NCBI GenBank assembly: GCA_043778225.1
Contig: JAYWGM010000099.1
Location: 1 to 62,271 of the forward strand
Source of the DNA: Deinococcales bacterium
Lineage (GTDB): Bacteria; Deinococcota; Deinococci; Deinococcales; JAAFIG01
Length of the DNA stretch: 62,271 nucleotides
Reading direction: 5' to 3'
A program made the translations under genes and the position numbers. The notes under the pieces are model-generated. The model was not told the origin of the DNA, searched no databases, and saw only the letters and a program-made list of their open reading frames with translations. Positions 1 through 62,271 of this stretch are shown piece after piece. Position 1 is the stretch's first letter. Each line of letters starts with the position of its first letter.

Positions 1-60
1 AAAGGTTAAAAGGTTAAAAGGTTAAAAGGTTAAAAGGTTAAAAGGTTAAAAGGTTAAAAG
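1..60. repeat. Tandem 8-mer repeat (AAAGGTTA)n, about 7.5 units, cut by the window start
   Basis: Perfect repetition read directly; degenerate inverted copies follow at about 71-94. Confidence 0.95.
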
Positions 61-99
61 GATGCGCTCGTTTAACCTTTTCTACTTTTTACCTCGCCC

Positions 100-723
100 C
101 TAGCCCAGTCCTTCGACATATTTCTTTAAGCCCTCGAGGGCTTCTCGAGTGCCTTTTTCTTGAGTTTGGATGGCTCGTTTTTGTAGCCACTTAAAACGTG
201 GTACATAGGTTCTGGTTAGGGTCACTTCTGTGCCGCCCTTGGTGGGGGCAAACGCCCAAGACTCAGCAATACCCGCCAGTAAAATTGAGCCGCCCTTGGT
301 GGCTTGCAGTACAAAACCGTTTGGCGCTCTTAAAAATTCGTAGCGAAACTGAAAGCCACCCAATAGAATACTGTTGTAGGTCAGTTCTAAATATACGCCT
401 TCGGCAGCCTTGCTGGGTACGGGTACTTTTTTCTTTGGGTCTGGCGATAAAAACTGCGAACGAGTCACGGTTTTATCCCATTTGGCACGTTCGTTTTGCG
501 GCAAAGCCGCATAGTACACTTTTTCGGGACGCGCCCGAATGACAATTTTTTCGGTCAGTGTCATCGGCTGATAACGCTCACGGGCTTTCTCGAGTTTGGC
601 TTTTTTCTTGGGGTCTTGCTCGAGAATGGCTTGCTGTTGTGCCACAGCCCCGGGGCGCATTTCCTTAGGAAGTTTGGCGCGGCGCTGCTGCATTTGTTGA
701 AAAGGAGGACGGTTACGTGACAT
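100..723 (-). CDS. SRPBCC/START-like family protein
   Basis: IVIRARPEKVY...WD and ESWAF...GTEVTL motifs; start moved to the ATG at 723, which follows a TAGACT -10 box. Confidence 0.7.
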   Translation of the reverse strand: MSRNRPPFQQMQQRRAKLPKEMRPGAVAQQQAILEQDPKKKAKLEKARERYQPMTLTEKIVIRARPEKVYYAALPQNERAKWDKTVTRSQFLSPDPKKKVPVPSKAAEGVYLELTYNSILLGGFQFRYEFLRAPNGFVLQATKGGSILLAGIAESWAFAPTKGGTEVTLTRTYVPRFKWLQKRAIQTQEKGTREALEGLKKYVEGLG

Positions 724-779
724 CTTAAACAGTCTAATACAAAAACCCGAAAGTATGTAAGCAAAGTGAGTAGGGGAAA

Positions 780-852
780 GTGCTGTTACGGAAGGCGTGG
801 AGCTTATTGGAGCGAAGCGGAAATAAGAGTAACGACTTACCGAGAACGGCAC
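780..852. repeat. Intergenic nested stem-loop (REP-like)
   Basis: GTGCTGTT...AACGGCAC outer stem, CTTATT/AATAAG inner stem, GAGCGAAGCG core. Confidence 0.5.
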
Positions 853-918
853 TAATATAAAAATTGATAACTTGTGCATCAGCCTTGTGTCTGCAAGAGC
901 CGATAAATTTGAATCCGC

Positions 919-1251
919 TTACGTCATGCGCTGAAATTGAAAACTCGAGACCGAAAATTCAAGCTCCAAATCTTGGTCGGAAACCTGATAGCCTGTCATA
1001 AATTCGATCGTCCGTCCGCTTGCCACACCCGAAGTCAGGGTCACTTCGAGTTGCCCTTGGTGCAAAGAAAAGTAACCGCGCAAACTCGGCTGCCCTTTGA
1101 CTTTGACACTGATTTTCCCCGAATGAAGTTCGATTTGTTGCCAAACTTGATGCGGCGAAACCGCCTCCCACTTTCCCTCGAGTTGACGAAGTGCGACTGG
1201 TTCGGGTTCGATTGGGATAATCGGTTTTTGAGAGCGAGCATAGGACATCAT
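919..1251 (-). CDS. Hypothetical protein (beta-rich)
   Basis: 110 aa ORF with GGAGG RBS. Confidence 0.6.
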   Translation of the reverse strand: MMSYARSQKPIIPIEPEPVALRQLEGKWEAVSPHQVWQQIELHSGKISVKVKGQPSLRGYFSLHQGQLEVTLTSGVASGRTIEFMTGYQVSDQDLELEFSVSSFQFQRMT

Positions 1252-1401
1252 TATTCAACCTCCGAAGTTCAGTATCGCATTCGAGCGTCACACGACCGTC
1301 ACATGACCGTCAAATCTAAGATGAGGACACTTTAAGCGACTTGCTGTCACAAAACCCTGACATCAGTCATACACTTTTTATACAAGAGGTAGACTATCAA
1401 A

Positions 1402-2067
1402 ATGCTCGAGAACAAAGTTTATTTAATTACTGGCGCAAGTGGAGCAGTGGCGGCAAGTATCATCAGCAAATATGGCAGCCTTGGGATAAACCTCGTGCTG
1501 CTCGACCGACATCAAGTCAGCCACAACACTGGCGAGGCAATCGTAGCTGACCTTGGCACGCTCGAGGGCGCACAAAAAGCCGTGCAGCAAATTATCAAAA
1601 CCCACGGACGTTTAGATGGGGTGATTCACACAATTGGCGGTTTTGTGATAGAGAGCATTCTCGAGTACAAACCCAGCACTTACGATCAAATGCTTGACAC
1701 CAACTTACGCACGACTGTCCATATGGCGGCGGCGGCTATGCTCGAACTCGAGAAAACCCAAGGATTTTTTGGGGCAATCGCGGCTGGGCAAGTGATACGC
1801 GGTGGCGCTGCAAATTTGGCGCTGTACACTGCCGCCAAAGGGGCAATGGCGCTCTTTATGAAAAGTTTGGCAGCCGAAATAAAAATGGTACGTTTTGGTC
1901 TGGTTTACCCGATGGGCACAATAGACACACCAAGCAATCGCAAAAATATGCCCGATAGCGATTTTGGCACATGGATAGACCCAAGCGAAATTGCCGAAGC
2001 CTTTGTCTACATGGCAACCCGCTCGAGCCGTGGGCGGGTGCAAGAGGTACAAGTACATCCAAATTAA
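1402..2067 (+). CDS. SDR family NAD(P)-dependent oxidoreductase
   Basis: ITGASG Rossmann motif and YTAAK (YxxxK) catalytic motif. Confidence 0.9.
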   Translation: MLENKVYLITGASGAVAASIISKYGSLGINLVLLDRHQVSHNTGEAIVADLGTLEGAQKAVQQIIKTHGRLDGVIHTIGGFVIESILEYKPSTYDQMLDTNLRTTVHMAAAAMLELEKTQGFFGAIAAGQVIRGGAANLALYTAAKGAMALFMKSLAAEIKMVRFGLVYPMGTIDTPSNRKNMPDSDFGTWIDPSEIAEAFVYMATRSSRGRVQEVQVHPN

Positions 2068-3614
2068 ATCTCGAGGTCTTGGGTTTGGCTTGGCTCGAGG
2101 CTAAAAACTTTATCCAAAGCCACAAAACCAAATTTTAAGAGGTACTCGAGAAAACTGTTGTGGCGCTCTTGGGGTATGCCATCTGGCAATAAGTGTTTCT
2201 CGAGCCGCAACAACTGACTTTGCAAATCGGTGTCGGCACGAAGCAACGCAGCCTGAAGCTTTTTGGGTAATTTATGCTCGAGTTGATATGCAATAGCGGC
2301 TTTTGAGCGTTCAACACTTTTGGCAAACCCAGACTCGAAATTGACCAAATCGGTGCTTAGCTCATTGATTTGCAAAGTCAGACTGAGCAAAGTATCCGAA
2401 ATTCGAGTTTTGGCAGCGTGGGTTTCAAATAATTGATTCCTGAGCTGCTCTCCCCTATCCTGCTGAAAAGCTCGAGCCGTCAAACCATATTTCTCGAGGA
2501 TGCGTTTAACGGGCGGTTCGATGATCGTCAGGCTCAAGCGCGGCGACATCAGGGGTTGCGGTACACCATGAAGCTGATAAACCTCGAGCAATTGCAAATG
2601 GTACGCCAATTCGCCCGGTCCAAGCACATTGACCACACTTGGAAAGACCGCATCTGCCAAAATTGACCGCAGTCCAGCCGCCGGAGTCAAACGCCTTGGG
2701 TCTGTCTCGAGGATGCTTAAAAGTTCAGATTTGGGGTAAGAACGGTCAGCCGTGAAGTGCTGCCCGTTAAATTTTAAGAGTCGGCGCTGACCATCTAAGC
2801 CCGTCAAAAAAAGGTTGGTCGCCTGTTCACCACGCCGCAATTGGGCGGTTAAACCAAGTGCCTCGAGTTGGGTAGCGGCTCGTTCAATCGCTGCACTCGA
2901 AAGAAGCGGCGACTCAAGTTCATGCCGAATGCCCTCTGCGAATAATGCCGCGATGCTTGGAAAAAGTGGATCAACAATGATTAAACCGTACTTACCAAGT
3001 AAGTGCATCAAGATTCTCGAGAACCATTCGGCATAATTGGTCGAGGCTGCAAAGGTTTTTTGCAACATCTCGAGGATTGGCGTTTTGAAAACCTCTGGGG
3101 CATCAAAAGCGCTTAAATGCTGCAAAATCGTCTCGAGGTACTGCGGCAAAAGTGGAATCGCACCAATTGAGCTATTTTTAGGTAAATCGAGGCTGATTTG
3201 ATGTTCGACCTCGGATAAATCCAAGAAAAACGCATGGCGCACTTCCTCAGAATCGTGGTCTTGGCTGGCTACCCAAAAAATCGGTAAGACTGGACGTTCT
3301 GGCGTGGAATAGCGCCGCGCCAACAAAACCGCATCCACTGCCTTAGAAATCGTATACGAAGCACCAAGCAATAAACCCGCTTGCTGACCGCTCATAACGG
3401 TTAAAGACTCTGGATGAGCCAGCAGTTTGGCATTCTCGAGAACCGCTTTGGGCGCACCAAGACTCTGGCTGTACTCGAGAACCGCTTTTGAAAGTGCCGA
3501 ATGGTCAACTTTGCGCGTGGTCTCGAGCGCCGCCGAAAAATCAGAATGTGGCAAACGGTGCAAAGAAAGAAGTTGGTTGGAACAATAAGCCTCGAGTGCA
3601 GTCACGTGGCGCAT
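2064..3614 (-). CDS. bshC: Bacillithiol biosynthesis cysteine-adding enzyme BshC
   Basis: SGQQAGL, FWVASQDHD, GPGELAY and PQER motifs; start is 3614 (ATG) or 3605 (GTG after TAGAAT). Confidence 0.9.
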   Translation of the reverse strand: MRHVTALEAYCSNQLLSLHRLPHSDFSAALETTRKVDHSALSKAVLEYSQSLGAPKAVLENAKLLAHPESLTVMSGQQAGLLLGASYTISKAVDAVLLARRYSTPERPVLPIFWVASQDHDSEEVRHAFFLDLSEVEHQISLDLPKNSSIGAIPLLPQYLETILQHLSAFDAPEVFKTPILEMLQKTFAASTNYAEWFSRILMHLLGKYGLIIVDPLFPSIAALFAEGIRHELESPLLSSAAIERAATQLEALGLTAQLRRGEQATNLFLTGLDGQRRLLKFNGQHFTADRSYPKSELLSILETDPRRLTPAAGLRSILADAVFPSVVNVLGPGELAYHLQLLEVYQLHGVPQPLMSPRLSLTIIEPPVKRILEKYGLTARAFQQDRGEQLRNQLFETHAAKTRISDTLLSLTLQINELSTDLVNFESGFAKSVERSKAAIAYQLEHKLPKKLQAALLRADTDLQSQLLRLEKHLLPDGIPQERHNSFLEYLLKFGFVALDKVFSLEPSQTQDLEI

Positions 3615-3711
3615 TCTAGGCTGCAAGGCGGGTTTGATGAAGTTGCCAAGGCTACTGAAAAAGCAAGGAGAAAAGAGAAATGGTTTGGTTGTTTTCCTCC
3701 TTCCTCTGCTT

Positions 3712-4923
3712 TTAATCCTCAAGCGGTAAAGTCAGGGTAAAGACTGCGCCACCCTCTGGACGATTGGCGGCTTGGACTTGACCACCGTGTAATTCGATAA
3801 TTGTTTTAACGATTGTTAAGCCTAGTCCACTGCCACCAGTCGAGCGGTTTCTCGAGGCATCGGCACGGTATAAACGCTCGAAGATACGTTCGAGGGCATC
3901 GGTCGGAATACCAGACCCGGTGTCGGAAATGGTCAGTTCGGCATGGTCTGAGTATTTTTTAACTTCAAGGCTGACCATACCGCCTTCTGGGGTATGGGAG
4001 AGTGCATTCTCGAGCAAGTTACCAATGGCTTGTTGCAAACGGTTCACATCCAAATGCAGTGAAATACTTTGCGCCACCCGCAATTCTAAGCGCACGTTCT
4101 TGGCTTTGGCGCGGGCGCGAAAATGTTCCAAGGCATCTCGAGCCACATTGGTCAAGTCACAAAGATGACGCTCTAAAGTCAGCACACCAGCGTCGGCTAA
4201 AGACAACAGCCTTAAATCTTCGACCAAACGCTCGAGCAACCGAGTCTGACCAGAGAGCCGCCCTACTGCCTCGAGATTAAGTGGCATCACCCCATCTTCA
4301 AGCGCCTCGAGTCGGGCTTTCATGGCAGTCAAAGGCGTGCGGAGTTCGTGAGCAATGTCGGCAAATAGACTGCGCCGTGCTAATTCTTGCTGTTCTAAGC
4401 CTTGTGCCATCTGATTAAAATTTTGTGCCAGTTTACCGAATTCGTCCTGTCCAGCAACGATGGCTCGAGCCGATAAATCGCCTTCAGCAACTTTAGCCGC
4501 CGCCGCCGAGACCAAGTGAATTGGCTGGCTGATGCGCCGCGCCAAAAGCAGCGCTAAACCAACTGCCAAAACCAAGGAAATACCGACTCCAGCCGTGACC
4601 GCTTGAATAACCCACGGACGTGGGTCAACAAATGGTAAAATGGTATTGCGTGGTGTGTCGTCGCGGCGACGATTGCCAGCGCCGCCATTACCAGCGCCAC
4701 CACCGTCTTTACTGCCCTCTTTTGGACAAACCAAACCGATTGGCGGCGTAGCTTGACAAAGGGTTTCAACACTGCGAATCACTTCCATAAACTCGCGTCC
4801 ACGGTCGTTAGGTTTACGATACTGTTGTTCGGCAAACAACAAAGTAACGACTGCCGGAATACCAATCGTTGCCAAAGCCACCAAAAGCATTGCCCCAATA
4901 ATCCGAGCCGCGATGCTGTTCAC
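3712..4923 (-). CDS. HAMP sensor histidine kinase (BaeS-like)
   Basis: Two TM helices, HAMP, AHELRTPL H-box, NLLENA, DTGSG and GSGLGL boxes; start uncertain. Confidence 0.9.
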   Translation of the reverse strand: MNSIAARIIGAMLLVALATIGIPAVVTLLFAEQQYRKPNDRGREFMEVIRSVETLCQATPPIGLVCPKEGSKDGGGAGNGGAGNRRRDDTPRNTILPFVDPRPWVIQAVTAGVGISLVLAVGLALLLARRISQPIHLVSAAAAKVAEGDLSARAIVAGQDEFGKLAQNFNQMAQGLEQQELARRSLFADIAHELRTPLTAMKARLEALEDGVMPLNLEAVGRLSGQTRLLERLVEDLRLLSLADAGVLTLERHLCDLTNVARDALEHFRARAKAKNVRLELRVAQSISLHLDVNRLQQAIGNLLENALSHTPEGGMVSLEVKKYSDHAELTISDTGSGIPTDALERIFERLYRADASRNRSTGGSGLGLTIVKTIIELHGGQVQAANRPEGGAVFTLTLPLED

Positions 4924-4972
4924 ACTGTCCACCGCAACAGGCATTTCATACTGTCCACCGCAACAAAGCATT

Positions 4973-5647
4973 TCATACTTCAAACCGCAAACGATAGCCA
5001 ATCCCACGCACTGTCTCGAGCATATCGCCAACCCCAGCATTGGCAAGTTTGTGGCGCAAATTCTTTAAGTGGGCATCCACGACGCGCTCCAAAGCATCGG
5101 ATTCTGGCAGCGCCACCTCGAGCAGTTCGGCTCGAGTAAAGGCTCGCCCAACCGCCCGCATTAACGCCTCGAGCAACCTAAATTCGGTCAAGGTCAAGTC
5201 AAGCCGTGCGCCACTGGCACGCACCGCGACACTTCGCACATCGAGTTCTAGATAGCCAACCCGCAGCACATCGAGTTTTTCTTCTGGACGCGCCCGACGC
5301 AGCACGGCTTTGACTCGAGCCACGACTTCACGCGGGCTAAAAGGCTTAACCACATAATCATCTGCACCCAATTCCAAGCCAATTAGTTTATCGATGTCTT
5401 CGGCTCGAGCGGTCAATAGAATCACGGGCGTATTGCCTTCAGCACGCACTTTTCGCAGCACCTCGAGACCATCTTTTTTGGGCAACATAATATCCAAAAG
5501 CATCAAATCTGGCTTTACGACACGGTGTAGCTCGAGCGCTCGTTCGCCATCGCTGGCACGTTCGGTGCGAAAGCCCTCTTTGCGAAGGTAAGCCTCGAGA
5601 ACATCGGCTATTTCGGTTTCGTCTTCGACCACTAAAACAATTGGCAT
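4973..5647 (-). CDS. OmpR/PhoB-family response regulator
   Basis: VVEDE, LLDIMLP, KPF and C-terminal winged helix ETVRGIGY. Confidence 0.95.
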   Translation of the reverse strand: MPIVLVVEDETEIADVLEAYLRKEGFRTERASDGERALELHRVVKPDLMLLDIMLPKKDGLEVLRKVRAEGNTPVILLTARAEDIDKLIGLELGADDYVVKPFSPREVVARVKAVLRRARPEEKLDVLRVGYLELDVRSVAVRASGARLDLTLTEFRLLEALMRAVGRAFTRAELLEVALPESDALERVVDAHLKNLRHKLANAGVGDMLETVRGIGYRLRFEV

Positions 5648-5710
5648 GGCGTGTAGTGTACTCATAGGACTAGATTTTGTAAGCAACTCATGAATACCAC
5701 TCGAGGAAAC

Positions 5711-5752
5711 TGTGAAGGTTTTGTGAAAGTATGAGTTCACATAACCTTCATG
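5711..5752. promoter_or_regulatory. Pair of oppositely oriented 11-bp-period direct repeats; candidate response regulator boxes
   Basis: TGTGAAGGTTTTGTGAA (5711-5727) and TTCACATAACCTTCATG (5736-5752) between the divergent genes. Confidence 0.55.
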
Positions 5753-5807
5753 CTGAGTTCTTAGAACCTTCGGCTCGAGTCAACAAACTAGGCTATCAGG
5801 AGAACCC

Positions 5808-7118
5808 ATGCGTAAAACCCCATTTATACTTCTATTCTTTTTTGGTCTGGCACTGGCTGCCAGCAGCCAAAGTTTGGAGCAAGTGCTGCTGCGCCTGCCG
5901 CAAAGCCTCGAGTGGCAAGCGCTTGACCTGAGTTTTTTGACCGCCAGTCGCAACTTTGAAAGTGTCCAGGCAGCAGCAGGTCTGCGGGTTAATGTTGGTG
6001 CAGACCTGAATAACACCACCCAGACCACTACCGGCGTAAACACGACTAGCTATAAAGTCAATGCCTCCGCCAGTCTGCCCGTTTTGCCGTGGGCAAGCCA
6101 ATTCGACGACCTTCGCAAAGCCGAACGCACTTTTGAACGCGCCAAGCTCGATTTGCGTGACTCGAGAAATACGCTGGTGGTCAATACCAGTACCCAGTAT
6201 TTCAATTTGCGTATAGCCCAACTCGATTTAGAACTGGCAAACAGCACTGTGGCTTTGCGCCAAAACCAACTTAAAACAGCACTGGTACAACGCAGCAATA
6301 ATCAAATTACGCCCGACCAACTTGCAACTAGCCAACAAAATCTCGAGACCGCCAAAATCAATGTCTTACAAGCCGAATCAAGCCTCGAGTTGGCGCAATT
6401 GACGCTTGCCAATACCCTTGGTCAAACAGAATTGACGATTGCCTCGAGTGCCGCCCCCGTACCCACACTCAGCACAACCTTAGAAGCCGTCCTAAAACTT
6501 GCTTTTGAGCAGCGCAGCGACATCCTCAAATCCTTCTATACCGTGCGAGATGCCGAAGATAATCTATTGATTGCCCAACGCGATAGATGGCTGCCGACCA
6601 CGACCCTCAGTCTTGGCGTTTCAGACAGCGGCGCAAGTCTAACGACTGGACTGAATTTACAGACTGGCAGCCTCAGTCTCGGCGGTGCGTACCAACCACC
6701 CGCCAGCACCACCCCAAGCGGCACAACCATCAGCCTCAGTGCCAGCATCAGTATTCCGGTGATTGCGCCAAGCAACGATGCCCGAATCTCGAGCAGCCAA
6801 ACCGCCCTGAATGTAGCCAAACAAAATCTTGAGCGCAGCAAAAAAAGCGCCGACTTGGATGTGCGGCAAAAATTCCTCGAGACCCAAACCGCCCTGCGCC
6901 GTATAGACCTAAGTAAAAAAGCCCTCGAAAATGCTAAAAATAGCCTTAGCACCACGCAAATACGTGTTAATGCTGGCAGTCTAACCAAAACCGACCTCGA
7001 GACCAGCCAATTGGCAGTGCAGCAAGCCGAGCGCGACCTCGAGAATACCGTGCTGAGTGCGTATTTGGCATGGCTTCGGCTCGAGAATGCACTGGGCAAG
7101 GGGCTGGTTAAAGTATGA
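5808..7118 (+). CDS. TolC family outer-membrane efflux protein
   Basis: Signal peptide, OEP coiled-coil repeats, AGGAG RBS, first gene of efflux operon. Confidence 0.8.
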   Translation: MRKTPFILLFFFGLALAASSQSLEQVLLRLPQSLEWQALDLSFLTASRNFESVQAAAGLRVNVGADLNNTTQTTTGVNTTSYKVNASASLPVLPWASQFDDLRKAERTFERAKLDLRDSRNTLVVNTSTQYFNLRIAQLDLELANSTVALRQNQLKTALVQRSNNQITPDQLATSQQNLETAKINVLQAESSLELAQLTLANTLGQTELTIASSAAPVPTLSTTLEAVLKLAFEQRSDILKSFYTVRDAEDNLLIAQRDRWLPTTTLSLGVSDSGASLTTGLNLQTGSLSLGGAYQPPASTTPSGTTISLSASISIPVIAPSNDARISSSQTALNVAKQNLERSKKSADLDVRQKFLETQTALRRIDLSKKALENAKNSLSTTQIRVNAGSLTKTDLETSQLAVQQAERDLENTVLSAYLAWLRLENALGKGLVKV

Positions 7119-7276
7119 AAAACGTCGGCTCTTACGCACTCCCCCGCCTTCTTGCCCGCAAAAGCAGCACCTTCGGGCTTGGGGCGCTGCGGCGACCCCC
7201 TCGTTGGAGTGAGTGCCTAACAAATTATATCTTTTAACCGTTTAACCCTTTTTCCCTTTCTCTCAAGGAGTCCACT

Positions 7277-8323
7277 ATGAAAAAATTATTTATTGCTGGT
7301 TTCGCCTTCGTTTCTGTCGCCCTCGCTGCCGCCACCGCCCTAAATCTCGAAGGTGCAACCAAACTGGCACTCGAGCGCAACCCCGACCTTGCCACCAGCC
7401 GCGCCACACTTGCCAATGCTCGAGCCGATTTGGTGGTCAAGGATGCTGACCCGACGACGCTGGTTGTGCCGTTGCTACAGGCTAAAAATACCGTGACCTT
7501 AAACACGGTGCAACTCGAGGCGCAAAAACTGACAGTTTTCTCGAGTGTTTTAACCGCCTATGTGAATTTGTTTGAGGCACAAGAAAATCTTGGGGTTCTC
7601 GAGGCGCAAGCTGCTCTTGATGTTCGTAATCTTGAAGTTGCCAAAGCCAAACTGGCGGCTCGTAACGGCACGGCTTTGGATGTTTCAAAAGCCGAATCCA
7701 CGCTCTCCTCGAGTCGCCAAAGTTTAGCCGATGCCAAAGCCCAAATTCCGGTACTGAGCAACCGCTTAGAACTGGTGACAGGTGCAAAAGGCGACTTAGA
7801 AGCCTCGGATGGCTTGGCAAGGATGGATGTCAAACTCGATTCGGTGGCACTAGAAGCTGGACTCGAGACGCGCATTAGTGGGGTGCTGCAAGCGGCGCAA
7901 AATGTAGCCGTGGCAGACTTAAATGTGAAATTATCAGACAACGATTTCACGCCCTTGAATACCTTGCGCGATAACCAAGCCCAACTCGAGAATGCCAAAC
8001 GCAGTTTAGAAACCACCAAAGCCAATGCGGTTACAACGCTGCGCGATGCGATTCGCAGTGCCAGCAACAGCAAAGAAAGAATTGCCATCAGCACTAAAGA
8101 CCTAGACAATGCCAAATCGAATCTCGAGCAAGACCAAGCCCGTTTTAAGGGCGGCAGCATCTCGAGGATTAGTTTGCAGCAAACCGAATTGGCATTTACC
8201 AAAGCCAAATACAGCCAAACCCAAGCCATCAATGCCTATTGGCGCAGCTTGGCAACCGTCTCGACCGCCAGTGGCGTGGATGTACTTGGGCTGGTCACAA
8301 AACTTGGAGGTGGCGATAAATGA
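7277..8323 (+). CDS. TolC family protein (second paralog)
   Basis: Signal peptide, LNLEGATKLALERNPDL OEP start, coiled-coil. Confidence 0.75.
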   Translation: MKKLFIAGFAFVSVALAAATALNLEGATKLALERNPDLATSRATLANARADLVVKDADPTTLVVPLLQAKNTVTLNTVQLEAQKLTVFSSVLTAYVNLFEAQENLGVLEAQAALDVRNLEVAKAKLAARNGTALDVSKAESTLSSSRQSLADAKAQIPVLSNRLELVTGAKGDLEASDGLARMDVKLDSVALEAGLETRISGVLQAAQNVAVADLNVKLSDNDFTPLNTLRDNQAQLENAKRSLETTKANAVTTLRDAIRSASNSKERIAISTKDLDNAKSNLEQDQARFKGGSISRISLQQTELAFTKAKYSQTQAINAYWRSLATVSTASGVDVLGLVTKLGGGDK

Positions 8324-9627
8324 ACAAAAAACGCAAAATTTCTAAAAGCTGGTGGGCGTTGCTGCTTGTGCCGATGATTGGCGGTGGCTTGTTGGCAAGC
8401 GGCATCGTCAAGCTACCCAGCGCAGCCAGCAGTGCCACTAAAATCGTCAAAGTCGAGACCGCCACCGCCGACCGCACGACTTTTCGGGTTTCGGTAACTG
8501 GACCCGGTTCGCTCGAAGCGGTCACCAGCATGGAGATGAAGCCCAGCGTTAGTGGCACACTCGAAAGTATTGTCAAAGAAGGCACTCGAGTCAATAAAGG
8601 GCAATTACTAGCCAAGCTCGACAGCACCACTTTTAACCGCAACCTCGAGAATGCGCGGCTACAACTCGAGAAAGCTAAAATTCAACTCGAGACGACCCGC
8701 ATTAACCAAGCCAACAACCGAGTCAGCCAAAACCAGAGTTTGCAAAATGCCCAAACCCAAGTCAGTAATGCCAAAATTGACCTCAGCAGCGCCCAAAGCA
8801 GCTATGCCAATATGCAGCGCCTGTTCCAAGCGGGCGGCGCAAGTCGCAATCAACTCGAGGAAACCCAGCGCAATCTCGAGAAAGCCCAAAGCAGCTTGGC
8901 TTCGGCACGGCTGAGCCTAGCCAGCGCTACCAGCACCCAAGGCTATAAAAACTCAGGCGATACCCAAGACCTCAAAAACCTTGAGTTGGCAATTCGTCAA
9001 GCTGAAATTAGCGTCCAGAGCAGCCAAACCGACCTCGCCAATAGTAAAATCTATGCTCCATTTGATGGCATTGTCTCGAGTGTGCTTGGGCAAGTTGGCG
9101 CAAGTGTCGGCAGTAGCAGTATTCTGACTTTAATCCGCGACTCGAGCGTTAAAATTCCGGTTCAAGTGGACGAGACCGAAATCGCCAAAGTCAAAGTTGG
9201 TCAAGCTGCCGAAGTAACCTTGGATGCGCTGCCCGACGAAACGTTTATCGGTAAAGTGACTGCCGTTAGCCCCAAAGCCACAGTCCAGCAAAACATTGCG
9301 GTTTTTTATGCGACTGTCACCGTAGAAAACCCTGAATTAAACTTGCGCCCAGGCATGACTTCGGAGGTCGAGATTATCGCTCAAGAATTCCAAAACGCCA
9401 TTGTGATTCCAAAACGCGCCATTCAAACCGTGCGAAACCGCACTTATGTGAATGTCCAGAAAGCCGACGGCACAGAAGAACTAACTCGAGTCGTGGTGGC
9501 AGCCGACGACGGTACAAACGCGGTGATTGAATCTGGACTTGAGCCTCGACAAAAAGTGGTGCTGACCACCAAAGAGCGCACCAGCAGCACCACAACCCAA
9601 GGTGGCGGTTTTGGAGGAGGACCCTGA
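8320..9627 (+). CDS. MacA-like periplasmic adaptor (membrane fusion protein)
   Basis: VKEGTRVNKGQLLA lipoyl half, IYAPFDGIV, LRPGMT. Confidence 0.9.
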   Translation: MNKKRKISKSWWALLLVPMIGGGLLASGIVKLPSAASSATKIVKVETATADRTTFRVSVTGPGSLEAVTSMEMKPSVSGTLESIVKEGTRVNKGQLLAKLDSTTFNRNLENARLQLEKAKIQLETTRINQANNRVSQNQSLQNAQTQVSNAKIDLSSAQSSYANMQRLFQAGGASRNQLEETQRNLEKAQSSLASARLSLASATSTQGYKNSGDTQDLKNLELAIRQAEISVQSSQTDLANSKIYAPFDGIVSSVLGQVGASVGSSSILTLIRDSSVKIPVQVDETEIAKVKVGQAAEVTLDALPDETFIGKVTAVSPKATVQQNIAVFYATVTVENPELNLRPGMTSEVEIIAQEFQNAIVIPKRAIQTVRNRTYVNVQKADGTEELTRVVVAADDGTNAVIESGLEPRQKVVLTTKERTSSTTTQGGGFGGGP

Positions 9628-10337
9628 TGCCCCCGATTCTCGAGTTAAATGGAATCATCAAAACCTATCAGCTTGGCGACCAAGAATTCCAAGCCCTGCG
9701 CGGGGTCGATCTCGAGCTTCAAAGCGGCGAAATGGTGGCGCTGATGGGACCGTCTGGCAGTGGCAAAACAACCTTAATGCAGATTATCGGCTTGCTCGAT
9801 TCGCCCTCCCAAGGCGCGTACCAATTGCGCGGACGCGATGTCACAACCTTGAACGAAAACGAACGGGCGCGGGCAAGAAACCTCGACATTGGTTTTGTTT
9901 TTCAGGCGTTTTATTTACTGACCCGCCAAAATGTTCTCGAGAACGTCGAAACGCCAATGATTTACGCTGGGATTCCCGCCAAGGAACGCCGTGAACGGGC
10001 GATGTGGGCGCTCGAGCGGGTTGGCATTAGCGACAAGTGGCGCAATCTTCCGAGCCAAATTAGCGGTGGGCAAAAACAACGGGTGGCAGTGGCACGGGCT
10101 TTAACCCTCGAGCCAGCGATTTTACTGGCAGATGAACCGACGGGTAACTTGGACTCACGCACCAGCATCGAAATCATGACCTTGTTTCAAGCCCTGCACA
10201 ATGAAGGCAGCACGGTGATTATTGTCACCCACGAACCCGAGATTGGCGAACACTGCGAGCGGATTGTTCGACTGCGCGATGGTTTACTCGAGTCCGATAC
10301 ACCCAACCGCTCGATTCGCAAGGCGGTGGCAGCATGA
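9627..10337 (+). CDS. ABC transporter ATP-binding protein (MacB/LolD type)
   Basis: [27 protein letters not shown]. Confidence 0.95.
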
Positions 10338-11623
10338 GTCTGGTTCTCGAGCAGCCACGAATCACCGAGTTGGTCTCGAGCAACAGCCAAGCTGGAATGC
10401 CACTGGGGCAAACCATACAAATTGCGTGGCGAGCCATTGTTGGCAACCCCTTACGCAGCATTTTGACCACCTTAGGCGTGATTATTGGCGTGGCAGCCGT
10501 GATTGCCCTAACCAGTCTGGGCAGTGGCGCGACCAGTGGAATTCAAAAGCAACTCGAGGGGCTTGGCACAAATTTATTGACCGTCTCGAGCGGCGCAGCC
10601 CGTGGTGGCGGTGGCATTGGTCTGGTGCGCGGCGGTGGACAGCAAACCATTACCTTAGATGATGTCAAAGCCCTGCGTGACCAATTCTCGAGCCGCATGA
10701 GTGGCATTGCGCCAACCGTGCAGCGCAACATCCAAGCCAAAGCTGGCACAAATAACATCTCGGCAACCGTGATTGGTTCGTGGGTGGATTATGGTCTGGT
10801 GCGAAATACGCTGCCCGAAAAAGGCGCTTTTTTTAGCGAAACAGACAATTCTGGGCGCAAACGGGTGGCGGTGATTGGCTACCAAGTTGCTACTGACCTG
10901 CTGCTCGAGGTCGGCAGTAAATTTAAGCTCCAAGGGATTTCGTTTACCGTGGTGGGCATTCTGGCAGACAAAGGCGACGCTGGTTTTGCCAGCCCCAATA
11001 CCCAAGTGATCGTGCCGCTCTCGACTTATTCGCAGCGCCTCGGGCGGCAGAGTGCCAGTGCCGATACGGTCTCGAGTGTCTATATTCAGGGCAAAGACAA
11101 AGATGACCTCAAACAATTACAAACCGACCTGATTGACGCGATGGCAAAACTACACAAAAAAGAAATCCCTGAGGATTACGATTTTAACGTCCAGAACCAA
11201 GCCGACGCACTCAGCAGCCTCAACCAAGTCACGTCCATTTTGACACTTTTTTTAGGAGGTGTGGCTGGAATCAGCCTTTTGGTCGGTGGCATCGGCATCA
11301 TGAACATCATGCTGGTTTCGGTGACAGAGCGCACTCGAGAAATCGGCATCCGCAAAGCCCTTGGCGCACGCCCAAGGGACATCCTGACCCAATTTTTAGT
11401 CGAGAGCATTGCTTTATCGGTCGGTGGTGGCTTACTTGGGGCAGCCATTGGCATTGGTTTGGCACTGCTGGCTGGTGGCGCACTGAACATCACCCCCGTA
11501 ATTGGGGTCTCGAGTGTGCTGTTGGCATTTGGCTTTAGTGCGTTTGTCGGGATTTTCTTTGGTTATTACCCAGCCTCGAGAGCTGCCAAGCTCCAACCGG
11601 TGGATGCTTTACGCTATGAGTAA
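10334..11623 (+). CDS. MacB/FtsX-type ABC permease
   Basis: RSILTTLGVIIG, VTERTREIGIRKALGA, PVDALRYE. Confidence 0.95.
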   Translation: MSLVLEQPRITELVSSNSQAGMPLGQTIQIAWRAIVGNPLRSILTTLGVIIGVAAVIALTSLGSGATSGIQKQLEGLGTNLLTVSSGAARGGGGIGLVRGGGQQTITLDDVKALRDQFSSRMSGIAPTVQRNIQAKAGTNNISATVIGSWVDYGLVRNTLPEKGAFFSETDNSGRKRVAVIGYQVATDLLLEVGSKFKLQGISFTVVGILADKGDAGFASPNTQVIVPLSTYSQRLGRQSASADTVSSVYIQGKDKDDLKQLQTDLIDAMAKLHKKEIPEDYDFNVQNQADALSSLNQVTSILTLFLGGVAGISLLVGGIGIMNIMLVSVTERTREIGIRKALGARPRDILTQFLVESIALSVGGGLLGAAIGIGLALLAGGALNITPVIGVSSVLLAFGFSAFVGIFFGYYPASRAAKLQPVDALRYE

Positions 11624-11704
11624 ACGGCTACAAAACGTCAAAAGTAGGATGAGGCAAGCCTATGTACTCCAACTTAATCAAAAAATTCGTGTACAACGCA
11701 AATC

Positions 11705-11825
11705 TGTTACCCCTACGAAGTAGGGGTCGCCGTCTAAGCGGCGGGGGTCTTGCAACGCGCAGACGCTGTGCAAGACCCCTCCGACGCGCTTCGCTCGACA
11801 CCTCCCCTGCTTTGCAGGGAAGACA
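11705..11825. repeat. Multi-hairpin intergenic repeat element
   Basis: ACCCCTAC-gaa-GTAGGGGT, CGCCG/CGGCG, GGGGTCTTGCA/TGCAAGACCCC and CCCTGC/GCAGGG stems. Confidence 0.7.
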
Positions 11826-11910
11826 AAATCTGAGTGCCTTTGGGCTTCTTGGTCAGATATATAGGGATTCGCCCTACAAAACCCATTTTCCCTTTTCTCA
11901 GGAGGTTTTT

Positions 11911-12552
11911 ATGAAACGCAACACCATTGGATTAGTTTTCGTCTCGAGTTTCGCACTGCTTGGCTTGGCTTTAGGGCAACAGCAACCACCCGCAGGTGGA
12001 CAGTCCGGCGGCGGTCAAGGCAATTTTCGCGCCGTGATGGAAAAATTCCAGCCTTGGTTTGAACTGGCGCAAAGCATGACCTTAATGCAGGATGTTGATA
12101 AAGAAAAAGGTTTGGCATTTACCAAAGCCCAAGCCAAAATCGCCCTGCCCATTCTAACCGACCTTGGTAAGCGCACCGCCCTTGCTCCCAAAGATGCAAC
12201 CAAAATCCTCGACACCCTCGAGACCAAATTTGTCAATGCCAAACAACTGGCTTGGATGGATAAAACCCGTTTAGCAAGGGAAGAAGAACGCCGTAAACGC
12301 GCCGAAGAACGGCGCTTACAACAAGCCAATCAAACCCCAAATGCTGGAGCGCTGGCAGGAGCCGCTGCGACTGGCAGACCACCTGGTGGTTTTGGTGGTG
12401 GCTTTGGTGGACGAACCGCCAATGGCACTCCCGACCCTCGAGCCGCCAAAATGTTTGCCGCGATGCAGAACAACAAGCCATTTAATCCATTCAAAGATGG
12501 TGTCCAAAGCGACGAGCTAAAGAAGTTCATGGCACTGTTGGCAAAACGCTAA
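11911..12552 (+). CDS. Secreted hypothetical protein, Gly/Gln-rich
   Basis: AGGAGG RBS and signal peptide; start moved from 11662. Confidence 0.75.
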   Translation: MKRNTIGLVFVSSFALLGLALGQQQPPAGGQSGGGQGNFRAVMEKFQPWFELAQSMTLMQDVDKEKGLAFTKAQAKIALPILTDLGKRTALAPKDATKILDTLETKFVNAKQLAWMDKTRLAREEERRKRAEERRLQQANQTPNAGALAGAAATGRPPGGFGGGFGGRTANGTPDPRAAKMFAAMQNNKPFNPFKDGVQSDELKKFMALLAKR

Positions 12553-12569
12553 ACCAGTAGACTCGAGCC

Positions 12570-13193
12570 ATGCAACCACTCGAAAGTCGCAAAGAATACA
12601 CCCAAGGCACTTTAGAAGCCGACCAGTTGCTCGAGAACCCACTCGAGCAGCTTTCTATTTGGTTAAAAGATGCCAGCAATGCCAACATCCTCGAGCCAAA
12701 CGGCATGACGATTAGCACCGTCCGCGATGCCCGACCCTCGAGTCGTGTGGTCTTGCTGCGCGGCATCGATACGGGCTTGGTTTTTTACAGCAATTACCTC
12801 TCCAAAAAAGGCACAGACATTGCCACCAACAGCCACGCCAGCGCCAGTTTTTGGTGGGCAAGTTTAGAGCGCCAAGTGCGAATCGAAGGGCAACTGCAAA
12901 AAGTCAGTGCTGCCGAGTCTGATGCTTACTTTGCTGCTCGCCCTTATGAATCGCAGCTTGCCAGTGCTGCCAGCCCACAAAGCCAAAGTATAGAGCGCCC
13001 AGCCCTCGAGCAACTGGTGGCGGGAATGCGGGTTGCCCACCCTGAAGCTGTGCCACGCCCAGCCCACTGGGGCGGCTACCGCCTTGTGCCAGACTACCTC
13101 GAGTTTTGGCAAGGCAGACGCGCTCGGCTGCACGACCGAATTGCGTACCGGCTTGAGGGGGGAGTCTGGACTCGAGAACGGCTTGCACCGTAA
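12570..13193 (+). CDS. pdxH: Pyridoxamine 5'-phosphate oxidase
   Basis: RVVLLRG, RQVRIEG, WGGY, EFWQGR...RLHDR. Confidence 0.95.
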   Translation: MQPLESRKEYTQGTLEADQLLENPLEQLSIWLKDASNANILEPNGMTISTVRDARPSSRVVLLRGIDTGLVFYSNYLSKKGTDIATNSHASASFWWASLERQVRIEGQLQKVSAAESDAYFAARPYESQLASAASPQSQSIERPALEQLVAGMRVAHPEAVPRPAHWGGYRLVPDYLEFWQGRRARLHDRIAYRLEGGVWTRERLAP

Positions 13194-13195
13194 TT

Positions 13196-13822
13196 TTAGA
13201 GCGAACTCAGTTTGCGCCAACTCGAGATTTGTTTTGGCAAAACAAGTAAAAGTCCAAAGAACATCAGGCTGAAAGCAACGCCAATGTAAACTGAGTATTG
13301 TTTAAGAAGCGGCAATTGATACGTTTGATAAACAAAAAATACATTCAGAGGCACAAGTGTTACACCAAAAATAATATCAAGTAAAACAAAGCGCCGCAAT
13401 GTCAAAGCTCGAGCCGCACTAAACCGCGCTAAGTGCCACAGGCTAAATGAAAAAGAGCAACTTGCAAATACTAAAGCTGTTTTTACACCATTGCTATAAA
13501 AGTAAAACTGCATCAGTCCCAAACTTAAAATAATCAAAGGAAGCACTGCTGAAGTATTTTTAGTTTTTGCAAATCGAATCTGATACTTCTCGAGTTCCTT
13601 ATTAGTCAAATACGCTTGTTCAAATTTCTTGGCTGCCTCTCGAGCATCGCCTAAGTCTAATACAGCCAGCGCCTCTGCCTTGAGCAATGGTTTTCCCTCG
13701 AGTTGATAGCGCTCGGTAGCGGCTGCAAAATGCTCAGAAATTTGGTCACGCACGATTTCTCTGGCTCGAGGGGCTAGGTTTGTTCGGGCGGTCTCGAGCC
13801 AAATTTTCAGGTCGGGGTTCAT
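13196..13822 (-). CDS. Membrane protein with N-terminal permease-prefix (HAAS-like) domain, PadR partner
   Basis: EALAVLDLGDA motif, about 4 TM helices, ATGA-coupled to PadR. Confidence 0.65.
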   Translation of the reverse strand: MNPDLKIWLETARTNLAPRAREIVRDQISEHFAAATERYQLEGKPLLKAEALAVLDLGDAREAAKKFEQAYLTNKELEKYQIRFAKTKNTSAVLPLIILSLGLMQFYFYSNGVKTALVFASCSFSFSLWHLARFSAARALTLRRFVLLDIIFGVTLVPLNVFFVYQTYQLPLLKQYSVYIGVAFSLMFFGLLLVLPKQISSWRKLSSL

Positions 13823-14133
13823 GTTGCACCACCTAAAACACTGTTAATTGCACTGCTCATTTTTAGCCACTCGAGCTTCGATTTTTCTAAGTGCTTGCTG
13901 CCTTTGTCGGTCAGTTGGTAATAGCGCCGTGTCCGTCCATTCTCGAGTTCGGTGTTGCTCTGCACCATTCCGTCGCGCTCCAAGGTGTGCAGGGCTGGAT
14001 AGAGCGTACCTTCCTTAAAATCCAGCACGCCAGCGCTTTTGCGTTTAATTATCGTGGCGATTTCGTACCCATGACTGCTGCCTCGAGCAAGGGTCTCGAG
14101 GATGAGCGCGGGCAAACTGCCTTTGAGGTTCAT
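13819..14133 (-). CDS. PadR family transcriptional regulator
   Basis: HGYEI, EGTLYPALHTLE, RRYYQLT. Confidence 0.95.
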   Translation of the reverse strand: MNLKGSLPALILETLARGSSHGYEIATIIKRKSAGVLDFKEGTLYPALHTLERDGMVQSNTELENGRTRRYYQLTDKGSKHLEKSKLEWLKMSSAINSVLGGAT

Positions 14134-14221
14134 AGTAAACTATACATCGAAAGTCTAGGGATAGCAATTCGAGGGGTAAAATTACCTCATGCACTTCATA
14201 ATTGCTTGCTAGAATCAAGGT

Positions 14222-14827
14222 GTGCTTGGACTTGACCTCGATCAACTTATTCAGACCGTCGGCTATGTGGGACTATTTGCGATTATTTTTATCGAGACTG
14301 GTTTGTTGGCTGGGTTTTTCTTACCGGGCGATACACTGCTCCTGACGGCAGGAGTCGTGGCTTCGACCGGCAAACTCGAGTTACCTTTGGTCATTTTAGT
14401 TTGTACACTGGGCAGCATTTGCGGCGACCAACTTGGCTACTTTATTGGTAAAACCTTTGGCGGCAAAGTTTTTAGCCGCCCAAAATCGAGGTTATTTGAC
14501 CCCGAAAACGTGCTGAAAGCTCGTGCTTTTTTTGATAAATATGGCATGGTCACGATTATTGTGGCGCGGTTTATTCCAGTCATCCGAGCTTTTGCACCAA
14601 CCATGGCTGGTGTTTCTGGTGTGCCGTACCCTAAATTTCTAGGGTTAAGCATCACTGGCGGTGTGCTGTGGAGTGCTAGTCTGACCTCTTTGGGCTATTT
14701 TTTGGGCAATCTGGTGGGTGCAGCCACTTTAGAAAAATACTTGCTGGCAATTATCGCCATCGGTATTTTAGCGGGTGTGATTCCAAGTGCGATTCATATG
14801 TTTGGTTCGAGTAAACCAGCCAAATAG
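14222..14827 (+). CDS. DedA family membrane protein
   Basis: ETGLLAGFFLPGDTLL, ARFIPVIR. Confidence 0.95.
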   Translation: MLGLDLDQLIQTVGYVGLFAIIFIETGLLAGFFLPGDTLLLTAGVVASTGKLELPLVILVCTLGSICGDQLGYFIGKTFGGKVFSRPKSRLFDPENVLKARAFFDKYGMVTIIVARFIPVIRAFAPTMAGVSGVPYPKFLGLSITGGVLWSASLTSLGYFLGNLVGAATLEKYLLAIIAIGILAGVIPSAIHMFGSSKPAK

Positions 14828-14830
14828 CTA

Positions 14831-14940
14831 AGAGCGTATTTATAAAGATTGGCAAATACCAAAAATTACCAAAAAGCAGGACAGACACGGGGGTCTGTCC
14901 TGTGACTAATGGTGATTTTATGACTTTATAAACACGCTCT
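14831..14940. mobile_element. 110-bp MITE with 16-bp terminal inverted repeats, TA-flanked (IS5-like ends)
   Basis: AGAGCGTATTTATAAA ... TTTATAAACACGCTCT (1 mismatch); internal CAGGACAGAC/GTCTGTCCTG hairpin. Confidence 0.75.
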
Positions 14941-14947
14941 TAGATTC

Positions 14948-15106
14948 CTAAGTAGAAGCTCGGCGTTGTTCAAATTGCTCGAGCGATTTGACTTTTTTCT
15001 TTGAACGTGGCACAAACAGTGCTTTGAGTTGGCTTAGGGTACTGGCTTCTTGACGTAAAAATTCGAGGCGTTCTTGTCCAAAACGGACAGCTAAATCTGG
15101 ATTCAT
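14948..15106 (-). CDS. Small protein, 52 aa, not in ORF track
   Basis: MNPDLAVRFGQERLEFLRQEA...; AGGAG RBS; shares motif with 58876-59049. Confidence 0.65.
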   Translation of the reverse strand: MNPDLAVRFGQERLEFLRQEASTLSQLKALFVPRSKKKVKSLEQFEQRRAST

Positions 15107-15245
15107 GATTGGTCTCCTGGTGAAATCTGGGGCTTCTTGTCTTGAGTGCGACGCTTGAGTCGGGTGTATTGTGCTACTTTTTTGTCAGCCGAGCATCTGG
15201 CAATGGGCGTAGCCCAGACTCAGACAAATGGCTTAGACTCTTGCC

Positions 15246-15962
15246 ATGATTCGTCGCCCAAGATGGAATAATAATCAGACACCGCCAGTCACTTTGGTTG
15301 TATTGCTGGCACTGACCACGCTCTATTTACTCTCGAGTTCGGTCTTTGACCAGTCAGCAGCTTCGTTGTGGCAGCGTTTTTTTGATGGCTCGAGTGTGGC
15401 TGTGCTTGCCGAATTAGGCGCAAATGCCAAAGTCTTGACGCTCGAGCAAAACGAGTGGTGGCGTTTATTAACCGCAACTTTGCTACACGGCAGCATTGTG
15501 CATCTTTTGATGAATGGTTTTTCTTTGTGGAACTTAGGCAGCCAACTCGAGCTTGGTTTTGGTTGGCAAGAATTGCTGTTTGCTTTTTTGGTCACGGGTT
15601 TATCGGGTTCGGGAATGGGCGCATTTTTTGGCAATCCATTGGCAATCAGCATTGGTGCAAGTGGGGCAATTTTTGGTTTGCTGGGTTTTATGATTTCGGT
15701 TGGCACGCACGACTTCAATGGCTTACAGCGCCAACTCTCCAAAAACGGCAGCATGGTGGCGGTGGCTTTATTTCTACCGATGCTGATTCCAAATGTAGAT
15801 CATTGGGCGCACATTGGTGGCGTGGCAAGTGGTTTGGTGTTGGGGTTTTTATACCGCAATCCGCCACAAGCGATTCGCAACTTATTGGGTTTCTCGAGTG
15901 CAGCCTTACTTGTGGCTGGGGCTGGAATGATTGTTTTTCAAGCTCTAAAAATTGGTTTTTAG
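15246..15962 (+). CDS. Rhomboid intramembrane serine protease
   Basis: WWRL, HLLMN, GASG, AHIGG. Confidence 0.95.
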   Translation: MIRRPRWNNNQTPPVTLVVLLALTTLYLLSSSVFDQSAASLWQRFFDGSSVAVLAELGANAKVLTLEQNEWWRLLTATLLHGSIVHLLMNGFSLWNLGSQLELGFGWQELLFAFLVTGLSGSGMGAFFGNPLAISIGASGAIFGLLGFMISVGTHDFNGLQRQLSKNGSMVAVALFLPMLIPNVDHWAHIGGVASGLVLGFLYRNPPQAIRNLLGFSSAALLVAGAGMIVFQALKIGF

Positions 15963-15966
15963 ACCC

Positions 15967-17205
15967 GTGAAACCCCCACGCTTTAACCCTTTAACCTTTT
16001 CCCCTTTTAACCCTGATTCCTTCTATGGTTGGCGCATGGTTTGGGTACTGGCAATCAGTACCACTGTGGCATATGGTGTTTTGTACTACAGCTTTGCGGT
16101 TTTTGTACAGCCAATGGAGCAAGAACTCGGTTGGAATCGCGCCCAAACTTCGGCAGCTTTTAGTCTGGCAATGCTGGTGGCTGGCTTATTTGCGCCATTT
16201 TTAGGACGGGTTCTCGATAAGCATGGCGCTCGAGCAGTCATGAGCTTAGGCGCACTTGGCTCGAGTGGCTTGTTGCTGCTGTGGTCTGTCACCCCGAGCT
16301 TGCCACTGCTCTATGCCACTTGGTTTGGCTTGGGCTTGTGCGCCGCCGCGACTTTTTATGACCCAGCCTTTACAGCAGTGGCGGTTTGGTTTAAGCAGCA
16401 CCGCGCCAGAGCGATGCTGACCATCACCTTGGTGGCTGGACTTGCCAGCACGATTTTTGTACCACTTGATACGTGGTTGCTCGAGACTCTTGGCTGGCGC
16501 AGTGCAGTGCGGGTACTGGCGCTGCTGTCGTTGCTGACTGTGCCATTGCTCTGGTTGGTGCTGCGCCGCCATCCAGCCGACATTGGCTCGAGTGTAGACG
16601 GCTTACCAGAACAAGCCAAACCCGAAGCTCAAGCCGTGGTTTCAACGATCAATTTTTGGCATTCAAAGATTTTTTGGAGTGTGGCACTGGCATTTGCCTT
16701 AGCTCGCACGGCAGTTTCAGTGCTGGCTGTGCATTTAGTGCCGTTGCTGCGCGAACGTGGTTACTCGAGCCTTTTTGCGGCTTCGGTGGCTGCTTCAATT
16801 GGCGTTTTGCAGTTGGTCGGACGGGTCTTTTTTACTTCGTTGACTGCTCGAGCCGCCTTGATTATCTTGTCGAGCCTGACATTTTTGGTGCATGGCATTG
16901 GAATTCTTTTTTTGACCAGTGCGACTGATGTCGGTGTTTGGGGATTTGTGCTTTTTTATGGGGCAACCAACGGCGCGATTACTTTAACTCGAGCCGCACT
17001 GCTGGGTGAACTCTTTGCCTCGAGCATTTACGGGCGAGTCAATGGTTTGGTCAGTCTGTTCTCAGCCCTTTCGGGAGCATTGATGCCATTTTTTGCTGGC
17101 GTACTGCATAACCAAACTGGCGATTACCAATTGGTGCTTTGGCTGTTGGTCGGGACATTGGCGATCTCGAGTGGCTTGGTGCTGGGCGCTCGCGGGCGTT
17201 CATAA
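15967..17205 (+). CDS. MFS transporter
   Basis: About 12 TM helices, GRVLDKHGAR motif A; start uncertain. Confidence 0.9.
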   Translation: MKPPRFNPLTFSPFNPDSFYGWRMVWVLAISTTVAYGVLYYSFAVFVQPMEQELGWNRAQTSAAFSLAMLVAGLFAPFLGRVLDKHGARAVMSLGALGSSGLLLLWSVTPSLPLLYATWFGLGLCAAATFYDPAFTAVAVWFKQHRARAMLTITLVAGLASTIFVPLDTWLLETLGWRSAVRVLALLSLLTVPLLWLVLRRHPADIGSSVDGLPEQAKPEAQAVVSTINFWHSKIFWSVALAFALARTAVSVLAVHLVPLLRERGYSSLFAASVAASIGVLQLVGRVFFTSLTARAALIILSSLTFLVHGIGILFLTSATDVGVWGFVLFYGATNGAITLTRAALLGELFASSIYGRVNGLVSLFSALSGALMPFFAGVLHNQTGDYQLVLWLLVGTLAISSGLVLGARGRS

Positions 17206-17271
17206 TGACTTGGTGCTTTCTTTGCAAAATCTTCATCAAATCACGGGATTCTAGTGCAGTCGAGGAAGACC

Positions 17272-18198
17272 ATGCAAACGATTGCCAATTCATTCAAAAA
17301 TTTATTTTTACCGCGCTCAATTCAGCACCATCAGTATTTTGAAGCGGTGCTTGGCACAACTTTGGATTTGCGACTCGAGGCTGCCACATTCAGTCTGGCG
17401 CAACGTGCCGAAGAAGCCATACTCGAGGAAATCGAACGACTCGAGCTTATTTTTAGTCGGTATTTGCCAAACTCCGAACTCAATCGGTTTTTGGCAGGGC
17501 TTGGCAAGCCATTGCCAGAACTCGAGTTGGTTCTACAAACGGCGCTCGAGTGGCAAAATAAGTCTGGAGGCGCGTTTCATTTGGGAGCAGATGCACTTGG
17601 GCAGCTTTGGAAACGGGCTGAGGCAACTGGTGTACGCCCAGATTTATTCCCAATCCTCGAGCAACTACAGCGCCCGTGGCTAACCATACAAGCTATTTTA
17701 GATTCGGGTCTGGGTATCAATCTTAACGCCATTGCCAAAGGTTTTATTGCCGATGGTGCAGCGCAAAAGGCTTTAGCCAATGCCCAAGAAGTACTGGTCA
17801 ATCTTGGTGGCGATTTGGTACATCGCGGGGTAAAACCGATTCAAGTCAGTATTGCTAATCCGTACTCGAGTGCCGATAATGCCAAGCCACTCGAGCAAAT
17901 CCAGATTTGTAACCAAGGGCTGGCAACCAGTGGCAAGACCCATCGTGGCTACCAATTTCCAAACGGGCAGGTCTCGCATTTACTCGACCCACGCACGGGG
18001 CAGCCAGTACAAAATACGCTGGCAGTTTCGGTGCTTGCCCCCAACGCCATGACTGCCGATGTACTCGCCACGATTTTAAGTGTGCTTGAACCCAAAGCGG
18101 GTCTCGAATTTGCCAATACCCTGCCTCAAATCGGCTGTTGCATTGTTGGTCAAAATCAAATTTATCGCAATGCTTTCTGGGATGCTTACCGCATCTAA
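17272..18198 (+). CDS. apbE: FAD:protein FMN transferase ApbE
   Basis: NLNAIAKGF, NLGGD, ATSG, HLLDPRTG, ADVLAT. Confidence 0.9.
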   Translation: MQTIANSFKNLFLPRSIQHHQYFEAVLGTTLDLRLEAATFSLAQRAEEAILEEIERLELIFSRYLPNSELNRFLAGLGKPLPELELVLQTALEWQNKSGGAFHLGADALGQLWKRAEATGVRPDLFPILEQLQRPWLTIQAILDSGLGINLNAIAKGFIADGAAQKALANAQEVLVNLGGDLVHRGVKPIQVSIANPYSSADNAKPLEQIQICNQGLATSGKTHRGYQFPNGQVSHLLDPRTGQPVQNTLAVSVLAPNAMTADVLATILSVLEPKAGLEFANTLPQIGCCIVGQNQIYRNAFWDAYRI

Positions 18199-18211
18199 AA
18201 AAGGGGTTTTT

Positions 18212-18754
18212 ATGAATCGTTTTTCGCGCCGTGGTTTTTTAGGTCGTCTTGCCAGCAGCACCGCAGCGCTTATGTTATTGCCGCTTGCCAACGCCAAAAA
18301 TCTTATTTGGAACAGCAAAATGGAAGCCGAAATCAGCCTCGAGCTTGCACCAGTCAGTGGCGGTCGTTACAATCGCCCATATATTGCGGTCTGGCTCGAG
18401 AACAGTGCTGGGAAATCGGTGCGAACTTTGGCAGTCTGGGTACAAGCAGGCAAAGGCTCGAGGTGGCATCAGGACTTAAAGCGCTGGTTTTTAGGGAATT
18501 CTGATTTAATCCAAGCCCTCTCAAGTCCAACCCGAATGCCCGGAACATACAAATTGACTTGGGATGGAAAGTCCGATAAAGGTGTGCTGCTCGAGCAAGG
18601 CGAGTATTTTGTCTGCATCGAAGCGGCTCGAGAACACGGCACATACCAACTAATTCGTCAAAAGTTTAGTTTTGCAACAGCCGATTTTAGTAAAGTATTG
18701 GCAGGCAATACTGAAATTAAGGAGGCTCGAGTTGAGTTCCGCGCAAAAAGCTAG
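18212..18754 (+). CDS. DUF2271 domain protein with Tat-like signal
   Basis: SRRGFL twin-Arg, RPYIAVWLE, WDGKSDKG, EAAREHG. Confidence 0.85.
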   Translation: MNRFSRRGFLGRLASSTAALMLLPLANAKNLIWNSKMEAEISLELAPVSGGRYNRPYIAVWLENSAGKSVRTLAVWVQAGKGSRWHQDLKRWFLGNSDLIQALSSPTRMPGTYKLTWDGKSDKGVLLEQGEYFVCIEAAREHGTYQLIRQKFSFATADFSKVLAGNTEIKEARVEFRAKS

Positions 18755-19460
18755 TGGAATACCAGAGCCTAGTCCTCGAGTGTCTGAGTTTGCCAGTCCT
18801 CGAGTTGCTGAGTTTGACAGTCCTCGAGTTGCTGAGTTTGACAGTCCTCGAGTGTCTGAGTCCAATCCATCTCGAGTCCGTCCATGGCGTTTACGGCTGA
18901 ACGGCTGGTTGCGCTGGCTGCATATTTACACTTCAATGCTCAGTTTAATTATCGTGCTGTTTTTTTCGGTCACAGGCATCACCTTAAATCATCCCAATTG
19001 GCTGTTTGGCACAGCCGAGACTCGAGTCGAAAAAACGGGTATTCTGCCCAGTGCTTGGCGCTCGGGCGACGACATCAACTGGCTGGTGGTGGTCGAGCAT
19101 CTGCGGGCTACCGATGGGGTACAAGGCAGGGCAGCCGATTTTCGTTCTGACAGTTCCGAAGCCTCGTTGCGTTTTGCTGCGCCAGGCTACACCGCCGATG
19201 GTTTTATCAACACCAAGACTGGCGCATATACCTTGAGCATCTCGAGTCAGGGCTTTGTGGCTGCGATCAACGATTTTCACCGTGGACGCAATGCGGGTGG
19301 TGTTTGGGCGGTGCTGATTGATGTGGCTGGTTGGTTTTTGGTGCTGATTTCTTTAACCGGTTTAGGCTTACTTTTTTACCTCAAAAAAATCCGTGTTGCC
19401 GCCATCCTGAGCATGTTACTTGGCGGCGGTATCATGATTGCCCTGATGCACTTTTTCTAA
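18732..19460 (+). CDS. PepSY-associated TM helix protein
   Basis: RWLHIY, SVTGITLNHP, DFHRGR; TTG start after GGAGG. Confidence 0.85.
   Translation: MSSAQKASGIPEPSPRVSEFASPRVAEFDSPRVAEFDSPRVSESNPSRVRPWRLRLNGWLRWLHIYTSMLSLIIVLFFSVTGITLNHPNWLFGTAETRVEKTGILPSAWRSGDDINWLVVVEHLRATDGVQGRAADFRSDSSEASLRFAAPGYTADGFINTKTGAYTLSISSQGFVAAINDFHRGRNAGGVWAVLIDVAGWFLVLISLTGLGLLFYLKKIRVAAILSMLLGGGIMIALMHFF
18771..18860 (+). repeat. 24-bp tandem repeat, about 4 units, each with CTCGAG
   Basis: AGTCCTCGAGT(GT/TG)CTGAGTTTG(C/A)C, encoding SPRV(S/A)EF(A/D). Confidence 0.9.
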
Positions 19461-19903
19461 GGAGCTTTGAATTGAGCATAGCCACCCGAAGCCACAAAAG
19501 CACCTTCGAGGTCTTCTACTTTACGAGTCGGTGTGTTGAGTTTATTGCCCGGTAATGTACCTGCGTAGACTTCGAGTGCATCGGTATAACCATCGCCATC
19601 GCTGTCTAATTTTTTAAGCAACACCTTAAAGAGTGCATCCTTGATGCGGGCATCGGCAGAAGCGGTGCGGTTGGTATCTTCGCGGAAGGTATCCCGCAGA
19701 TTTTTACCAAATGGATTCCACGGCGAAGCACCAGTGCTATTGATATGACAGTAGGTACAGGCTACGGCTCGAGTTCCATCTTCGCGGTCTGGCTCAAGCT
19801 TAAATTGGGCAATCGCCGCCAAGCGGTACTGATTTTTGGCAACCCCACTGCTGGCAAAACCAAGGACTACCAGACCAACCATTACAAAAAGCATCGGTTT
19901 CAT
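19457..19903 (-). CDS. Secreted monoheme c-type cytochrome with DxDGDG Ca-binding-like repeat
   Basis: Signal peptide, CTYCH, NPFG, DSDGDGYTD. Confidence 0.75.
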   Translation of the reverse strand: MKPMLFVMVGLVVLGFASSGVAKNQYRLAAIAQFKLEPDREDGTRAVACTYCHINSTGASPWNPFGKNLRDTFREDTNRTASADARIKDALFKVLLKKLDSDGDGYTDALEVYAGTLPGNKLNTPTRKVEDLEGAFVASGGYAQFKAP

Positions 19904-20022
19904 GAGTGTAAGCATAACGTATCGCCATGAAAAAAAGGTGTTGCTCGGCTTAACAAAAATTAAAGTCTCGAGTTGCAATTTTAGAACCCATCGAAAGTCC
20001 AGATTGGCTTACACTACCGGCT

Positions 20023-21819
20023 ATGACCTTACCCAAACGCAGTCAGCTACCAGTCGAACAAACATGGAGTCTCGAGACCGTCTTTGCTTCCGAGCAGGAT
20101 TGGCGGCTGGCACTCGAGGCGGTTCGGGCTTCTGGAACGCAATTAGCGGTTTTTCAGGGGCGTTTAGCCGAATCTGGTGCGCTGCTGCTCGAGGCACTGC
20201 AAACCCAAGACCGCTTGTTTTTGGCAGCCCAAATCATGACCATGTACCCAAGCCTCTTGAGTGCCACCGAAGGCACAAATACCCATTACTCGAGCCTGAG
20301 CGCCGAGGCTGGGGCGGCTTCTTCGGCATTGGCTGGCGCGGCAGCCTTTATGCGCCCCGAGTTATTGACCTTAACGCCAGAGCAACTGCAAGCAATGATG
20401 CGAGACGAACCTCAACTTGGGGTTTACCAGCATTCTTTGCACATCTTGGCACAACAAAAAGACCATGTTCGCAGTCCCGAAATTGAGCGGCTTTTGGCAC
20501 AAGTCCAAGAACCGCTTGGTTCGGCTTCGGCAATTTCTGAAGCTGCCTCAGATGCCGATATGAAATTTGCCCCAATTGCTGGAGGTGTCGTGGTTTCACA
20601 CACCAGTGTTGGCGAATTGCTATCTGGCACAGACTCGAGTGTCCGCAAAGCCGCTTGGGAATCGTATGCCGATGGTCATTTGGCGTTTCAGAACACGTTA
20701 GCCGCGACTTTACAGGGCAGCATCAAAGCCTATGTTTTTAATGCCCAAGCCCGTGGCTATGGCAGCAGCCTCGAGATGAGCCTGAGTAACAATCATATTC
20801 CAGTCCAAGTTTTTGAGAACCTGCTCGAGACCTTCAAAGCCAATTTACCAACGTGGCATCGCTATTGGGCATTGCGAAAAAAAGCCATGGGCGGAGAACT
20901 GCATACCTACGACATCCCAATTTACGATTCGCCAGCGCCGTTGATAGCCAGTCCAAAAATGAGCTTTGCAGAAGCCAGCCGTGTCATTCTCGAGGGCATG
21001 AAACCACTTGGGGCAAATTATCACGCCATCATGCAAAAAGGTTTATTCGAGCAGCGCTGGGTGGATTGGGGACAGAACGAAGGCAAGGGCGCTGGGGCAT
21101 TCTCGAGTGGCGCACAAGGCACACATCCCTTTATTTTCCAGAGTTGGTCGGATGATTTATACAGTATGTCCACACTGGCGCACGAACTTGGACATTCGAT
21201 GCACTCGTATCTAACCCGCACCACCCAACCGACGGTCTATGCCGAGTACGGCTTATTTGTTGCCGAGGTCGCCAGCAATTTTAACCAAGCCATGGTTCGG
21301 GCTGACTTACTTAAAAAAGCTGACTCCAAAGAAACGAAACTGGCAATTCTTGAGGAAGCCTTTGCCAATTTTCACCGCTATTTATTTGTGATGCCAACCC
21401 TTGCGCTGTTTGAGCGCGAGTTGTACAGCCACATCGAAAGCGGCGGCGCAATCAACGCGCCCTACCTTTCGGAGCGGTTGGTGGCACTCTTGTCCCAAGG
21501 CTACGGCGGTCATGTGACCATAGATGCCGAACGGCTTGGTTCTGGTTGGATGAACTTTGGGCATTTGTACGCCCCGTTTTATGTCTATCAGTACGCCACG
21601 GGGATTGCTGCCGCCAATGCGCTGGCTAAGGATGTTCTCGAGCAAGGACAAGTCGCCGCCGAAAATTACTTGCGGTTTTTAAGCGCCGGCAGTTCGGACT
21701 ATCCGCTCGAGGTACTCAAATTGGCGGGCATCGACATGAGCCGTCCCGAGCCAGTGCAACGTGGCTTTGAAGTCTTAAAAAGCATGGTGGATGAACTCGA
21801 GCAACTGCTCAACGGGTAA
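20023..21819 (+). CDS. pepF: Oligoendopeptidase F (M3B)
   Basis: TLAHELGHSMH, AEVASNFNQ, FYVYQYATG. Confidence 0.95.
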   Translation: MTLPKRSQLPVEQTWSLETVFASEQDWRLALEAVRASGTQLAVFQGRLAESGALLLEALQTQDRLFLAAQIMTMYPSLLSATEGTNTHYSSLSAEAGAASSALAGAAAFMRPELLTLTPEQLQAMMRDEPQLGVYQHSLHILAQQKDHVRSPEIERLLAQVQEPLGSASAISEAASDADMKFAPIAGGVVVSHTSVGELLSGTDSSVRKAAWESYADGHLAFQNTLAATLQGSIKAYVFNAQARGYGSSLEMSLSNNHIPVQVFENLLETFKANLPTWHRYWALRKKAMGGELHTYDIPIYDSPAPLIASPKMSFAEASRVILEGMKPLGANYHAIMQKGLFEQRWVDWGQNEGKGAGAFSSGAQGTHPFIFQSWSDDLYSMSTLAHELGHSMHSYLTRTTQPTVYAEYGLFVAEVASNFNQAMVRADLLKKADSKETKLAILEEAFANFHRYLFVMPTLALFERELYSHIESGGAINAPYLSERLVALLSQGYGGHVTIDAERLGSGWMNFGHLYAPFYVYQYATGIAAANALAKDVLEQGQVAAENYLRFLSAGSSDYPLEVLKLAGIDMSRPEPVQRGFEVLKSMVDELEQLLNG

Positions 21820-22222
21820 ATAATTCGTCCTTGCCGCCCTCGTGGCAGTCTTTACACAAGGCTTGTCCATTTGAACCGCCCGCCCCAAGGCTGTACTTGC
21901 CATTTCTTGGAAAGTATTCTTCGTAATACCAACCCGTGCTGCGTTTGTACATCACGGCAACAAAGCCCGGACTCGAGACTTGACCACTGGTTTTAAGCAC
22001 CACACTGCCGACGGGTAACTTGCCAGCTTTTTTCCAAACTGCCGCCGCGATATTGTTGGCAAAGACTTGTTTGGCTTGCCCACTGTGCGGTCCATCGGTT
22101 TTGAGATTTTTTGCCACGACCATCCATTTTTCAAAACCCAACAAGGATTTTGGCAAGCCAACAATCCCAGCCGCAAAAGCCATGCTTGCCAATACCAAGA
22201 ACGCCAAGATGTATTTGGTCAT
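21809..22222 (-). CDS. Cytochrome P460 family protein
   Basis: Signal peptide, VFAN, PVGSVVLK, VMYK...GWYY, C-terminal CKDCH. Confidence 0.75.
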   Translation of the reverse strand: MTKYILAFLVLASMAFAAGIVGLPKSLLGFEKWMVVAKNLKTDGPHSGQAKQVFANNIAAAVWKKAGKLPVGSVVLKTSGQVSSPGFVAVMYKRSTGWYYEEYFPRNGKYSLGAGGSNGQALCKDCHEGGKDELFTR

Positions 22223-22280
22223 ACCTAAGTCTACGCGCCACCAAGCAAAAAAGTTCAGAACCGAGTCATAATCAATTGAA

Positions 22281-23465
22281 TCAGAATCGAGTCATGACCA
22301 ATGGAACTTGCATTTCTTGGCGCGATAAAGCCCCATGTGAGCCTTTGTGTGGGCGGCTTGGGTGCTTACCGGGGTAGGTGTAACACAACTGCGCTCCATC
22401 TCGAGGCATGGCAATCAGGTCGCCAACGCGGCGGTAAAAAGTTTCTTCGCTCGGTAAGCCCCCAAACAAACCAGCCTCCCACGCCTCGGAGGTCAAAAGC
22501 GTGTGCGAAGTCACCTCAAGCATATCGCGCACTTCCTCGAGCATTCCGGGTTTGACCCGAAAAGTACGACATACGCGGTCGCCGGCTGGTGGGCTGAGTA
22601 AACACGGCATCAGGTCGCGCTGTTGCTCAAGATAAACCGTGCGCCGTTCGTTAAGATTGATTTGCCCATGGTCGGCGGTCAGCAAAAAAGCCGTTTTGCC
22701 ATTTTTTGGCAAGCGCTTGATTAAACGCCCCAAAGCATGGTCAAGGGCGCTGATTTCATCGGCGGCTTCATCGCTGGTCGGTCCGTGTTTGTGGCAAACC
22801 GAGTCGTAATCTGCCCAATAAACCACAACCACTTTGCGTCCCTCGAGTTGCAGCGCGTTGCTTGCCACACTGGCGCAAGTGTTGGGGGTCAGGTAGCCAT
22901 ACTGCATCGCCCCAGACCAATACCATTCGTTAAGCCATGTGCCACGGTACTGGGTTGGTGCAACCGAATACGCCCCAATGCCACGCCGCTCGAGTTTGGA
23001 ATAGATGCTTTCGCTTTGCTTCAAAAAATCGGGCTGCTCGAGTTTGGTTTGCTTTGCCATGTCCACTTGCCCAATCATTTCTGTGACCGCCCCGACTTCC
23101 TCGAGCCACAACTGATAACCCAACCAACCCGTCTGGGCTGGTGTGGCTGCCATGTGCATTCCCGTGATGGCAGCCATCGTGGTACTTGGAAAAACACTGG
23201 TTAAAGTGCTGCTGTGGCTGTCCTCGAGTAAGCCTTTAAGGGTTGGCATATCGCCAGCTGCAAGGTGTTTCTCGAGTTGCCAAGCCCCGAGTCCATCGGC
23301 AATAAAAAGCACCACTGTTTCGATACCGCGTAAATCCAAAGGCTGACGCAGTGGGGCAGCCGAGGCTTTGACATCAAAATGTTGCGCCAGACTCGAGGTT
23401 AAGTTGACAATGCTGCCGCCAGTGTAGTCAGGAAAGAGCATCGAAGTGGGGATTTGAAATGGCAC
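22281..23465 (-). CDS. Alkaline phosphatase/nucleotide pyrophosphatase family protein
   Basis: ADGLG, SVFPSTT, DSVCH, TADHG, GSHG. Confidence 0.9.
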   Translation of the reverse strand: MPFQIPTSMLFPDYTGGSIVNLTSSLAQHFDVKASAAPLRQPLDLRGIETVVLFIADGLGAWQLEKHLAAGDMPTLKGLLEDSHSSTLTSVFPSTTMAAITGMHMAATPAQTGWLGYQLWLEEVGAVTEMIGQVDMAKQTKLEQPDFLKQSESIYSKLERRGIGAYSVAPTQYRGTWLNEWYWSGAMQYGYLTPNTCASVASNALQLEGRKVVVVYWADYDSVCHKHGPTSDEAADEISALDHALGRLIKRLPKNGKTAFLLTADHGQINLNERRTVYLEQQRDLMPCLLSPPAGDRVCRTFRVKPGMLEEVRDMLEVTSHTLLTSEAWEAGLFGGLPSEETFYRRVGDLIAMPRDGAQLCYTYPGKHPSRPHKGSHGALSRQEMQVPLVMTRF

Positions 23466-23590
23466 GCCATCAGCTTATCATTTGTATCCAGCAAAGTAAT
23501 GATTTACCCCATTCAAGCCATTTTCTGAAATTGCGCCAAGATGATACGCAACATGAGCCACAAGCCAAATACCAAGTGTGAGCCTCCAAT

Positions 23591-23621
23591 AAAAAAGCTC
23601 GAGACAAATTGTCTCGAGCTT
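23591..23621 (-). terminator. Intrinsic terminator with CTCGAG in both arms
   Basis: AAGCTCGAGAC-aaatt-GTCTCGAGCTT plus A-run. Confidence 0.8.
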
Positions 23622-23632
23622 GCTAAACAGGC

Positions 23633-24787
23633 TTATTTACTTGGTTCGTCAGCAATTTCACCAGTCACGCCAGGCGCAACCCAAGACATGGTATTTAACT
23701 CAAGAATGCTGGCAGTACGTCCGGCTGGGATTCGCAAAATACCTTTGCGGTCACGAATCGGACCTGTAAAAGGGTGAAAGGTTGGCTTAGCAGCCGACAT
23801 TTTCTTCTCGAGGTCCAAAACACGGTCATAGACCGAAACGGTTTTTGTGCCAACCTTGAGGGTGGCTTTTTTCAGGGCATCCACGTATTTGGCGTTAATC
23901 GTTAAGCTCTCTTCTGCGCCAAGCTCGACTGCTTTGTCTTTTAAGAGCCACCAGTAATCCACATTCTGCAAGTTCTTGGTGGTATACGCACCACTCATGA
24001 CTTTTTTGAGGATGTCAATATAAATTTTTTCCCAGTGAACAATCTGCCCAGAAACCACGGTGTCGGGTGCAAATTTATACATTGGGCTATAATGCCCAAA
24101 GCTCGGGATGCCCTTTTTACCAGCCACTTGCACAACAGTAGCGGTATCTTCGGTAAATGCCAAGACATCGTTGCCTTCGCTCATCAATGCTTCGGCGGCT
24201 TCTTTGGCTTTGGCTGGGTCAAACCAAGCGTTAATCCATTTGACATTGACCGTCGCTTTTGGATTGGCAGCCCTTGCGCCTAAGGCATAAGCGCTGATAT
24301 GGCGTTTAAGTTCTGGAATCGGGAACGCACCGACATAACCAAGTTTTCCAGTCTTAGATAGCGCACCCGCCATCAAGCCATTGAGGTAGTAAATTTCATA
24401 AAAATCTGCCATATAGGTCAGCATATTTGGCGCACGCTTAAAGCCCGAAGCATGAGCAAAAATAACGTCTGGGTACTTGTTGGCAGCTTCTAAGGTCTGA
24501 TCCATATAACCAAAGCTGGTGGTAAAAATGACTTTGCAGCCTTGAGTCACCAAGCGGTCTATGGTTGGTAAGGCATTGCCTTCCGGGACGCTCTCGACAT
24601 ATTTGGTCTCGAGATTTGGAATGGCTTTTTCGGTCAGCAGCCGCCCGCTATTGTGGGCATAGGTCCAACCAATATCGCCAATCGGTCCAATATAAGTAAA
24701 ACACGCCATCAGTTTTTTATCCTGCGCTGAAGCCATCATCGAGACCGCTAGGGCAGCAGCCGCTAAACCAATCAATCCTTTTTTCAT
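23633..24787 (-). CDS. BMP family ABC substrate-binding protein
   Basis: GPIGDIGWTYAH, FTTSFGY, WFDPAK; AGGAGG RBS. Confidence 0.9.
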   Translation of the reverse strand: MKKGLIGLAAAALAVSMMASAQDKKLMACFTYIGPIGDIGWTYAHNSGRLLTEKAIPNLETKYVESVPEGNALPTIDRLVTQGCKVIFTTSFGYMDQTLEAANKYPDVIFAHASGFKRAPNMLTYMADFYEIYYLNGLMAGALSKTGKLGYVGAFPIPELKRHISAYALGARAANPKATVNVKWINAWFDPAKAKEAAEALMSEGNDVLAFTEDTATVVQVAGKKGIPSFGHYSPMYKFAPDTVVSGQIVHWEKIYIDILKKVMSGAYTTKNLQNVDYWWLLKDKAVELGAEESLTINAKYVDALKKATLKVGTKTVSVYDRVLDLEKKMSAAKPTFHPFTGPIRDRKGILRIPAGRTASILELNTMSWVAPGVTGEIADEPSK

Positions 24788-24978
24788 ACATCCTCCTGCT
24801 CCACACCTTTGGAGCTTAACGGTATTGTAACTTGTAAAAGCGCACAACGCAAAGTGTACAAATGACATTTTTTGCATGGACACTTTGCAAAAATACTCGA
24901 GAAAATTAATCTTGACTTAAAAATTTGAGACTGCATAAAAAACACTTTTTGCAAGTAGAAACCATGCTAGGATTTTTT

Positions 24979-26028
24979 ATGCTCGAGAAATTACGTGAAA
25001 GACTAACTCAACTCGAGTTAGATGGTCTGTGGGTTGCCAAACCCGAAAACATTCGCTATTTAACTGGCTTCACCACCCCCAAAGATGCCAAGTTATTGGT
25101 TACGCACAACGAAATTTGGCTCTATACCGACCCACGCTACACCACCCAAGCCAAACTCGAAGCTCGAGTACCCGTCCATATTGCCCGTTTTGAAGCGGTT
25201 TATGAACACGCCAAACAATTTACGCAAGACAAAAAAATTGGTTTTGAAGCCGATGCGGTGATGTACTCGAGTTACGAAGCCCTCTCCGAATACTTGGGCG
25301 CAACTTTACAGGGCATAACCGATGTGATTGAACCGATGCGCTTGTGCAAAAATCCCGAGGAAATCAAAACGATTCATAGCGCTGCCAAAATTGCTGATGC
25401 TGCTTTAGAAGCACTGCTGCCCAAACTGGCGGTTGGCATCACCGAACGCGATTTTGCACTGCTGCTTGAATTTGAAATGCGGCGGTCTGGCGCGGATGCT
25501 GCCGCCTTTGAAATTATTGTTGCCAGTGGTGAACGGAGCGCCATGCCACATGGTACGGCTGGGACTCGAGTAATCCAAGAAGGCGACCTCGTGACCATAG
25601 ACTGGGGTGCTGCCCTGAATGGTTATCATTCTGATTGCACTCGTGCCTACCCAATCGGTGAAATCTCGAGCCAGTTAAAGCAGATGTACAACGCGGTACT
25701 CGAGGCAAATCTGCTGGCAATTAGCCATGTTAAGGCGGGTGTTGGCTGCAAAGAACTCGATACGATTGCCCGTGAATACCTAAAAACGCAAGGTTACGAC
25801 GAAGCCTTTGCTCATAGCCTTGGGCATGGGGTTGGGCTGGCAATTCATGAAGCCCCAACCCTTTCGCAACGTGCCGAAGACAATGCGGTACTCGAGGTTG
25901 GCACGATTGTGACAATCGAACCGGGGGTGTACCTCGAGGGTATTGGTGGAGTGCGAATTGAGGATTTACTGCTGGTTACAGAAAATGGCTGTGAAATCCT
26001 GACTGGGTTGCCCAAGCCAGGGTTGTAA
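24979..26028 (+). CDS. Xaa-Pro aminopeptidase (M24B)
   Basis: HSLGHGVGLAIHE, TIEPGVY, GVRIED. Confidence 0.95.
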   Translation: MLEKLRERLTQLELDGLWVAKPENIRYLTGFTTPKDAKLLVTHNEIWLYTDPRYTTQAKLEARVPVHIARFEAVYEHAKQFTQDKKIGFEADAVMYSSYEALSEYLGATLQGITDVIEPMRLCKNPEEIKTIHSAAKIADAALEALLPKLAVGITERDFALLLEFEMRRSGADAAAFEIIVASGERSAMPHGTAGTRVIQEGDLVTIDWGAALNGYHSDCTRAYPIGEISSQLKQMYNAVLEANLLAISHVKAGVGCKELDTIAREYLKTQGYDEAFAHSLGHGVGLAIHEAPTLSQRAEDNAVLEVGTIVTIEPGVYLEGIGGVRIEDLLLVTENGCEILTGLPKPGL

Positions 26029-26037
26029 GAAAGACAA

Positions 26038-26970
26038 TTGGATACTGTGAGCGATTTTTATTTTGTCTACGTTGATGATTATGGTGACTCGAGTAACGAT
26101 TTGAGCGACCCAAAACAACCTATTTTTTCTTTGACTGCGGCATTTGTAAAAGCAGAGCATTGGATGAGTTTAGAAATGGAGTTACTGGGTATCATAGAAA
26201 GATTCCAAACTGAGCATGGTATTTCTTTGGAGAGACTTCACGCTGTTGAAATTTATCAACGGTCAGGAGGATTCCGAAAATTAAGTACGGGAATAATGCT
26301 TGATTTATTTGAAGAGATTCTAAAAATTATTGCCAGCCACGAAGTTAAGTTTGTTTCTGCACTTTCAGAAAAACAAAAATTAAAGGAATTCTTAGCCAAC
26401 GCAATTGAGTCAAGAAAACAAAATGATGCCAAAGTTAATACAAATTATCTCGAAACACTTTTGCAAGATGGCAAGTTCATGCTTCCAGCTTACGTTCATG
26501 GGTTTGCAGAAATGATGTCCGCAGTAGACCTAGCATTAGAAAAATTAAATGCTTATGGTATTTTGATTGTTGACCAACAAGAACAATTCAGAAAATATGA
26601 ATCCACTCCTATACACAAAATTCTGCGTGCATCAAATAGCATCAGTCGAATTCTCGAAAACCCTATCTACAGAGACTCTCGAGTTCAGGTACTTTTGTGC
26701 ATTCCCGATTTTCTTGGATATGTCGTTGGCGGAGTGATACACGACGAATACTCAAGAAAAGGAAAAGAGCGTCCCAAATTAAAAGAGTGGCTTGGATCAA
26801 TTGTTAAGCCCATGCAGATAGATGTTAATCGAACAGGTTTACCCGAGCAAAGTCTAATTAAACATGGTTTGATTCATGATGCTTTTTCCATGGAAGAAAT
26901 GTTCCAACGTAAAAACACGCTTGGTGTCATTCCAATTTCCCGAATCAGAAATACCGAAAAAAACGAGTGA
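26038..26970 (+). CDS. DUF3800 domain protein (RNase H-like fold)
   Basis: N-terminal YVDDYGD, LHAVEIY, ILIVD and late DS...PDF motifs; AT-rich. Confidence 0.7.
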   Translation: MDTVSDFYFVYVDDYGDSSNDLSDPKQPIFSLTAAFVKAEHWMSLEMELLGIIERFQTEHGISLERLHAVEIYQRSGGFRKLSTGIMLDLFEEILKIIASHEVKFVSALSEKQKLKEFLANAIESRKQNDAKVNTNYLETLLQDGKFMLPAYVHGFAEMMSAVDLALEKLNAYGILIVDQQEQFRKYESTPIHKILRASNSISRILENPIYRDSRVQVLLCIPDFLGYVVGGVIHDEYSRKGKERPKLKEWLGSIVKPMQIDVNRTGLPEQSLIKHGLIHDAFSMEEMFQRKNTLGVIPISRIRNTEKNE

Positions 26971-27040
26971 GGCGGATTCCGAATCCCCGTCCGAGCTTTC
27001 GCCAGTAAGTACGAAGAAATTCCGTCCGCCCCTCTAGTCT
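26960..27040 (+). ncRNA. Candidate structured RNA 3' of DUF3800 gene
   Basis: GGCGGA (26971-76) pairs with TCCGCC (27025-30), extended by GAG/CTC; overlaps stop codon; no U-tail. Confidence 0.55.
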
Positions 27041-27191
27041 ACTATAGTAAACTAATAAATAGAAGATGTCATGAGAAATGCCAGTACATTTTGCCATACA
27101 AATTTATCCTAAAGCACCTTGGCAGAAGCTCGAGAAGCGTGTAACCTGTTGTAAAGAGTCCTAAAAGGATTCAGGTATTTTTGAGGTATTT

Positions 27192-28541
27192 ATAAAAGCG
27201 CATTTAGTTACATACGGTTGTCAAATGAACGAATACGATACCCACGTTGTCGAGTCACAACTTGTGGCATTGGGTGTTGAACTGGTCAAAGCCATAGACG
27301 AAGCCGATTTTGTACTGGTCAATACTTGCGCCGTGCGTGGAAAACCCGTGGATAAAGTCCGAGCCGTGCTAGGCAATCTGCGCCGTGTCAAACGCGAACG
27401 CGGGCTATTGATTGGCATGATGGGCTGCTTGGCGCAACTCGAGGAAGGGCAAGAAATCGCCAAAAAATTTGAAGTGGACATCCTGCTTGGACCCGGAGCG
27501 CTTTTGGATATTGGCACAGCACTCGAGAGCAACAAACGCTTCTGGAACATGGCGTTCAAAGACGATATTCACGATTTTGTACCACCCGCCCCACAAAATA
27601 AACTCTCGGCACACCTCACGATTCAACGTGGCTGCGATCATCATTGCACCTACTGCATTGTGCCAGAAACCCGTGGACCACAAGTCTCGAGGCATCCAGA
27701 TTTGATTTTGCGCGAACTCGACTCGTTGGTGGCAGCAGGGGCGCTCGAGGTGACGCTTTTGGGGCAGAATGTCAACTCGTATGGGCATGACCAAGCTGGC
27801 TACCCAGATTTTGGCGATTTACTGCGCCAAGTTGGAGCAAGCGGCATTCCTCGAGTCAAATTTACCACCAGTCATCCGATGGATTTTTCGGACAACATTA
27901 TTGAGGCAATTGCCGAAACGCCAAATGTCTGCAAGTACATTCATCTGCCTGTGCAGAGCGGCTCAAATAAGGTTCTTAAAGCCATGGGGCGAGAGTACAG
28001 CCGCGAATGGTACCTCGAGCGAATCCAAAAAATGCGTTCTTTGATTCCAGATTTGTACATCACCACCGATTTTATTGTGGGCTTTCCAAATGAAACCTCA
28101 GCCGATTTTCTCGAGACGGTTTCTTTATACGATGCTGTACAGTACGACGCGGCGTTTATGTATATTTACAGCGCTCGCCCCGGAACACCAAGTTTTAAGC
28201 ATTTTACGGATTTACCCAAAGAAGTCAAAACCGAACGCCTCAACCGCCTGATTGAACGGCAAAAGCACTGGTCGCAACTGAAATACGCGGCACTTGTCGG
28301 GCGTGAAATCGAGTGCCTGATTCGCGGACCCGCCTATGAACCCAGTTTTGCCGAAGGGCATAGCGAAGGTAATCATGCCGTGCTTGTGCCGTTTGCCCAA
28401 GCGCCAATACCCGGAATTTACAAAGCCAAAGTCGAACACGCCACCCCACATATGCTGTATGGCAAAGTGACCCAAACGGTTAAGCAAGCCGAGTTTATGC
28501 CGTTGCAATTAAATGCGGTTCACTCGAGCAACCTGATGTAA
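27192..28541 (+). CDS. miaB: tRNA ms2i6A37 methylthiotransferase MiaB
   Basis: [22 protein letters not shown] radical SAM motif, LPVQSGS, TRAM; probable ATA start at 27192. Confidence 0.95.
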
Positions 28542-28550
28542 ACTCTTGTT

Positions 28551-29342
28551 ATGCAAACCAGTCCGTATTTTATTGGCAACCGTGAAGGATTTACGCCGCA
28601 AATTGCTCGCTTACTTGGCATGATGGACTATGCTCGAGAAACGACGCTTCAAACTGTCCAAGGCTTAACCCCAGACGAACTCGATTTGCTGCCCGACCCA
28701 GATGGCAACAGCATTGGAATGTTGCTCGAGCATTTGGTGGCAGTGGAAATGTTTTATTACGCCTTTACTTTTTATGGCAATGAAGATTGGGATGGCATTC
28801 TGACCGAGCGTTGGTTGCCCGGTGGCGACCTTGGGACTTTAGGGCGCGAGAAAATTCGGGGCAATCGTTTGAGTTATTACCTCGAGAATCTGCGGGTTAC
28901 AAGGGAAAAAACCTTGGCAGAATTTGCAAAGCGCGATGACACCTGGCTCGAGGAAGCCATCCCATTTTGGGGAACAACAGGAAACCGCTATTTTGCTTGG
29001 TTTCATGTCTTTGAAGACGAAATCAATCATCGTGGACAAATGCGCTTGATCGCCAAACACATTCCGCGCCTACAAAATCGTGGGATGCTTGGCTTGAATC
29101 CAGTGGCAGCTAATAACGATGGTACTGGCATGAAACTCGATGGCGTATCCGAGAATCGTCCGGCGGCACTGGCTGGGTTGCAGGCTGGAGACATCATCCT
29201 CGAGATGGATGGTTTACCCCTAAGCACCATGCCGTTCCTCGAGATTCCTTTTGCCAACAGCATTGGTGCGACCAGTGTTTTTAAGGTACAACGCGGCTCG
29301 GATATTCTCGAGTTTCGTGTCACTCGAGTCAAACCTCAGTAA
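28551..29342 (+). CDS. DinB family protein fused to C-terminal PDZ domain
   Basis: NSIGMLLEHL, HVFEDEINHRGQ; PAALAGLQAGDIILEMDG. Confidence 0.85.
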   Translation: MQTSPYFIGNREGFTPQIARLLGMMDYARETTLQTVQGLTPDELDLLPDPDGNSIGMLLEHLVAVEMFYYAFTFYGNEDWDGILTERWLPGGDLGTLGREKIRGNRLSYYLENLRVTREKTLAEFAKRDDTWLEEAIPFWGTTGNRYFAWFHVFEDEINHRGQMRLIAKHIPRLQNRGMLGLNPVAANNDGTGMKLDGVSENRPAALAGLQAGDIILEMDGLPLSTMPFLEIPFANSIGATSVFKVQRGSDILEFRVTRVKPQ

Positions 29343-29366
29343 GAACTCATTGCCGAAAAAGTTAAG

Positions 29367-30470
29367 ATGAACCCAATGACTCGGCTTGAGCGCATGGTGG
29401 CTAGAGAAACCATTCCTAATTTTTTAATCGGTACTTCGTTGTATATCGGCGTTTTTTTGCTTTGGCGAGTGCTGGCACAGCCATTTTTATCGGCGTTACC
29501 ACTGCGTTCTTTTTTACCGTGGATGCTGTATCAGATTCCTAATTTTGCCTTACAGGCTTTCCCAATTGCGGCGGTCTTTACTGCGCTGATTGTCTTTGGG
29601 CGGTTGGCTCGAGAAAACGAGCTTTTAGCAGCCCAATCGGGCGGAATTAGCCTGGCAATCATGGCGCGACCCGTGCTGCTTTTTGGGGCATTGGTGACTG
29701 GTTTAGGCTATGTCGTTTCGGAATGGGTTGCGCCCAAAGCCAACGAGCAAGTCAGTGTGACATGGTGGGATGGGGTGGAGGGCAATGCCTTATCGCGGAT
29801 TGCGGGTAAGCGCTTGGATTTGGGCTTAAAAACGGTTTTATTCGAGCAGTTTTCGGGCAATGAAATTCGCAATGTTCGGGTTGAGTCTTGGGTTGGCAAC
29901 ACCCAAACGCTCAGTTATGCCAAGCGGGCTTATTTTGAAAAAGATAACTTAATCATGCTCGAGTGGCGCAACTATGCAATCAATCACGACCTGATGCCAC
30001 CCAAAACCGACACCAGCCAAGATTGGTTTGTCTTCAAAAACACCGCCCCAAACAATACCTCGAGAAACATTATTCAGCTTGGTAAAACCCGTGAACGCTT
30101 GGTGTCCGAAAACGATGGCAGTGGTTTTGAAGACCCGCGCAGCATTTCGGATTTATACCGCGAACACCAAGCTGCCACAGGCGTACAGCAGCGCGATATT
30201 GCGGCCCAACTTGGGCTAAAAACCGCCTTGCCTTTTGCCAGCTTAGTGATTTTACTTTTTGGCGTGGCGGTGGCTTCGCGTGGGGCTAGAAACTCGAGTA
30301 CCGCTTTTGGTTATGCAGTTTTAATTGCGATTGGTTTTTATGCAGCTCTTTTTTTGGGGCGTACTTTGGGGCAAATGGGTGTTCTACCCGCCTTTATCGC
30401 GCCATGGTTGGCAAATGTCGGGTTTTTAATAGCTGGGGTGTGGTTACTGCGCTCAAGAGAAATTCGCTAA
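29367..30470 (+). CDS. LptF/LptG family permease
   Basis: GRLARENELLAAQSGGIS; 3+3 TM arrangement. Confidence 0.9.
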   Translation: MNPMTRLERMVARETIPNFLIGTSLYIGVFLLWRVLAQPFLSALPLRSFLPWMLYQIPNFALQAFPIAAVFTALIVFGRLARENELLAAQSGGISLAIMARPVLLFGALVTGLGYVVSEWVAPKANEQVSVTWWDGVEGNALSRIAGKRLDLGLKTVLFEQFSGNEIRNVRVESWVGNTQTLSYAKRAYFEKDNLIMLEWRNYAINHDLMPPKTDTSQDWFVFKNTAPNNTSRNIIQLGKTRERLVSENDGSGFEDPRSISDLYREHQAATGVQQRDIAAQLGLKTALPFASLVILLFGVAVASRGARNSSTAFGYAVLIAIGFYAALFLGRTLGQMGVLPAFIAPWLANVGFLIAGVWLLRSREIR

Positions 30471-30650
30471 CTGTACTCGAGTTTAACTGAACTTTATCTT
30501 GGGCTTGTCCGTATCTCACTTCGACGCGGCAAGTGGTTCTTTCGGCTCGAGACGGTACGAACCTAGCGCGATCCTTATCTCATTTCGTTTGTAAGGTCAT
30601 CTTTTTAGAGGTGACAACGGGCTTTTATTGCCCTTAATAGGAGAAAAATC

Positions 30651-31145
30651 ATGAATAAGATTACTTTAGCTTTGGCTGCTGTTGTACTTGGTGGACTTGC
30701 CCTCGCTGCTCCCGCCCTACGCTTAACCTCGAGTGCCGCTAACAATGGTCGAGTGACTGGCGAAGTCGTCAATATCTCGGCGTACAGCCAATTGCCAATT
30801 GTTAGCCGCAGCAACACTGGCTCGAGTATCGTTTTGGTCTACAAAGGCAAAGATGCCGCCGAACCATTTAAGTTCTACCAAACTGCTTTTGAAAAACAAG
30901 GTTGGAAAATTGGTCAAGCCATGGGCGGTGGCGATGCCATGGCTGGGGCAATGGACAAACCAGCCGATGGCGCAATGGCTGGGGCAATGGATAAACCCGC
31001 CGGTGCGATGGATAAACCCGCCGACTCCATGGGCATGATGGACAAAGGACTCGAGGCAAGTCTGACATTTAAGAAAATGACCATCAGCTTAAAGTCAAGT
31101 GTGGTTGGCACAGACCAAATCAAGGTTTCTTTTGACTTGAAATAG
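30651..31145 (+). CDS. Secreted protein with Met-rich AMDKP repeats
   Basis: Signal peptide; GAMDKPA repeats; AGGAG RBS. Confidence 0.8.
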   Translation: MNKITLALAAVVLGGLALAAPALRLTSSAANNGRVTGEVVNISAYSQLPIVSRSNTGSSIVLVYKGKDAAEPFKFYQTAFEKQGWKIGQAMGGGDAMAGAMDKPADGAMAGAMDKPAGAMDKPADSMGMMDKGLEASLTFKKMTISLKSSVVGTDQIKVSFDLK

Positions 31146-31160
31146 ATTCGATGGCTAACT

Positions 31161-31189
31161 GCCTGACGAAAATTTTCGTCAGGCGGTTT
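31161..31189 (+). terminator. Intrinsic terminator
   Basis: GCCTGACGAAA/TTTCGTCAGGC followed by a T-run. Confidence 0.75.
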
Positions 31190-31236
31190 TATAGTCGCTT
31201 GCATTGTCCATTCTCGAGGGGGCATGATGGTTTGAT

Positions 31237-34200
31237 ATGTTACCCATGTTTGAAATCGCCAAAAAACCTTCGTGGATGAACCCCGAATTGCTACAACTTT
31301 CGCGCCTACCAATGCACAGCACTTTTTGGAGTCTCGAGAATGCAAATCGGGCGCTCGAGTTGGCATACTTTTCTGTACCCGACGACAAAAGCCCGTGGAT
31401 CAAAAGTTTAGACGGCACTTGGGATATTGCCGTCTATCCAAACCCACAAGCTGTGCCGCTCGGGGTTTTAGAAGATAATTTACCAAGCGGTTTCTCGAGC
31501 ATTCCAGTCCCGAGCAATATTCAATTTTTTGGACACGACACCCCTTGGTACACCAACGTCCAAATGCCATTTTTGCACGAACCACCTTTTGTCCCAGAAG
31601 AGAACCCAACGGCGGTCTATCGCCGTGAATTTGCTGTGCCACTCGAGTGGAAAAATAAGCGAGTGGTGCTGCATTTTGGAGCAGCCGAGAGTGTCTTATT
31701 TGTCTATCTTAACGGGCAGCCAGTCGGCATGAGCAAAGACTCAAGGCTACCAGCCGAATTTGATGTTTCTGGGCAACTGCGCTTTGATGGCATCAATACC
31801 TTGGTCGCAGTCGTGATGAAATGGGGCGATGTCTCGTTTATCGAAAACCAAGACCAGTGGTGGTACTCGGGTTTGCCGCGCAGCGTGGTGCTGCACTGTA
31901 CCCCGACGGTTTTTATCGCCGACATTATCGCCAAAACCAAACTCGAGCCAGACAATACAGGCAACCTTGAATTGGATGTGCCTTTGGGATTTGATGGCGC
32001 TTTTGCCCCAGAAGGCTACCGTGTTCGCGCTCAGTTATTTATCGGGCAAGAAGCAATACTCGAGTTACAAGAAGAAGTTTTAGTCAAACAATCCTTGAGT
32101 TTTTATGTCTCGAGTGACTTTGAAAACAAACGCAACCGTGCCAAACTCAAAGCCACAATAGAAAACATCAAACCTTGGAATGCTGAGACACCCAATCTGT
32201 ACACGTTGGTGCTGGAATTACTCGAGCCAAACGGTAACGTTAGCCAAACCACAGCTTTACAAATTGGCTTTGGGCGCACCGAAATTGTTGGCACAGATTT
32301 ACTGGTCAATGGCGCTCGAGTGATGCTGCGTGGAGTCAATCGCCATGAATCAGACCCCAAACTTGGGCGGGCATTGCCATTTGAACGGATGCTCGAGGAT
32401 GTTGTTTTAATCAAGCAACACAATTTTAATGCGGTGCGAACTTCGCATTATCCGCCACACCCAAGTTTTTTAGAAATCTGTAACCAAATTGGTCTGTATG
32501 TGATTGACGAAGCCAATCTTGAATCGCATATGCACTATTTGGAACTTTGCGATGACCCGCGCTATGCCAGTGCTTTTCTCGAGCGGGTGGCACGGATGGT
32601 GCAGCGCGACCGCAATCACCCCAGTATTATTTTGTGGTCTTTAGGCAACGAAAGCGGTTATGGGGCGCATCACGATGCTGCCGCCGCTTGGCTGCGCCAT
32701 GCCGATTCACGCCCGGTGCATTTTGAAAGCGCTTGTTTTATCGAAGAAAAAATGGGTTCTGGCGGTTCTCGAGCCTCGGACATCATGAGCCTAATGTACC
32801 CAACCCCAGAGCGCATGGAAAAATGGGCGGATTTGCCCGATGCAAGGCGACCATTTATTTTGTGCGAGTACAGCCACGCCATGGGCAACAGCAATGGCAG
32901 CCTGCACGAATACTGGGAATTGTTTGAGCGTCATCCAAAAATCCAAGGCGGATTTATATGGGAATGGACTGACCACGGGATTTGGAACGAAGCCAAGCAG
33001 CACTGGAATTATGGCGGGGATTTTGGCGAAACGCCGCACGATGGCAATTTTTGTGCTGATGGTTTGGTGCAACCAGACCGCACCCCGCACCCAGCCCTGA
33101 GCGAAGTCAAGTACCTGCAACAACCCGTGGCGGTGCGATTACTCGAGCAAAAAGGGCGCAATCTTAAACTCGAGATTAGCAACAAAAACTGGTTCTCGAG
33201 TTTGGCATGGCTGCATGGCAGATGGGAACTGCTTGCCGATGGTCTGGTGGTGGCACAAGGCGACTTACCAAGCCTTGGGCTGGCTGCCCAAACAAAACAA
33301 GTGCTTGACCTCGAGATTCCCGAGAGTACCGCTCTGGAGCATCATTTGAATCTTTATTTTTGTACCAAAAACGCCACCGCTTGGGCGCAAAGTGGGCATT
33401 TGGTGGCATGGCAACAATTAAAACTTGGCGGTGGTCTTGCACCAAGTATGCGGCTGGTCAGTAAACCAATGTCGTGGCAAGTTGGCGCAGTTAATGCCTT
33501 AAAAAAAGCGCCGCAGTTGTGTTTATTTCGTGCGCCGATAGACAACGATGGAATTTACACCGTGCCGCTTCGTTCAGAAATGGTGCTGAATAAATGGCTG
33601 GCTTGGGGACTCGAGCAAACCCTGACTGCCCAAACGATTGAACGTTTTGAGCATACCTTGTCCAATGGCGCAACCATGCTCGAGCAAACCAAATGGTACT
33701 CGAGCAGCAGTATTCCAGATTTAGCGATTGTCAAAAGCCGAATTCTTGGCTCGAGATTTGAATACGATATTTGGGTCAATCCAAACTGCGACGACCTGCC
33801 ACGGGTCGGCATCGAACTGCATTTAGACAGCAGCCTCGAGAACCTGCGCTATTTTGGCTTAGGCGCAAGCGAGACCTACAGCGATCGTCAGTCTGGAGCA
33901 ATGCTTGGGGTTTATAACAGCAGCGTGACCGAGCAGTATTTTCCATACATCATGCCGCAGGAAACTGGGCATCATGAACAGACCCGTTGGCTTGAACTGA
34001 CCAACGCCGAGGGAGCGGGTTTACGCTTCTCGAGCGAAACACCTTTTGGTTTTAATGCGCTGCATTTCACCACCCAAGATTTGTACCAAGCCCTGCATAC
34101 TTCTGACCTGACCGCTCGAGCCGAAGTGATTTTGCACCTCGATGCCGCCATGCGTGGGCTTGGCACAGGCAGTTGTGGACCCGACACGACCGACCGCTAT

Positions 34201-34251
34201 AAAGTCCGCGGCGGCTGGCATCGGCTGGTTTTTGAGGTGCAGGCTGTTTAG
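31237..34251 (+). CDS. lacZ: Beta-galactosidase (GH2)
   Basis: GVNRHE, RTSHYP, WSLGNE, CEYSHAMGN, GGFIWEW. Confidence 0.95.
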   Translation: MLPMFEIAKKPSWMNPELLQLSRLPMHSTFWSLENANRALELAYFSVPDDKSPWIKSLDGTWDIAVYPNPQAVPLGVLEDNLPSGFSSIPVPSNIQFFGHDTPWYTNVQMPFLHEPPFVPEENPTAVYRREFAVPLEWKNKRVVLHFGAAESVLFVYLNGQPVGMSKDSRLPAEFDVSGQLRFDGINTLVAVVMKWGDVSFIENQDQWWYSGLPRSVVLHCTPTVFIADIIAKTKLEPDNTGNLELDVPLGFDGAFAPEGYRVRAQLFIGQEAILELQEEVLVKQSLSFYVSSDFENKRNRAKLKATIENIKPWNAETPNLYTLVLELLEPNGNVSQTTALQIGFGRTEIVGTDLLVNGARVMLRGVNRHESDPKLGRALPFERMLEDVVLIKQHNFNAVRTSHYPPHPSFLEICNQIGLYVIDEANLESHMHYLELCDDPRYASAFLERVARMVQRDRNHPSIILWSLGNESGYGAHHDAAAAWLRHADSRPVHFESACFIEEKMGSGGSRASDIMSLMYPTPERMEKWADLPDARRPFILCEYSHAMGNSNGSLHEYWELFERHPKIQGGFIWEWTDHGIWNEAKQHWNYGGDFGETPHDGNFCADGLVQPDRTPHPALSEVKYLQQPVAVRLLEQKGRNLKLEISNKNWFSSLAWLHGRWELLADGLVVAQGDLPSLGLAAQTKQVLDLEIPESTALEHHLNLYFCTKNATAWAQSGHLVAWQQLKLGGGLAPSMRLVSKPMSWQVGAVNALKKAPQLCLFRAPIDNDGIYTVPLRSEMVLNKWLAWGLEQTLTAQTIERFEHTLSNGATMLEQTKWYSSSSIPDLAIVKSRILGSRFEYDIWVNPNCDDLPRVGIELHLDSSLENLRYFGLGASETYSDRQSGAMLGVYNSSVTEQYFPYIMPQETGHHEQTRWLELTNAEGAGLRFSSETPFGFNALHFTTQDLYQALHTSDLTARAEVILHLDAAMRGLGTGSCGPDTTDRYKVRGGWHRLVFEVQAV

Positions 34252-34478
34252 TCCTCGTCTTGGTCGGTTGGCTCAAGGGTAGCTTGGTCTGAACTGATAT
34301 TTTCTGAACTCGAGCCATGGGCGGCTCTTTGGGCATCAAGACCATCTTGAGCGTCTGGCTGCTCGGAACTGGCAAAATTAGATTCATCCATGGTCGCATC
34401 GTCAGGGTCTTGATGCTCGAGTTCGCTGGGGTCAAGCTCGAGGGAGGCAATGTCTTGGGTGGTGGCTTGGGTAATCAT
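34248..34478 (-). CDS. Small acidic hypothetical protein
   Basis: 76 aa Asp/Glu-rich ORF filling the gap; 4-bp convergent overlap with lacZ. Confidence 0.5.
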   Translation of the reverse strand: MITQATTQDIASLELDPSELEHQDPDDATMDESNFASSEQPDAQDGLDAQRAAHGSSSENISSDQATLEPTDQDED

Positions 34479-34511
34479 GGTTCATCTAAACACAAGCACC
34501 TGAAGCCAGAC

Positions 34512-35402
34512 TTAACGCAGAATCACTTCAAGAATCACACTGGCAATCATCGTTAATGCCAACCAAGTGTTGGCGTTAAAAAAGGCTTCGTTGACTCGAG
34601 CCAAATCTTTGGGATTCACAATGCTGTGTTCGTAAAATAAAATCGCGCCCATGATAACCACGCCAATAAAGTAAACCCAGTGGCTACCCGCCACCAAACC
34701 AACCGCCAGCAACAAAAGCCACATAACTGCATGGGAAACCTTAGCAATCTCGAGTCCACGGGCAATTCCAAAGCGTTGTGGGATGCTGTTGATTCCATTT
34801 TGGCGGTCAAAGTCAAAGTCTTGGGTGGCATAAATCACATCCAGCCCAACCATCCAAAAAATTACCACCAGCCATAATAACCATGCGGTGGCATCAAAAC
34901 GCCCAGTCACGGCAATGTACCCACCCGCCGCCGCCGCCCCATCGGTGATGCCAAGCCACAAATGACAAAGCCAAGTAAAGCGTTTGGTGTACGGGTACAG
35001 CACCAAAAAAACCACAGCCAAAGGCATTAACGCCAAACAAAGTGGATTGAGTTGCCAAGCCGAAACCGCCAAAATAAGCAAGGTAAAAGCCGCCAACAAG
35101 TAGCCCTCGAGCGGTTTGACTGCCCCTCGAGGCACATGGCGCATGGCGGTGCGCGGATTTTTGGCATCTATGGCGGCATCCAGCACGCGGTTCAGTGCCA
35201 TGGCACTGGTACGAGCGCCAATCATGGCGAGCGTCACCCAAAAAAGCACGCCAAAGCCCGGAAACCAAGTGCCTAGGTCGTTTTTGGAAGCCAGAAACAA
35301 ACCAGCGTAAGCAAACGGCAATGCAAAAACCGTGTGTTCAAACTTGACCAACTCGAGATAGGTTTTGAATCGCTCAAGCGGCTTGGTGACTGCGACATTC
35401 AC
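34512..35402 (-). CDS. mqnP: UbiA-family prenyltransferase, MqnP-like (futalosine menaquinone pathway)
   Basis: [49 protein letters not shown]. Confidence 0.85.
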
Positions 35403-35457
35403 AGCATCCAGATTACACCCAGATGACAATCCAAATGTGGGGATAAAGAGGTAAGGC

Positions 35458-36483
35458 TCACTTTAAGAGTTTTTGTAAATCTTGTGTCCAACGCGCCACA
35501 CTGCCAGCATTTGCCCACTCAATCATTACAGGGGCAACTTGGTTTTTGAATGGGACTTTGAGCAGCACCGCACCGAGCTTACCGTTTTGCAGGGCGTAAG
35601 CGGTCAATTGGGTTTTCTCGAGGGTGTACAAGAGATCATTTTTGGGACTCGAGAACGCATCTATAATTTTGCTGTTCTTTGCCAGCAAAGTTTTCCAGCT
35701 AATAGCCAAAGTATCGTGACCAACAAGGCTGGTTGGTGGGGTAATACCCGAATCAAAATCTATACAGCAAGCATTGCGAACTGCTTCATAAGAATAGCCA
35801 AGTCTGCCGCGCAAAACCCATTGCCCGCTTTTGCGAATCATTGCCCAGTTGGTGACATTGGGGCTTTTTTCATAATAACCTTGGTTCTCGAGCGATAAAG
35901 CCGCATGAAAAGTCTCGCCAGCTTGATAAAATTTTGCTTGGGCGCTTGAGCTAATCAGATCGGTGATTTCCATTAAATTTGGTCCTGATTCAGTAAAGTT
36001 GGCGCTACCACCACTTTTTCGCAACAAATCTAAATCACGCACTTGTAATGTGGCGACCGCATATGGATGGGCTGCGCCCTTGCAGTAGCCACTTTCGCTA
36101 TCCTCGAGTGCCAAGTATTTTTCGTGAACCCAGAGCAGCGCAGCACTGCTGTCTACTTGGCAATCGGCATCAAATTCGGCTGGTTTACTTAGGTTTGGAG
36201 TACCTACAGGAGCAGCAAAGAAAAATTGTTGATTGCTTTGCCCACCTTGAGCCGCAGCCTTGCTCGAGCTAACCCGCCACCAACCAATTTTGCGCGGCAC
36301 AAGCAGATTCTCTCCTTGGTTTAGCATCCTAAGTTTACCATTTTGCGGCGCAATCCATAGGGTTTTATAGCTGCTCCCTTCTTTATAACCCAACAATAAA
36401 CCACTTGAGACTTGGGCTTGCCCCGAAACAATACTGACCAAGGCGGCTGTGCCAATCGCCAAAGCAAAAAAGATTTTCTTCAT
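35458..36483 (-). CDS. Secreted hypothetical protein
   Basis: Signal peptide; [21 protein letters not shown] motifs. Confidence 0.75.
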
Positions 36484-36651
36484 CTCCACATTGTAACTCG
36501 AGTCCAGAAAAAACAAAGCAGATGTAGCTCATATGAGAAAAAAATAGGCTATTGCCTTACAATTATGGTAGACTGTCAATTCCTCGCAGAGGCTTTTCAA
36601 AAGTTCCAAGCCTTGTGGCAGCAGGAGCGGATTTATCCGTCTGGAGAGTTT

Positions 36652-36867
36652 ATGGCACAAGAAACAGGTACGGTCAAATGGTTCAACGCAGAAAAAGGTT
36701 TCGGTTTCATTGCCCGCGAGGGTGGCGCGGATGTCTTTGTGCATTATAGTGCCATTGCTGCGGGTGGGTTTCGTAAACTGCTCGAGGGGCAACGGGTCAA
36801 GTTTGAGGTCGAAGAAGGCAAAACAGGCAAAGGTCCGCAAGCCATGAACGTCAGCGTCGCAGAGTAA
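36652..36867 (+). CDS. Cold-shock domain protein
   Basis: [22 protein letters not shown]. Confidence 0.97.
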
Positions 36868-36877
36868 ACCGAAATAA

Positions 36878-36914
36878 AATAGCTCGAGTCCAAGCGGCTC
36901 GAGCTATTCTTTAT
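36878..36914 (+). terminator. Terminator with CTCGAG in both arms
   Basis: AATAGCTCGAG...CTCGAGCTATT. Confidence 0.75.
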
Positions 36915-36915
36915 T

Positions 36916-37122
36916 ATGGATTGGACACTCGAGCAACGCGAATTTACAACTTGGTGCGAACTCGAGCATGGCAGCACTCTGGTTTGGCTCGAGTGGAATG
37001 AAAAAGTTTTTGCTTACCGTTGTGGGGTCAGTCAAAATGGTTTGGCGGGGCGTTCACATTTGGGTTTTGCTGACTCGCTCGAAGATGCACAGCAGACCGC
37101 TTTAGCATTATTCTTAGGCTAG
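36916..37122 (+). CDS. Hypothetical protein
   Basis: 68 aa ORF with host-like CTCGAG usage. Confidence 0.55.
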   Translation: MDWTLEQREFTTWCELEHGSTLVWLEWNEKVFAYRCGVSQNGLAGRSHLGFADSLEDAQQTALALFLG

Positions 37123-37228
37123 TATTTTGTATAAACAGCAACTCGAGTCAATCGACGTTTAACCAACTCTCTTGAGTTGTCTGTGCAACCATGCTGCAAA
37201 TCCAAGGCTTCTCGAGTAGATTAGGGTC

Positions 37229-38389
37229 ATGTATCGTCAACGCCTGATTGCTCCGGGTCCTGTGGAAATTAGCCCAGCCGTACAACAAGCCCTCGCCAGC
37301 CGCCAATTGCATCATCGGAGTCCCGAGGCAAAGGTCGTGGTCAAACGCGCTCGAGAATTGCTGCGGGTCGTGGCGGGTGTCTCTGAGGCGATTGAACCAA
37401 TTATCCTGACCAGTAGTGGCACAGGTGCATTTGAGGCAATTTTGACCAGTTTGGTGGCTCGAGAGGACAAAGTGCTGAGCATCAGCGCCGGCAAATTTGG
37501 CGAACGCTGGGCAGACATGGCAAAAGCCCTTGGGTACACAGTGCAGGAAACTCGGCTCGAGTGGGGAACGGCTATTTCTATTGCTGCTGTAAAAGCCTTA
37601 CTCCAAGCAAACCCAGATGCCAAAGCCCTTTTAATCACCCATTCAGAGACCAGTACAGGTGTGCTGCACGACCTCGAGGGTATTGCTAAAGCTGCAAAAG
37701 CCATCAACCCAAACATTTTGCTGCTGGTGGATGCGATTACCAGTCTTGGCGTGGCAGAACTCAGACTCGAGGCATGGGGCTTAGATGCGGTCATTAGTGG
37801 TTCACAAAAAGCCACGGGCGCACCTCCGGGACTGGCATTTGCTTTTCTCGCCCCTCGAGCCTTGACGGTTTTGGGGCAGGGCGAACACAAGGTTCGCCCC
37901 TACTATTTTGATTTACGCCGTGAGGTTAAAGTCCAAGCCACGGGCGAAACGGCTTTTACCCCTGCTATTAACTTAATTGTGGGCTTAAATGCTGCCCTCG
38001 AGCCGATGGCAGCTGAAATTTTAGAACATGGACTCGAGACGTGGTGGGAAAATAAAAAAGCCTTGAACGAAGCGCTACTGGCTTGTGCTGTGGCGCTTGG
38101 CTGCACCAGTTATGCCAGTGTCCCGAGTCCAGCTTGTGTGACGCTTGTGCCACCTGCGCCAATCAGTGGGCGTGAGCTTTGGGCAGCTTTGCTCAAGCGT
38201 GGCGCAAGGGCGCAAACGGGGCAGGACGCGATTAAAGATGTTATTTGCCGCATTTCTTTTATGGGGCATTTTGACCGCTACGACGCACTCAGTTTTGCGG
38301 GGTTACTTGAGGAAGCGCTTTTGGATTGTGGCGCGGTTTTTACTCGAGGGGCTGGGGTGGCGGCGTTGTGGGCGGCACTCGAGGTATAG
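37229..38389 (+). CDS. Class V PLP aminotransferase (alanine-glyoxylate/serine-pyruvate type)
   Basis: APGP, HSETSTG, VDAITS, SGSQKA. Confidence 0.95.
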   Translation: MYRQRLIAPGPVEISPAVQQALASRQLHHRSPEAKVVVKRARELLRVVAGVSEAIEPIILTSSGTGAFEAILTSLVAREDKVLSISAGKFGERWADMAKALGYTVQETRLEWGTAISIAAVKALLQANPDAKALLITHSETSTGVLHDLEGIAKAAKAINPNILLLVDAITSLGVAELRLEAWGLDAVISGSQKATGAPPGLAFAFLAPRALTVLGQGEHKVRPYYFDLRREVKVQATGETAFTPAINLIVGLNAALEPMAAEILEHGLETWWENKKALNEALLACAVALGCTSYASVPSPACVTLVPPAPISGRELWAALLKRGARAQTGQDAIKDVICRISFMGHFDRYDALSFAGLLEEALLDCGAVFTRGAGVAALWAALEV

Positions 38390-38396
38390 TTCTGAG

Positions 38397-39128
38397 ATGA
38401 TAACTGTTGAACAAAAAAAGCTAATTTTGGAGGGCGCAACTACTTGGTTTGAAGAAGTAATTGTCAAAAATCATATCGAAAATACCCAAAAGTTAGCAAA
38501 TCCAAAAGAATTAAACATCAATCCGTTTCTGGTTTCCTATTTAGCGCAATTTGCTTACGGCGAAGTCACAGCACAAACTTTGGCTCGGGCTTTAATTGTT
38601 CCGCGTATCATGTCAACTTCGATTAACACTTCCTTTGGGCAGAATATGCAGCAATTCATGACTGACGTACTAGGTCCGGTTTTCGGTTCAATGATTCCCG
38701 GTTTAGACATCGAATTTACAGATGCAGTTGATGGACGCAAAAAATTCTGCCAAGTCAAACTGGGTCCAAATACGATCAACAAAGATGATGTAACCACCAT
38801 TCATCAGCATTTTGATGCGTCTAAGCGGTTAGCCAAACAAAATAGTCTTGTGGTTGGACTCGAGGATTTTGTTGTTGGAATTGGGTACGGCACAACATCA
38901 GAAATCTCTGGGCATTACAAGCGCTTGCGTGACGATTACCATTATGCTTTGTATGTTGGTCAAGAATTTTGGTATCGCCTAACTGGGGATACGACTTTTT
39001 ATGCAGACCTGATTTGGGCAATGGCATCAGCCGCCAATAACGCCGAATCTCAGAAAATCATTGAAGAGACGATTACAGAATTAGCCTCCAGCAAAACAAT
39101 TCAAGGTATTCTTGAGGGAAGATTTTAG
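38397..39128 (+). CDS. Type II restriction endonuclease (EcoO109I/PmeII-like)
   Basis: NINPFL, SINTSFG, GLDIEF, CQVKLGPNTIN; convergent with C5 MTase. Confidence 0.8.
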   Translation: MITVEQKKLILEGATTWFEEVIVKNHIENTQKLANPKELNINPFLVSYLAQFAYGEVTAQTLARALIVPRIMSTSINTSFGQNMQQFMTDVLGPVFGSMIPGLDIEFTDAVDGRKKFCQVKLGPNTINKDDVTTIHQHFDASKRLAKQNSLVVGLEDFVVGIGYGTTSEISGHYKRLRDDYHYALYVGQEFWYRLTGDTTFYADLIWAMASAANNAESQKIIEETITELASSKTIQGILEGRF

Positions 39129-40366
39129 AATAATCTGGTTTGAAGCTCGAGTGATTTTTTGGTGCTGACTTGTTCCATTGTGCCTAAATCTGGTTTGTTC
39201 TCGAGCATTGCAATTAAGCATCGCCCAATGTGATACCCAAGATTAACAGGTACAGCATTACCAATTTGTTTGTACTGGCTGGCAAGCGAACCTGTAAATT
39301 GCCAATCGTCTGGAAAGGACTGTATTCGGGCGTATTCACGAATGGCAAGCGGTCGTGTCTGGCTCGGGTGGCAACGCTCGGTTTGTTTTTGGGCTGGGCT
39401 ACAAGTTAAGGTCAGCGAAGGTTCATCCCATGCTAAACGCCGTGCCATACCTGTTTTTCCACCACCAAGGTGATAACTTGCGCCCATGAATTCGCGCTGT
39501 AGCGTTTCGGGTAAATCTTTCCAGTAGCCGCCTTCGGGTATTAGCTCGAGAATGCTACGTTTTTTTGGCGGATATTGTTGACCTGCCGAGTCTGGCACAT
39601 TGCGTAGCGCTTCACGCACTGAAATTGTGTAGTCTTGTTCTTTAGGAAATAAAACTGGCAAGTCAAGGTCTTTACGAACACCAAGCACAATTAAACGTTC
39701 ACGTTTTTGGGCAACATCAAGATACTGCGCTCTCAAAACCCGATATGCAACGTTATATCCAAGTTGCTCGAGAACGTCCACCATTGTCGCCAGAGTGCGT
39801 CCTTCATCATGACGTTCGAGTCCTCGGACATTTTCACCAACCAATATTTTAGGTTTTACTTCCTGAATGGCTCGAGCAAATTCGTAAAACAGTGTGCCTC
39901 TGGTGTCTTCAAAACCAAGGCGTTGACCAGCGTAACTAAAGGCTTGGCATGGAAAACCACCCACCACAATTTCGGCTTTGATAGGCTTAAAATTCACCTC
40001 GCGGACATCTTGATGAATCACATTCCAGCTTGGTCGGTTGGTTCTCAGTGTTTGTACTGGGTTTTTATCAAATTCTACCAGCATTGCCGACTGAAGCCCT
40101 GCGTGTTCTAAGCCAAGTGCCATGCCACCTGCTCCAGCAAATAATTCCAGTGTGCTAAATTTACTTTTTTGCTTGGTTTGTAGCACTTGAAAACCCTGTG
40201 CTGATTCGGTTTTGAGTTGAATTCTGGTTATTTCTTCGAGCGAAAAAACCCGATGGTTATACTGGTCTCGAGCCGATTTAATTAAGCCTTTTTTCTCCCA
40301 GCGCCGAATTGTGTCGGGGGAAATTGCAAGGTGTTCGGCTGCACTGGAAATACTTACGCCATTCAT
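39125..40366 (-). CDS. DNA cytosine-5 methyltransferase with N-terminal MerR-type HTH
   Basis: ELFAGAGG, GFPCQ, ENV, QKRER, QIGNAV; DTIRRWEKKG HTH. Confidence 0.95.
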   Translation of the reverse strand: MNGVSISSAAEHLAISPDTIRRWEKKGLIKSARDQYNHRVFSLEEITRIQLKTESAQGFQVLQTKQKSKFSTLELFAGAGGMALGLEHAGLQSAMLVEFDKNPVQTLRTNRPSWNVIHQDVREVNFKPIKAEIVVGGFPCQAFSYAGQRLGFEDTRGTLFYEFARAIQEVKPKILVGENVRGLERHDEGRTLATMVDVLEQLGYNVAYRVLRAQYLDVAQKRERLIVLGVRKDLDLPVLFPKEQDYTISVREALRNVPDSAGQQYPPKKRSILELIPEGGYWKDLPETLQREFMGASYHLGGGKTGMARRLAWDEPSLTLTCSPAQKQTERCHPSQTRPLAIREYARIQSFPDDWQFTGSLASQYKQIGNAVPVNLGYHIGRCLIAMLENKPDLGTMEQVSTKKSLELQTRLF

Positions 40367-40429
40367 AGCCTACATTCTAATTTATAACCTTTGCCCTATG
40401 CAATGGTTATAAAATGCTATGCTGGTTTG

Positions 40430-40678
40430 ATGCAAACCAGACCAAATTCTGATGAGCGTTCTGATAGCGAAGATTGTCGTCCATTAGCTCCTTTTCGGAT
40501 TCGCAGCCTCGATAAATCCCCAGACTTTGATGAAGATGAAGAAATGCTTGATGGACTTGATTTTGAAACACTGAGGCAAGCGTTTGAGGCGGGTCAAAAA
40601 CTTGCCAATCAATACAAAACTCGAATGCAAATCGTTAATAAGTTTAGCAATAGCGTGGAGTCAATCGCACCAGATTAA
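40430..40678 (+). CDS. Hypothetical protein
   Basis: 82 aa ORF after a TATGCT -10 box. Confidence 0.45.
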   Translation: MQTRPNSDERSDSEDCRPLAPFRIRSLDKSPDFDEDEEMLDGLDFETLRQAFEAGQKLANQYKTRMQIVNKFSNSVESIAPD

Positions 40679-40736
40679 AATTTGCCATGTGCGCCAAACA
40701 ACCTTCTTAGGCTCGAGCCAATGCTAACCTAAACCC

Positions 40737-40982
40737 ATGATTACGATGTACACAACCAGTTGGTGCGGCGATTGCCGCGTAACCAAGCGCGTTCTCGAGC
40801 AAAAGGGCTTGGCGTTTACCGAAGTGGACATCGAACAAGACCCCAACGCCGCCGAAATCGTGATGAAAGTCAACAATGGCAAACGCAGTGTGCCGACGCT
40901 CGAGTACAACGGGCAGGCTGCCAGCATGAGCGGTTTCTCGAGGGCAAAACTGGATGCGTGGTTACAAGAAGTCGGGCTTTAA
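40737..40982 (+). CDS. Glutaredoxin/mycoredoxin-like protein
   Basis: YTTSWCGDC, RSVPT. Confidence 0.9.
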   Translation: MITMYTTSWCGDCRVTKRVLEQKGLAFTEVDIEQDPNAAEIVMKVNNGKRSVPTLEYNGQAASMSGFSRAKLDAWLQEVGL

Positions 40983-42091
40983 GTTTTTGTAAACTCTTTG
41001 GCTTCCTCGAGTCCAAGCATCACCCGTCCAGCGCCTTCGGCAAGGGCTTCCATCTCGAGTTCGCCGGGTATCACAATTACGGGTGCAATCCACGAGAGTT
41101 TTTGCTCCAAACGCTGCACCAGTTCTGTCCAACGTGCCATACCGCCAGTTAAAACAATCACGTCTGGGCGGGTGGTGACGCTGCTTTGAGCGGCTATTGA
41201 CTTAGAAACTTGCAACACAAAAGCGGCAATCACGCTGCTAATCACTTTGTCTTCGGCTTCGCGCTGTTGTACCAGTTTTAGGTCGGATGTGCCGAGTAAA
41301 CCCTGAAAGCCACTTTCTTTGGTCAGTTGCTGCTCGAGAATTGGGCGTGGAATGCTATAAGCAAGGTCTAAAAGCGCTTCGGTCGGCAATGACCCAGCCC
41401 GTTGGGCGCTAAACGGACCTTCATCGAGCAATGCTCCAGTCGTGTCTACGGCTCTACCCTTATCAAAAGTCGTGACGCTAACCCCGCCGCCAAGGTGGGC
41501 TGCCACCACCACAGCATCCTCGAGCCGCTTACCAACTTCAAGGGCAGCCCGTCTAGCGCAGATGCGGCTGTTAAGGGCATGAAATCTCGAGCGCCGAAAG
41601 ACATTTGGCACTCCGGTTATTCTGGCTTCTGGCAGCAGTTCATCCACGGTCGGTGGGTCAACAATAAAAGCTGGGATTCGCAGTGCCATGCTCCATTCGA
41701 GCGCCAGTGCCGCCCCATAGTTGGCAGCATGAACCCCTTGGAGGTGCTTGAGGCTGTGCTGAGCAAGTTCTCGAGTTACTTTGTATGTACCCGCCTCGCA
41801 CGCCCCAATTAAGCCACCTCGAGCCGCAATCGCATCGGGCTTGGGCCATTCTCGAGTGCTTTGACGCAGTGCGCCACGTATTTTATCGAGCGCATTGGCA
41901 TCTAAGCCAGCCGACATATTGGGGGCTGCTCCATCTAGGCTAAACATCAATTCTTCGGCATCCTTGGGTTTAGGCTGATGCTGAATTTCTTGTTTTTCGA
42001 CAAAAGCACTGACCCCTTTGGGGGTTTGCACCACTGTGGCTAAGCCAAGTTTGGTGCTGGTCGAGCCGGGATTCAGCACGTAGATAATCAT
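40979..42091 (-). CDS. buk: Butyrate kinase
   Basis: NPGSTSTK, ARGGL, FHALN, AHLGGGVS, PGELEMEALA. Confidence 0.9.
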   Translation of the reverse strand: MIIYVLNPGSTSTKLGLATVVQTPKGVSAFVEKQEIQHQPKPKDAEELMFSLDGAAPNMSAGLDANALDKIRGALRQSTREWPKPDAIAARGGLIGACEAGTYKVTRELAQHSLKHLQGVHAANYGAALALEWSMALRIPAFIVDPPTVDELLPEARITGVPNVFRRSRFHALNSRICARRAALEVGKRLEDAVVVAAHLGGGVSVTTFDKGRAVDTTGALLDEGPFSAQRAGSLPTEALLDLAYSIPRPILEQQLTKESGFQGLLGTSDLKLVQQREAEDKVISSVIAAFVLQVSKSIAAQSSVTTRPDVIVLTGGMARWTELVQRLEQKLSWIAPVIVIPGELEMEALAEGAGRVMLGLEEAKEFTKT

Positions 42092-42199
42092 GCAGTCCTA
42101 ATTTAGCACACATTGAAAGTAAGACTTCATAGCTAAGTATCTCCCGCCTCCATTTTAGATTTTTCACAAAACGGCAAATCTGTCACTTCGGCGTGAGAT

Positions 42200-42278
42200 A
42201 CGTCGCCCTTACTCCTGTTAGTCGGAAATGTTTTAGCAAAGAACTCTAAAACATTTCAGGGAGGTACTTAACAGTATT
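42200..42278 (+). repeat. Partial copy of the TACTCC..GTCGG hairpin repeat
   Basis: TACTCCTGTTAGTCGG then 12-bp stem GAAATGTTTTAG/CTAAAACATTTC. Confidence 0.6.
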
Positions 42279-42400
42279 CTTCTTGGGTTCATCGTGGCTT
42301 CATATGATTTTGTGATGCTTTAGGTAGGCTGGATACAGCAAAAAACCTCGAGTTATGGCATTGTGCAGTGATACTCGAGCATCTCTTGGAGGAGACAATC

Positions 42401-43666
42401 ATGAAAAACCGATTTCTGGCATTAGCAATGGTCTTTACGGCACTGGTTGGCAGTGGCTTGTTGTATCAGAGCTTTGCGCCGCCAGTCGGCAACGCGCAGT
42501 TAAACTCGAGTTCAAGTACAACCCCGACGACACCAAGACCGAGCGCTGGCTTTGATTATGGCAAAGCCAAACTCGAGAACGAACGCAACACGATCGAAGT
42601 GGTTCAAAGTTTTGACCAGAGCATTGGCTTTATCCAAGTTCGCGCCAAACAAGTAGCTTCCGGGCAATGCGACCCATCTGACTGGATGCAGTACATGATG
42701 TGTCGGCAGCAACAACAAGGCGGTGGCTCGAGTGGCGGTTCGGGCAGTGGTTTTGTGATTGACCAATCTGGTTTGATGCTGACCAATAACCATGTCGTGA
42801 CCCTAGACTCGGATACGGTAGGCGAATTGCAAGTACAATTCCATAACGACCCAAAAAAATACGCTGCTAAAGTCGTCGGGCGCAGTCCAATTTACGATGT
42901 GGCTTTAATCCAAATAGACGCACCCGGCAAAAAATTCACGCCCATCCCATTTGCCAATTCCGATACCCTCAAAGTTGGTCAAAAAGCGATTGCCATGGGC
43001 AACCCATTTGGACTCGAGTTTAGTGTTTCTGAAGGCATTATCTCGGCGACAGGGCGCAGTTTTGAAGGCAGTGGCAACTTAGCCAATAACGTCATTCAAA
43101 CCGATGCAGCCGTCAATCCGGGCAACTCGGGTGGACCACTTTTGAATTCTTCGGGCGAAGTCATCGGCATTAACACCGCGATTTTGTCGCCAAGCACCAG
43201 TTCGAGCGGCACAGGACAATTTGCGGGTATTGCTTTTGCTGTGCCAATGAACTTGGTCAACAGCATCTTGCCAGACTTAAAAGCTGGAAAAGTGTTAGAC
43301 CAAAACACCATCACTTCGACCCGTCCGCGCTTGGGCGTTTCGACTTTTCAATACGATATGTCGCAGTTTCCGCTTGACTTTCGCAAGCAATTTAACTTAC
43401 CGAGCAATGGCATTATGTTGCGCGGCGTTGAAGCCAACAGCCCAGCCGCCAAAGCTGGTTTACGGGCTGCAACTCGAGAAGTGGATAACCTGCCAGTCAA
43501 CGGTGATGTGATTACCAAAATCAACGGGCGCGATGTCTCAACCGCTTCAGATTTACAACGGATTGTCTTTAATGCAACGGCTGGCGAAGAAGTTGTTTTG
43601 ACCGTGGTGCGCGGTGGCAAGGAACTCGAGCTAAAGGTGAAACCAGAAGTGATTCCAACCAAGTAA
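42401..43666 (+). CDS. HtrA/DegP-family serine protease with PDZ
   Basis: GSGF, TNNHVV, QTDAAVNPGNSGGPL, C-terminal PDZ. Confidence 0.95.
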   Translation: MKNRFLALAMVFTALVGSGLLYQSFAPPVGNAQLNSSSSTTPTTPRPSAGFDYGKAKLENERNTIEVVQSFDQSIGFIQVRAKQVASGQCDPSDWMQYMMCRQQQQGGGSSGGSGSGFVIDQSGLMLTNNHVVTLDSDTVGELQVQFHNDPKKYAAKVVGRSPIYDVALIQIDAPGKKFTPIPFANSDTLKVGQKAIAMGNPFGLEFSVSEGIISATGRSFEGSGNLANNVIQTDAAVNPGNSGGPLLNSSGEVIGINTAILSPSTSSSGTGQFAGIAFAVPMNLVNSILPDLKAGKVLDQNTITSTRPRLGVSTFQYDMSQFPLDFRKQFNLPSNGIMLRGVEANSPAAKAGLRAATREVDNLPVNGDVITKINGRDVSTASDLQRIVFNATAGEEVVLTVVRGGKELELKVKPEVIPTK

Positions 43667-43677
43667 ACTGCCTTTGG

Positions 43678-43708
43678 CAAAAGAGCAACTTTAATAGTTG
43701 CTCTTTTT
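43678..43708. terminator. Bidirectional terminator
   Basis: AAAAGAGCAACT/AGTTGCTCTTTT between convergent genes. Confidence 0.8.
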
Positions 43709-44513
43709 ATTTTTGCATCTCATCAAAAATCAGTCTCGAGATTTTAGCCACTGCCCAAACTGCTTCGTTATCGATGTGATAGCGCAAATCGCTGCAATTT
43801 TTACTGCAAATTGCCACGGCATAAGCTCGAGGCGCAAAAACAAAACCGACATCGTTTCGCACCCCCATAATCTGTCCACTTTTGGTAGCGGTAACTGTGC
43901 CTTCGGGCAGTAAGCGCCCAATCATTTCGGTGTACTCCTGTTTTTTAAGAATCTCGAGCGCAAGAGCGGTTAAATCAGCATTGAGCAGCAAACCCTGATG
44001 CAGTGCCTCGAGCATCCTCACGACCTCAAGCGGTTTGATTTCAGCAAGTTTTCCTGCCAATTGGTCTGGGTTTTTACGTTCGGGCGGCAGCATCAGCTTA
44101 CCGACCACCCGCGTACTACCCAGTTGCCAAGCCTCGAGTCGGGCGTTGATGCTTTCGCGTCCGCCCAAAATATCAATCACCATATTGGTAGCGGTGTTAT
44201 CGGAGACAATAATCATCAATGTCAAATAATCTTGTAGGGTTAAAAGCGCTCCAATTTGCAGTTTTTGCAGTAAGCCACTGCCAGCCACAATTTCTTCGGC
44301 TGGTAGCGGGATGCGTTGCCCAAGCTTGAGCCGACCCGCTTGGACTTGTTGCAAGGCAGCAATCAGTAAATGCAGTTTAATCACACTAGCAGCCGGAAAA
44401 GTCTCGCTGGCATTGTGGGACAGCGTAAAACCATCCTCAAGCCGAACTGCGCCAAATCCAATTGTGCCAGAGAAATTGTTGGTTATTTCAAGTAGTTTTT
44501 CGCCGAAAGCCAT
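43707..44513 (-). CDS. Class A beta-lactamase-like serine hydrolase
   Basis: SVIK (SxxK), SDN, KSG. Confidence 0.9.
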   Translation of the reverse strand: MAFGEKLLEITNNFSGTIGFGAVRLEDGFTLSHNASETFPAASVIKLHLLIAALQQVQAGRLKLGQRIPLPAEEIVAGSGLLQKLQIGALLTLQDYLTLMIIVSDNTATNMVIDILGGRESINARLEAWQLGSTRVVGKLMLPPERKNPDQLAGKLAEIKPLEVVRMLEALHQGLLLNADLTALALEILKKQEYTEMIGRLLPEGTVTATKSGQIMGVRNDVGFVFAPRAYAVAICSKNCSDLRYHIDNEAVWAVAKISRLIFDEMQK

Positions 44514-44532
44514 AAGCCAATATACTAAAAAC

Positions 44533-44955
44533 ATGACAAGGGATTTCGTGGTAGCTGTTTTTGTGGTCTGGCAAGGTCAAGTGCTGCTGCATTTACATCC
44601 TAAACTTGGTTTGATTTTGCCACCCGGTGGACATATCGAAAACCACGAACTGCCCGATGATGCTGCCAAGCGCGAAACACTCGAGGAAACTGGCATACAG
44701 ATTGAACTGATTGGCGAACTTGCGCCACAAAGTTTAGAGCTTGGCGCTCCAAGACCACTGATTCGACCGCGAGGGGTACAACTCGAATCAATTGGCATTG
44801 GTCACGAACACATCGACCTGATTTACTTTGCCAAGCCACTCGAGCCATTTGCTGGGACTGTCCTCGAGCCGTTTTTTTGGCTGTCTGACTTGGCGCATCC
44901 AGCCCTCAATCAAGAAATTCGCCAGTGGTGCAAATTGGCGTTGTCGGAGCTATAA
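44533..44955 (+). CDS. NUDIX hydrolase
   Basis: GGHIENHELPDDAAKRETLEETG Nudix box. Confidence 0.95.
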   Translation: MTRDFVVAVFVVWQGQVLLHLHPKLGLILPPGGHIENHELPDDAAKRETLEETGIQIELIGELAPQSLELGAPRPLIRPRGVQLESIGIGHEHIDLIYFAKPLEPFAGTVLEPFFWLSDLAHPALNQEIRQWCKLALSEL

Positions 44956-45378
44956 AAATAAAGTTGGCACACTCGAGGCACACAGCACCAATTCTTTGGC
45001 GGCTGGCACATGGCGCACCAAAACCGCAATGTTGCCCTTGGATAATTTTAATTTGCCACGCAATAAGGCGGCAATTGGCTCGAGCTTACCGCCCAAAACT
45101 TCTTGCCATGTGGCACTGTTGGCGGCAATAATGTACTGGGCATTCTCGAGGTCGGCTTGTTCGGCAACTTTAGCAAGGCGGCATTCTCCGTGCCATAAGT
45201 CAAAGAAAACACTGCGCGGCTCGAGATTTGGACTCGAGAGCGTAAAAACCATCGTGCCTTCCCAAGTGACGGCGGCTTTTTGATAACCGAGGCTGTTTTG
45301 TAAAGCAAGTTCGGCTTGGGCTGCCCAAGCGGCGCTAAATAATTCGAGTTTTTCCACGTTCAAATCCACCAAAGGCAT
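44950..45378 (-). CDS. SCP2 sterol-carrier domain protein
   Basis: LDLWHGEC-like segment, ALLRGKLKL. Confidence 0.85.
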   Translation of the reverse strand: MPLVDLNVEKLELFSAAWAAQAELALQNSLGYQKAAVTWEGTMVFTLSSPNLEPRSVFFDLWHGECRLAKVAEQADLENAQYIIAANSATWQEVLGGKLEPIAALLRGKLKLSKGNIAVLVRHVPAAKELVLCASSVPTLFL

Positions 45379-45654
45379 TTAAGAACGCTCCAGCAAGGTT
45401 ACTTCGAGTGCGTCCAAGTTTGTTTCGGTTGGGACATGATTTTTTGCCCATGCCAGATGTCGCTCGAGCCGAGCCGTGACTTCTGCGGTATGCGCCCATT
45501 TGAGGTGTTCTGGAATAACCTGTACAGGTGTAATCACCCAACGTCCATCTTCGAATTGCTCGAGTTGAATGTGTTTACCCGCGTGGGCTTTGCCCAACGA
45601 AATTTGCCCACTCGAGGAAATGGTTTTAAGTTCGATTTTGTGTGGTTGTGCCAT
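45379..45654 (-). CDS. AbrB-like putative antitoxin
   Basis: ISSSGQISLGK swapped-hairpin start, VIPEHLKW. Confidence 0.6.
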   Translation of the reverse strand: MAQPHKIELKTISSSGQISLGKAHAGKHIQLEQFEDGRWVITPVQVIPEHLKWAHTAEVTARLERHLAWAKNHVPTETNLDALEVTLLERS

Positions 45655-45700
45655 ACAAAGAGTGTAGCAGAATTTGAATCATGTTAGATTAAACCCCAAG

Positions 45701-47896
45701 ATGAATAACCCGAATACCAGTATCCCCAGTCTAAAAGTCCGTCCTGTCGCGTGGGCATTGCGCTTACCCGCCCCGTTAGCGCCACTCGAGGAACTCTCGA
45801 AAATTCTTGGCTTGTCGCCCAAACTGGCGGCGGTGCTGTACTCGAGAGGGATTCATAGTGTCGAGGCACTTGAGCCGCCTTTTGAACTCAGCCCCAATCC
45901 AGCTTTGCTCGAGGCAGCTAAAATAATTGCCGAGGCTATTCGGGCAAAAAAACGAATTCGGGTGCATGGCGATTACGATGCTGATGGTGTGACGGCGGCA
46001 GCCCTTTTGGTGACTGGCTTAAATGAACTTGGCGCAAACGCTCACGCTTTTATTCCACACCGAATTTTGGATGGCTACGGCATTAACCCCGAGCGGGTTG
46101 AAGAACACATTGCCAGTTGTGATTTATTTATAACCGTGGATTGCGGAGTCAGCAACCTCGACGAAATCGAGACCTTGGTCAAAGCCGGACTCGAGGCAAT
46201 TGTCACCGACCACCACGCGCCTGGTAAAATCCTGCCTGGTTGTTTGGTGGTGCATCCAGCGCTTGCGCCCAATTATCATCATGATTTACCGGCTTTAACC
46301 GGTAGTGGTGTGGCGTTTCATTTGCTCTGGGCAGTCTGTCGTGAATTTGGCGCACCACCCCCGCTCGAGTACAGCGACCTTGCCGCGATTGGCACAATTG
46401 CCGACCTCGCGCCACTTCTGGGCGAAAACCGTGCTTTGGTCAGGGCTGGTTTACGTCAGATGCAGCACTCGAGATGGGTTGGCATCCAAGCCATGCTGCG
46501 TCAAAAAAGTATTATCAGTCCAACCGCTCAAGATGTTGGCTTTATTATTGCGCCACGCATCAATGCGGCTGGCAGGCTGGGCGAAGCCGAAATGGCGCTC
46601 GAGTTACTGACCACCAACAACACAAACCGTGCTTTAACGTTAGCCACCTATTTGGATGCCCGAAACCTCGAGCGGCGACGAATTCAAGACGATATGTACC
46701 AAGAAGCCCTGCTGCTTGCCGACCCCGAAGCCCCCGCGATTGTGGTGACGAAAGCTGGTTGGCATCCTGGGGTGATGGGGATTGTGGCTTCCAAATTGCT
46801 CGAGCAATTCTATAAGCCCGTTTTTATTATTGCCGAGGGCAAAGGCAGTGTTCGCAGCACCGAAGGCATCAGTGCGGTCTTGGCGTTGACCCACGCCCAC
46901 GATACCTTAAAGCGCTACGGCGGACATTCGCAAGCCGGTGGCTTTGCCTTGCTCGAGCCAAATATCCCAGCCTTTACCGAAAAAATTCTCGAGTACACCG
47001 CCACTTGCCCAGACCCCAAAGAAACCGTGCTTGCCGATGCCTTTTTAAGTCCACATGAAGTCTCGAGGGAGTTAATCCAGCAACTCGAGAGCTTAGAGCC
47101 TTTTGGACAAGGACACCGCGCTCCACTTTTTTGGCTGCGCGAACACCTCGAGCAAGCCAGCACCCTTGGCAAAGAAGGCAAACACTTTCAGTACCGTGTT
47201 TCTGGCATCAAAGGAAAGCAGTGGGGTGTCGGGCTACCATTTGCAAACGGCGATGCCATAGATGCCGCCGTAACGCTCGAGGACAACCAATTTAACGGAC
47301 GCTCGAGTTTAGAATTTACGACCCAAAAAATGCGTTACCAAAGCCCGATAGAAATTCTTGGGTCAGATGCTGGACTTATTTACCCACGGCTCGAGACCAA
47401 AGCCGAACTCGAGCGCCTAAAAACCAATGCCAACCCTGTTTTTGCAACCCATACTGCCCTTGAGTTTCTGGTCAGTCGTTATCCAGAATTACTGACCGAC
47501 ATCCTCGAGCCGCCCGAGCAAATTACGCTTTTTTCGATGCCGAACAGCACCTTACTCGAGACTTGGATTGCTGCCAAGACCAAAATCCGCTTTGCTTTTA
47601 CGCCAAAAACTTTACTAGAAATAGAAAACCACGAATTTTATACCCTCGAGCAACTACGAGCGCTTGAGAGCCGTGTCAAAAAAGGCGAGGCTGCCCCCAC
47701 TAACGCCAAGCGCTTACTCGAGCAAGTCAAGGGCATCAGCACACTTGAAGCCTATCAAACCAGCCCGATGCTGCGCCAGCACGAACTCGAGGCTTACCGC
47801 ATCCAGAGTTTTCTGCGCTTTTATCGGCTTGCCAACGAGGCTGGTTTCTCGAGTGCGGTACGGTGCTTATATGCAAAAAAAGAAGCCCCCATTTAA
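45701..47896 (+). CDS. recJ: Single-stranded DNA exonuclease RecJ, long form
   Basis: HGDYDADG, TVDCG, TDHH, PRINAAGR, GGHSQAGG, EPFG. Confidence 0.95.
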   Translation: MNNPNTSIPSLKVRPVAWALRLPAPLAPLEELSKILGLSPKLAAVLYSRGIHSVEALEPPFELSPNPALLEAAKIIAEAIRAKKRIRVHGDYDADGVTAAALLVTGLNELGANAHAFIPHRILDGYGINPERVEEHIASCDLFITVDCGVSNLDEIETLVKAGLEAIVTDHHAPGKILPGCLVVHPALAPNYHHDLPALTGSGVAFHLLWAVCREFGAPPPLEYSDLAAIGTIADLAPLLGENRALVRAGLRQMQHSRWVGIQAMLRQKSIISPTAQDVGFIIAPRINAAGRLGEAEMALELLTTNNTNRALTLATYLDARNLERRRIQDDMYQEALLLADPEAPAIVVTKAGWHPGVMGIVASKLLEQFYKPVFIIAEGKGSVRSTEGISAVLALTHAHDTLKRYGGHSQAGGFALLEPNIPAFTEKILEYTATCPDPKETVLADAFLSPHEVSRELIQQLESLEPFGQGHRAPLFWLREHLEQASTLGKEGKHFQYRVSGIKGKQWGVGLPFANGDAIDAAVTLEDNQFNGRSSLEFTTQKMRYQSPIEILGSDAGLIYPRLETKAELERLKTNANPVFATHTALEFLVSRYPELLTDILEPPEQITLFSMPNSTLLETWIAAKTKIRFAFTPKTLLEIENHEFYTLEQLRALESRVKKGEAAPTNAKRLLEQVKGISTLEAYQTSPMLRQHELEAYRIQSFLRFYRLANEAGFSSAVRCLYAKKEAPI

Positions 47897-47911
47897 GTGG
47901 GAGCTTTCTCT

Positions 47912-47986
47912 TGGCTCGGAAGGTAGGGATCGAACCTACGACCGATCGGTTAACAGCCGATTGCTCTACCGCTGAGCTACTTCCGA
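47912..47986 (-). tRNA. tRNA-Asn(GTT)
   Basis: Cloverleaf TCGGAAG/CTTCCGA, anticodon loop CTGTTAA, GTTCGA, encoded CCA. Confidence 0.97.
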
Positions 47987-48066
47987 ATACGGTAACGCGA
48001 GCGAAAATTTATCATGGGTTTGCAAAAAACGCAATACCCCCGCTTGAGACTTGTGCCAAAAGGGAC

Positions 48067-48095
48067 TTGACGCTGCTGGCGATAGCGTGTATCTT
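48067..48095 (+). promoter_or_regulatory. Sigma70 promoter of tRNA-Leu
   Basis: TTGACG-17-TATCTT; the divergent TTGCGT-17-TAAATT at 48034-48006 fits tRNA-Asn. Confidence 0.7.
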
Positions 48096-48109
48096 TTAAT
48101 GCCCTGAGT

Positions 48110-48196
<87 letters not shown>

Positions 48197-48200
48197 AATG

Positions 48201-48232
48201 ACACGACCCTTTTGTAGGGGTCGTGTTTTTTC
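48201..48232 (+). terminator. Terminator after tRNA-Leu
   Basis: ACACGACCC/GGGTCGTGT followed by a T-run. Confidence 0.85.
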
Positions 48233-48238
48233 TTGTAG

Positions 48239-48424
48239 ACTGAGCAGCGTGTCCTTGGAGTCTTCAATTGGCATGATGGTATCGGATACAAACAAGGGAT
48301 TGCTCTACAGTCCGATTCTTTAATACGCCAAGTGATGTACCCTCGACAGTGGTCAGTTAATGATTACGATGATATTGGACAAGCAGTAGAGAATTTACTG
48401 GTTAAAAGGAAGTGGTTAAAATGA
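48239..48424 (+). pseudogene. 5'-truncated gene fragment coupled to the next ORF
   Basis: 61 open codons with no 5' start; TGA overlaps the next ATG (ATGA). Confidence 0.45.
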
Positions 48425-48633
48425 ATGCAGTTTTAGACAAAGAAGAAGCTATTTATTTTGACCCTGCCGACCCAAGTTTAACAGTTGAACAAGCTATTGA
48501 TAGACTTATTACTGATGGCGATGACCCACGTGAAGCCGAACGAATTGTTAAGTATGCTCGAGGCATTTGGGCAAGAAAACTGACACGCACAACAATTATT
48601 GACGGCGTATCAGTAACTTATTTGGTCAATTAA
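48421..48633 (+). CDS. Small hypothetical protein (immunity-like)
   Basis: 70 aa, AT-rich, AAGGAAG RBS. Confidence 0.55.
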   Translation: MNAVLDKEEAIYFDPADPSLTVEQAIDRLITDGDDPREAERIVKYARGIWARKLTRTTIIDGVSVTYLVN

Positions 48634-48857
48634 CATAATAGCTTTTAACCGCAAGCCATCCAACGGGGCTTATTATTTTTTGTCACCTTAACAAGAGTGC
48701 CATCTGGGTGACTGTTTGCGGTTGGTGTAACCTTGGCAGCGCATGGGCAAGCGTAGTCAAAGCCAGCCTCGTTTAATTTCTAATCTTTTAGCCGTTGCGC
48801 TACTTTAGCGCAACGGTTTTTAAACTTGAGATGTGGGATATACTCGAGTATCACCGT

Positions 48858-49574
48858 ATGGAAAAATCTCCACGACTCAGTAACGACCAATTACCAAAAA
48901 GTATTGAAGTGCCTCGAGATAAACTGCTTCGTGGTGCAAGCCCACAAGAGGTTGTTGGCGCAATTCGCGCAGCCGTTAGCCCCGATACACCAACCCCAAA
49001 AGGCGTTCAATTTTTATTGATTAGAGATGAAGCTGACTACATGAAAATAGAGCGCCGTTGGACGCAAATCCGAAAAAGCCTTGGAATAACAAGCCCAGCA
49101 AAGATTGATAGAGACGCAAGCGCAGTTCGCTTTTTAGGAGATGTCATACTGTCTCCTGACATAGTTGGGTATCTTAGTTCATCAGATATGTATGATCGAG
49201 TCCGAGGTGCATCCGTTGTTTTACACGAATGGTGGCATAGCGCTCGGACTCAAGCCGAAGCCTTTTTTCCATTTGAAGAAGGTACAGCCGATGTGTTTGC
49301 TGCACAGATGGCAGAAAAGTTATTTGGTGTTGACATACCCAAGAAATGGCAGCCCTACAAAAAATTGTCTGAAGCCATCAATATCATTGGCAAACCCCTC
49401 GAGAATCCAGAATGGTATCTTGAGTCCAGAAAACAAGTTGATGTCAAAGAATGGTTAAGGGTCACGCTTTCAAAGCATGGGTTTTCGGCACAGACAATTA
49501 ACAGGGTTTTGAGCTATACTGGCTTTGAAGACCTTTGGCTAGAAGATGTCAAGCATATGGTTGAAACGAGGTAG
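48858..49574 (+). CDS. HExxH zincin-like metallopeptidase (toxin-like)
   Basis: VLHEWWH followed by FEEGTAD third-ligand motif. Confidence 0.65.
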   Translation: MEKSPRLSNDQLPKSIEVPRDKLLRGASPQEVVGAIRAAVSPDTPTPKGVQFLLIRDEADYMKIERRWTQIRKSLGITSPAKIDRDASAVRFLGDVILSPDIVGYLSSSDMYDRVRGASVVLHEWWHSARTQAEAFFPFEEGTADVFAAQMAEKLFGVDIPKKWQPYKKLSEAINIIGKPLENPEWYLESRKQVDVKEWLRVTLSKHGFSAQTINRVLSYTGFEDLWLEDVKHMVETR

Positions 49575-49576
49575 AT

Positions 49577-49792
49577 ATGAATTTTGAACAAGCTCGGACA
49601 AAATTAGTAAACGCAGTGCTATCTTCAGAGTTGGATTTGAAAGATTCAGTCATGAATAGCCTTGACGCTGATTTTTATCAACAGTTTGATTCAGACCAAC
49701 AGTTCGTATTGCGGCGACTGGCTGGCGATATAAGGTCTTCTTATATCGAAGGTGAAATTTTACAAAGTCGGCAATTACAGCTACACAATTAA
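49577..49792 (+). CDS. Small hypothetical protein (immunity-like)
   Basis: 71 aa, GAGG RBS, 2 nt after the zincin stop. Confidence 0.55.
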   Translation: MNFEQARTKLVNAVLSSELDLKDSVMNSLDADFYQQFDSDQQFVLRRLAGDIRSSYIEGEILQSRQLQLHN

Positions 49793-49950
49793 ACGTATTC
49801 CAGATTCGAGCGTGTCTCTTAGGCGTAGAATTTGACCAATGCGCTTGTGTCGAGAAACAAAATCGTGTTCGATAGCCTCGAAATTGCTCATTGGAAAATC
49901 GTAGCAAAATTTGATTTCAGCCGCAAATGCTTAACCCAGTATACTGAGGC

Positions 49951-52900
49951 GTGTCCTTACAGCTTATTCGCCAATATCAAAGCAACCTCGAGAAAATTGT
50001 GCAGTACGGCGGCACACGCAACGAAACCAGTCTGCGAGCCGCTTTTCAAGAACTGCTGAGCCACTGGGCGCGAGGGCAAGAACTCGAGCTTGTGCCAGAA
50101 GTCAGTATTAAAGTTGGTAAAAACACCATCCGACCCGATGGCACACTGAAAAACGCCCTGCGCCAAAGCCTCGGCTACTGGGAATCCAAAGACGAATCGG
50201 ACGACCTCGAGACAGAAATCCAGAAAAAATTTGCCAAGGGCTACCCCAAGGACAACATTTTATTCGAGGACACCCAGACAGCCGTGCTGATTCAACACGC
50301 CCAAGAAGTGGCTCGAGCCGAGATGTCGGACAACGTGGCGCTGCACAAATTGCTCGAGACTTTTTTTAGCTTTGAACCGACCGAAGTGACCGAATTTAGG
50401 TTAGCCATCGAGCATTTTAGAACCGACCTTCCCGATTTACTCGAGGTGCTGCGCTTGGCATTGGCGACTGCCAGCAAAAACAAGGATTTTAAGCAAAAAC
50501 GCGCCACTTTTGTGCTGCTCTGCCAACAAGCCATGAACCCAAGTTTTACCGACCAAGACGCGGGCGAAATGCTGATTCAACATATTCTAACGGGCGAAAT
50601 TTTTAAGGGCGTTTTTGATAACGCCCAGTATTTTGAAGAAAATAACATCGCCCAGCAACTCGAGGCTTTAAGTAAATCGTTTTATGTTGGCGCAGTGCGG
50701 CGCGACGTGGACAGCAAAACCAAAACGTATTACGGCGCAATTAAGGCGGCGGCTGCCCAGATTGCCGACCACCACGAAAAACAAAAATTCTTAAAAGTGC
50801 TGTACGAAACTTTTTACCGCGCCTATAACCCAGCCGGCGCAGACAAGTTAGGCATTTTTTATACCCCAAACGAAATTGTGCGCTTTATGATTGAAGCCAC
50901 CGATGCACTGGTCGAGAAACACTTTGGCAAAAACCTAGCCGACCAAGGCGTGGAAATCCTCGACCCTGCCACTGGCACAGGCACGTTTATTACCGAGTTA
51001 ATCGAGTACCTACCAAAATCCAAACTCGAGCAAAAGTACAAGTTTGAAATGCACTGCAACGAGTTGGCACTACTGCCGTATTACATTGCCAACCTGAACA
51101 TCGAAGCGACCTACGCCCAGAAAATGGGCAAATACCAAGAATTCCAAAACATCATTTTGGTGGATACATTAGACAACACTGGTTTTGGCATTAAAGGCGC
51201 TCAGACCGACCTTTTTACCAGCTTAACCGAAGAAAATTTAGAACGAATCAAACGCCAAAACCAACGCTCAATTCATGTGATTATCGGCAACCCGCCCTAC
51301 CGCGCCAACCAAGCCAACGAAAACGACAACAACAAAAACCGCGAGTACCAAATTATAGACAAGCGAATTAAAGAAACCTACATTGCCGCCAGCACGGCGC
51401 AAAAGACAAAACTCTACGATATGTACGCCCGATTTCTGCGTTGGGCAACCGACCGATTACAAGACAACGGAATGATTGCTTTTGTCTCGAATAGTTCGTT
51501 CATAGATAGCCGTACCTTTGACGGTTTTCGTAAAGTGGTTGCCGAAGAATTTAACGATATTTACATCATCAATATGAAAGGCAACGCCAACACGAGCGGC
51601 GAAAGGCGTAAGCGTCAGGGCGGAAATGTTTTTAACGACCAGATTAAAGTTGGTGTTGCGGTTTATTTTTTAGTCAAACGCGAAGGAAAAACAGGCTGTC
51701 AGATTCACTATCTCGAGATTCCAGATTATTGGGGTGCAGACCAGAAAAAAGCCTTTTTTCAAGACAACCGCATCTCGAGTCTGACTTTTGAAAAAATCCA
51801 CCCCGACGAGAAGCACAACTGGCTAAACCAGCCCGAACACGACTGGGAAGCCTTTCTACCCATTGCCAGCAAAGAAAGCAAAGCCGCCAAAACAGATTCG
51901 CTCGAGACAACCATTTTTAAGTTTTTTTCGACAGGTGTTTCGACCAACCGCGATGAATGGATTGTGGATTTCTCGGCAGAAACAGTCAATGCCAAAATGA
52001 AATTTTTTATTGCCGAATATCAAAAACATTCTTCTGAGACAGAGCAATTCGAGGATGTCATCAAATGGTCTCGTAATCTCAAACGGCGCTTGGCTCAGGG
52101 CAAACGCGAGAAGTTTTTGGCATCTCGAGCCAAGCGCTTTTCTTACCGCCCATACTCGAGCTACTGGTTTTATGATTCTGATTTATTTGTAGACGAAGAC
52201 GGGGTTCGTTCGGAAATGGGTACAGAAGGAAATAATCCTGTTCTGGCACTCGATAAAGGCGAACGAGCCAGCAGCGTTTTGGCAACAAATTATCCGCCCG
52301 ACCTTCACTTTAACGGCGATTCTCAGTGCCTGCCGCTTTACCGCTATGAAAACGGTCAGCGCCTCGAGAACATCACCGATTTTGCGCTGTTGGCTTTCCA
52401 AAATCATTATGCGGATACCAGCATTTCTCGAGAACATATTTTTGCCTATGTTTACGCGGTGCTGCATCATTCGGCGTACCGCCAAAAGTACGCGCTTAAT
52501 CTGCGCCAAGAATTCCCTCGAGTTCCGTTTTATGATTCGTTAATGGTTTGGGTGGCTTGGGGGCAGCAGCTTTTAACCTTGCATCTGGATTTTGAAAGCG
52601 CCACGCCGTACCCGCTCGAGGAAATGATCACACCGCCCGAGACCGAAAACCCCGAAGCACTCGAGCGCTTACAAAAAGCCAAACTCAAAGCCGATGTGCT
52701 GCGTGGCGAAATTATTTTGGATGGCATCAGCACGTTGCGTGGTGTTCCGCCCGAGGCATGGGGCTATAAGCTGGGCAACCGCAGTGCGCTCGAATGGATT
52801 CTCGAGCGCTACAAAGAAACCACGCCCAAAGACCCAACGATAAAAGCCCGTTTTAACACTTACCGCTTTGCCGATTATAAAATTCAGGTGCTGGATTTAC

Positions 52901-52971
52901 TGCGTCGGGTTTGTACGGTCAGTTGTGAAACCATGAAAATTTTGGCGCAAATGCCAAGCGAAACGCTCTAA
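49951..52971 (+). CDS. Single-chain type IIG/IIL R-M enzyme (DrdV-like)
   Basis: RPDGTL...WESK nuclease, DPATGTG and GNPPY m6A MTase motifs, C-terminal TRD, no helicase. Confidence 0.9.
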   Translation: MSLQLIRQYQSNLEKIVQYGGTRNETSLRAAFQELLSHWARGQELELVPEVSIKVGKNTIRPDGTLKNALRQSLGYWESKDESDDLETEIQKKFAKGYPKDNILFEDTQTAVLIQHAQEVARAEMSDNVALHKLLETFFSFEPTEVTEFRLAIEHFRTDLPDLLEVLRLALATASKNKDFKQKRATFVLLCQQAMNPSFTDQDAGEMLIQHILTGEIFKGVFDNAQYFEENNIAQQLEALSKSFYVGAVRRDVDSKTKTYYGAIKAAAAQIADHHEKQKFLKVLYETFYRAYNPAGADKLGIFYTPNEIVRFMIEATDALVEKHFGKNLADQGVEILDPATGTGTFITELIEYLPKSKLEQKYKFEMHCNELALLPYYIANLNIEATYAQKMGKYQEFQNIILVDTLDNTGFGIKGAQTDLFTSLTEENLERIKRQNQRSIHVIIGNPPYRANQANENDNNKNREYQIIDKRIKETYIAASTAQKTKLYDMYARFLRWATDRLQDNGMIAFVSNSSFIDSRTFDGFRKVVAEEFNDIYIINMKGNANTSGERRKRQGGNVFNDQIKVGVAVYFLVKREGKTGCQIHYLEIPDYWGADQKKAFFQDNRISSLTFEKIHPDEKHNWLNQPEHDWEAFLPIASKESKAAKTDSLETTIFKFFSTGVSTNRDEWIVDFSAETVNAKMKFFIAEYQKHSSETEQFEDVIKWSRNLKRRLAQGKREKFLASRAKRFSYRPYSSYWFYDSDLFVDEDGVRSEMGTEGNNPVLALDKGERASSVLATNYPPDLHFNGDSQCLPLYRYENGQRLENITDFALLAFQNHYADTSISREHIFAYVYAVLHHSAYRQKYALNLRQEFPRVPFYDSLMVWVAWGQQLLTLHLDFESATPYPLEEMITPPETENPEALERLQKAKLKADVLRGEIILDGISTLRGVPPEAWGYKLGNRSALEWILERYKETTPKDPTIKARFNTYRFADYKIQVLDLLRRVCTVSCETMKILAQMPSETL

Positions 52972-53510
52972 AACTCGAGTCCATCGTAAATTTGCGCCAA
53001 AGTTAATGTTGCTTCAATGCACGGAATATCAATTTCGCCCGTTTCCTCGAGTGTCTCGAGCAACCACGTTTCGCCTTGACGCTTGTAGACTACCGCCAAC
53101 TTTGTGTGCTGCTCGATTAAAACATAACGCTGTACACTTGGAATTCGGGTGTACTCGGCTAATTTTTTGTTGGTGTCGGTATCAGCCGTGCTTGTCGAAA
53201 CCACCTCGAGCAGAAAACACGGTGTGTCCTCAAGCCGAGGGTGAGCATTGTCGAGGCAGTTAATCATAATGTCTGGATACCGATAACGGGTACTCGAGAC
53301 ACGCAACTGTATGGTTTTGGTTTGAAAGCGGCAGCCCTTGGCTCGAGCAAGTGGCGCTAAGGCAAGCGTGATATTCAAAACAATTTCTTCATGGCGTTTA
53401 CTTTCGCCTGCCATCGCGTAGAGTTTTCCGTCCACGTATTCGTGCCGAATCTCGGATTCTATTTCTTGCTTTAGGTATTCTGTTGCGCTCAGATTTGCTA
53501 GTAAAGTCAT
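52968..53510 (-). CDS. Uma2 family endonuclease
   Basis: RHEYVDG, YPD, EVVSTST, KLAEY. Confidence 0.9.
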   Translation of the reverse strand: MTLLANLSATEYLKQEIESEIRHEYVDGKLYAMAGESKRHEEIVLNITLALAPLARAKGCRFQTKTIQLRVSSTRYRYPDIMINCLDNAHPRLEDTPCFLLEVVSTSTADTDTNKKLAEYTRIPSVQRYVLIEQHTKLAVVYKRQGETWLLETLEETGEIDIPCIEATLTLAQIYDGLEF

Positions 53511-53530
53511 GGCTAAAGTCTAGCAGAATT

Positions 53531-53565
53531 AAAAAAGGCGCGAAGATAATTCTTCGCGCCTTTTC
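53531..53565 (-). terminator. rpsA terminator
   Basis: AAAAGGCGCGAAGA/TCTTCGCGCCTTTT. Confidence 0.8.
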
Positions 53566-53574
53566 ATATAGAAT

Positions 53575-55491
53575 TTACTCGCCTGTCTTTTCGTCTTTTT
53601 TGCCACCCAAACCAAATTGGGCAAACAAATCAGCGTAAACATCACCAAGTTTGGTGGTGACTTTACCGCCGCCAGCATCGGCATTGGCAAGATTGCTCGA
53701 GTTGCTGCTGTAGTCGTAATCAAAATCACGCTTCTTGCCGCCTCGGGCGCTGCCAAAGTTGTTGGATTTGCGCTGTTGTTGCTGTTGTGGGTCTGGCGCA
53801 CCGACTGGGGCGTTGTTTGCACCCGGCAGGGCGCGTTTACGGCTCAGGCTGGCGCGTTGGTCAACTGGGTCAATGTTCAGGACAATGGCTTCTACCTCGT
53901 CGCCCTTCTTAAAGAGTTCAGACGCATTGGTGACGCGCTCGTTGGCAAGCTCCGAAATATGGATTAAGCCTTCGATACCGTCTTCAATTTCGATAAAGAC
54001 ACCAAAGTCGGTCAAGCCCGTGACTTTACCCTTAACCGGTGTACCCGGTGGGTACTTGGCTGGCAGCGCACTCCAAGGGTCTGGGGTGGTTTGGCGCATA
54101 CCAAGACTAATGCGGCGGTCTTTGGTATCCATGCGTAAAACCACGGCTTCTACTTCGTCGCCTTCTTTTAAGACTTCGTTTGGATGACGCACACGCTTGG
54201 TCCAGCTAAGCTCGGAAACATGAATCAAGCCTTCTAAGCCAGACTCGAGTTCAACAAAAGCACCAAAGTTGGTCAGGTTTGTGACCTTGCCGGTAACGCG
54301 CTGCCCAATGGTAAATTTCTCCATCGCGGCAGTCCATGGGTCTTGCATCAGGGCTTTCATCGATAAGTTAATGCGGTCGCGGTCGTTGTCCACGTCCATA
54401 ACTTGCACTTTAACGGCTTCGCCAAGTTTAACAACTTCTTTTGGATGTCCAAAACGGGCAAAGGTTAATTCGGAGCGATGCACCAAACCATCTACGCCGC
54501 CCAAGGACACAAAGACACCAAAGTCGGTGATTTCGACGACTTTGCCCTCGAGAATGCTGCCCGGAGCAAGGCGTTCGATCGTCTCGAGTTTGGCTTTGTT
54601 CTTTTGTTCTTCGATAATTGCACGGCGCGAGATAATCACGCGGTTGCGCTTACGATTTAACTCGATTAAACGAACCTCGAGCGGTTGATTGACAAAAGGA
54701 GTCAGGTCGTTGATGCGACGCACATCGAGTTGGCTGGCGGGCAAGAAGGCACGCACCCCTTCGATATTGGCAACCAAACCGCCTTTGACTTGTTCTTCGA
54801 TATGCACCGTGATGCTGGTGGCATCTTTGACGGCTTGCTCGAGTTTACGCCAGCCACGGTCTTGCTCTGCCCGTTTTTTGCTGAGGATAATCACGCCATT
54901 GGCAATATCGCTGCGAACCACATAAGCATCGAGTTTATCGCCGGCTTTGAATTGCTCTTGGGCTTGCTCGAGGGTCAGGGCATCTTCGGCAAGTTGATTG
55001 AGTGGAATAATACCTTCAATCTTTGCACCGACATCTACACTAACGCCTTCTGTACCGACAAAAACCACTGTACCAACGACAACATCGCCGCGATTGAGTT
55101 CGGAAACGCGATCAGCTTCTGAGGCAATCACATCTTCCATCGTCATGGCTGGGTACTCTTCGGGTGCCTCGACTGCTTTGACAACGGGTGCTGGTGCAGT
55201 CACCACAGGGGCTTCTACAACTGCTTCTGCGACTGGCGCTTCTACAACTGTTTCTGCCACAGGTGTTTCTACAACTGGCGCTTCTACAGATATTTCTACA
55301 ACTGGCGCTTCGACAGCCATTTCTGCTACAGGCGCAACTGTTTCTACGACTGCTTCTACGGCTGCCACAGGTGTTTCTACAACTGCTTCTGCGACTGGCG
55401 CTTCGACAACTGGTGCGACTGCTTCTGTGATTGGGGCTTCTGGTGCTGTTGTGGTTGCGGCTGCAACCGGGTTGTGAGCCGTGTCTTCCAT
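53575..55491 (-). CDS. rpsA: 30S ribosomal protein S1
   Basis: Five S1 domains (e.g. FGAFVEL...GLIHVSE), acidic repeat N-terminus, AGGAGG RBS. Confidence 0.95.
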
Positions 55492-55672
55492 TCCGAATTC
55501 CTCCTAAGGATTCTAGGCACTCCCTCAGAGGTTTCTGTAGAGAACGCAACCTTAAAAGTGTACTGTAAAAGTTTGGGGCTGTAAAGGGCAAAAATCATGT
55601 TAGGGACTGGTCACTGCTCGAGATTATGCTTTTTTTATCTGGTCATCCTTCTCACAGGGGAAAGTTTGAAGC

Positions 55673-55722
55673 GTACAAGCCAACTTGTGGTGTGGTACAA
55701 GCCAACTTGTGGTGTGGTACAA
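55673..55722. repeat. 22-bp tandem duplication
   Basis: GTACAAGCCAACTTGTGGTGTG x2 plus GTACAA. Confidence 0.9.
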
Positions 55723-55728
55723 AAACCA

Positions 55729-55757
55729 TTGCCAGAGCGAGGCGGGTGTGATACACT
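55729..55757 (+). promoter_or_regulatory. Sigma70 promoter of rpmB
   Basis: TTGCCA-17-TACACT with extended TG. Confidence 0.65.
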
Positions 55758-55804
55758 CCCCAAGTTTGACTCCCAAGGGAGTTTCGTGGAATGAGGTTTT
55801 TTAT

Positions 55805-56044
55805 ATGGCGAAGACTTGTGCAATCAGTGGTAAATCCAGCATCGTAATCAATTCCGTGAGCCGTCGCGGTAAAGCCAAAGCCCAAGGTGGGGTCGGTAAG
55901 AAAACCACTGGCATCTCAAAGGTTCGTAAATACGCCAACTTGCAAAAAAAAGCAGTCATGGTCAATGGCGAAAGACAATTGGTCTGGCTGTCGGCTCGAG
56001 CCATGCGTAAACTGCCAACCAACTGGGTCGTGGTCGCAAAGTAA
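55805..56044 (+). CDS. rpmB: 50S ribosomal protein L28
   Basis: MAKTCAISGK...RRGKAKAQGGVG...ANLQ. Confidence 0.95.
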   Translation: MAKTCAISGKSSIVINSVSRRGKAKAQGGVGKKTTGISKVRKYANLQKKAVMVNGERQLVWLSARAMRKLPTNWVVVAK

Positions 56045-56050
56045 GTACCT

Positions 56051-56084
56051 AAAAAAAGACGAGGCTCGAGCCTCGTCTTTTTTT
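56051..56084. terminator. Bidirectional terminator, perfect 34-bp palindrome centred on CTCGAG
   Basis: AAAAAAAGACGAGGCTCGAGCCTCGTCTTTTTTT. Confidence 0.85.
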
Positions 56085-56802
56085 ATGGGGTGCGAACAGC
56101 CGGAGTCGTGGTGATGGTTCGGTTTCTTAAACGGCGGGTTGGCGTGGTGGTTGTGTTGCTGTTGTTTTCTGGGATAACCACTGGTTCAGGTGGTGGCGGT
56201 GGGGCTGGGACACGTATAAAACGGATGGCTTCGTTGCCAACCCCATCCAAGGCGCGAACACTGATCGTACTGGCTCGAGAACGACGCACCACGCGGTAAA
56301 ACTGAACTTCTGCACCAGGCGAGACATTCATTGGTTCGCCATTCATAAAAACCGTCTGGACTTTGCGGTTATCGGTCGCAACCCCGCGAATAATGATCGA
56401 ATCGGTTTGCGACTCGATGGCTTGTATTTCGATAACTGGTTTTTTGGTGTCTATGGTCACCAAAATGGTTCGTGTGCCAGCATTTCTCGAGGCATCCACG
56501 GCGCGAAGTTCGTACTTTAGGGCATTGTTTTCGATTTTATTGGCGGCAAACTTAAAGCGCACAATTTTACGCCCGTACTGATTGGCAAATTCGCCCTTGG
56601 CAAGTAAATCGGTTTTGCCATTAATTGTTAATTTAATAATTCCTTTGTCGTCCCACGCATAGCCTTCGATCGTGACACTCGAGTTTGGGGTGATGTCTGA
56701 CTTGGGGCGCACAATCACAATTTGCGGCACAAATTGGTCAAGTTCTCGAGCGCACCCCACTAAGGTACTCGAAAGCAGCAGCAAAGTAAGCAAATAGCGC
56801 AC
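56083..56802 (-). CDS. Lipoprotein with two Ig-like repeats
   Basis: LVGC lipobox; RAVDASRN and RALDGVGN repeats; Pro/Thr tail. Confidence 0.7.
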   Translation of the reverse strand: MRYLLTLLLLSSTLVGCARELDQFVPQIVIVRPKSDITPNSSVTIEGYAWDDKGIIKLTINGKTDLLAKGEFANQYGRKIVRFKFAANKIENNALKYELRAVDASRNAGTRTILVTIDTKKPVIEIQAIESQTDSIIIRGVATDNRKVQTVFMNGEPMNVSPGAEVQFYRVVRRSRASTISVRALDGVGNEAIRFIRVPAPPPPPEPVVIPENNSNTTTTPTRRLRNRTITTTPAVRTP

Positions 56803-56838
56803 CAAAAAAGTCTAGCAAAAGTGCATGAGATACAACTC

Positions 56839-56976
56839 ATACTGAATTAACTTATTCACTCTCGTTTGACCAAATAAGCGGTCAAACTGTCGCTCATGCG
56901 TAAATTCAGTTTTTTTGGTACTCCTTTTAGTCGGTCAAGCAGTCAAAATACACGACTGCTTGACGCAATTTTGTAT
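56839..56976 (+). mobile_element. 138-bp MITE-like structured repeat
   Basis: ATACTGAATT ... AATTTTGTAT ends, TACTCCTTTTAGTCGG core, 11-bp stem GTCAAGCAGTC/GACTGCTTGAC. Confidence 0.7.
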
Positions 56977-58265
56977 CACAAATCGCGCCGCAAACGTCCA
57001 GCACCAAGAAAAGTCAAAGCGTACAGCACCGCACTGATCGCAAAAACAGGCAGATAACTGGTTTTATCCGCCAACCAACCGCCAAAAATCGGGGTAAAAA
57101 CCGCAATCCCAACCAGTGTATTGCTTGTGCCAATAAATTTTCCTCGAGACTCAGGTGGCGCTAAGGACAGAATATAATTGGCGTTGCCCAGCATGATTCC
57201 AGTATTGCCAACCGCCTGACAAACAAAAACAAGCGCAAAAATCAATCCAGCCCCTTTGGGCATCAAGAGCGCCAAAACGGGTGCAGCCAGACTAAAACCA
57301 AGCGCAATCCGAATGATTCTTCTCGAGCCATACTGATGTGCGACCCTTGTCCAGATGGTGTTTGAAAGTGGCGCGATAATCCCAACGGCAATTAAAAATG
57401 TGCCGATGGCTTCTTTGCCGACACCAATGTTTCGCAAGGCATGGGCGGTAAAAAAGGCATCGCCAATGGTTGAGGCGGCAAATAAAATACGGTACAGCAC
57501 AAATGCCCTAAAGTCTGGGTTTGCGGTAAGGGTTTGCGGGATTGCCAATAAATCATCCCAGATGTTGCTGGCTCTTGCTTGTGGTGGATTATCGGGCGGT
57601 TCGTCGGAGAGTCCGAAAAAATAGTAACCAAAACTAAAGGTAATCCCGCCCAATAAAAAAATAAAAGTGTAATCGAGCGGAAAAGTCAGGCTCGAGCCTA
57701 AAATGGCACGAATCGCAAACCCAGCCCCAAGCGCCAACAAACCGCCCCAAAGGTTGCGTGTCCCAAAAAATCTTGGTCGGTCAGCAGCTGGAATGGTTTT
57801 ACCGACACTCTCGAGCCACGGCAAACCGCTCACGCCACTGGCAAGGCTGTTGGCAATTAATGCCAGTAAAAAAGCCACCAGCATAAACTCGGGCGAATTG
57901 GCAAAGATAATCGTGGACAGCACAATGGTGGCTAAAGCACTCGAGCGCACCAAACTGGCAGCGCGGTAAACATCTACTTTTTTGGGAATATGGCGCACGG
58001 CTGCACTGACAAAAATCTGTGGCAGCAACCAACCGCCAACGGCAATCGCGGGCAGTAAGCCAATCACCCAATTGGGCGCAAGTAAGGCAGCCGCAAAACT
58101 GGTCAGCACCAATCCGGGGTTCAAAAAGGCATCGCCCATCGAGCAGAACCAGCCATTGAGAACACCTGCCGTATAACTGCGCGACCACGCAAAGCGCTTC
58201 TCTAATGCCTCGACAAGAGGCGCAAAAATACCCGCCGGGGGTCTGGAAGATAAGTCAGACACCAC
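56976..58265 (-). CDS. MFS transporter
   Basis: About 12 TM helices, YGSRR and GGWLAD motifs. Confidence 0.85.
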   Translation of the reverse strand: MVSDLSSRPPAGIFAPLVEALEKRFAWSRSYTAGVLNGWFCSMGDAFLNPGLVLTSFAAALLAPNWVIGLLPAIAVGGWLLPQIFVSAAVRHIPKKVDVYRAASLVRSSALATIVLSTIIFANSPEFMLVAFLLALIANSLASGVSGLPWLESVGKTIPAADRPRFFGTRNLWGGLLALGAGFAIRAILGSSLTFPLDYTFIFLLGGITFSFGYYFFGLSDEPPDNPPQARASNIWDDLLAIPQTLTANPDFRAFVLYRILFAASTIGDAFFTAHALRNIGVGKEAIGTFLIAVGIIAPLSNTIWTRVAHQYGSRRIIRIALGFSLAAPVLALLMPKGAGLIFALVFVCQAVGNTGIMLGNANYILSLAPPESRGKFIGTSNTLVGIAVFTPIFGGWLADKTSYLPVFAISAVLYALTFLGAGRLRRDL

Positions 58266-58327
58266 AAAAGCATACGCCCGAATCGGCTACTACTGCTCGA
58301 GTAACAAAAACGGTACAATTAAAGACG

Positions 58328-58879
58328 ATGAAAGAAGACCACACAACCGAATTGACCGATGGTGTCACCCCAGCCCGTCTGGCAGAAATAGCGGGTACAA
58401 CCACTGCTTCTATCCGAACTTTTGAGCAACTTGGCTTACTCGAGCCACAAGTGGTGGATGGTAAAAAAAGTTTTGACGCTTTTGCTTATGAGCGGCTTGA
58501 GCAAATTTTGGTGCTGCAAACCGAAGGCTTAAAAATTGATGCGATTTTGAAGCGTTTTGGTGTAGACCCAAAAACCGCCGCCGATAAAATGCGGGCAGAA
58601 CTCGAGGCACTCAAAATCAGCCTCGAAGCCAGCCGTGCCAAAATTGCCGAACTCAGTCAGCAATCAAAGGCAGTGACTCGAGTCAACGAATTACTCTTAA
58701 CCAAAAAAGAACTGGCAGAACTCGAGGTGCTGCGTCAGAGCAATATCCGTCGGGCGCTGTTGGTCGAACAAAAAGCCAAAGCACTTAAAATTCAACTCGA
58801 GTACCGCAATGCGACCATGAGCATCACACGGGTAGATTTACCTCAAGCGCCGCGCAAATCTAAAAAGCGTTTGAATTAA
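58328..58879 (+). CDS. MerR family HTH protein with coiled coil
   Basis: LAEIAGTTTASIRTFEQLGLL. Confidence 0.8.
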   Translation: MKEDHTTELTDGVTPARLAEIAGTTTASIRTFEQLGLLEPQVVDGKKSFDAFAYERLEQILVLQTEGLKIDAILKRFGVDPKTAADKMRAELEALKISLEASRAKIAELSQQSKAVTRVNELLLTKKELAELEVLRQSNIRRALLVEQKAKALKIQLEYRNATMSITRVDLPQAPRKSKKRLN

Positions 58880-59049
58880 GGCATTTGTAAAATCGGTTCT
58901 TGCTCGAGGTAGGCGGCTAAACGCTTTAGGACTCGAGCAATTTGGCGGCGCAACCTGGATTTGGGTTGCAGTTCGGCAATTCGGGCTTCGTGGTGCAGAC
59001 AACCAAGGCGTTCCTGACCGACTGTGAAAATGGTGGTGTACTGGTTCAT
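58876..59049 (-). CDS. Small protein, 57 aa, not in ORF track
   Basis: MNQYTTIFTVGQERLGCLHHEA...; AGGAGG RBS; consensus promoter upstream. Confidence 0.75.
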   Translation of the reverse strand: MNQYTTIFTVGQERLGCLHHEARIAELQPKSRLRRQIARVLKRLAAYLEQEPILQMP

Positions 59050-59068
59050 TTGCTACCTCCTAAAATAG

Positions 59069-59098
59069 ATTATAAAACTAAATTTACTAATTTGTCAA
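59069..59098 (-). promoter_or_regulatory. Consensus sigma70 promoter with palindromic spacer
   Basis: TTGACA-18-TATAAT on the minus strand. Confidence 0.8.
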
Positions 59099-59187
59099 GT
59101 AAAATTGATAATATAATAAAAATGTTAATCCGTATTTTCTATTTGCAATTTGTCTTTTTGGTGTTTAATCGGGTTATGATGCCTTTC

Positions 59188-59952
59188 ATGAATCCGATTG
59201 TCGTAGTCAAATACGGTGGTAATGCGATGAAGAAGCTCGAGTTGCGACGCGCCATCGCCCAAGAAATTGCCAATTTGCGTCGGACTCGAGCCGTGGTTGT
59301 GGTGCATGGTGGCGGTCCTGTGATTGAAAAAGATTTGGCTCGAGTCGGGATTGAATCAAGTTTTTTGCGTGGCTTACGGATTACGACCCCAGAAGCCCTC
59401 GAGGTCATCGAAAAAGCCATCACTGCTTTGAGTAAAGAATTGGCACAAGACATTGGCGAGGCAATCGGTTTAACGGGGCGCGATTGCAACCTCTTAAAAG
59501 CCAGAATCCTCGAGCCAGAATATGGGCGGGTTGGGCGGGTTTTTGAAGTCAACACCAGCTTAATCGAGACACTACTTGGTCAAAACATCACCCCAGTAAT
59601 TGGTTGTATAGCGCTAGATGCAAGCGGCGAACCCTTAAATGTCAATGCCGACTGGGCGGCTGGGGCAGTGGCAGGCTTACTGAACAGCGAAATTATCTTT
59701 TTAACCGATGTGGCTGGTGTGTTGCGCGACCCCAAAGACCCAAGCAGCTTACGCAAGAATTTACACGAACTTGATGCGATTTCGTGGATTGACCAAGGCA
59801 TCATCAGCGGCGGCATGATTCCCAAAGTTGAAGCTGCCTTGAATGCCCTAGCCATGGGCGCACCCCAAGCCACAATTGCCAGTGGGATGGAGGCTGGGAT
59901 TCTCGAGCTTGCCTTGCGTGGCGAAGCTGGCACAATTTTTACCCCAGATTGA
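59188..59952 (+). CDS. argB: Acetylglutamate kinase
   Basis: VKYGGNA, VHGGGP, GLRIT, NVNAD, GGMIPK. Confidence 0.95.
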   Translation: MNPIVVVKYGGNAMKKLELRRAIAQEIANLRRTRAVVVVHGGGPVIEKDLARVGIESSFLRGLRITTPEALEVIEKAITALSKELAQDIGEAIGLTGRDCNLLKARILEPEYGRVGRVFEVNTSLIETLLGQNITPVIGCIALDASGEPLNVNADWAAGAVAGLLNSEIIFLTDVAGVLRDPKDPSSLRKNLHELDAISWIDQGIISGGMIPKVEAALNALAMGAPQATIASGMEAGILELALRGEAGTIFTPD

Positions 59953-59962
59953 ATGGAGTGCT

Positions 59963-60217
59963 ATGAAACGTCCACACCGCTTGGTTATCGAAACCGATAT
60001 TACCGACAGCATTCTCGAGTTGCGCCTGCCCAATACCCATGCCAGACACCAAATCTCGGGGGCAGCAATTTTACTTTGGAACACTTGGAAACGCCAGCCA
60101 GACCTAGAGATGGGTATTCGAGCGGTGGTTAAAAAATATAACGTGCCACTTGCTCAAGCCCAAGCCGATGCCGAAAAACTTTATAGAGACCTTGAAACGG
60201 CTGGGTTGCTCGAGTGA
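59963..60217 (+). CDS. PqqD-like (RRE fold) small protein
   Basis: LW...YNVPLAQAQADAEKLYRDLETAGLL pattern; GGAG RBS. Confidence 0.65.
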   Translation: MKRPHRLVIETDITDSILELRLPNTHARHQISGAAILLWNTWKRQPDLEMGIRAVVKKYNVPLAQAQADAEKLYRDLETAGLLE

Positions 60218-60270
60218 TACCAAATTTGATAAGACAAATCCTTAGGGCTTTCCACGCTAGAATCTGGGTC

Positions 60271-61386
60271 ATGAAATGGTTTCTGTCTTTATTTTTGAGT
60301 GTACTGCTGGCTTCGGGGACTTTGGCGCAACTCGAGCAACCAGCCGCCTTGCCCAATACAAGTGCCGACCAAATCGCTGACCAAACGGTGCGCGATTGGC
60401 AAGCGGGGAAATTTAAGCCAGCCGTGCTTGACCCTAAAGCCGTTGCCGCGATCGAAAGCCCGACCGAATTGCTGCAAAAACAACTGCGTGCCTTGTCACA
60501 ACAAGTTCAGTTTACCCCAGCCCCGAAAGACGCTCGAGTCAGTTTTAACCTGCGCCGTGTCACCCAAGAAGAAAAAACTCGAGTCTATACTTATCCTGTC
60601 ACCTCTGATTCGCTGGGTGATGAAATCCTGACCGTGACCTTGGTTCAAGATGCCAGCACTTGGAAAGCCGAAAGTGTTCAAATCGGCACAAATGCTGATT
60701 TAATTCCAGAATTTGTCAAGACCATTTGGGGTGCTTGGTTGTTTGCCGCCATTTCGGCATTGCTGCTTTGGGCAAGCCTTGCCAAAACCCCATGGCGAGC
60801 CTTACTCGAGCAGAATGTCCAAACAATCAAAGCCTATAAAGGTATTTACATTGGCACATTTGCCTTTTTGTTTGGTTTATTTGCACTGGGAACACTGGTC
60901 GGTTTAGCCAACCCAAGCATCACCAAAGCAATTGGTGAATTTCTTGGCACGGTTTTGTCGGCAAATGGTGTGGCTGAACTGACCCAAACCAACGTTGCCA
61001 GTGCAGCTTTTGGGATTACATGGAACAATATGCGCTCTGGGATTTTTTTGACCAGTTTTGTACCGGGCAGTTTGTTTGCCGTGCCAGCCTATTTAATTGG
61101 GCTTTTCCAGTATCCATTTTATGGCTTGGCACTCGCCCCAGTTGGCACATTGCCTTTATCAGCGTGGCTGCTGCATATTCCGACGATTTTAATCGAGCTT
61201 GGCGCATATATTTTTATCGTTGCCTCGAGTGGCGTGATGCTTTACCGAATTATTAAAAAAACACCTTTTAGCTTTGCCTTTCTCGAGTACACGCGCTGCT
61301 TACCCATGGCGATTAGTTTTCTGGTGCTGGCAGCTTGGTATGAAGCCTTTGAAATTATTGTACTGATTCCACTTGTGCTGAAATGA
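60271..61386 (+). CDS. SpoIIM/DUF95 membrane protein with N-terminal secreted domain
   Basis: ITWNN, HIPTILIEL, LAAWYEA. Confidence 0.75.
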   Translation: MKWFLSLFLSVLLASGTLAQLEQPAALPNTSADQIADQTVRDWQAGKFKPAVLDPKAVAAIESPTELLQKQLRALSQQVQFTPAPKDARVSFNLRRVTQEEKTRVYTYPVTSDSLGDEILTVTLVQDASTWKAESVQIGTNADLIPEFVKTIWGAWLFAAISALLLWASLAKTPWRALLEQNVQTIKAYKGIYIGTFAFLFGLFALGTLVGLANPSITKAIGEFLGTVLSANGVAELTQTNVASAAFGITWNNMRSGIFLTSFVPGSLFAVPAYLIGLFQYPFYGLALAPVGTLPLSAWLLHIPTILIELGAYIFIVASSGVMLYRIIKKTPFSFAFLEYTRCLPMAISFLVLAAWYEAFEIIVLIPLVLK

Positions 61387-61973
61387 AAAAATGGTGGACT
61401 CGAGCGTTTTTTGGCTGCTTATTGTTTGGGGTTCTGCTCTACTCGAGCTTACTCTTTTGGGTGGCACTGGTTTCCGAAAGTAAAACCCCTCAAAATGCTG
61501 ATGCGATTATTGTGCTGGGCGCTCAGGCGTACTACCCGGCGGGGCGTTGGAATCCATGTTTGGTGGCTCGAGTAGAGCGTGGGGTCGAATTACTCCAAGC
61601 TGGTTTTGCACCGCGTTTGGTGTTAAGCGGCGGGGTAGACCAAGAAGATGGCGCAGTCGAAGCCAAAGTGATGCAGGAAATAGCGATTTCGTTTGGTGCT
61701 TTGCCCGAACAAACCCTGCTCGAGCCACGCAGTACCAGCACCGCCGAGAATTTGCGTTTTTCAAGTGCCTTATTGAGCAGCAAAAAGGTCTTGATTGTTT
61801 CTGACCCGTTTCATTTGGCTCGAGCTTCGGCGTTGGCGCGTAAGCTGGGGCTGCAAGCAACCGTGGTTGGTGCGCCAAAAAGCCCATGCTGGTCGCGCTT
61901 TGGGTTGTTCTCGAGATTTGCCTTGCGCGAACCACTGGCAATGATTGAAAATTGGTTGCGTGGCGATTTATAA
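61383..61973 (+). CDS. YdcF/DUF218 family protein
   Basis: DAIIVLG, SGG, EPRSTSTAEN, VSDPFHLAR, RE. Confidence 0.9.
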   Translation: MKKWWTRAFFGCLLFGVLLYSSLLFWVALVSESKTPQNADAIIVLGAQAYYPAGRWNPCLVARVERGVELLQAGFAPRLVLSGGVDQEDGAVEAKVMQEIAISFGALPEQTLLEPRSTSTAENLRFSSALLSSKKVLIVSDPFHLARASALARKLGLQATVVGAPKSPCWSRFGLFSRFALREPLAMIENWLRGDL

Positions 61974-62173
61974 ATCTAAGCAAAGGCATACAGTGCCTCG
62001 AAATGGCGGCTTACGATATTCAGAGTAAAGTCTTGACTTGACCTACTAGCTATACTAAACTTCTTTTGTGCAACTTTTGCTGGCTCGTCATCCAAACCGA
62101 CTCGATGCCGAACATCCCATACTGATTGAGAATTTACTCGAGTTCAGTGCAAATCAGCAACAAGCAGCAATTG

Positions 62174-62271
62174 ATACCAAATTAAGGTAAAGAATCGCTT
62201 TTTGATTCTTTACCCGACCAACGGGAGTATTAACGATACCGAATTTAACGCGAGAACGGCAGTTTGCCGTT
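62174..62271 (-). mobile_element. Second copy of the MITE-like repeat, cut by the window end
   Basis: ATACCAAATT end, GGTAAAGAATC/GATTCTTTACC stem, CCGACCAACGGGAGTA core, ATACCGAATTT. Confidence 0.7.

Follow-up and report, generated by a model that had tools for sequence, protein, structure and literature searches.

CTCGAG as a highly iterated, HIP1-like palindrome in Deinococcales genomes and in phages presumed to infect them

To our knowledge, HIP1 (GCGATCGC) has gone unexplained for thirty years and was previously known from one phylum only. HIP1 and the alternate cyanobacterial HIPs are described as short palindromes present in great excess throughout a clade, within genes in every frame as well as in intergenic DNA (PMC4390886; PMC5861425), and one alternate, GGCGCC of Calothrix PCC 7103, is also a hexamer (Elhai 2015, PMC4390886; Xu, Lawrence and Durand 2018, PMC5861425). 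Elhai quotes HIP1 densities of 300-2,700 per Mb, Xu et al. describe HIP1 sites as conserved above controls, and HIP1 methylation is reported to serve transformation in Synechococcus (Kamoku and Nielsen 2024, bioRxiv 10.1101/2024.09.10.611283; Rodriguez-Cruz et al. 2026, PMC13756078). In the Deinococcales genome analyzed here, CTCGAG is a genuine highly iterated palindrome of the same kind, in another phylum and at a higher density of about 6,200 sites per Mb, which makes it a second, independent and denser HIP-type case. It shares with the HIPs a many-fold genome-wide excess, presence in all frames and in non-coding DNA, and a clade-wide distribution with exceptions. As with HIP1, codon choice is overridden, the word is absent from some related lineages and orphan methylases are linked to it in some members. 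Besides the word itself, the differences are that the Leu-Glu dipeptide is doubled, that short-range periodicity is lacking and that, among window-gene orthologues at saturated divergence, site positions showed no conservation beyond that of the amino acids. A methylase of matching specificity co-distributed with the word, part of Elhai's description of HIPs (PMC4390886), was not found in this family.

The window (the whole stretch of DNA analyzed, 62,271 bases) contains 416 copies of CTCGAG, compared with 8.18 +/- 2.68 (maximum 13) in 100 dinucleotide-preserving shuffles. The original prediction, made from the letters of the window, was that the word is highly iterated there, and its hand count of 47 copies in the first 6,000 nt was exact. 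The longest CTCGAG-free gap is 801 bases, starting at 23807, and a short imperfect 24-base tandem repeat lies inside a PepSY_TM-like gene (18672-19460).

1..62271, no strand assigned: 416 perfect copies of CTCGAG, on average one in 150 bases, across 52 genes and the spacers
18775..18876, + strand: tandem repeat with five CTCGAG (18775, 18799, 18823, 18847 and 18871; 24-base spacing)

The whole genome (4.03 Mb) carries 24,877 CTCGAG, or 6.2 per kb, about one per 150-160 bases. This is 26.7 times the base-composition expectation and 73 times that of a site-masked second-order Markov model. CTCGAG is the top hexamer of the genome, ahead by about threefold, and the minimum density among the contigs listed is 3.99 per kb. 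The flanking bases are nearly random genome-wide and each one-mismatch variant has at most 1,387 copies; the word is therefore exactly the hexamer. One-mismatch neighbours are not depleted, and the transition neighbours are 1.9-2.5 times over expectation. The genome also avoids 32 of the 64 palindromic hexamers.

The excess is a property of the DNA and not of the encoded proteins. Using a set of 52 rough gene calls made by the analyst, 360 of the window's sites are coding, 55 non-coding and one straddles a gene end (6.8 per kb coding versus 6.1 per kb non-coding). The coding sites fall in all three frames (CTC-GAG 216, nCT-CGA-Gnn 64, nnC-TCG-AGn 80) and compare with 40.2 +/- 5.6 (maximum 58) in 200 within-gene synonymous shuffles. 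The predicted occurrence in every frame and in intergenic DNA, beyond the reach of amino-acid bias, is thus borne out, and the excess outlives codon shuffling outside the Leu-Glu frame as well; that the word lies on both strands is trivially true of a palindrome. The expectation of a genome-wide, HIP1-like signal at the DNA level likewise holds, with 6.21 sites per kb in coding and 5.92 per kb in non-coding DNA across the genome. Genome-wide frame counts (CTC-GAG 13,058; nCT-CGA-Gnn 4,363; nnC-TCG-AGn 4,458) are 8-14 times those of synonymous shuffles (about 1,635, 383 and 310, respectively). Of 18,867 Leu-Glu pairs, 69.2% are spelt CTCGAG (6.9% expected); CGA makes up 88.9% of Arg codons in site context versus 13-20% elsewhere, and TCG 82% of Ser codons versus 11-18%. 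A directional force therefore targets the exact hexamer in duplex DNA, wherever that DNA lies, and does so about equally strongly whether the DNA is coding, in any of the three frames (ln odds of 4.6, 3.9 and 3.6), or non-coding (3.5-4.0). The force alters proteins too: the Leu-Glu dipeptide has an observed/expected ratio of 2.31 against 0.97 for Glu-Leu, and the Leu-Glu ratio is similarly raised in a second genus of the family (2.15), whereas a Thermus genome has 1.16 and a Deinococcus-like one 0.86.

The force acts independently at every possible position. Where orthologues conserve a Leu-Glu pair, the fraction spelt CTCGAG in both agrees with what multiplying the two separate occupancies gives (0.558 vs 0.561; 0.610 vs 0.595), and the 33-55% of site positions that are shared are fully accounted for by amino-acid conservation multiplied by occupancy, in a comparison limited to window-gene orthologues at saturated divergence with non-independent pairs. 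Inter-site spacing is near-Poisson (CV 0.998; variance/mean 1.22 in 2-kb windows), and gaps longer than 1,200 bases make up 0.14% of the total where 0.056% would be expected. The 3-base codon period is the only periodicity; no helical or longer phasing was found in an analysis of short-range periodicity in the 107-contig assembly. Even the nearest relatives reach just 70-80% DNA identity, too low for site gains and losses to be polarised.

Just 23 site-free stretches of at least 1.4 kb occur in the genome, 15 of them with a GC content below 0.42. Eight annotated ones carry polysaccharide-synthesis and defence genes, including those for NACHT, KAP and GmrSD-HEPN proteins, and a ninth is a restriction-modification island on contig C40. 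Genes with GC < 0.36 have a Leu-Glu occupancy by CTCGAG of 14.5%, and the value climbs with GC until it levels off near 72% at GC >= 0.47. AT-rich imported islands are thus without the word, which builds up over time in imported DNA.

Our survey covered 151 genomes of the order, 16 of which belong to the family of this genome. All 16 carry CTCGAG at 4.3-6.8 per kb; loci fetched from 13 relatives (GC 0.46-0.65) mostly have 3.3-8.4 sites per kb, with one locus (G010) at 2.0. The density is about 2-3.4 per kb in Meiothermus, Calidithermus, Allomeiothermus and Marinithermus, and 1.4-3.1 per kb in the genus (g13) that includes a genome with M. ruber DSM 1279 proteins, so the Meiothermus enrichment mentioned in the original prediction is real. 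Sampled DNA of the genome that matches A. silvanus DSM 9946 shows a 6.8-fold enrichment and a Leu-Glu occupancy of 54%. Thermus has no specific enrichment, CTCGAG being about as frequent as the reversed control word, and a Deinococcus-like genus avoids CTCGAG. The excess is a heritable clade trait whose equilibrium level differs by lineage, and the order provides a natural experiment that runs from 27-fold enrichment through 7-fold to none and to strong avoidance. Since the sister lineages are graded and include cultivable species with published methylomes, one methylated at CTCGAG and one not, comparative genomics together with straightforward genetic work should be able to uncover the cause.

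Among viral contigs of high GC content, some have many copies of both CTCGAG and GAGCTC. One phage genome, complete at 110 kb and carrying terminal repeats, an integrase and its own family B polymerase, has 318 CTCGAG (2.9 per kb), a Leu-Glu occupancy of 74% and a non-coding density of 4.6 per kb, exceeding that of its coding DNA; a temperate phage, complete at 37 kb, contains 107 copies. The force also shapes the genomes of temperate phages, whose hosts are presumed. The host replicase is excluded as the cause, given that the pattern recurs in the phage that brings a family B polymerase of its own.

Blow et al. (2016, PMC4752239, Tables S3/S4) list m6A methylation of CTCGAG without a cognate endonuclease in M. 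ruber (99.5% of sites), M. chliarophilus (94.1%) and Marinithermus hydrothermalis (94.6%), assigned to the orphan methylases M.Mru1279II, M.Mch9957IV and M.Mhy14884I (Tables S3-S5). Their Table S3 also has m5C CTCGAG methylases paired with V. genes in Nocardia and Rhodopseudomonas. No CTCGAG motif is listed for A. silvanus, a negative limited by the blindness of SMRT to m5C. Their main text discusses CTCGAG clusters at the Nocardia replication origin and does not mention a genome-wide enrichment. What is new here is that these published methylomes are tied to the CTCGAG excess through the orphan m6A methylases of M. ruber, M. chliarophilus and Marinithermus: carrier genomes are 7-9 times enriched, and two of the published genes are letter-for-letter ORFs in enriched genomes (G040, 2.44 per kb; G019, 2.95 per kb). 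A 51%-identical homologue in G029 adjoins a broken XhoI-family endonuclease.

These enzymes share the word and the order with the present genome but have no orthologue in it or in its family. The M. ruber-type methylase is absent from all 16 family genomes (best matches 26% identical), the methylases of G019, G029 and G015/G084, used as tblastn queries on this genome, gave only local matches of 21-43% identity, the highest over 65 residues, and the known CTCGAG methylase family has no match in G000. In the Meiothermus group it occurs in 9 of 33 genomes, two copies being broken (6/26 in the Meiothermus genus, 3/3 in Calidithermus, 0/4 in the Allomeiothermus genus), and its presence does not track density; the densest genomes, G121, G145 and G109 (3.4, 3.1 and 3.0 per kb), are without it. 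Our genome has about 20 methylase genes with no assigned specificity. One resembles the orphan enzymes and is found in only 3 of the 16 family genomes:

C65:15245-17197: TaqI_C-type methylase gene, same architecture as the orphan CTCGAG methylases

No methylase orthogroup common to this genome and five family representatives was found, and the C5, N6_N4, D12 and gamma-class hits in those five are not orthologous to this genome's genes. The window has two methylase genes, neither of XhoI type, in line with the earlier statement that no such enzyme is identifiable there. XhoI-family endonuclease (PF04555) gave no hits in this genome and was found in 5 of 151 genomes of the order, none in this family.

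The original prediction named an orphan XhoI-type methylase as a possible driver. Under Elhai's HIP1 model, such an enzyme marks CTCGAG and methyl-directed repair or conversion makes and keeps the sites, the methylase here being unrecognised or non-orthologous. The orphan enzymes of three relatives, the broken endonuclease beside a homologue, the roughly 20 methylase genes of this genome with the C65 gene among them, and the observation that HIP1 is served by non-orthologous m5C and m4C methylases in Elhai's account (2015, PMC4390886) speak for it. The absence of the M. ruber-type gene from this family, its patchy distribution in the Meiothermus group, the density of genomes without it, the rarity of the C65 gene in the family, the enrichment of A. 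silvanus without a CTCGAG motif (m5C would be missed) and the non-orthologous hits speak against it, and we consider it rather unlikely as the cause. The methylase claim is thus only partly supported: orphan CTCGAG methylases exist in relatives, but methylation by the M. ruber-type family is not what sets density. A DNA-uptake signal, for which the competence machinery would prefer CTCGAG DNA so that uptake and recombination accumulate the word, is quite unlikely. Neisseria DUS and Pasteurellaceae USS are asymmetric words of 9-12 bases with a flanking consensus, at about 1 per kb. Like them, CTCGAG has an all-frame genome-wide excess, a drive able to alter proteins and a scarcity in imported DNA, here the word-free islands. 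It is, however, a bare 6-base palindrome at 6 per kb with near-random flanks, which offers little discrimination, and its spacing is not evened out. DNA uptake in Thermus is unspecific, and the lack of specific enrichment there suits this reading. ComEC is present in 16/16 family genomes but also in 10 of 14 control genomes, and being nearly universal is not discriminating. HIP1 itself has been proposed as an uptake or recombination signal (PMC13756078; bioRxiv 10.1101/2024.09.10.611283). The high occupancy in phages packaged with terminal repeats argues against uptake, although temperate phages could gain the word as prophages.

Neutral accumulation at a mutational cold spot or sink, through low mutability or pure mutational bias, would accord with the uniformity of the effect in coding and non-coding DNA, the independent occupation of positions and the undepleted near-sites. 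We hold it to be very unlikely, since a 30-100-fold effect on one exact hexamer requires a sequence-specific protein anyway, the phage with its own polymerase has the same pattern, and the force overrides amino-acid sequence. There is a slender chance that the sites serve an abundant nucleoid protein, or act as a Chi-like self-mark that halts a translocating nuclease. High density and clade-wide occurrence fit both, and phages sharing the word are expected if word-free DNA is attacked; against this stand the lack of phasing, long site-free gaps that are not cut off, and the absence of RecC (PF04257) from all 151 genomes of the order (control positive in E. coli; AddAB outside the search). That the excess follows from codon usage, amino-acid composition or a general avoidance of palindromes or restriction sites has next to no probability. 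GC-rich relatives use the codons CTC and GAG often, and the viral contigs rich in both words and the half of palindromic hexamers avoided here might seem to favour it, but avoidance of other words cannot lift one word 73-fold. The codon and composition explanation is ruled out by equal coding and non-coding densities, by the 8-14-fold excess of each frame over synonymous shuffles and by the reversed word GAGCTC, with 24 copies against 24,877.

A frame-uniform, position-independent excess implies that a fixation bias of even strength (ln odds 3.5-4.6), acting on each site independently, maintains CTCGAG as a HIP-like word. As a tentative explanation, reached by elimination and plausible if somewhat short of probable, we propose that a putative host protein recognises duplex CTCGAG and biases the outcome of recombination and mismatch correction among copies of the genome, DNA entering the cell and the DNA of prophages or phages in favour of the strand with the intact word. 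By this molecular drive, or equivalent very weak per-site selection, changes that create a site would reach fixation tens of times more easily than changes that destroy one. In the several lineages where TaqI_C-type orphan enzymes also m6A-methylate the word, methylation may feed such a system, by analogy with methylated HIP1 in Synechococcus transformation. Known effect sizes of Vsr are small. Biased correction would resemble very-short-patch repair with Dcm-type methylases, in which sequence-specific repair pushes near-sites to the methylase site; yet a search of this genome, which is 89% complete, turned up no Vsr-type endonuclease, and the expected Vsr substrates CTTGAG and CTCAAG are twofold above expectation. 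The undepleted one-mismatch neighbours also count against biased correction, as converting near-sites should deplete its substrates, and the equilibrium frequencies fit weak additive selection or a site-specific drop in mutation rate equally. A further version, possible but doubtful, is that a methylation-independent, sequence-specific system (biased gene conversion or repair, or self-recognition), common to part of the Deinococcales and imposed on their phages, drives the word, with orphan m6A methylases as a secondary, dispensable layer; if true, this would represent a novel type of molecular drive that shapes genomes.

CTCGAG is usable as a marker of imported DNA and of candidate phages of these uncultured bacteria. 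Depending on methylation, XhoI is predicted to cut, or fail to cut, the genomes into pieces of roughly 160 bases. The word also skews codon and dipeptide statistics, a point of importance to gene finders and selection tests.

The hexamer CTCGAG occurs 416 times in the window, against 8.18 +/- 2.68 (largest 13) in dinucleotide-preserving shuffles, and the hand count of about 47 in the first 6,000 nucleotides proved on recounting to be exactly 47. The 4.03-Mb assembly consists of 107 contigs, the window being contig C99. Genome-wide there are 24,877 sites (6.2 per kb), 73-fold more than the 339 expected under a second-order Markov model of the site-masked genome. The next commonest hexamers are only words that overlap CTCGAG (e.g., TCGAGC, 8,604 copies), the most frequent one-mismatch variant has 1,387 copies, the bases flanking the sites are near background, and no listed contig falls below 3.99 per kb, the minimum. 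The phenomenon is certainly real, and CTCGAG is a HIP-like word.

Our rough gene prediction gives 3,446 genes, which make up 87.5% of the genome. Coding DNA carries 6.21 CTCGAG per kb and non-coding DNA 5.92. All three reading frames are enriched: there are 13,058 sites in frame CTC-GAG, 4,363 in nCT-CGA-Gnn and 4,458 in nnC-TCG-AGn, compared with about 1,635, 383 and 310, respectively, in within-gene synonymous shuffles. The word spells 69.2% of the 18,867 Leu-Glu pairs (6.9% is expected from codon usage); arginine is encoded by CGA in 88.9% of nCT-Arg-Gnn contexts versus 13-20% elsewhere, and serine by TCG in 82% of nnC-Ser-AGn contexts versus 11-18% elsewhere. The proteome itself has shifted toward Leu-Glu, with an observed-to-expected ratio of 2.31 for this dipeptide versus 0.97 for Glu-Leu; the Leu-Glu ratio is 2.15 in G021, from another genus of the family, 0.86 in a Deinococcus-like genome and 1.16 in a Thermus composti genome. 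The enrichment is an effect at the level of the DNA rather than a consequence of coding. The original prediction of an all-frame, intergenic signal of non-amino-acid origin is thus upheld, and the two outcomes it had named as refuting, loss upon codon shuffling and restriction to the Leu-Glu frame, are both ruled out by the shuffle, frame, codon-context, non-coding density and proteome results.

With codon frequencies outside CTCGAG sites as the baseline, the word occupies 69% of Leu-Glu, 56% of [SPTA]-Arg-[VADEG] and 43% of X-Ser-[SR] opportunities. The corresponding ln odds ratios are 4.6 (Leu-Glu), 3.9 (Arg) and 3.6 (Ser), and non-coding DNA shows an ln fold-excess of 3.5-4.0. A single parameter of about this size fits all compartments. 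Spacing is near geometric (CV 0.998). Short gaps are somewhat underrepresented, and none measures exactly 6, a spacing that would make the reversed control word GAGCTC. Apart from the 3-base codon period there is no periodicity, and the variance-to-mean ratio in 2-kb windows is 1.22. One-mismatch neighbors are not depleted, and transition neighbors are 1.9-2.5 times over expectation.

Counts in 151 genomes of the order place the highest densities in the family of the studied genome, among whose members the loci fetched from 13 relatives have a GC content of 0.46-0.65. Enrichment in Meiothermus, as named in the original prediction, is borne out.

CTCGAG density in genomes of the order
Family of the studied genome, five genera: 16 of 16 genomes, 4.3-6.8 per kb
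Deinococcus-like genus: 38 genomes, 0.01-0.3 per kb, word avoided
Thermus: 22 genomes, about 0.9 per kb, not above the GAGCTC control
Meiothermus, Allomeiothermus and Calidithermus (assigned by protein names): 16 genomes, 1.4-3.4 per kb
Marinithermus type: 1 genome, 2.95 per kb
Family f2: 40 genomes, up to 2.6 per kb, variable

Relatives, including those of the same genus, share only 70-80% DNA identity with the studied genome. When 17 window genes were each aligned with orthologues from one to eleven relatives, the position of CTCGAG was common to both sequences in 55% of cases at amino-acid identities of at least 74% and in 33% below that. At conserved Leu-Glu pairs, joint occupancy equals the product of the single occupancies (0.558 vs 0.561; 0.610 vs 0.595), suggesting, for a small sample of non-independent pairs, that each lineage fills its positions independently; in the same small, non-independent sample from the 17 genes, no site-specific conservation was seen. 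Intragenomic repeats yielded only 43 alignments of at least 300 bases (about half as many distinct pairs, both directions being reported), nearly all 80-90% identical, and polarizing gains and losses with them was dropped because they are too few.

Only 23 stretches of at least 1.4 kb, 51 kb in total, lack the word, and 15 of the 23 have a GC content below 0.42. Eight annotated ones contain genes for exopolysaccharide and O-antigen as well as defense genes of the NACHT, KAP and GmrSD-HEPN kinds; a ninth is a restriction-modification island on contig C40:

C40:7700-11073: island of three genes, including an alpha-type SPPY methylase ORF (9719-11032, - strand) absent from the rough gene calls

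The AT-rich islands at C40 and 22 other stretches have a GC content of 0.31-0.40 and zero CTCGAG. Leu-Glu occupancy rises with the GC content of the gene, from 14.5% below 0.36 to a plateau near 72% from 0.47 up. Together with the AT-rich stretches free of the word, this indicates that imported DNA enters without CTCGAG and gains it in place, and CTCGAG density serves as a marker for recently imported DNA.

Viral contigs were scanned for three closely spaced CTCGAG. Many matches are GC-rich contigs rich in CTCGAG and GAGCTC alike, which is a codon effect; a subset carries the signature of the family, with many CTCGAG and zero GAGCTC. One of these, the IMG/VR contig G153, is the complete genome (110,308 bases, with terminal repeats) of a temperate, myovirus-like phage, with portal, capsid, contractile-tail and integrase genes. 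It encodes its own family B polymerase (PolB), DnaB, a primase, a RecA-like protein, a ligase and two methylases. It has 318 CTCGAG (2.9 per kb; 4.6 per kb in non-coding vs 2.6 per kb in coding DNA) and a Leu-Glu occupancy of 74%. GAGCTC is absent, versus about 86 expected per strand. Since the phage shows no avoidance of other GRGCYC words, its host seems to restrict GAGCTC specifically. A second complete temperate phage, of 37 kb, has 107 CTCGAG. The phage pattern and the polymerase of G153 suggest that the force, or selection matching it, reaches phage DNA and does not need the host replicase, whichever hosts these phages have.

Methylation of CTCGAG has been described in the order. The supplementary tables of Blow et al. 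2016 (PMC4752239, Tables S3, S4 and S5) list m6A-modified CTCGAG for three species, in each case without a matching endonuclease: Meiothermus ruber DSM 1279 (M.Mru1279II, Mrub_2385; 99.5% of sites modified), M. chliarophilus DSM 9957 (M.Mch9957IV; 94.1%) and Marinithermus hydrothermalis (M.Mhy14884I, Marky_0034; 94.6%). For M. silvanus DSM 9946 they give five other motifs, CTCGAG not among them. An Eco57I and TaqI_C ORF at 2.438 Mb of the single-contig genome carrying M. ruber DSM 1279 proteins is letter-identical to ADD29136.1 of that strain, and a TaqI_C ORF at 34.6 kb of the Marinithermus-type genome is AEB10799.1 of M. hydrothermalis; from position and annotation, these should be Mrub_2385 and Marky_0034. 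In the genome taken as Calidithermus chliarophilus, a 55% identical homologue of the M. ruber methylase lies at 817 kb of a contig, which would fit locus tag 0814. The M. ruber enzyme is also 51% identical to a methylase in genome G029 that adjoins a broken XhoI-family endonuclease, which independently supports its CTCGAG specificity. The G029 pair has the look of a restriction system on its way to leaving only an orphan methylase:

G029, C1:1094225-1096226: XhoI-family endonuclease gene with two stop codons and, alongside, an intact M. ruber-type methylase

This methylase family is found in 11 of the 151 genomes and in none of the 16 from the family of the studied genome. It occurs in 6 of 26 Meiothermus (one split by a frameshift), all three Calidithermus (one with a stop codon), none of four Allomeiothermus and none of 32 Thermus genomes, three of which have homologues of about 30% identity. 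CTCGAG density does not track its presence: Meiothermus genomes with the methylase show 2.2-2.4 per kb, those without it 1.4-3.1, and the densest Thermaceae genomes (G121, G145 and G109) lack it. A genome whose aconitase is 100% identical to that of Allomeiothermus (Meiothermus) silvanus DSM 9946 was sampled over 240 kb of 3.7 Mb; its 220 kb of chromosome carries 2.26 CTCGAG per kb, 6.8 times the base-composition expectation, with 54% of Leu-Glu pairs occupied. For A. silvanus there are three explanations: upkeep of CTCGAG does not require methylation by this family, or what is left there is a relic in slow decay, or the site is served by an m5C enzyme, which SMRT would miss. A TaqI_C-type methylase of about 400-430 residues occurs in all 22 sampled Thermus genomes (e.g., G016:C6:75252-78587) and is a genus-wide M.TaqI-like gene.

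The studied genome has about 20 DNA methylase genes; neither an XhoI-family endonuclease nor Vsr was found in this 89% complete assembly. Two methylase genes lie in the window, neither of XhoI type, in agreement with what the original prediction had said:

38145-39128, + strand: EcoO109I-family endonuclease of a type II restriction-modification pair, convergent (38145-40366)
39125-40366, - strand: C5 methylase of the same pair, with an N-terminal MerR helix-turn-helix
49951-53510: Type ISP methylase-specificity ORF of 1,006 residues (coupler, N6 methylase and specificity domains, without the nuclease-helicase part), followed by a Uma2-family putative endonuclease

The Type ISP ORF has homologues in the relative G011 at 58% and 37% identity. 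Across four methylase families and five representatives of the family, no methylase orthogroup common to the genome and its relatives was found. As a shared driver, a TaqI_C-type gene (C65:15245-17197), located in a defense island without a cognate type II endonuclease, was rejected since it is present in only 3 of 16 genomes of the family; a solitary HsdM-like gene of the G109/G010 type, likewise rejected, is present in 8 of 15, yet 7 of 39 Deinococcus-like genomes, which are depleted in CTCGAG, have it too. Another rejected candidate, C15:53830-55419, proved to be an ordinary type I M subunit that adjoins its S subunit. C5 methylases are absent from the relative G010 and N6_N4 methylases from the single-contig G021, D12 matches are not orthologous, and the two G153 phage methylases have no host orthologue.

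GAGCTC has 24 copies in the genome and 0-25 in 13 of the 16 genomes of the family. This scarcity looked like a mirror effect mechanistically coupled to CTCGAG, but in the studied genome it belongs to a broader avoidance of GDGCHC-type words (GAGCCC 0.05, GAGCAC 0.04, GGGCCC 0.001), for which ordinary restriction avoidance accounts. Half of the palindromic hexamers (32 of 64) have an observed-to-expected ratio below 0.07; GGGCCC, AGGCCT and GACGTC have one copy each and GGCGCC three, TGGCCA has 18 versus 3,374 expected, and the whole 4 Mb hold just 131 copies of the tetramer GGCC. Phe-Glu is coded TTC-GAG in 97.7% of cases, avoiding TTCGAA. This palindrome avoidance is explained by ordinary restriction pressure. 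In G021, 15 of 43 testable palindromes are avoided, a set overlapping that of the studied genome.

CTCGAG is favored with the same strength throughout, fills its positions independently and in near-Poisson fashion, is gained gradually by imported DNA, occurs in phages and has a level specific to the clade. This pattern points to a process that works site by site on whatever DNA lives in these cells. Our leading, though tentative, explanation is that a putative reader of duplex CTCGAG would bias repair or gene conversion in a motif-directed way, or exert very weak additive selection to the same effect; selection and drive are not separable here. The original prediction had offered an orphan XhoI-type methylase as driver. 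Such methylases are indeed published in three relatives, but the absence of that methylase family from the 16 genomes, its patchy occurrence in Thermaceae and the enrichment of A. silvanus without listed CTCGAG methylation make this model unlikely. A DNA-uptake signal is less probable still. ComEC is found in all 16 genomes of the family, but it is nearly universal. A RecBCD-type Chi role is excluded, since none of the order's 151 genomes has RecC.

Our literature search found no report of CTCGAG over-representation in Deinococcota; Blow et al. (PMC4752239) give CTCGAG methylases, and genome-wide enrichment is absent from the main text. Contributed here are the link to published methylomes, the finding that the proven methylase family is patchily distributed, A. 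silvanus as a counter-example, a measurement of how strong the force is, the test for independence, the complete phages and the extent of palindrome avoidance.

Two further features of the window deserve mention. RecJ (45674-47896) has 24 CTCGAG (10.8 per kb) and a Deinococci-type C-terminal domain (PF20748), which supports placement in Deinococcota. The first ~170 bases (about 11665-11840) of a family-less ORF at 11662-12552 recur at least nine times elsewhere in the genome, with 74-91% identity and on other contigs (C41 three times, C93, C28, C72, C101 and C19), and also occur in G003; the repeat is either an N-terminal module used more than once or a mobile element of small size.
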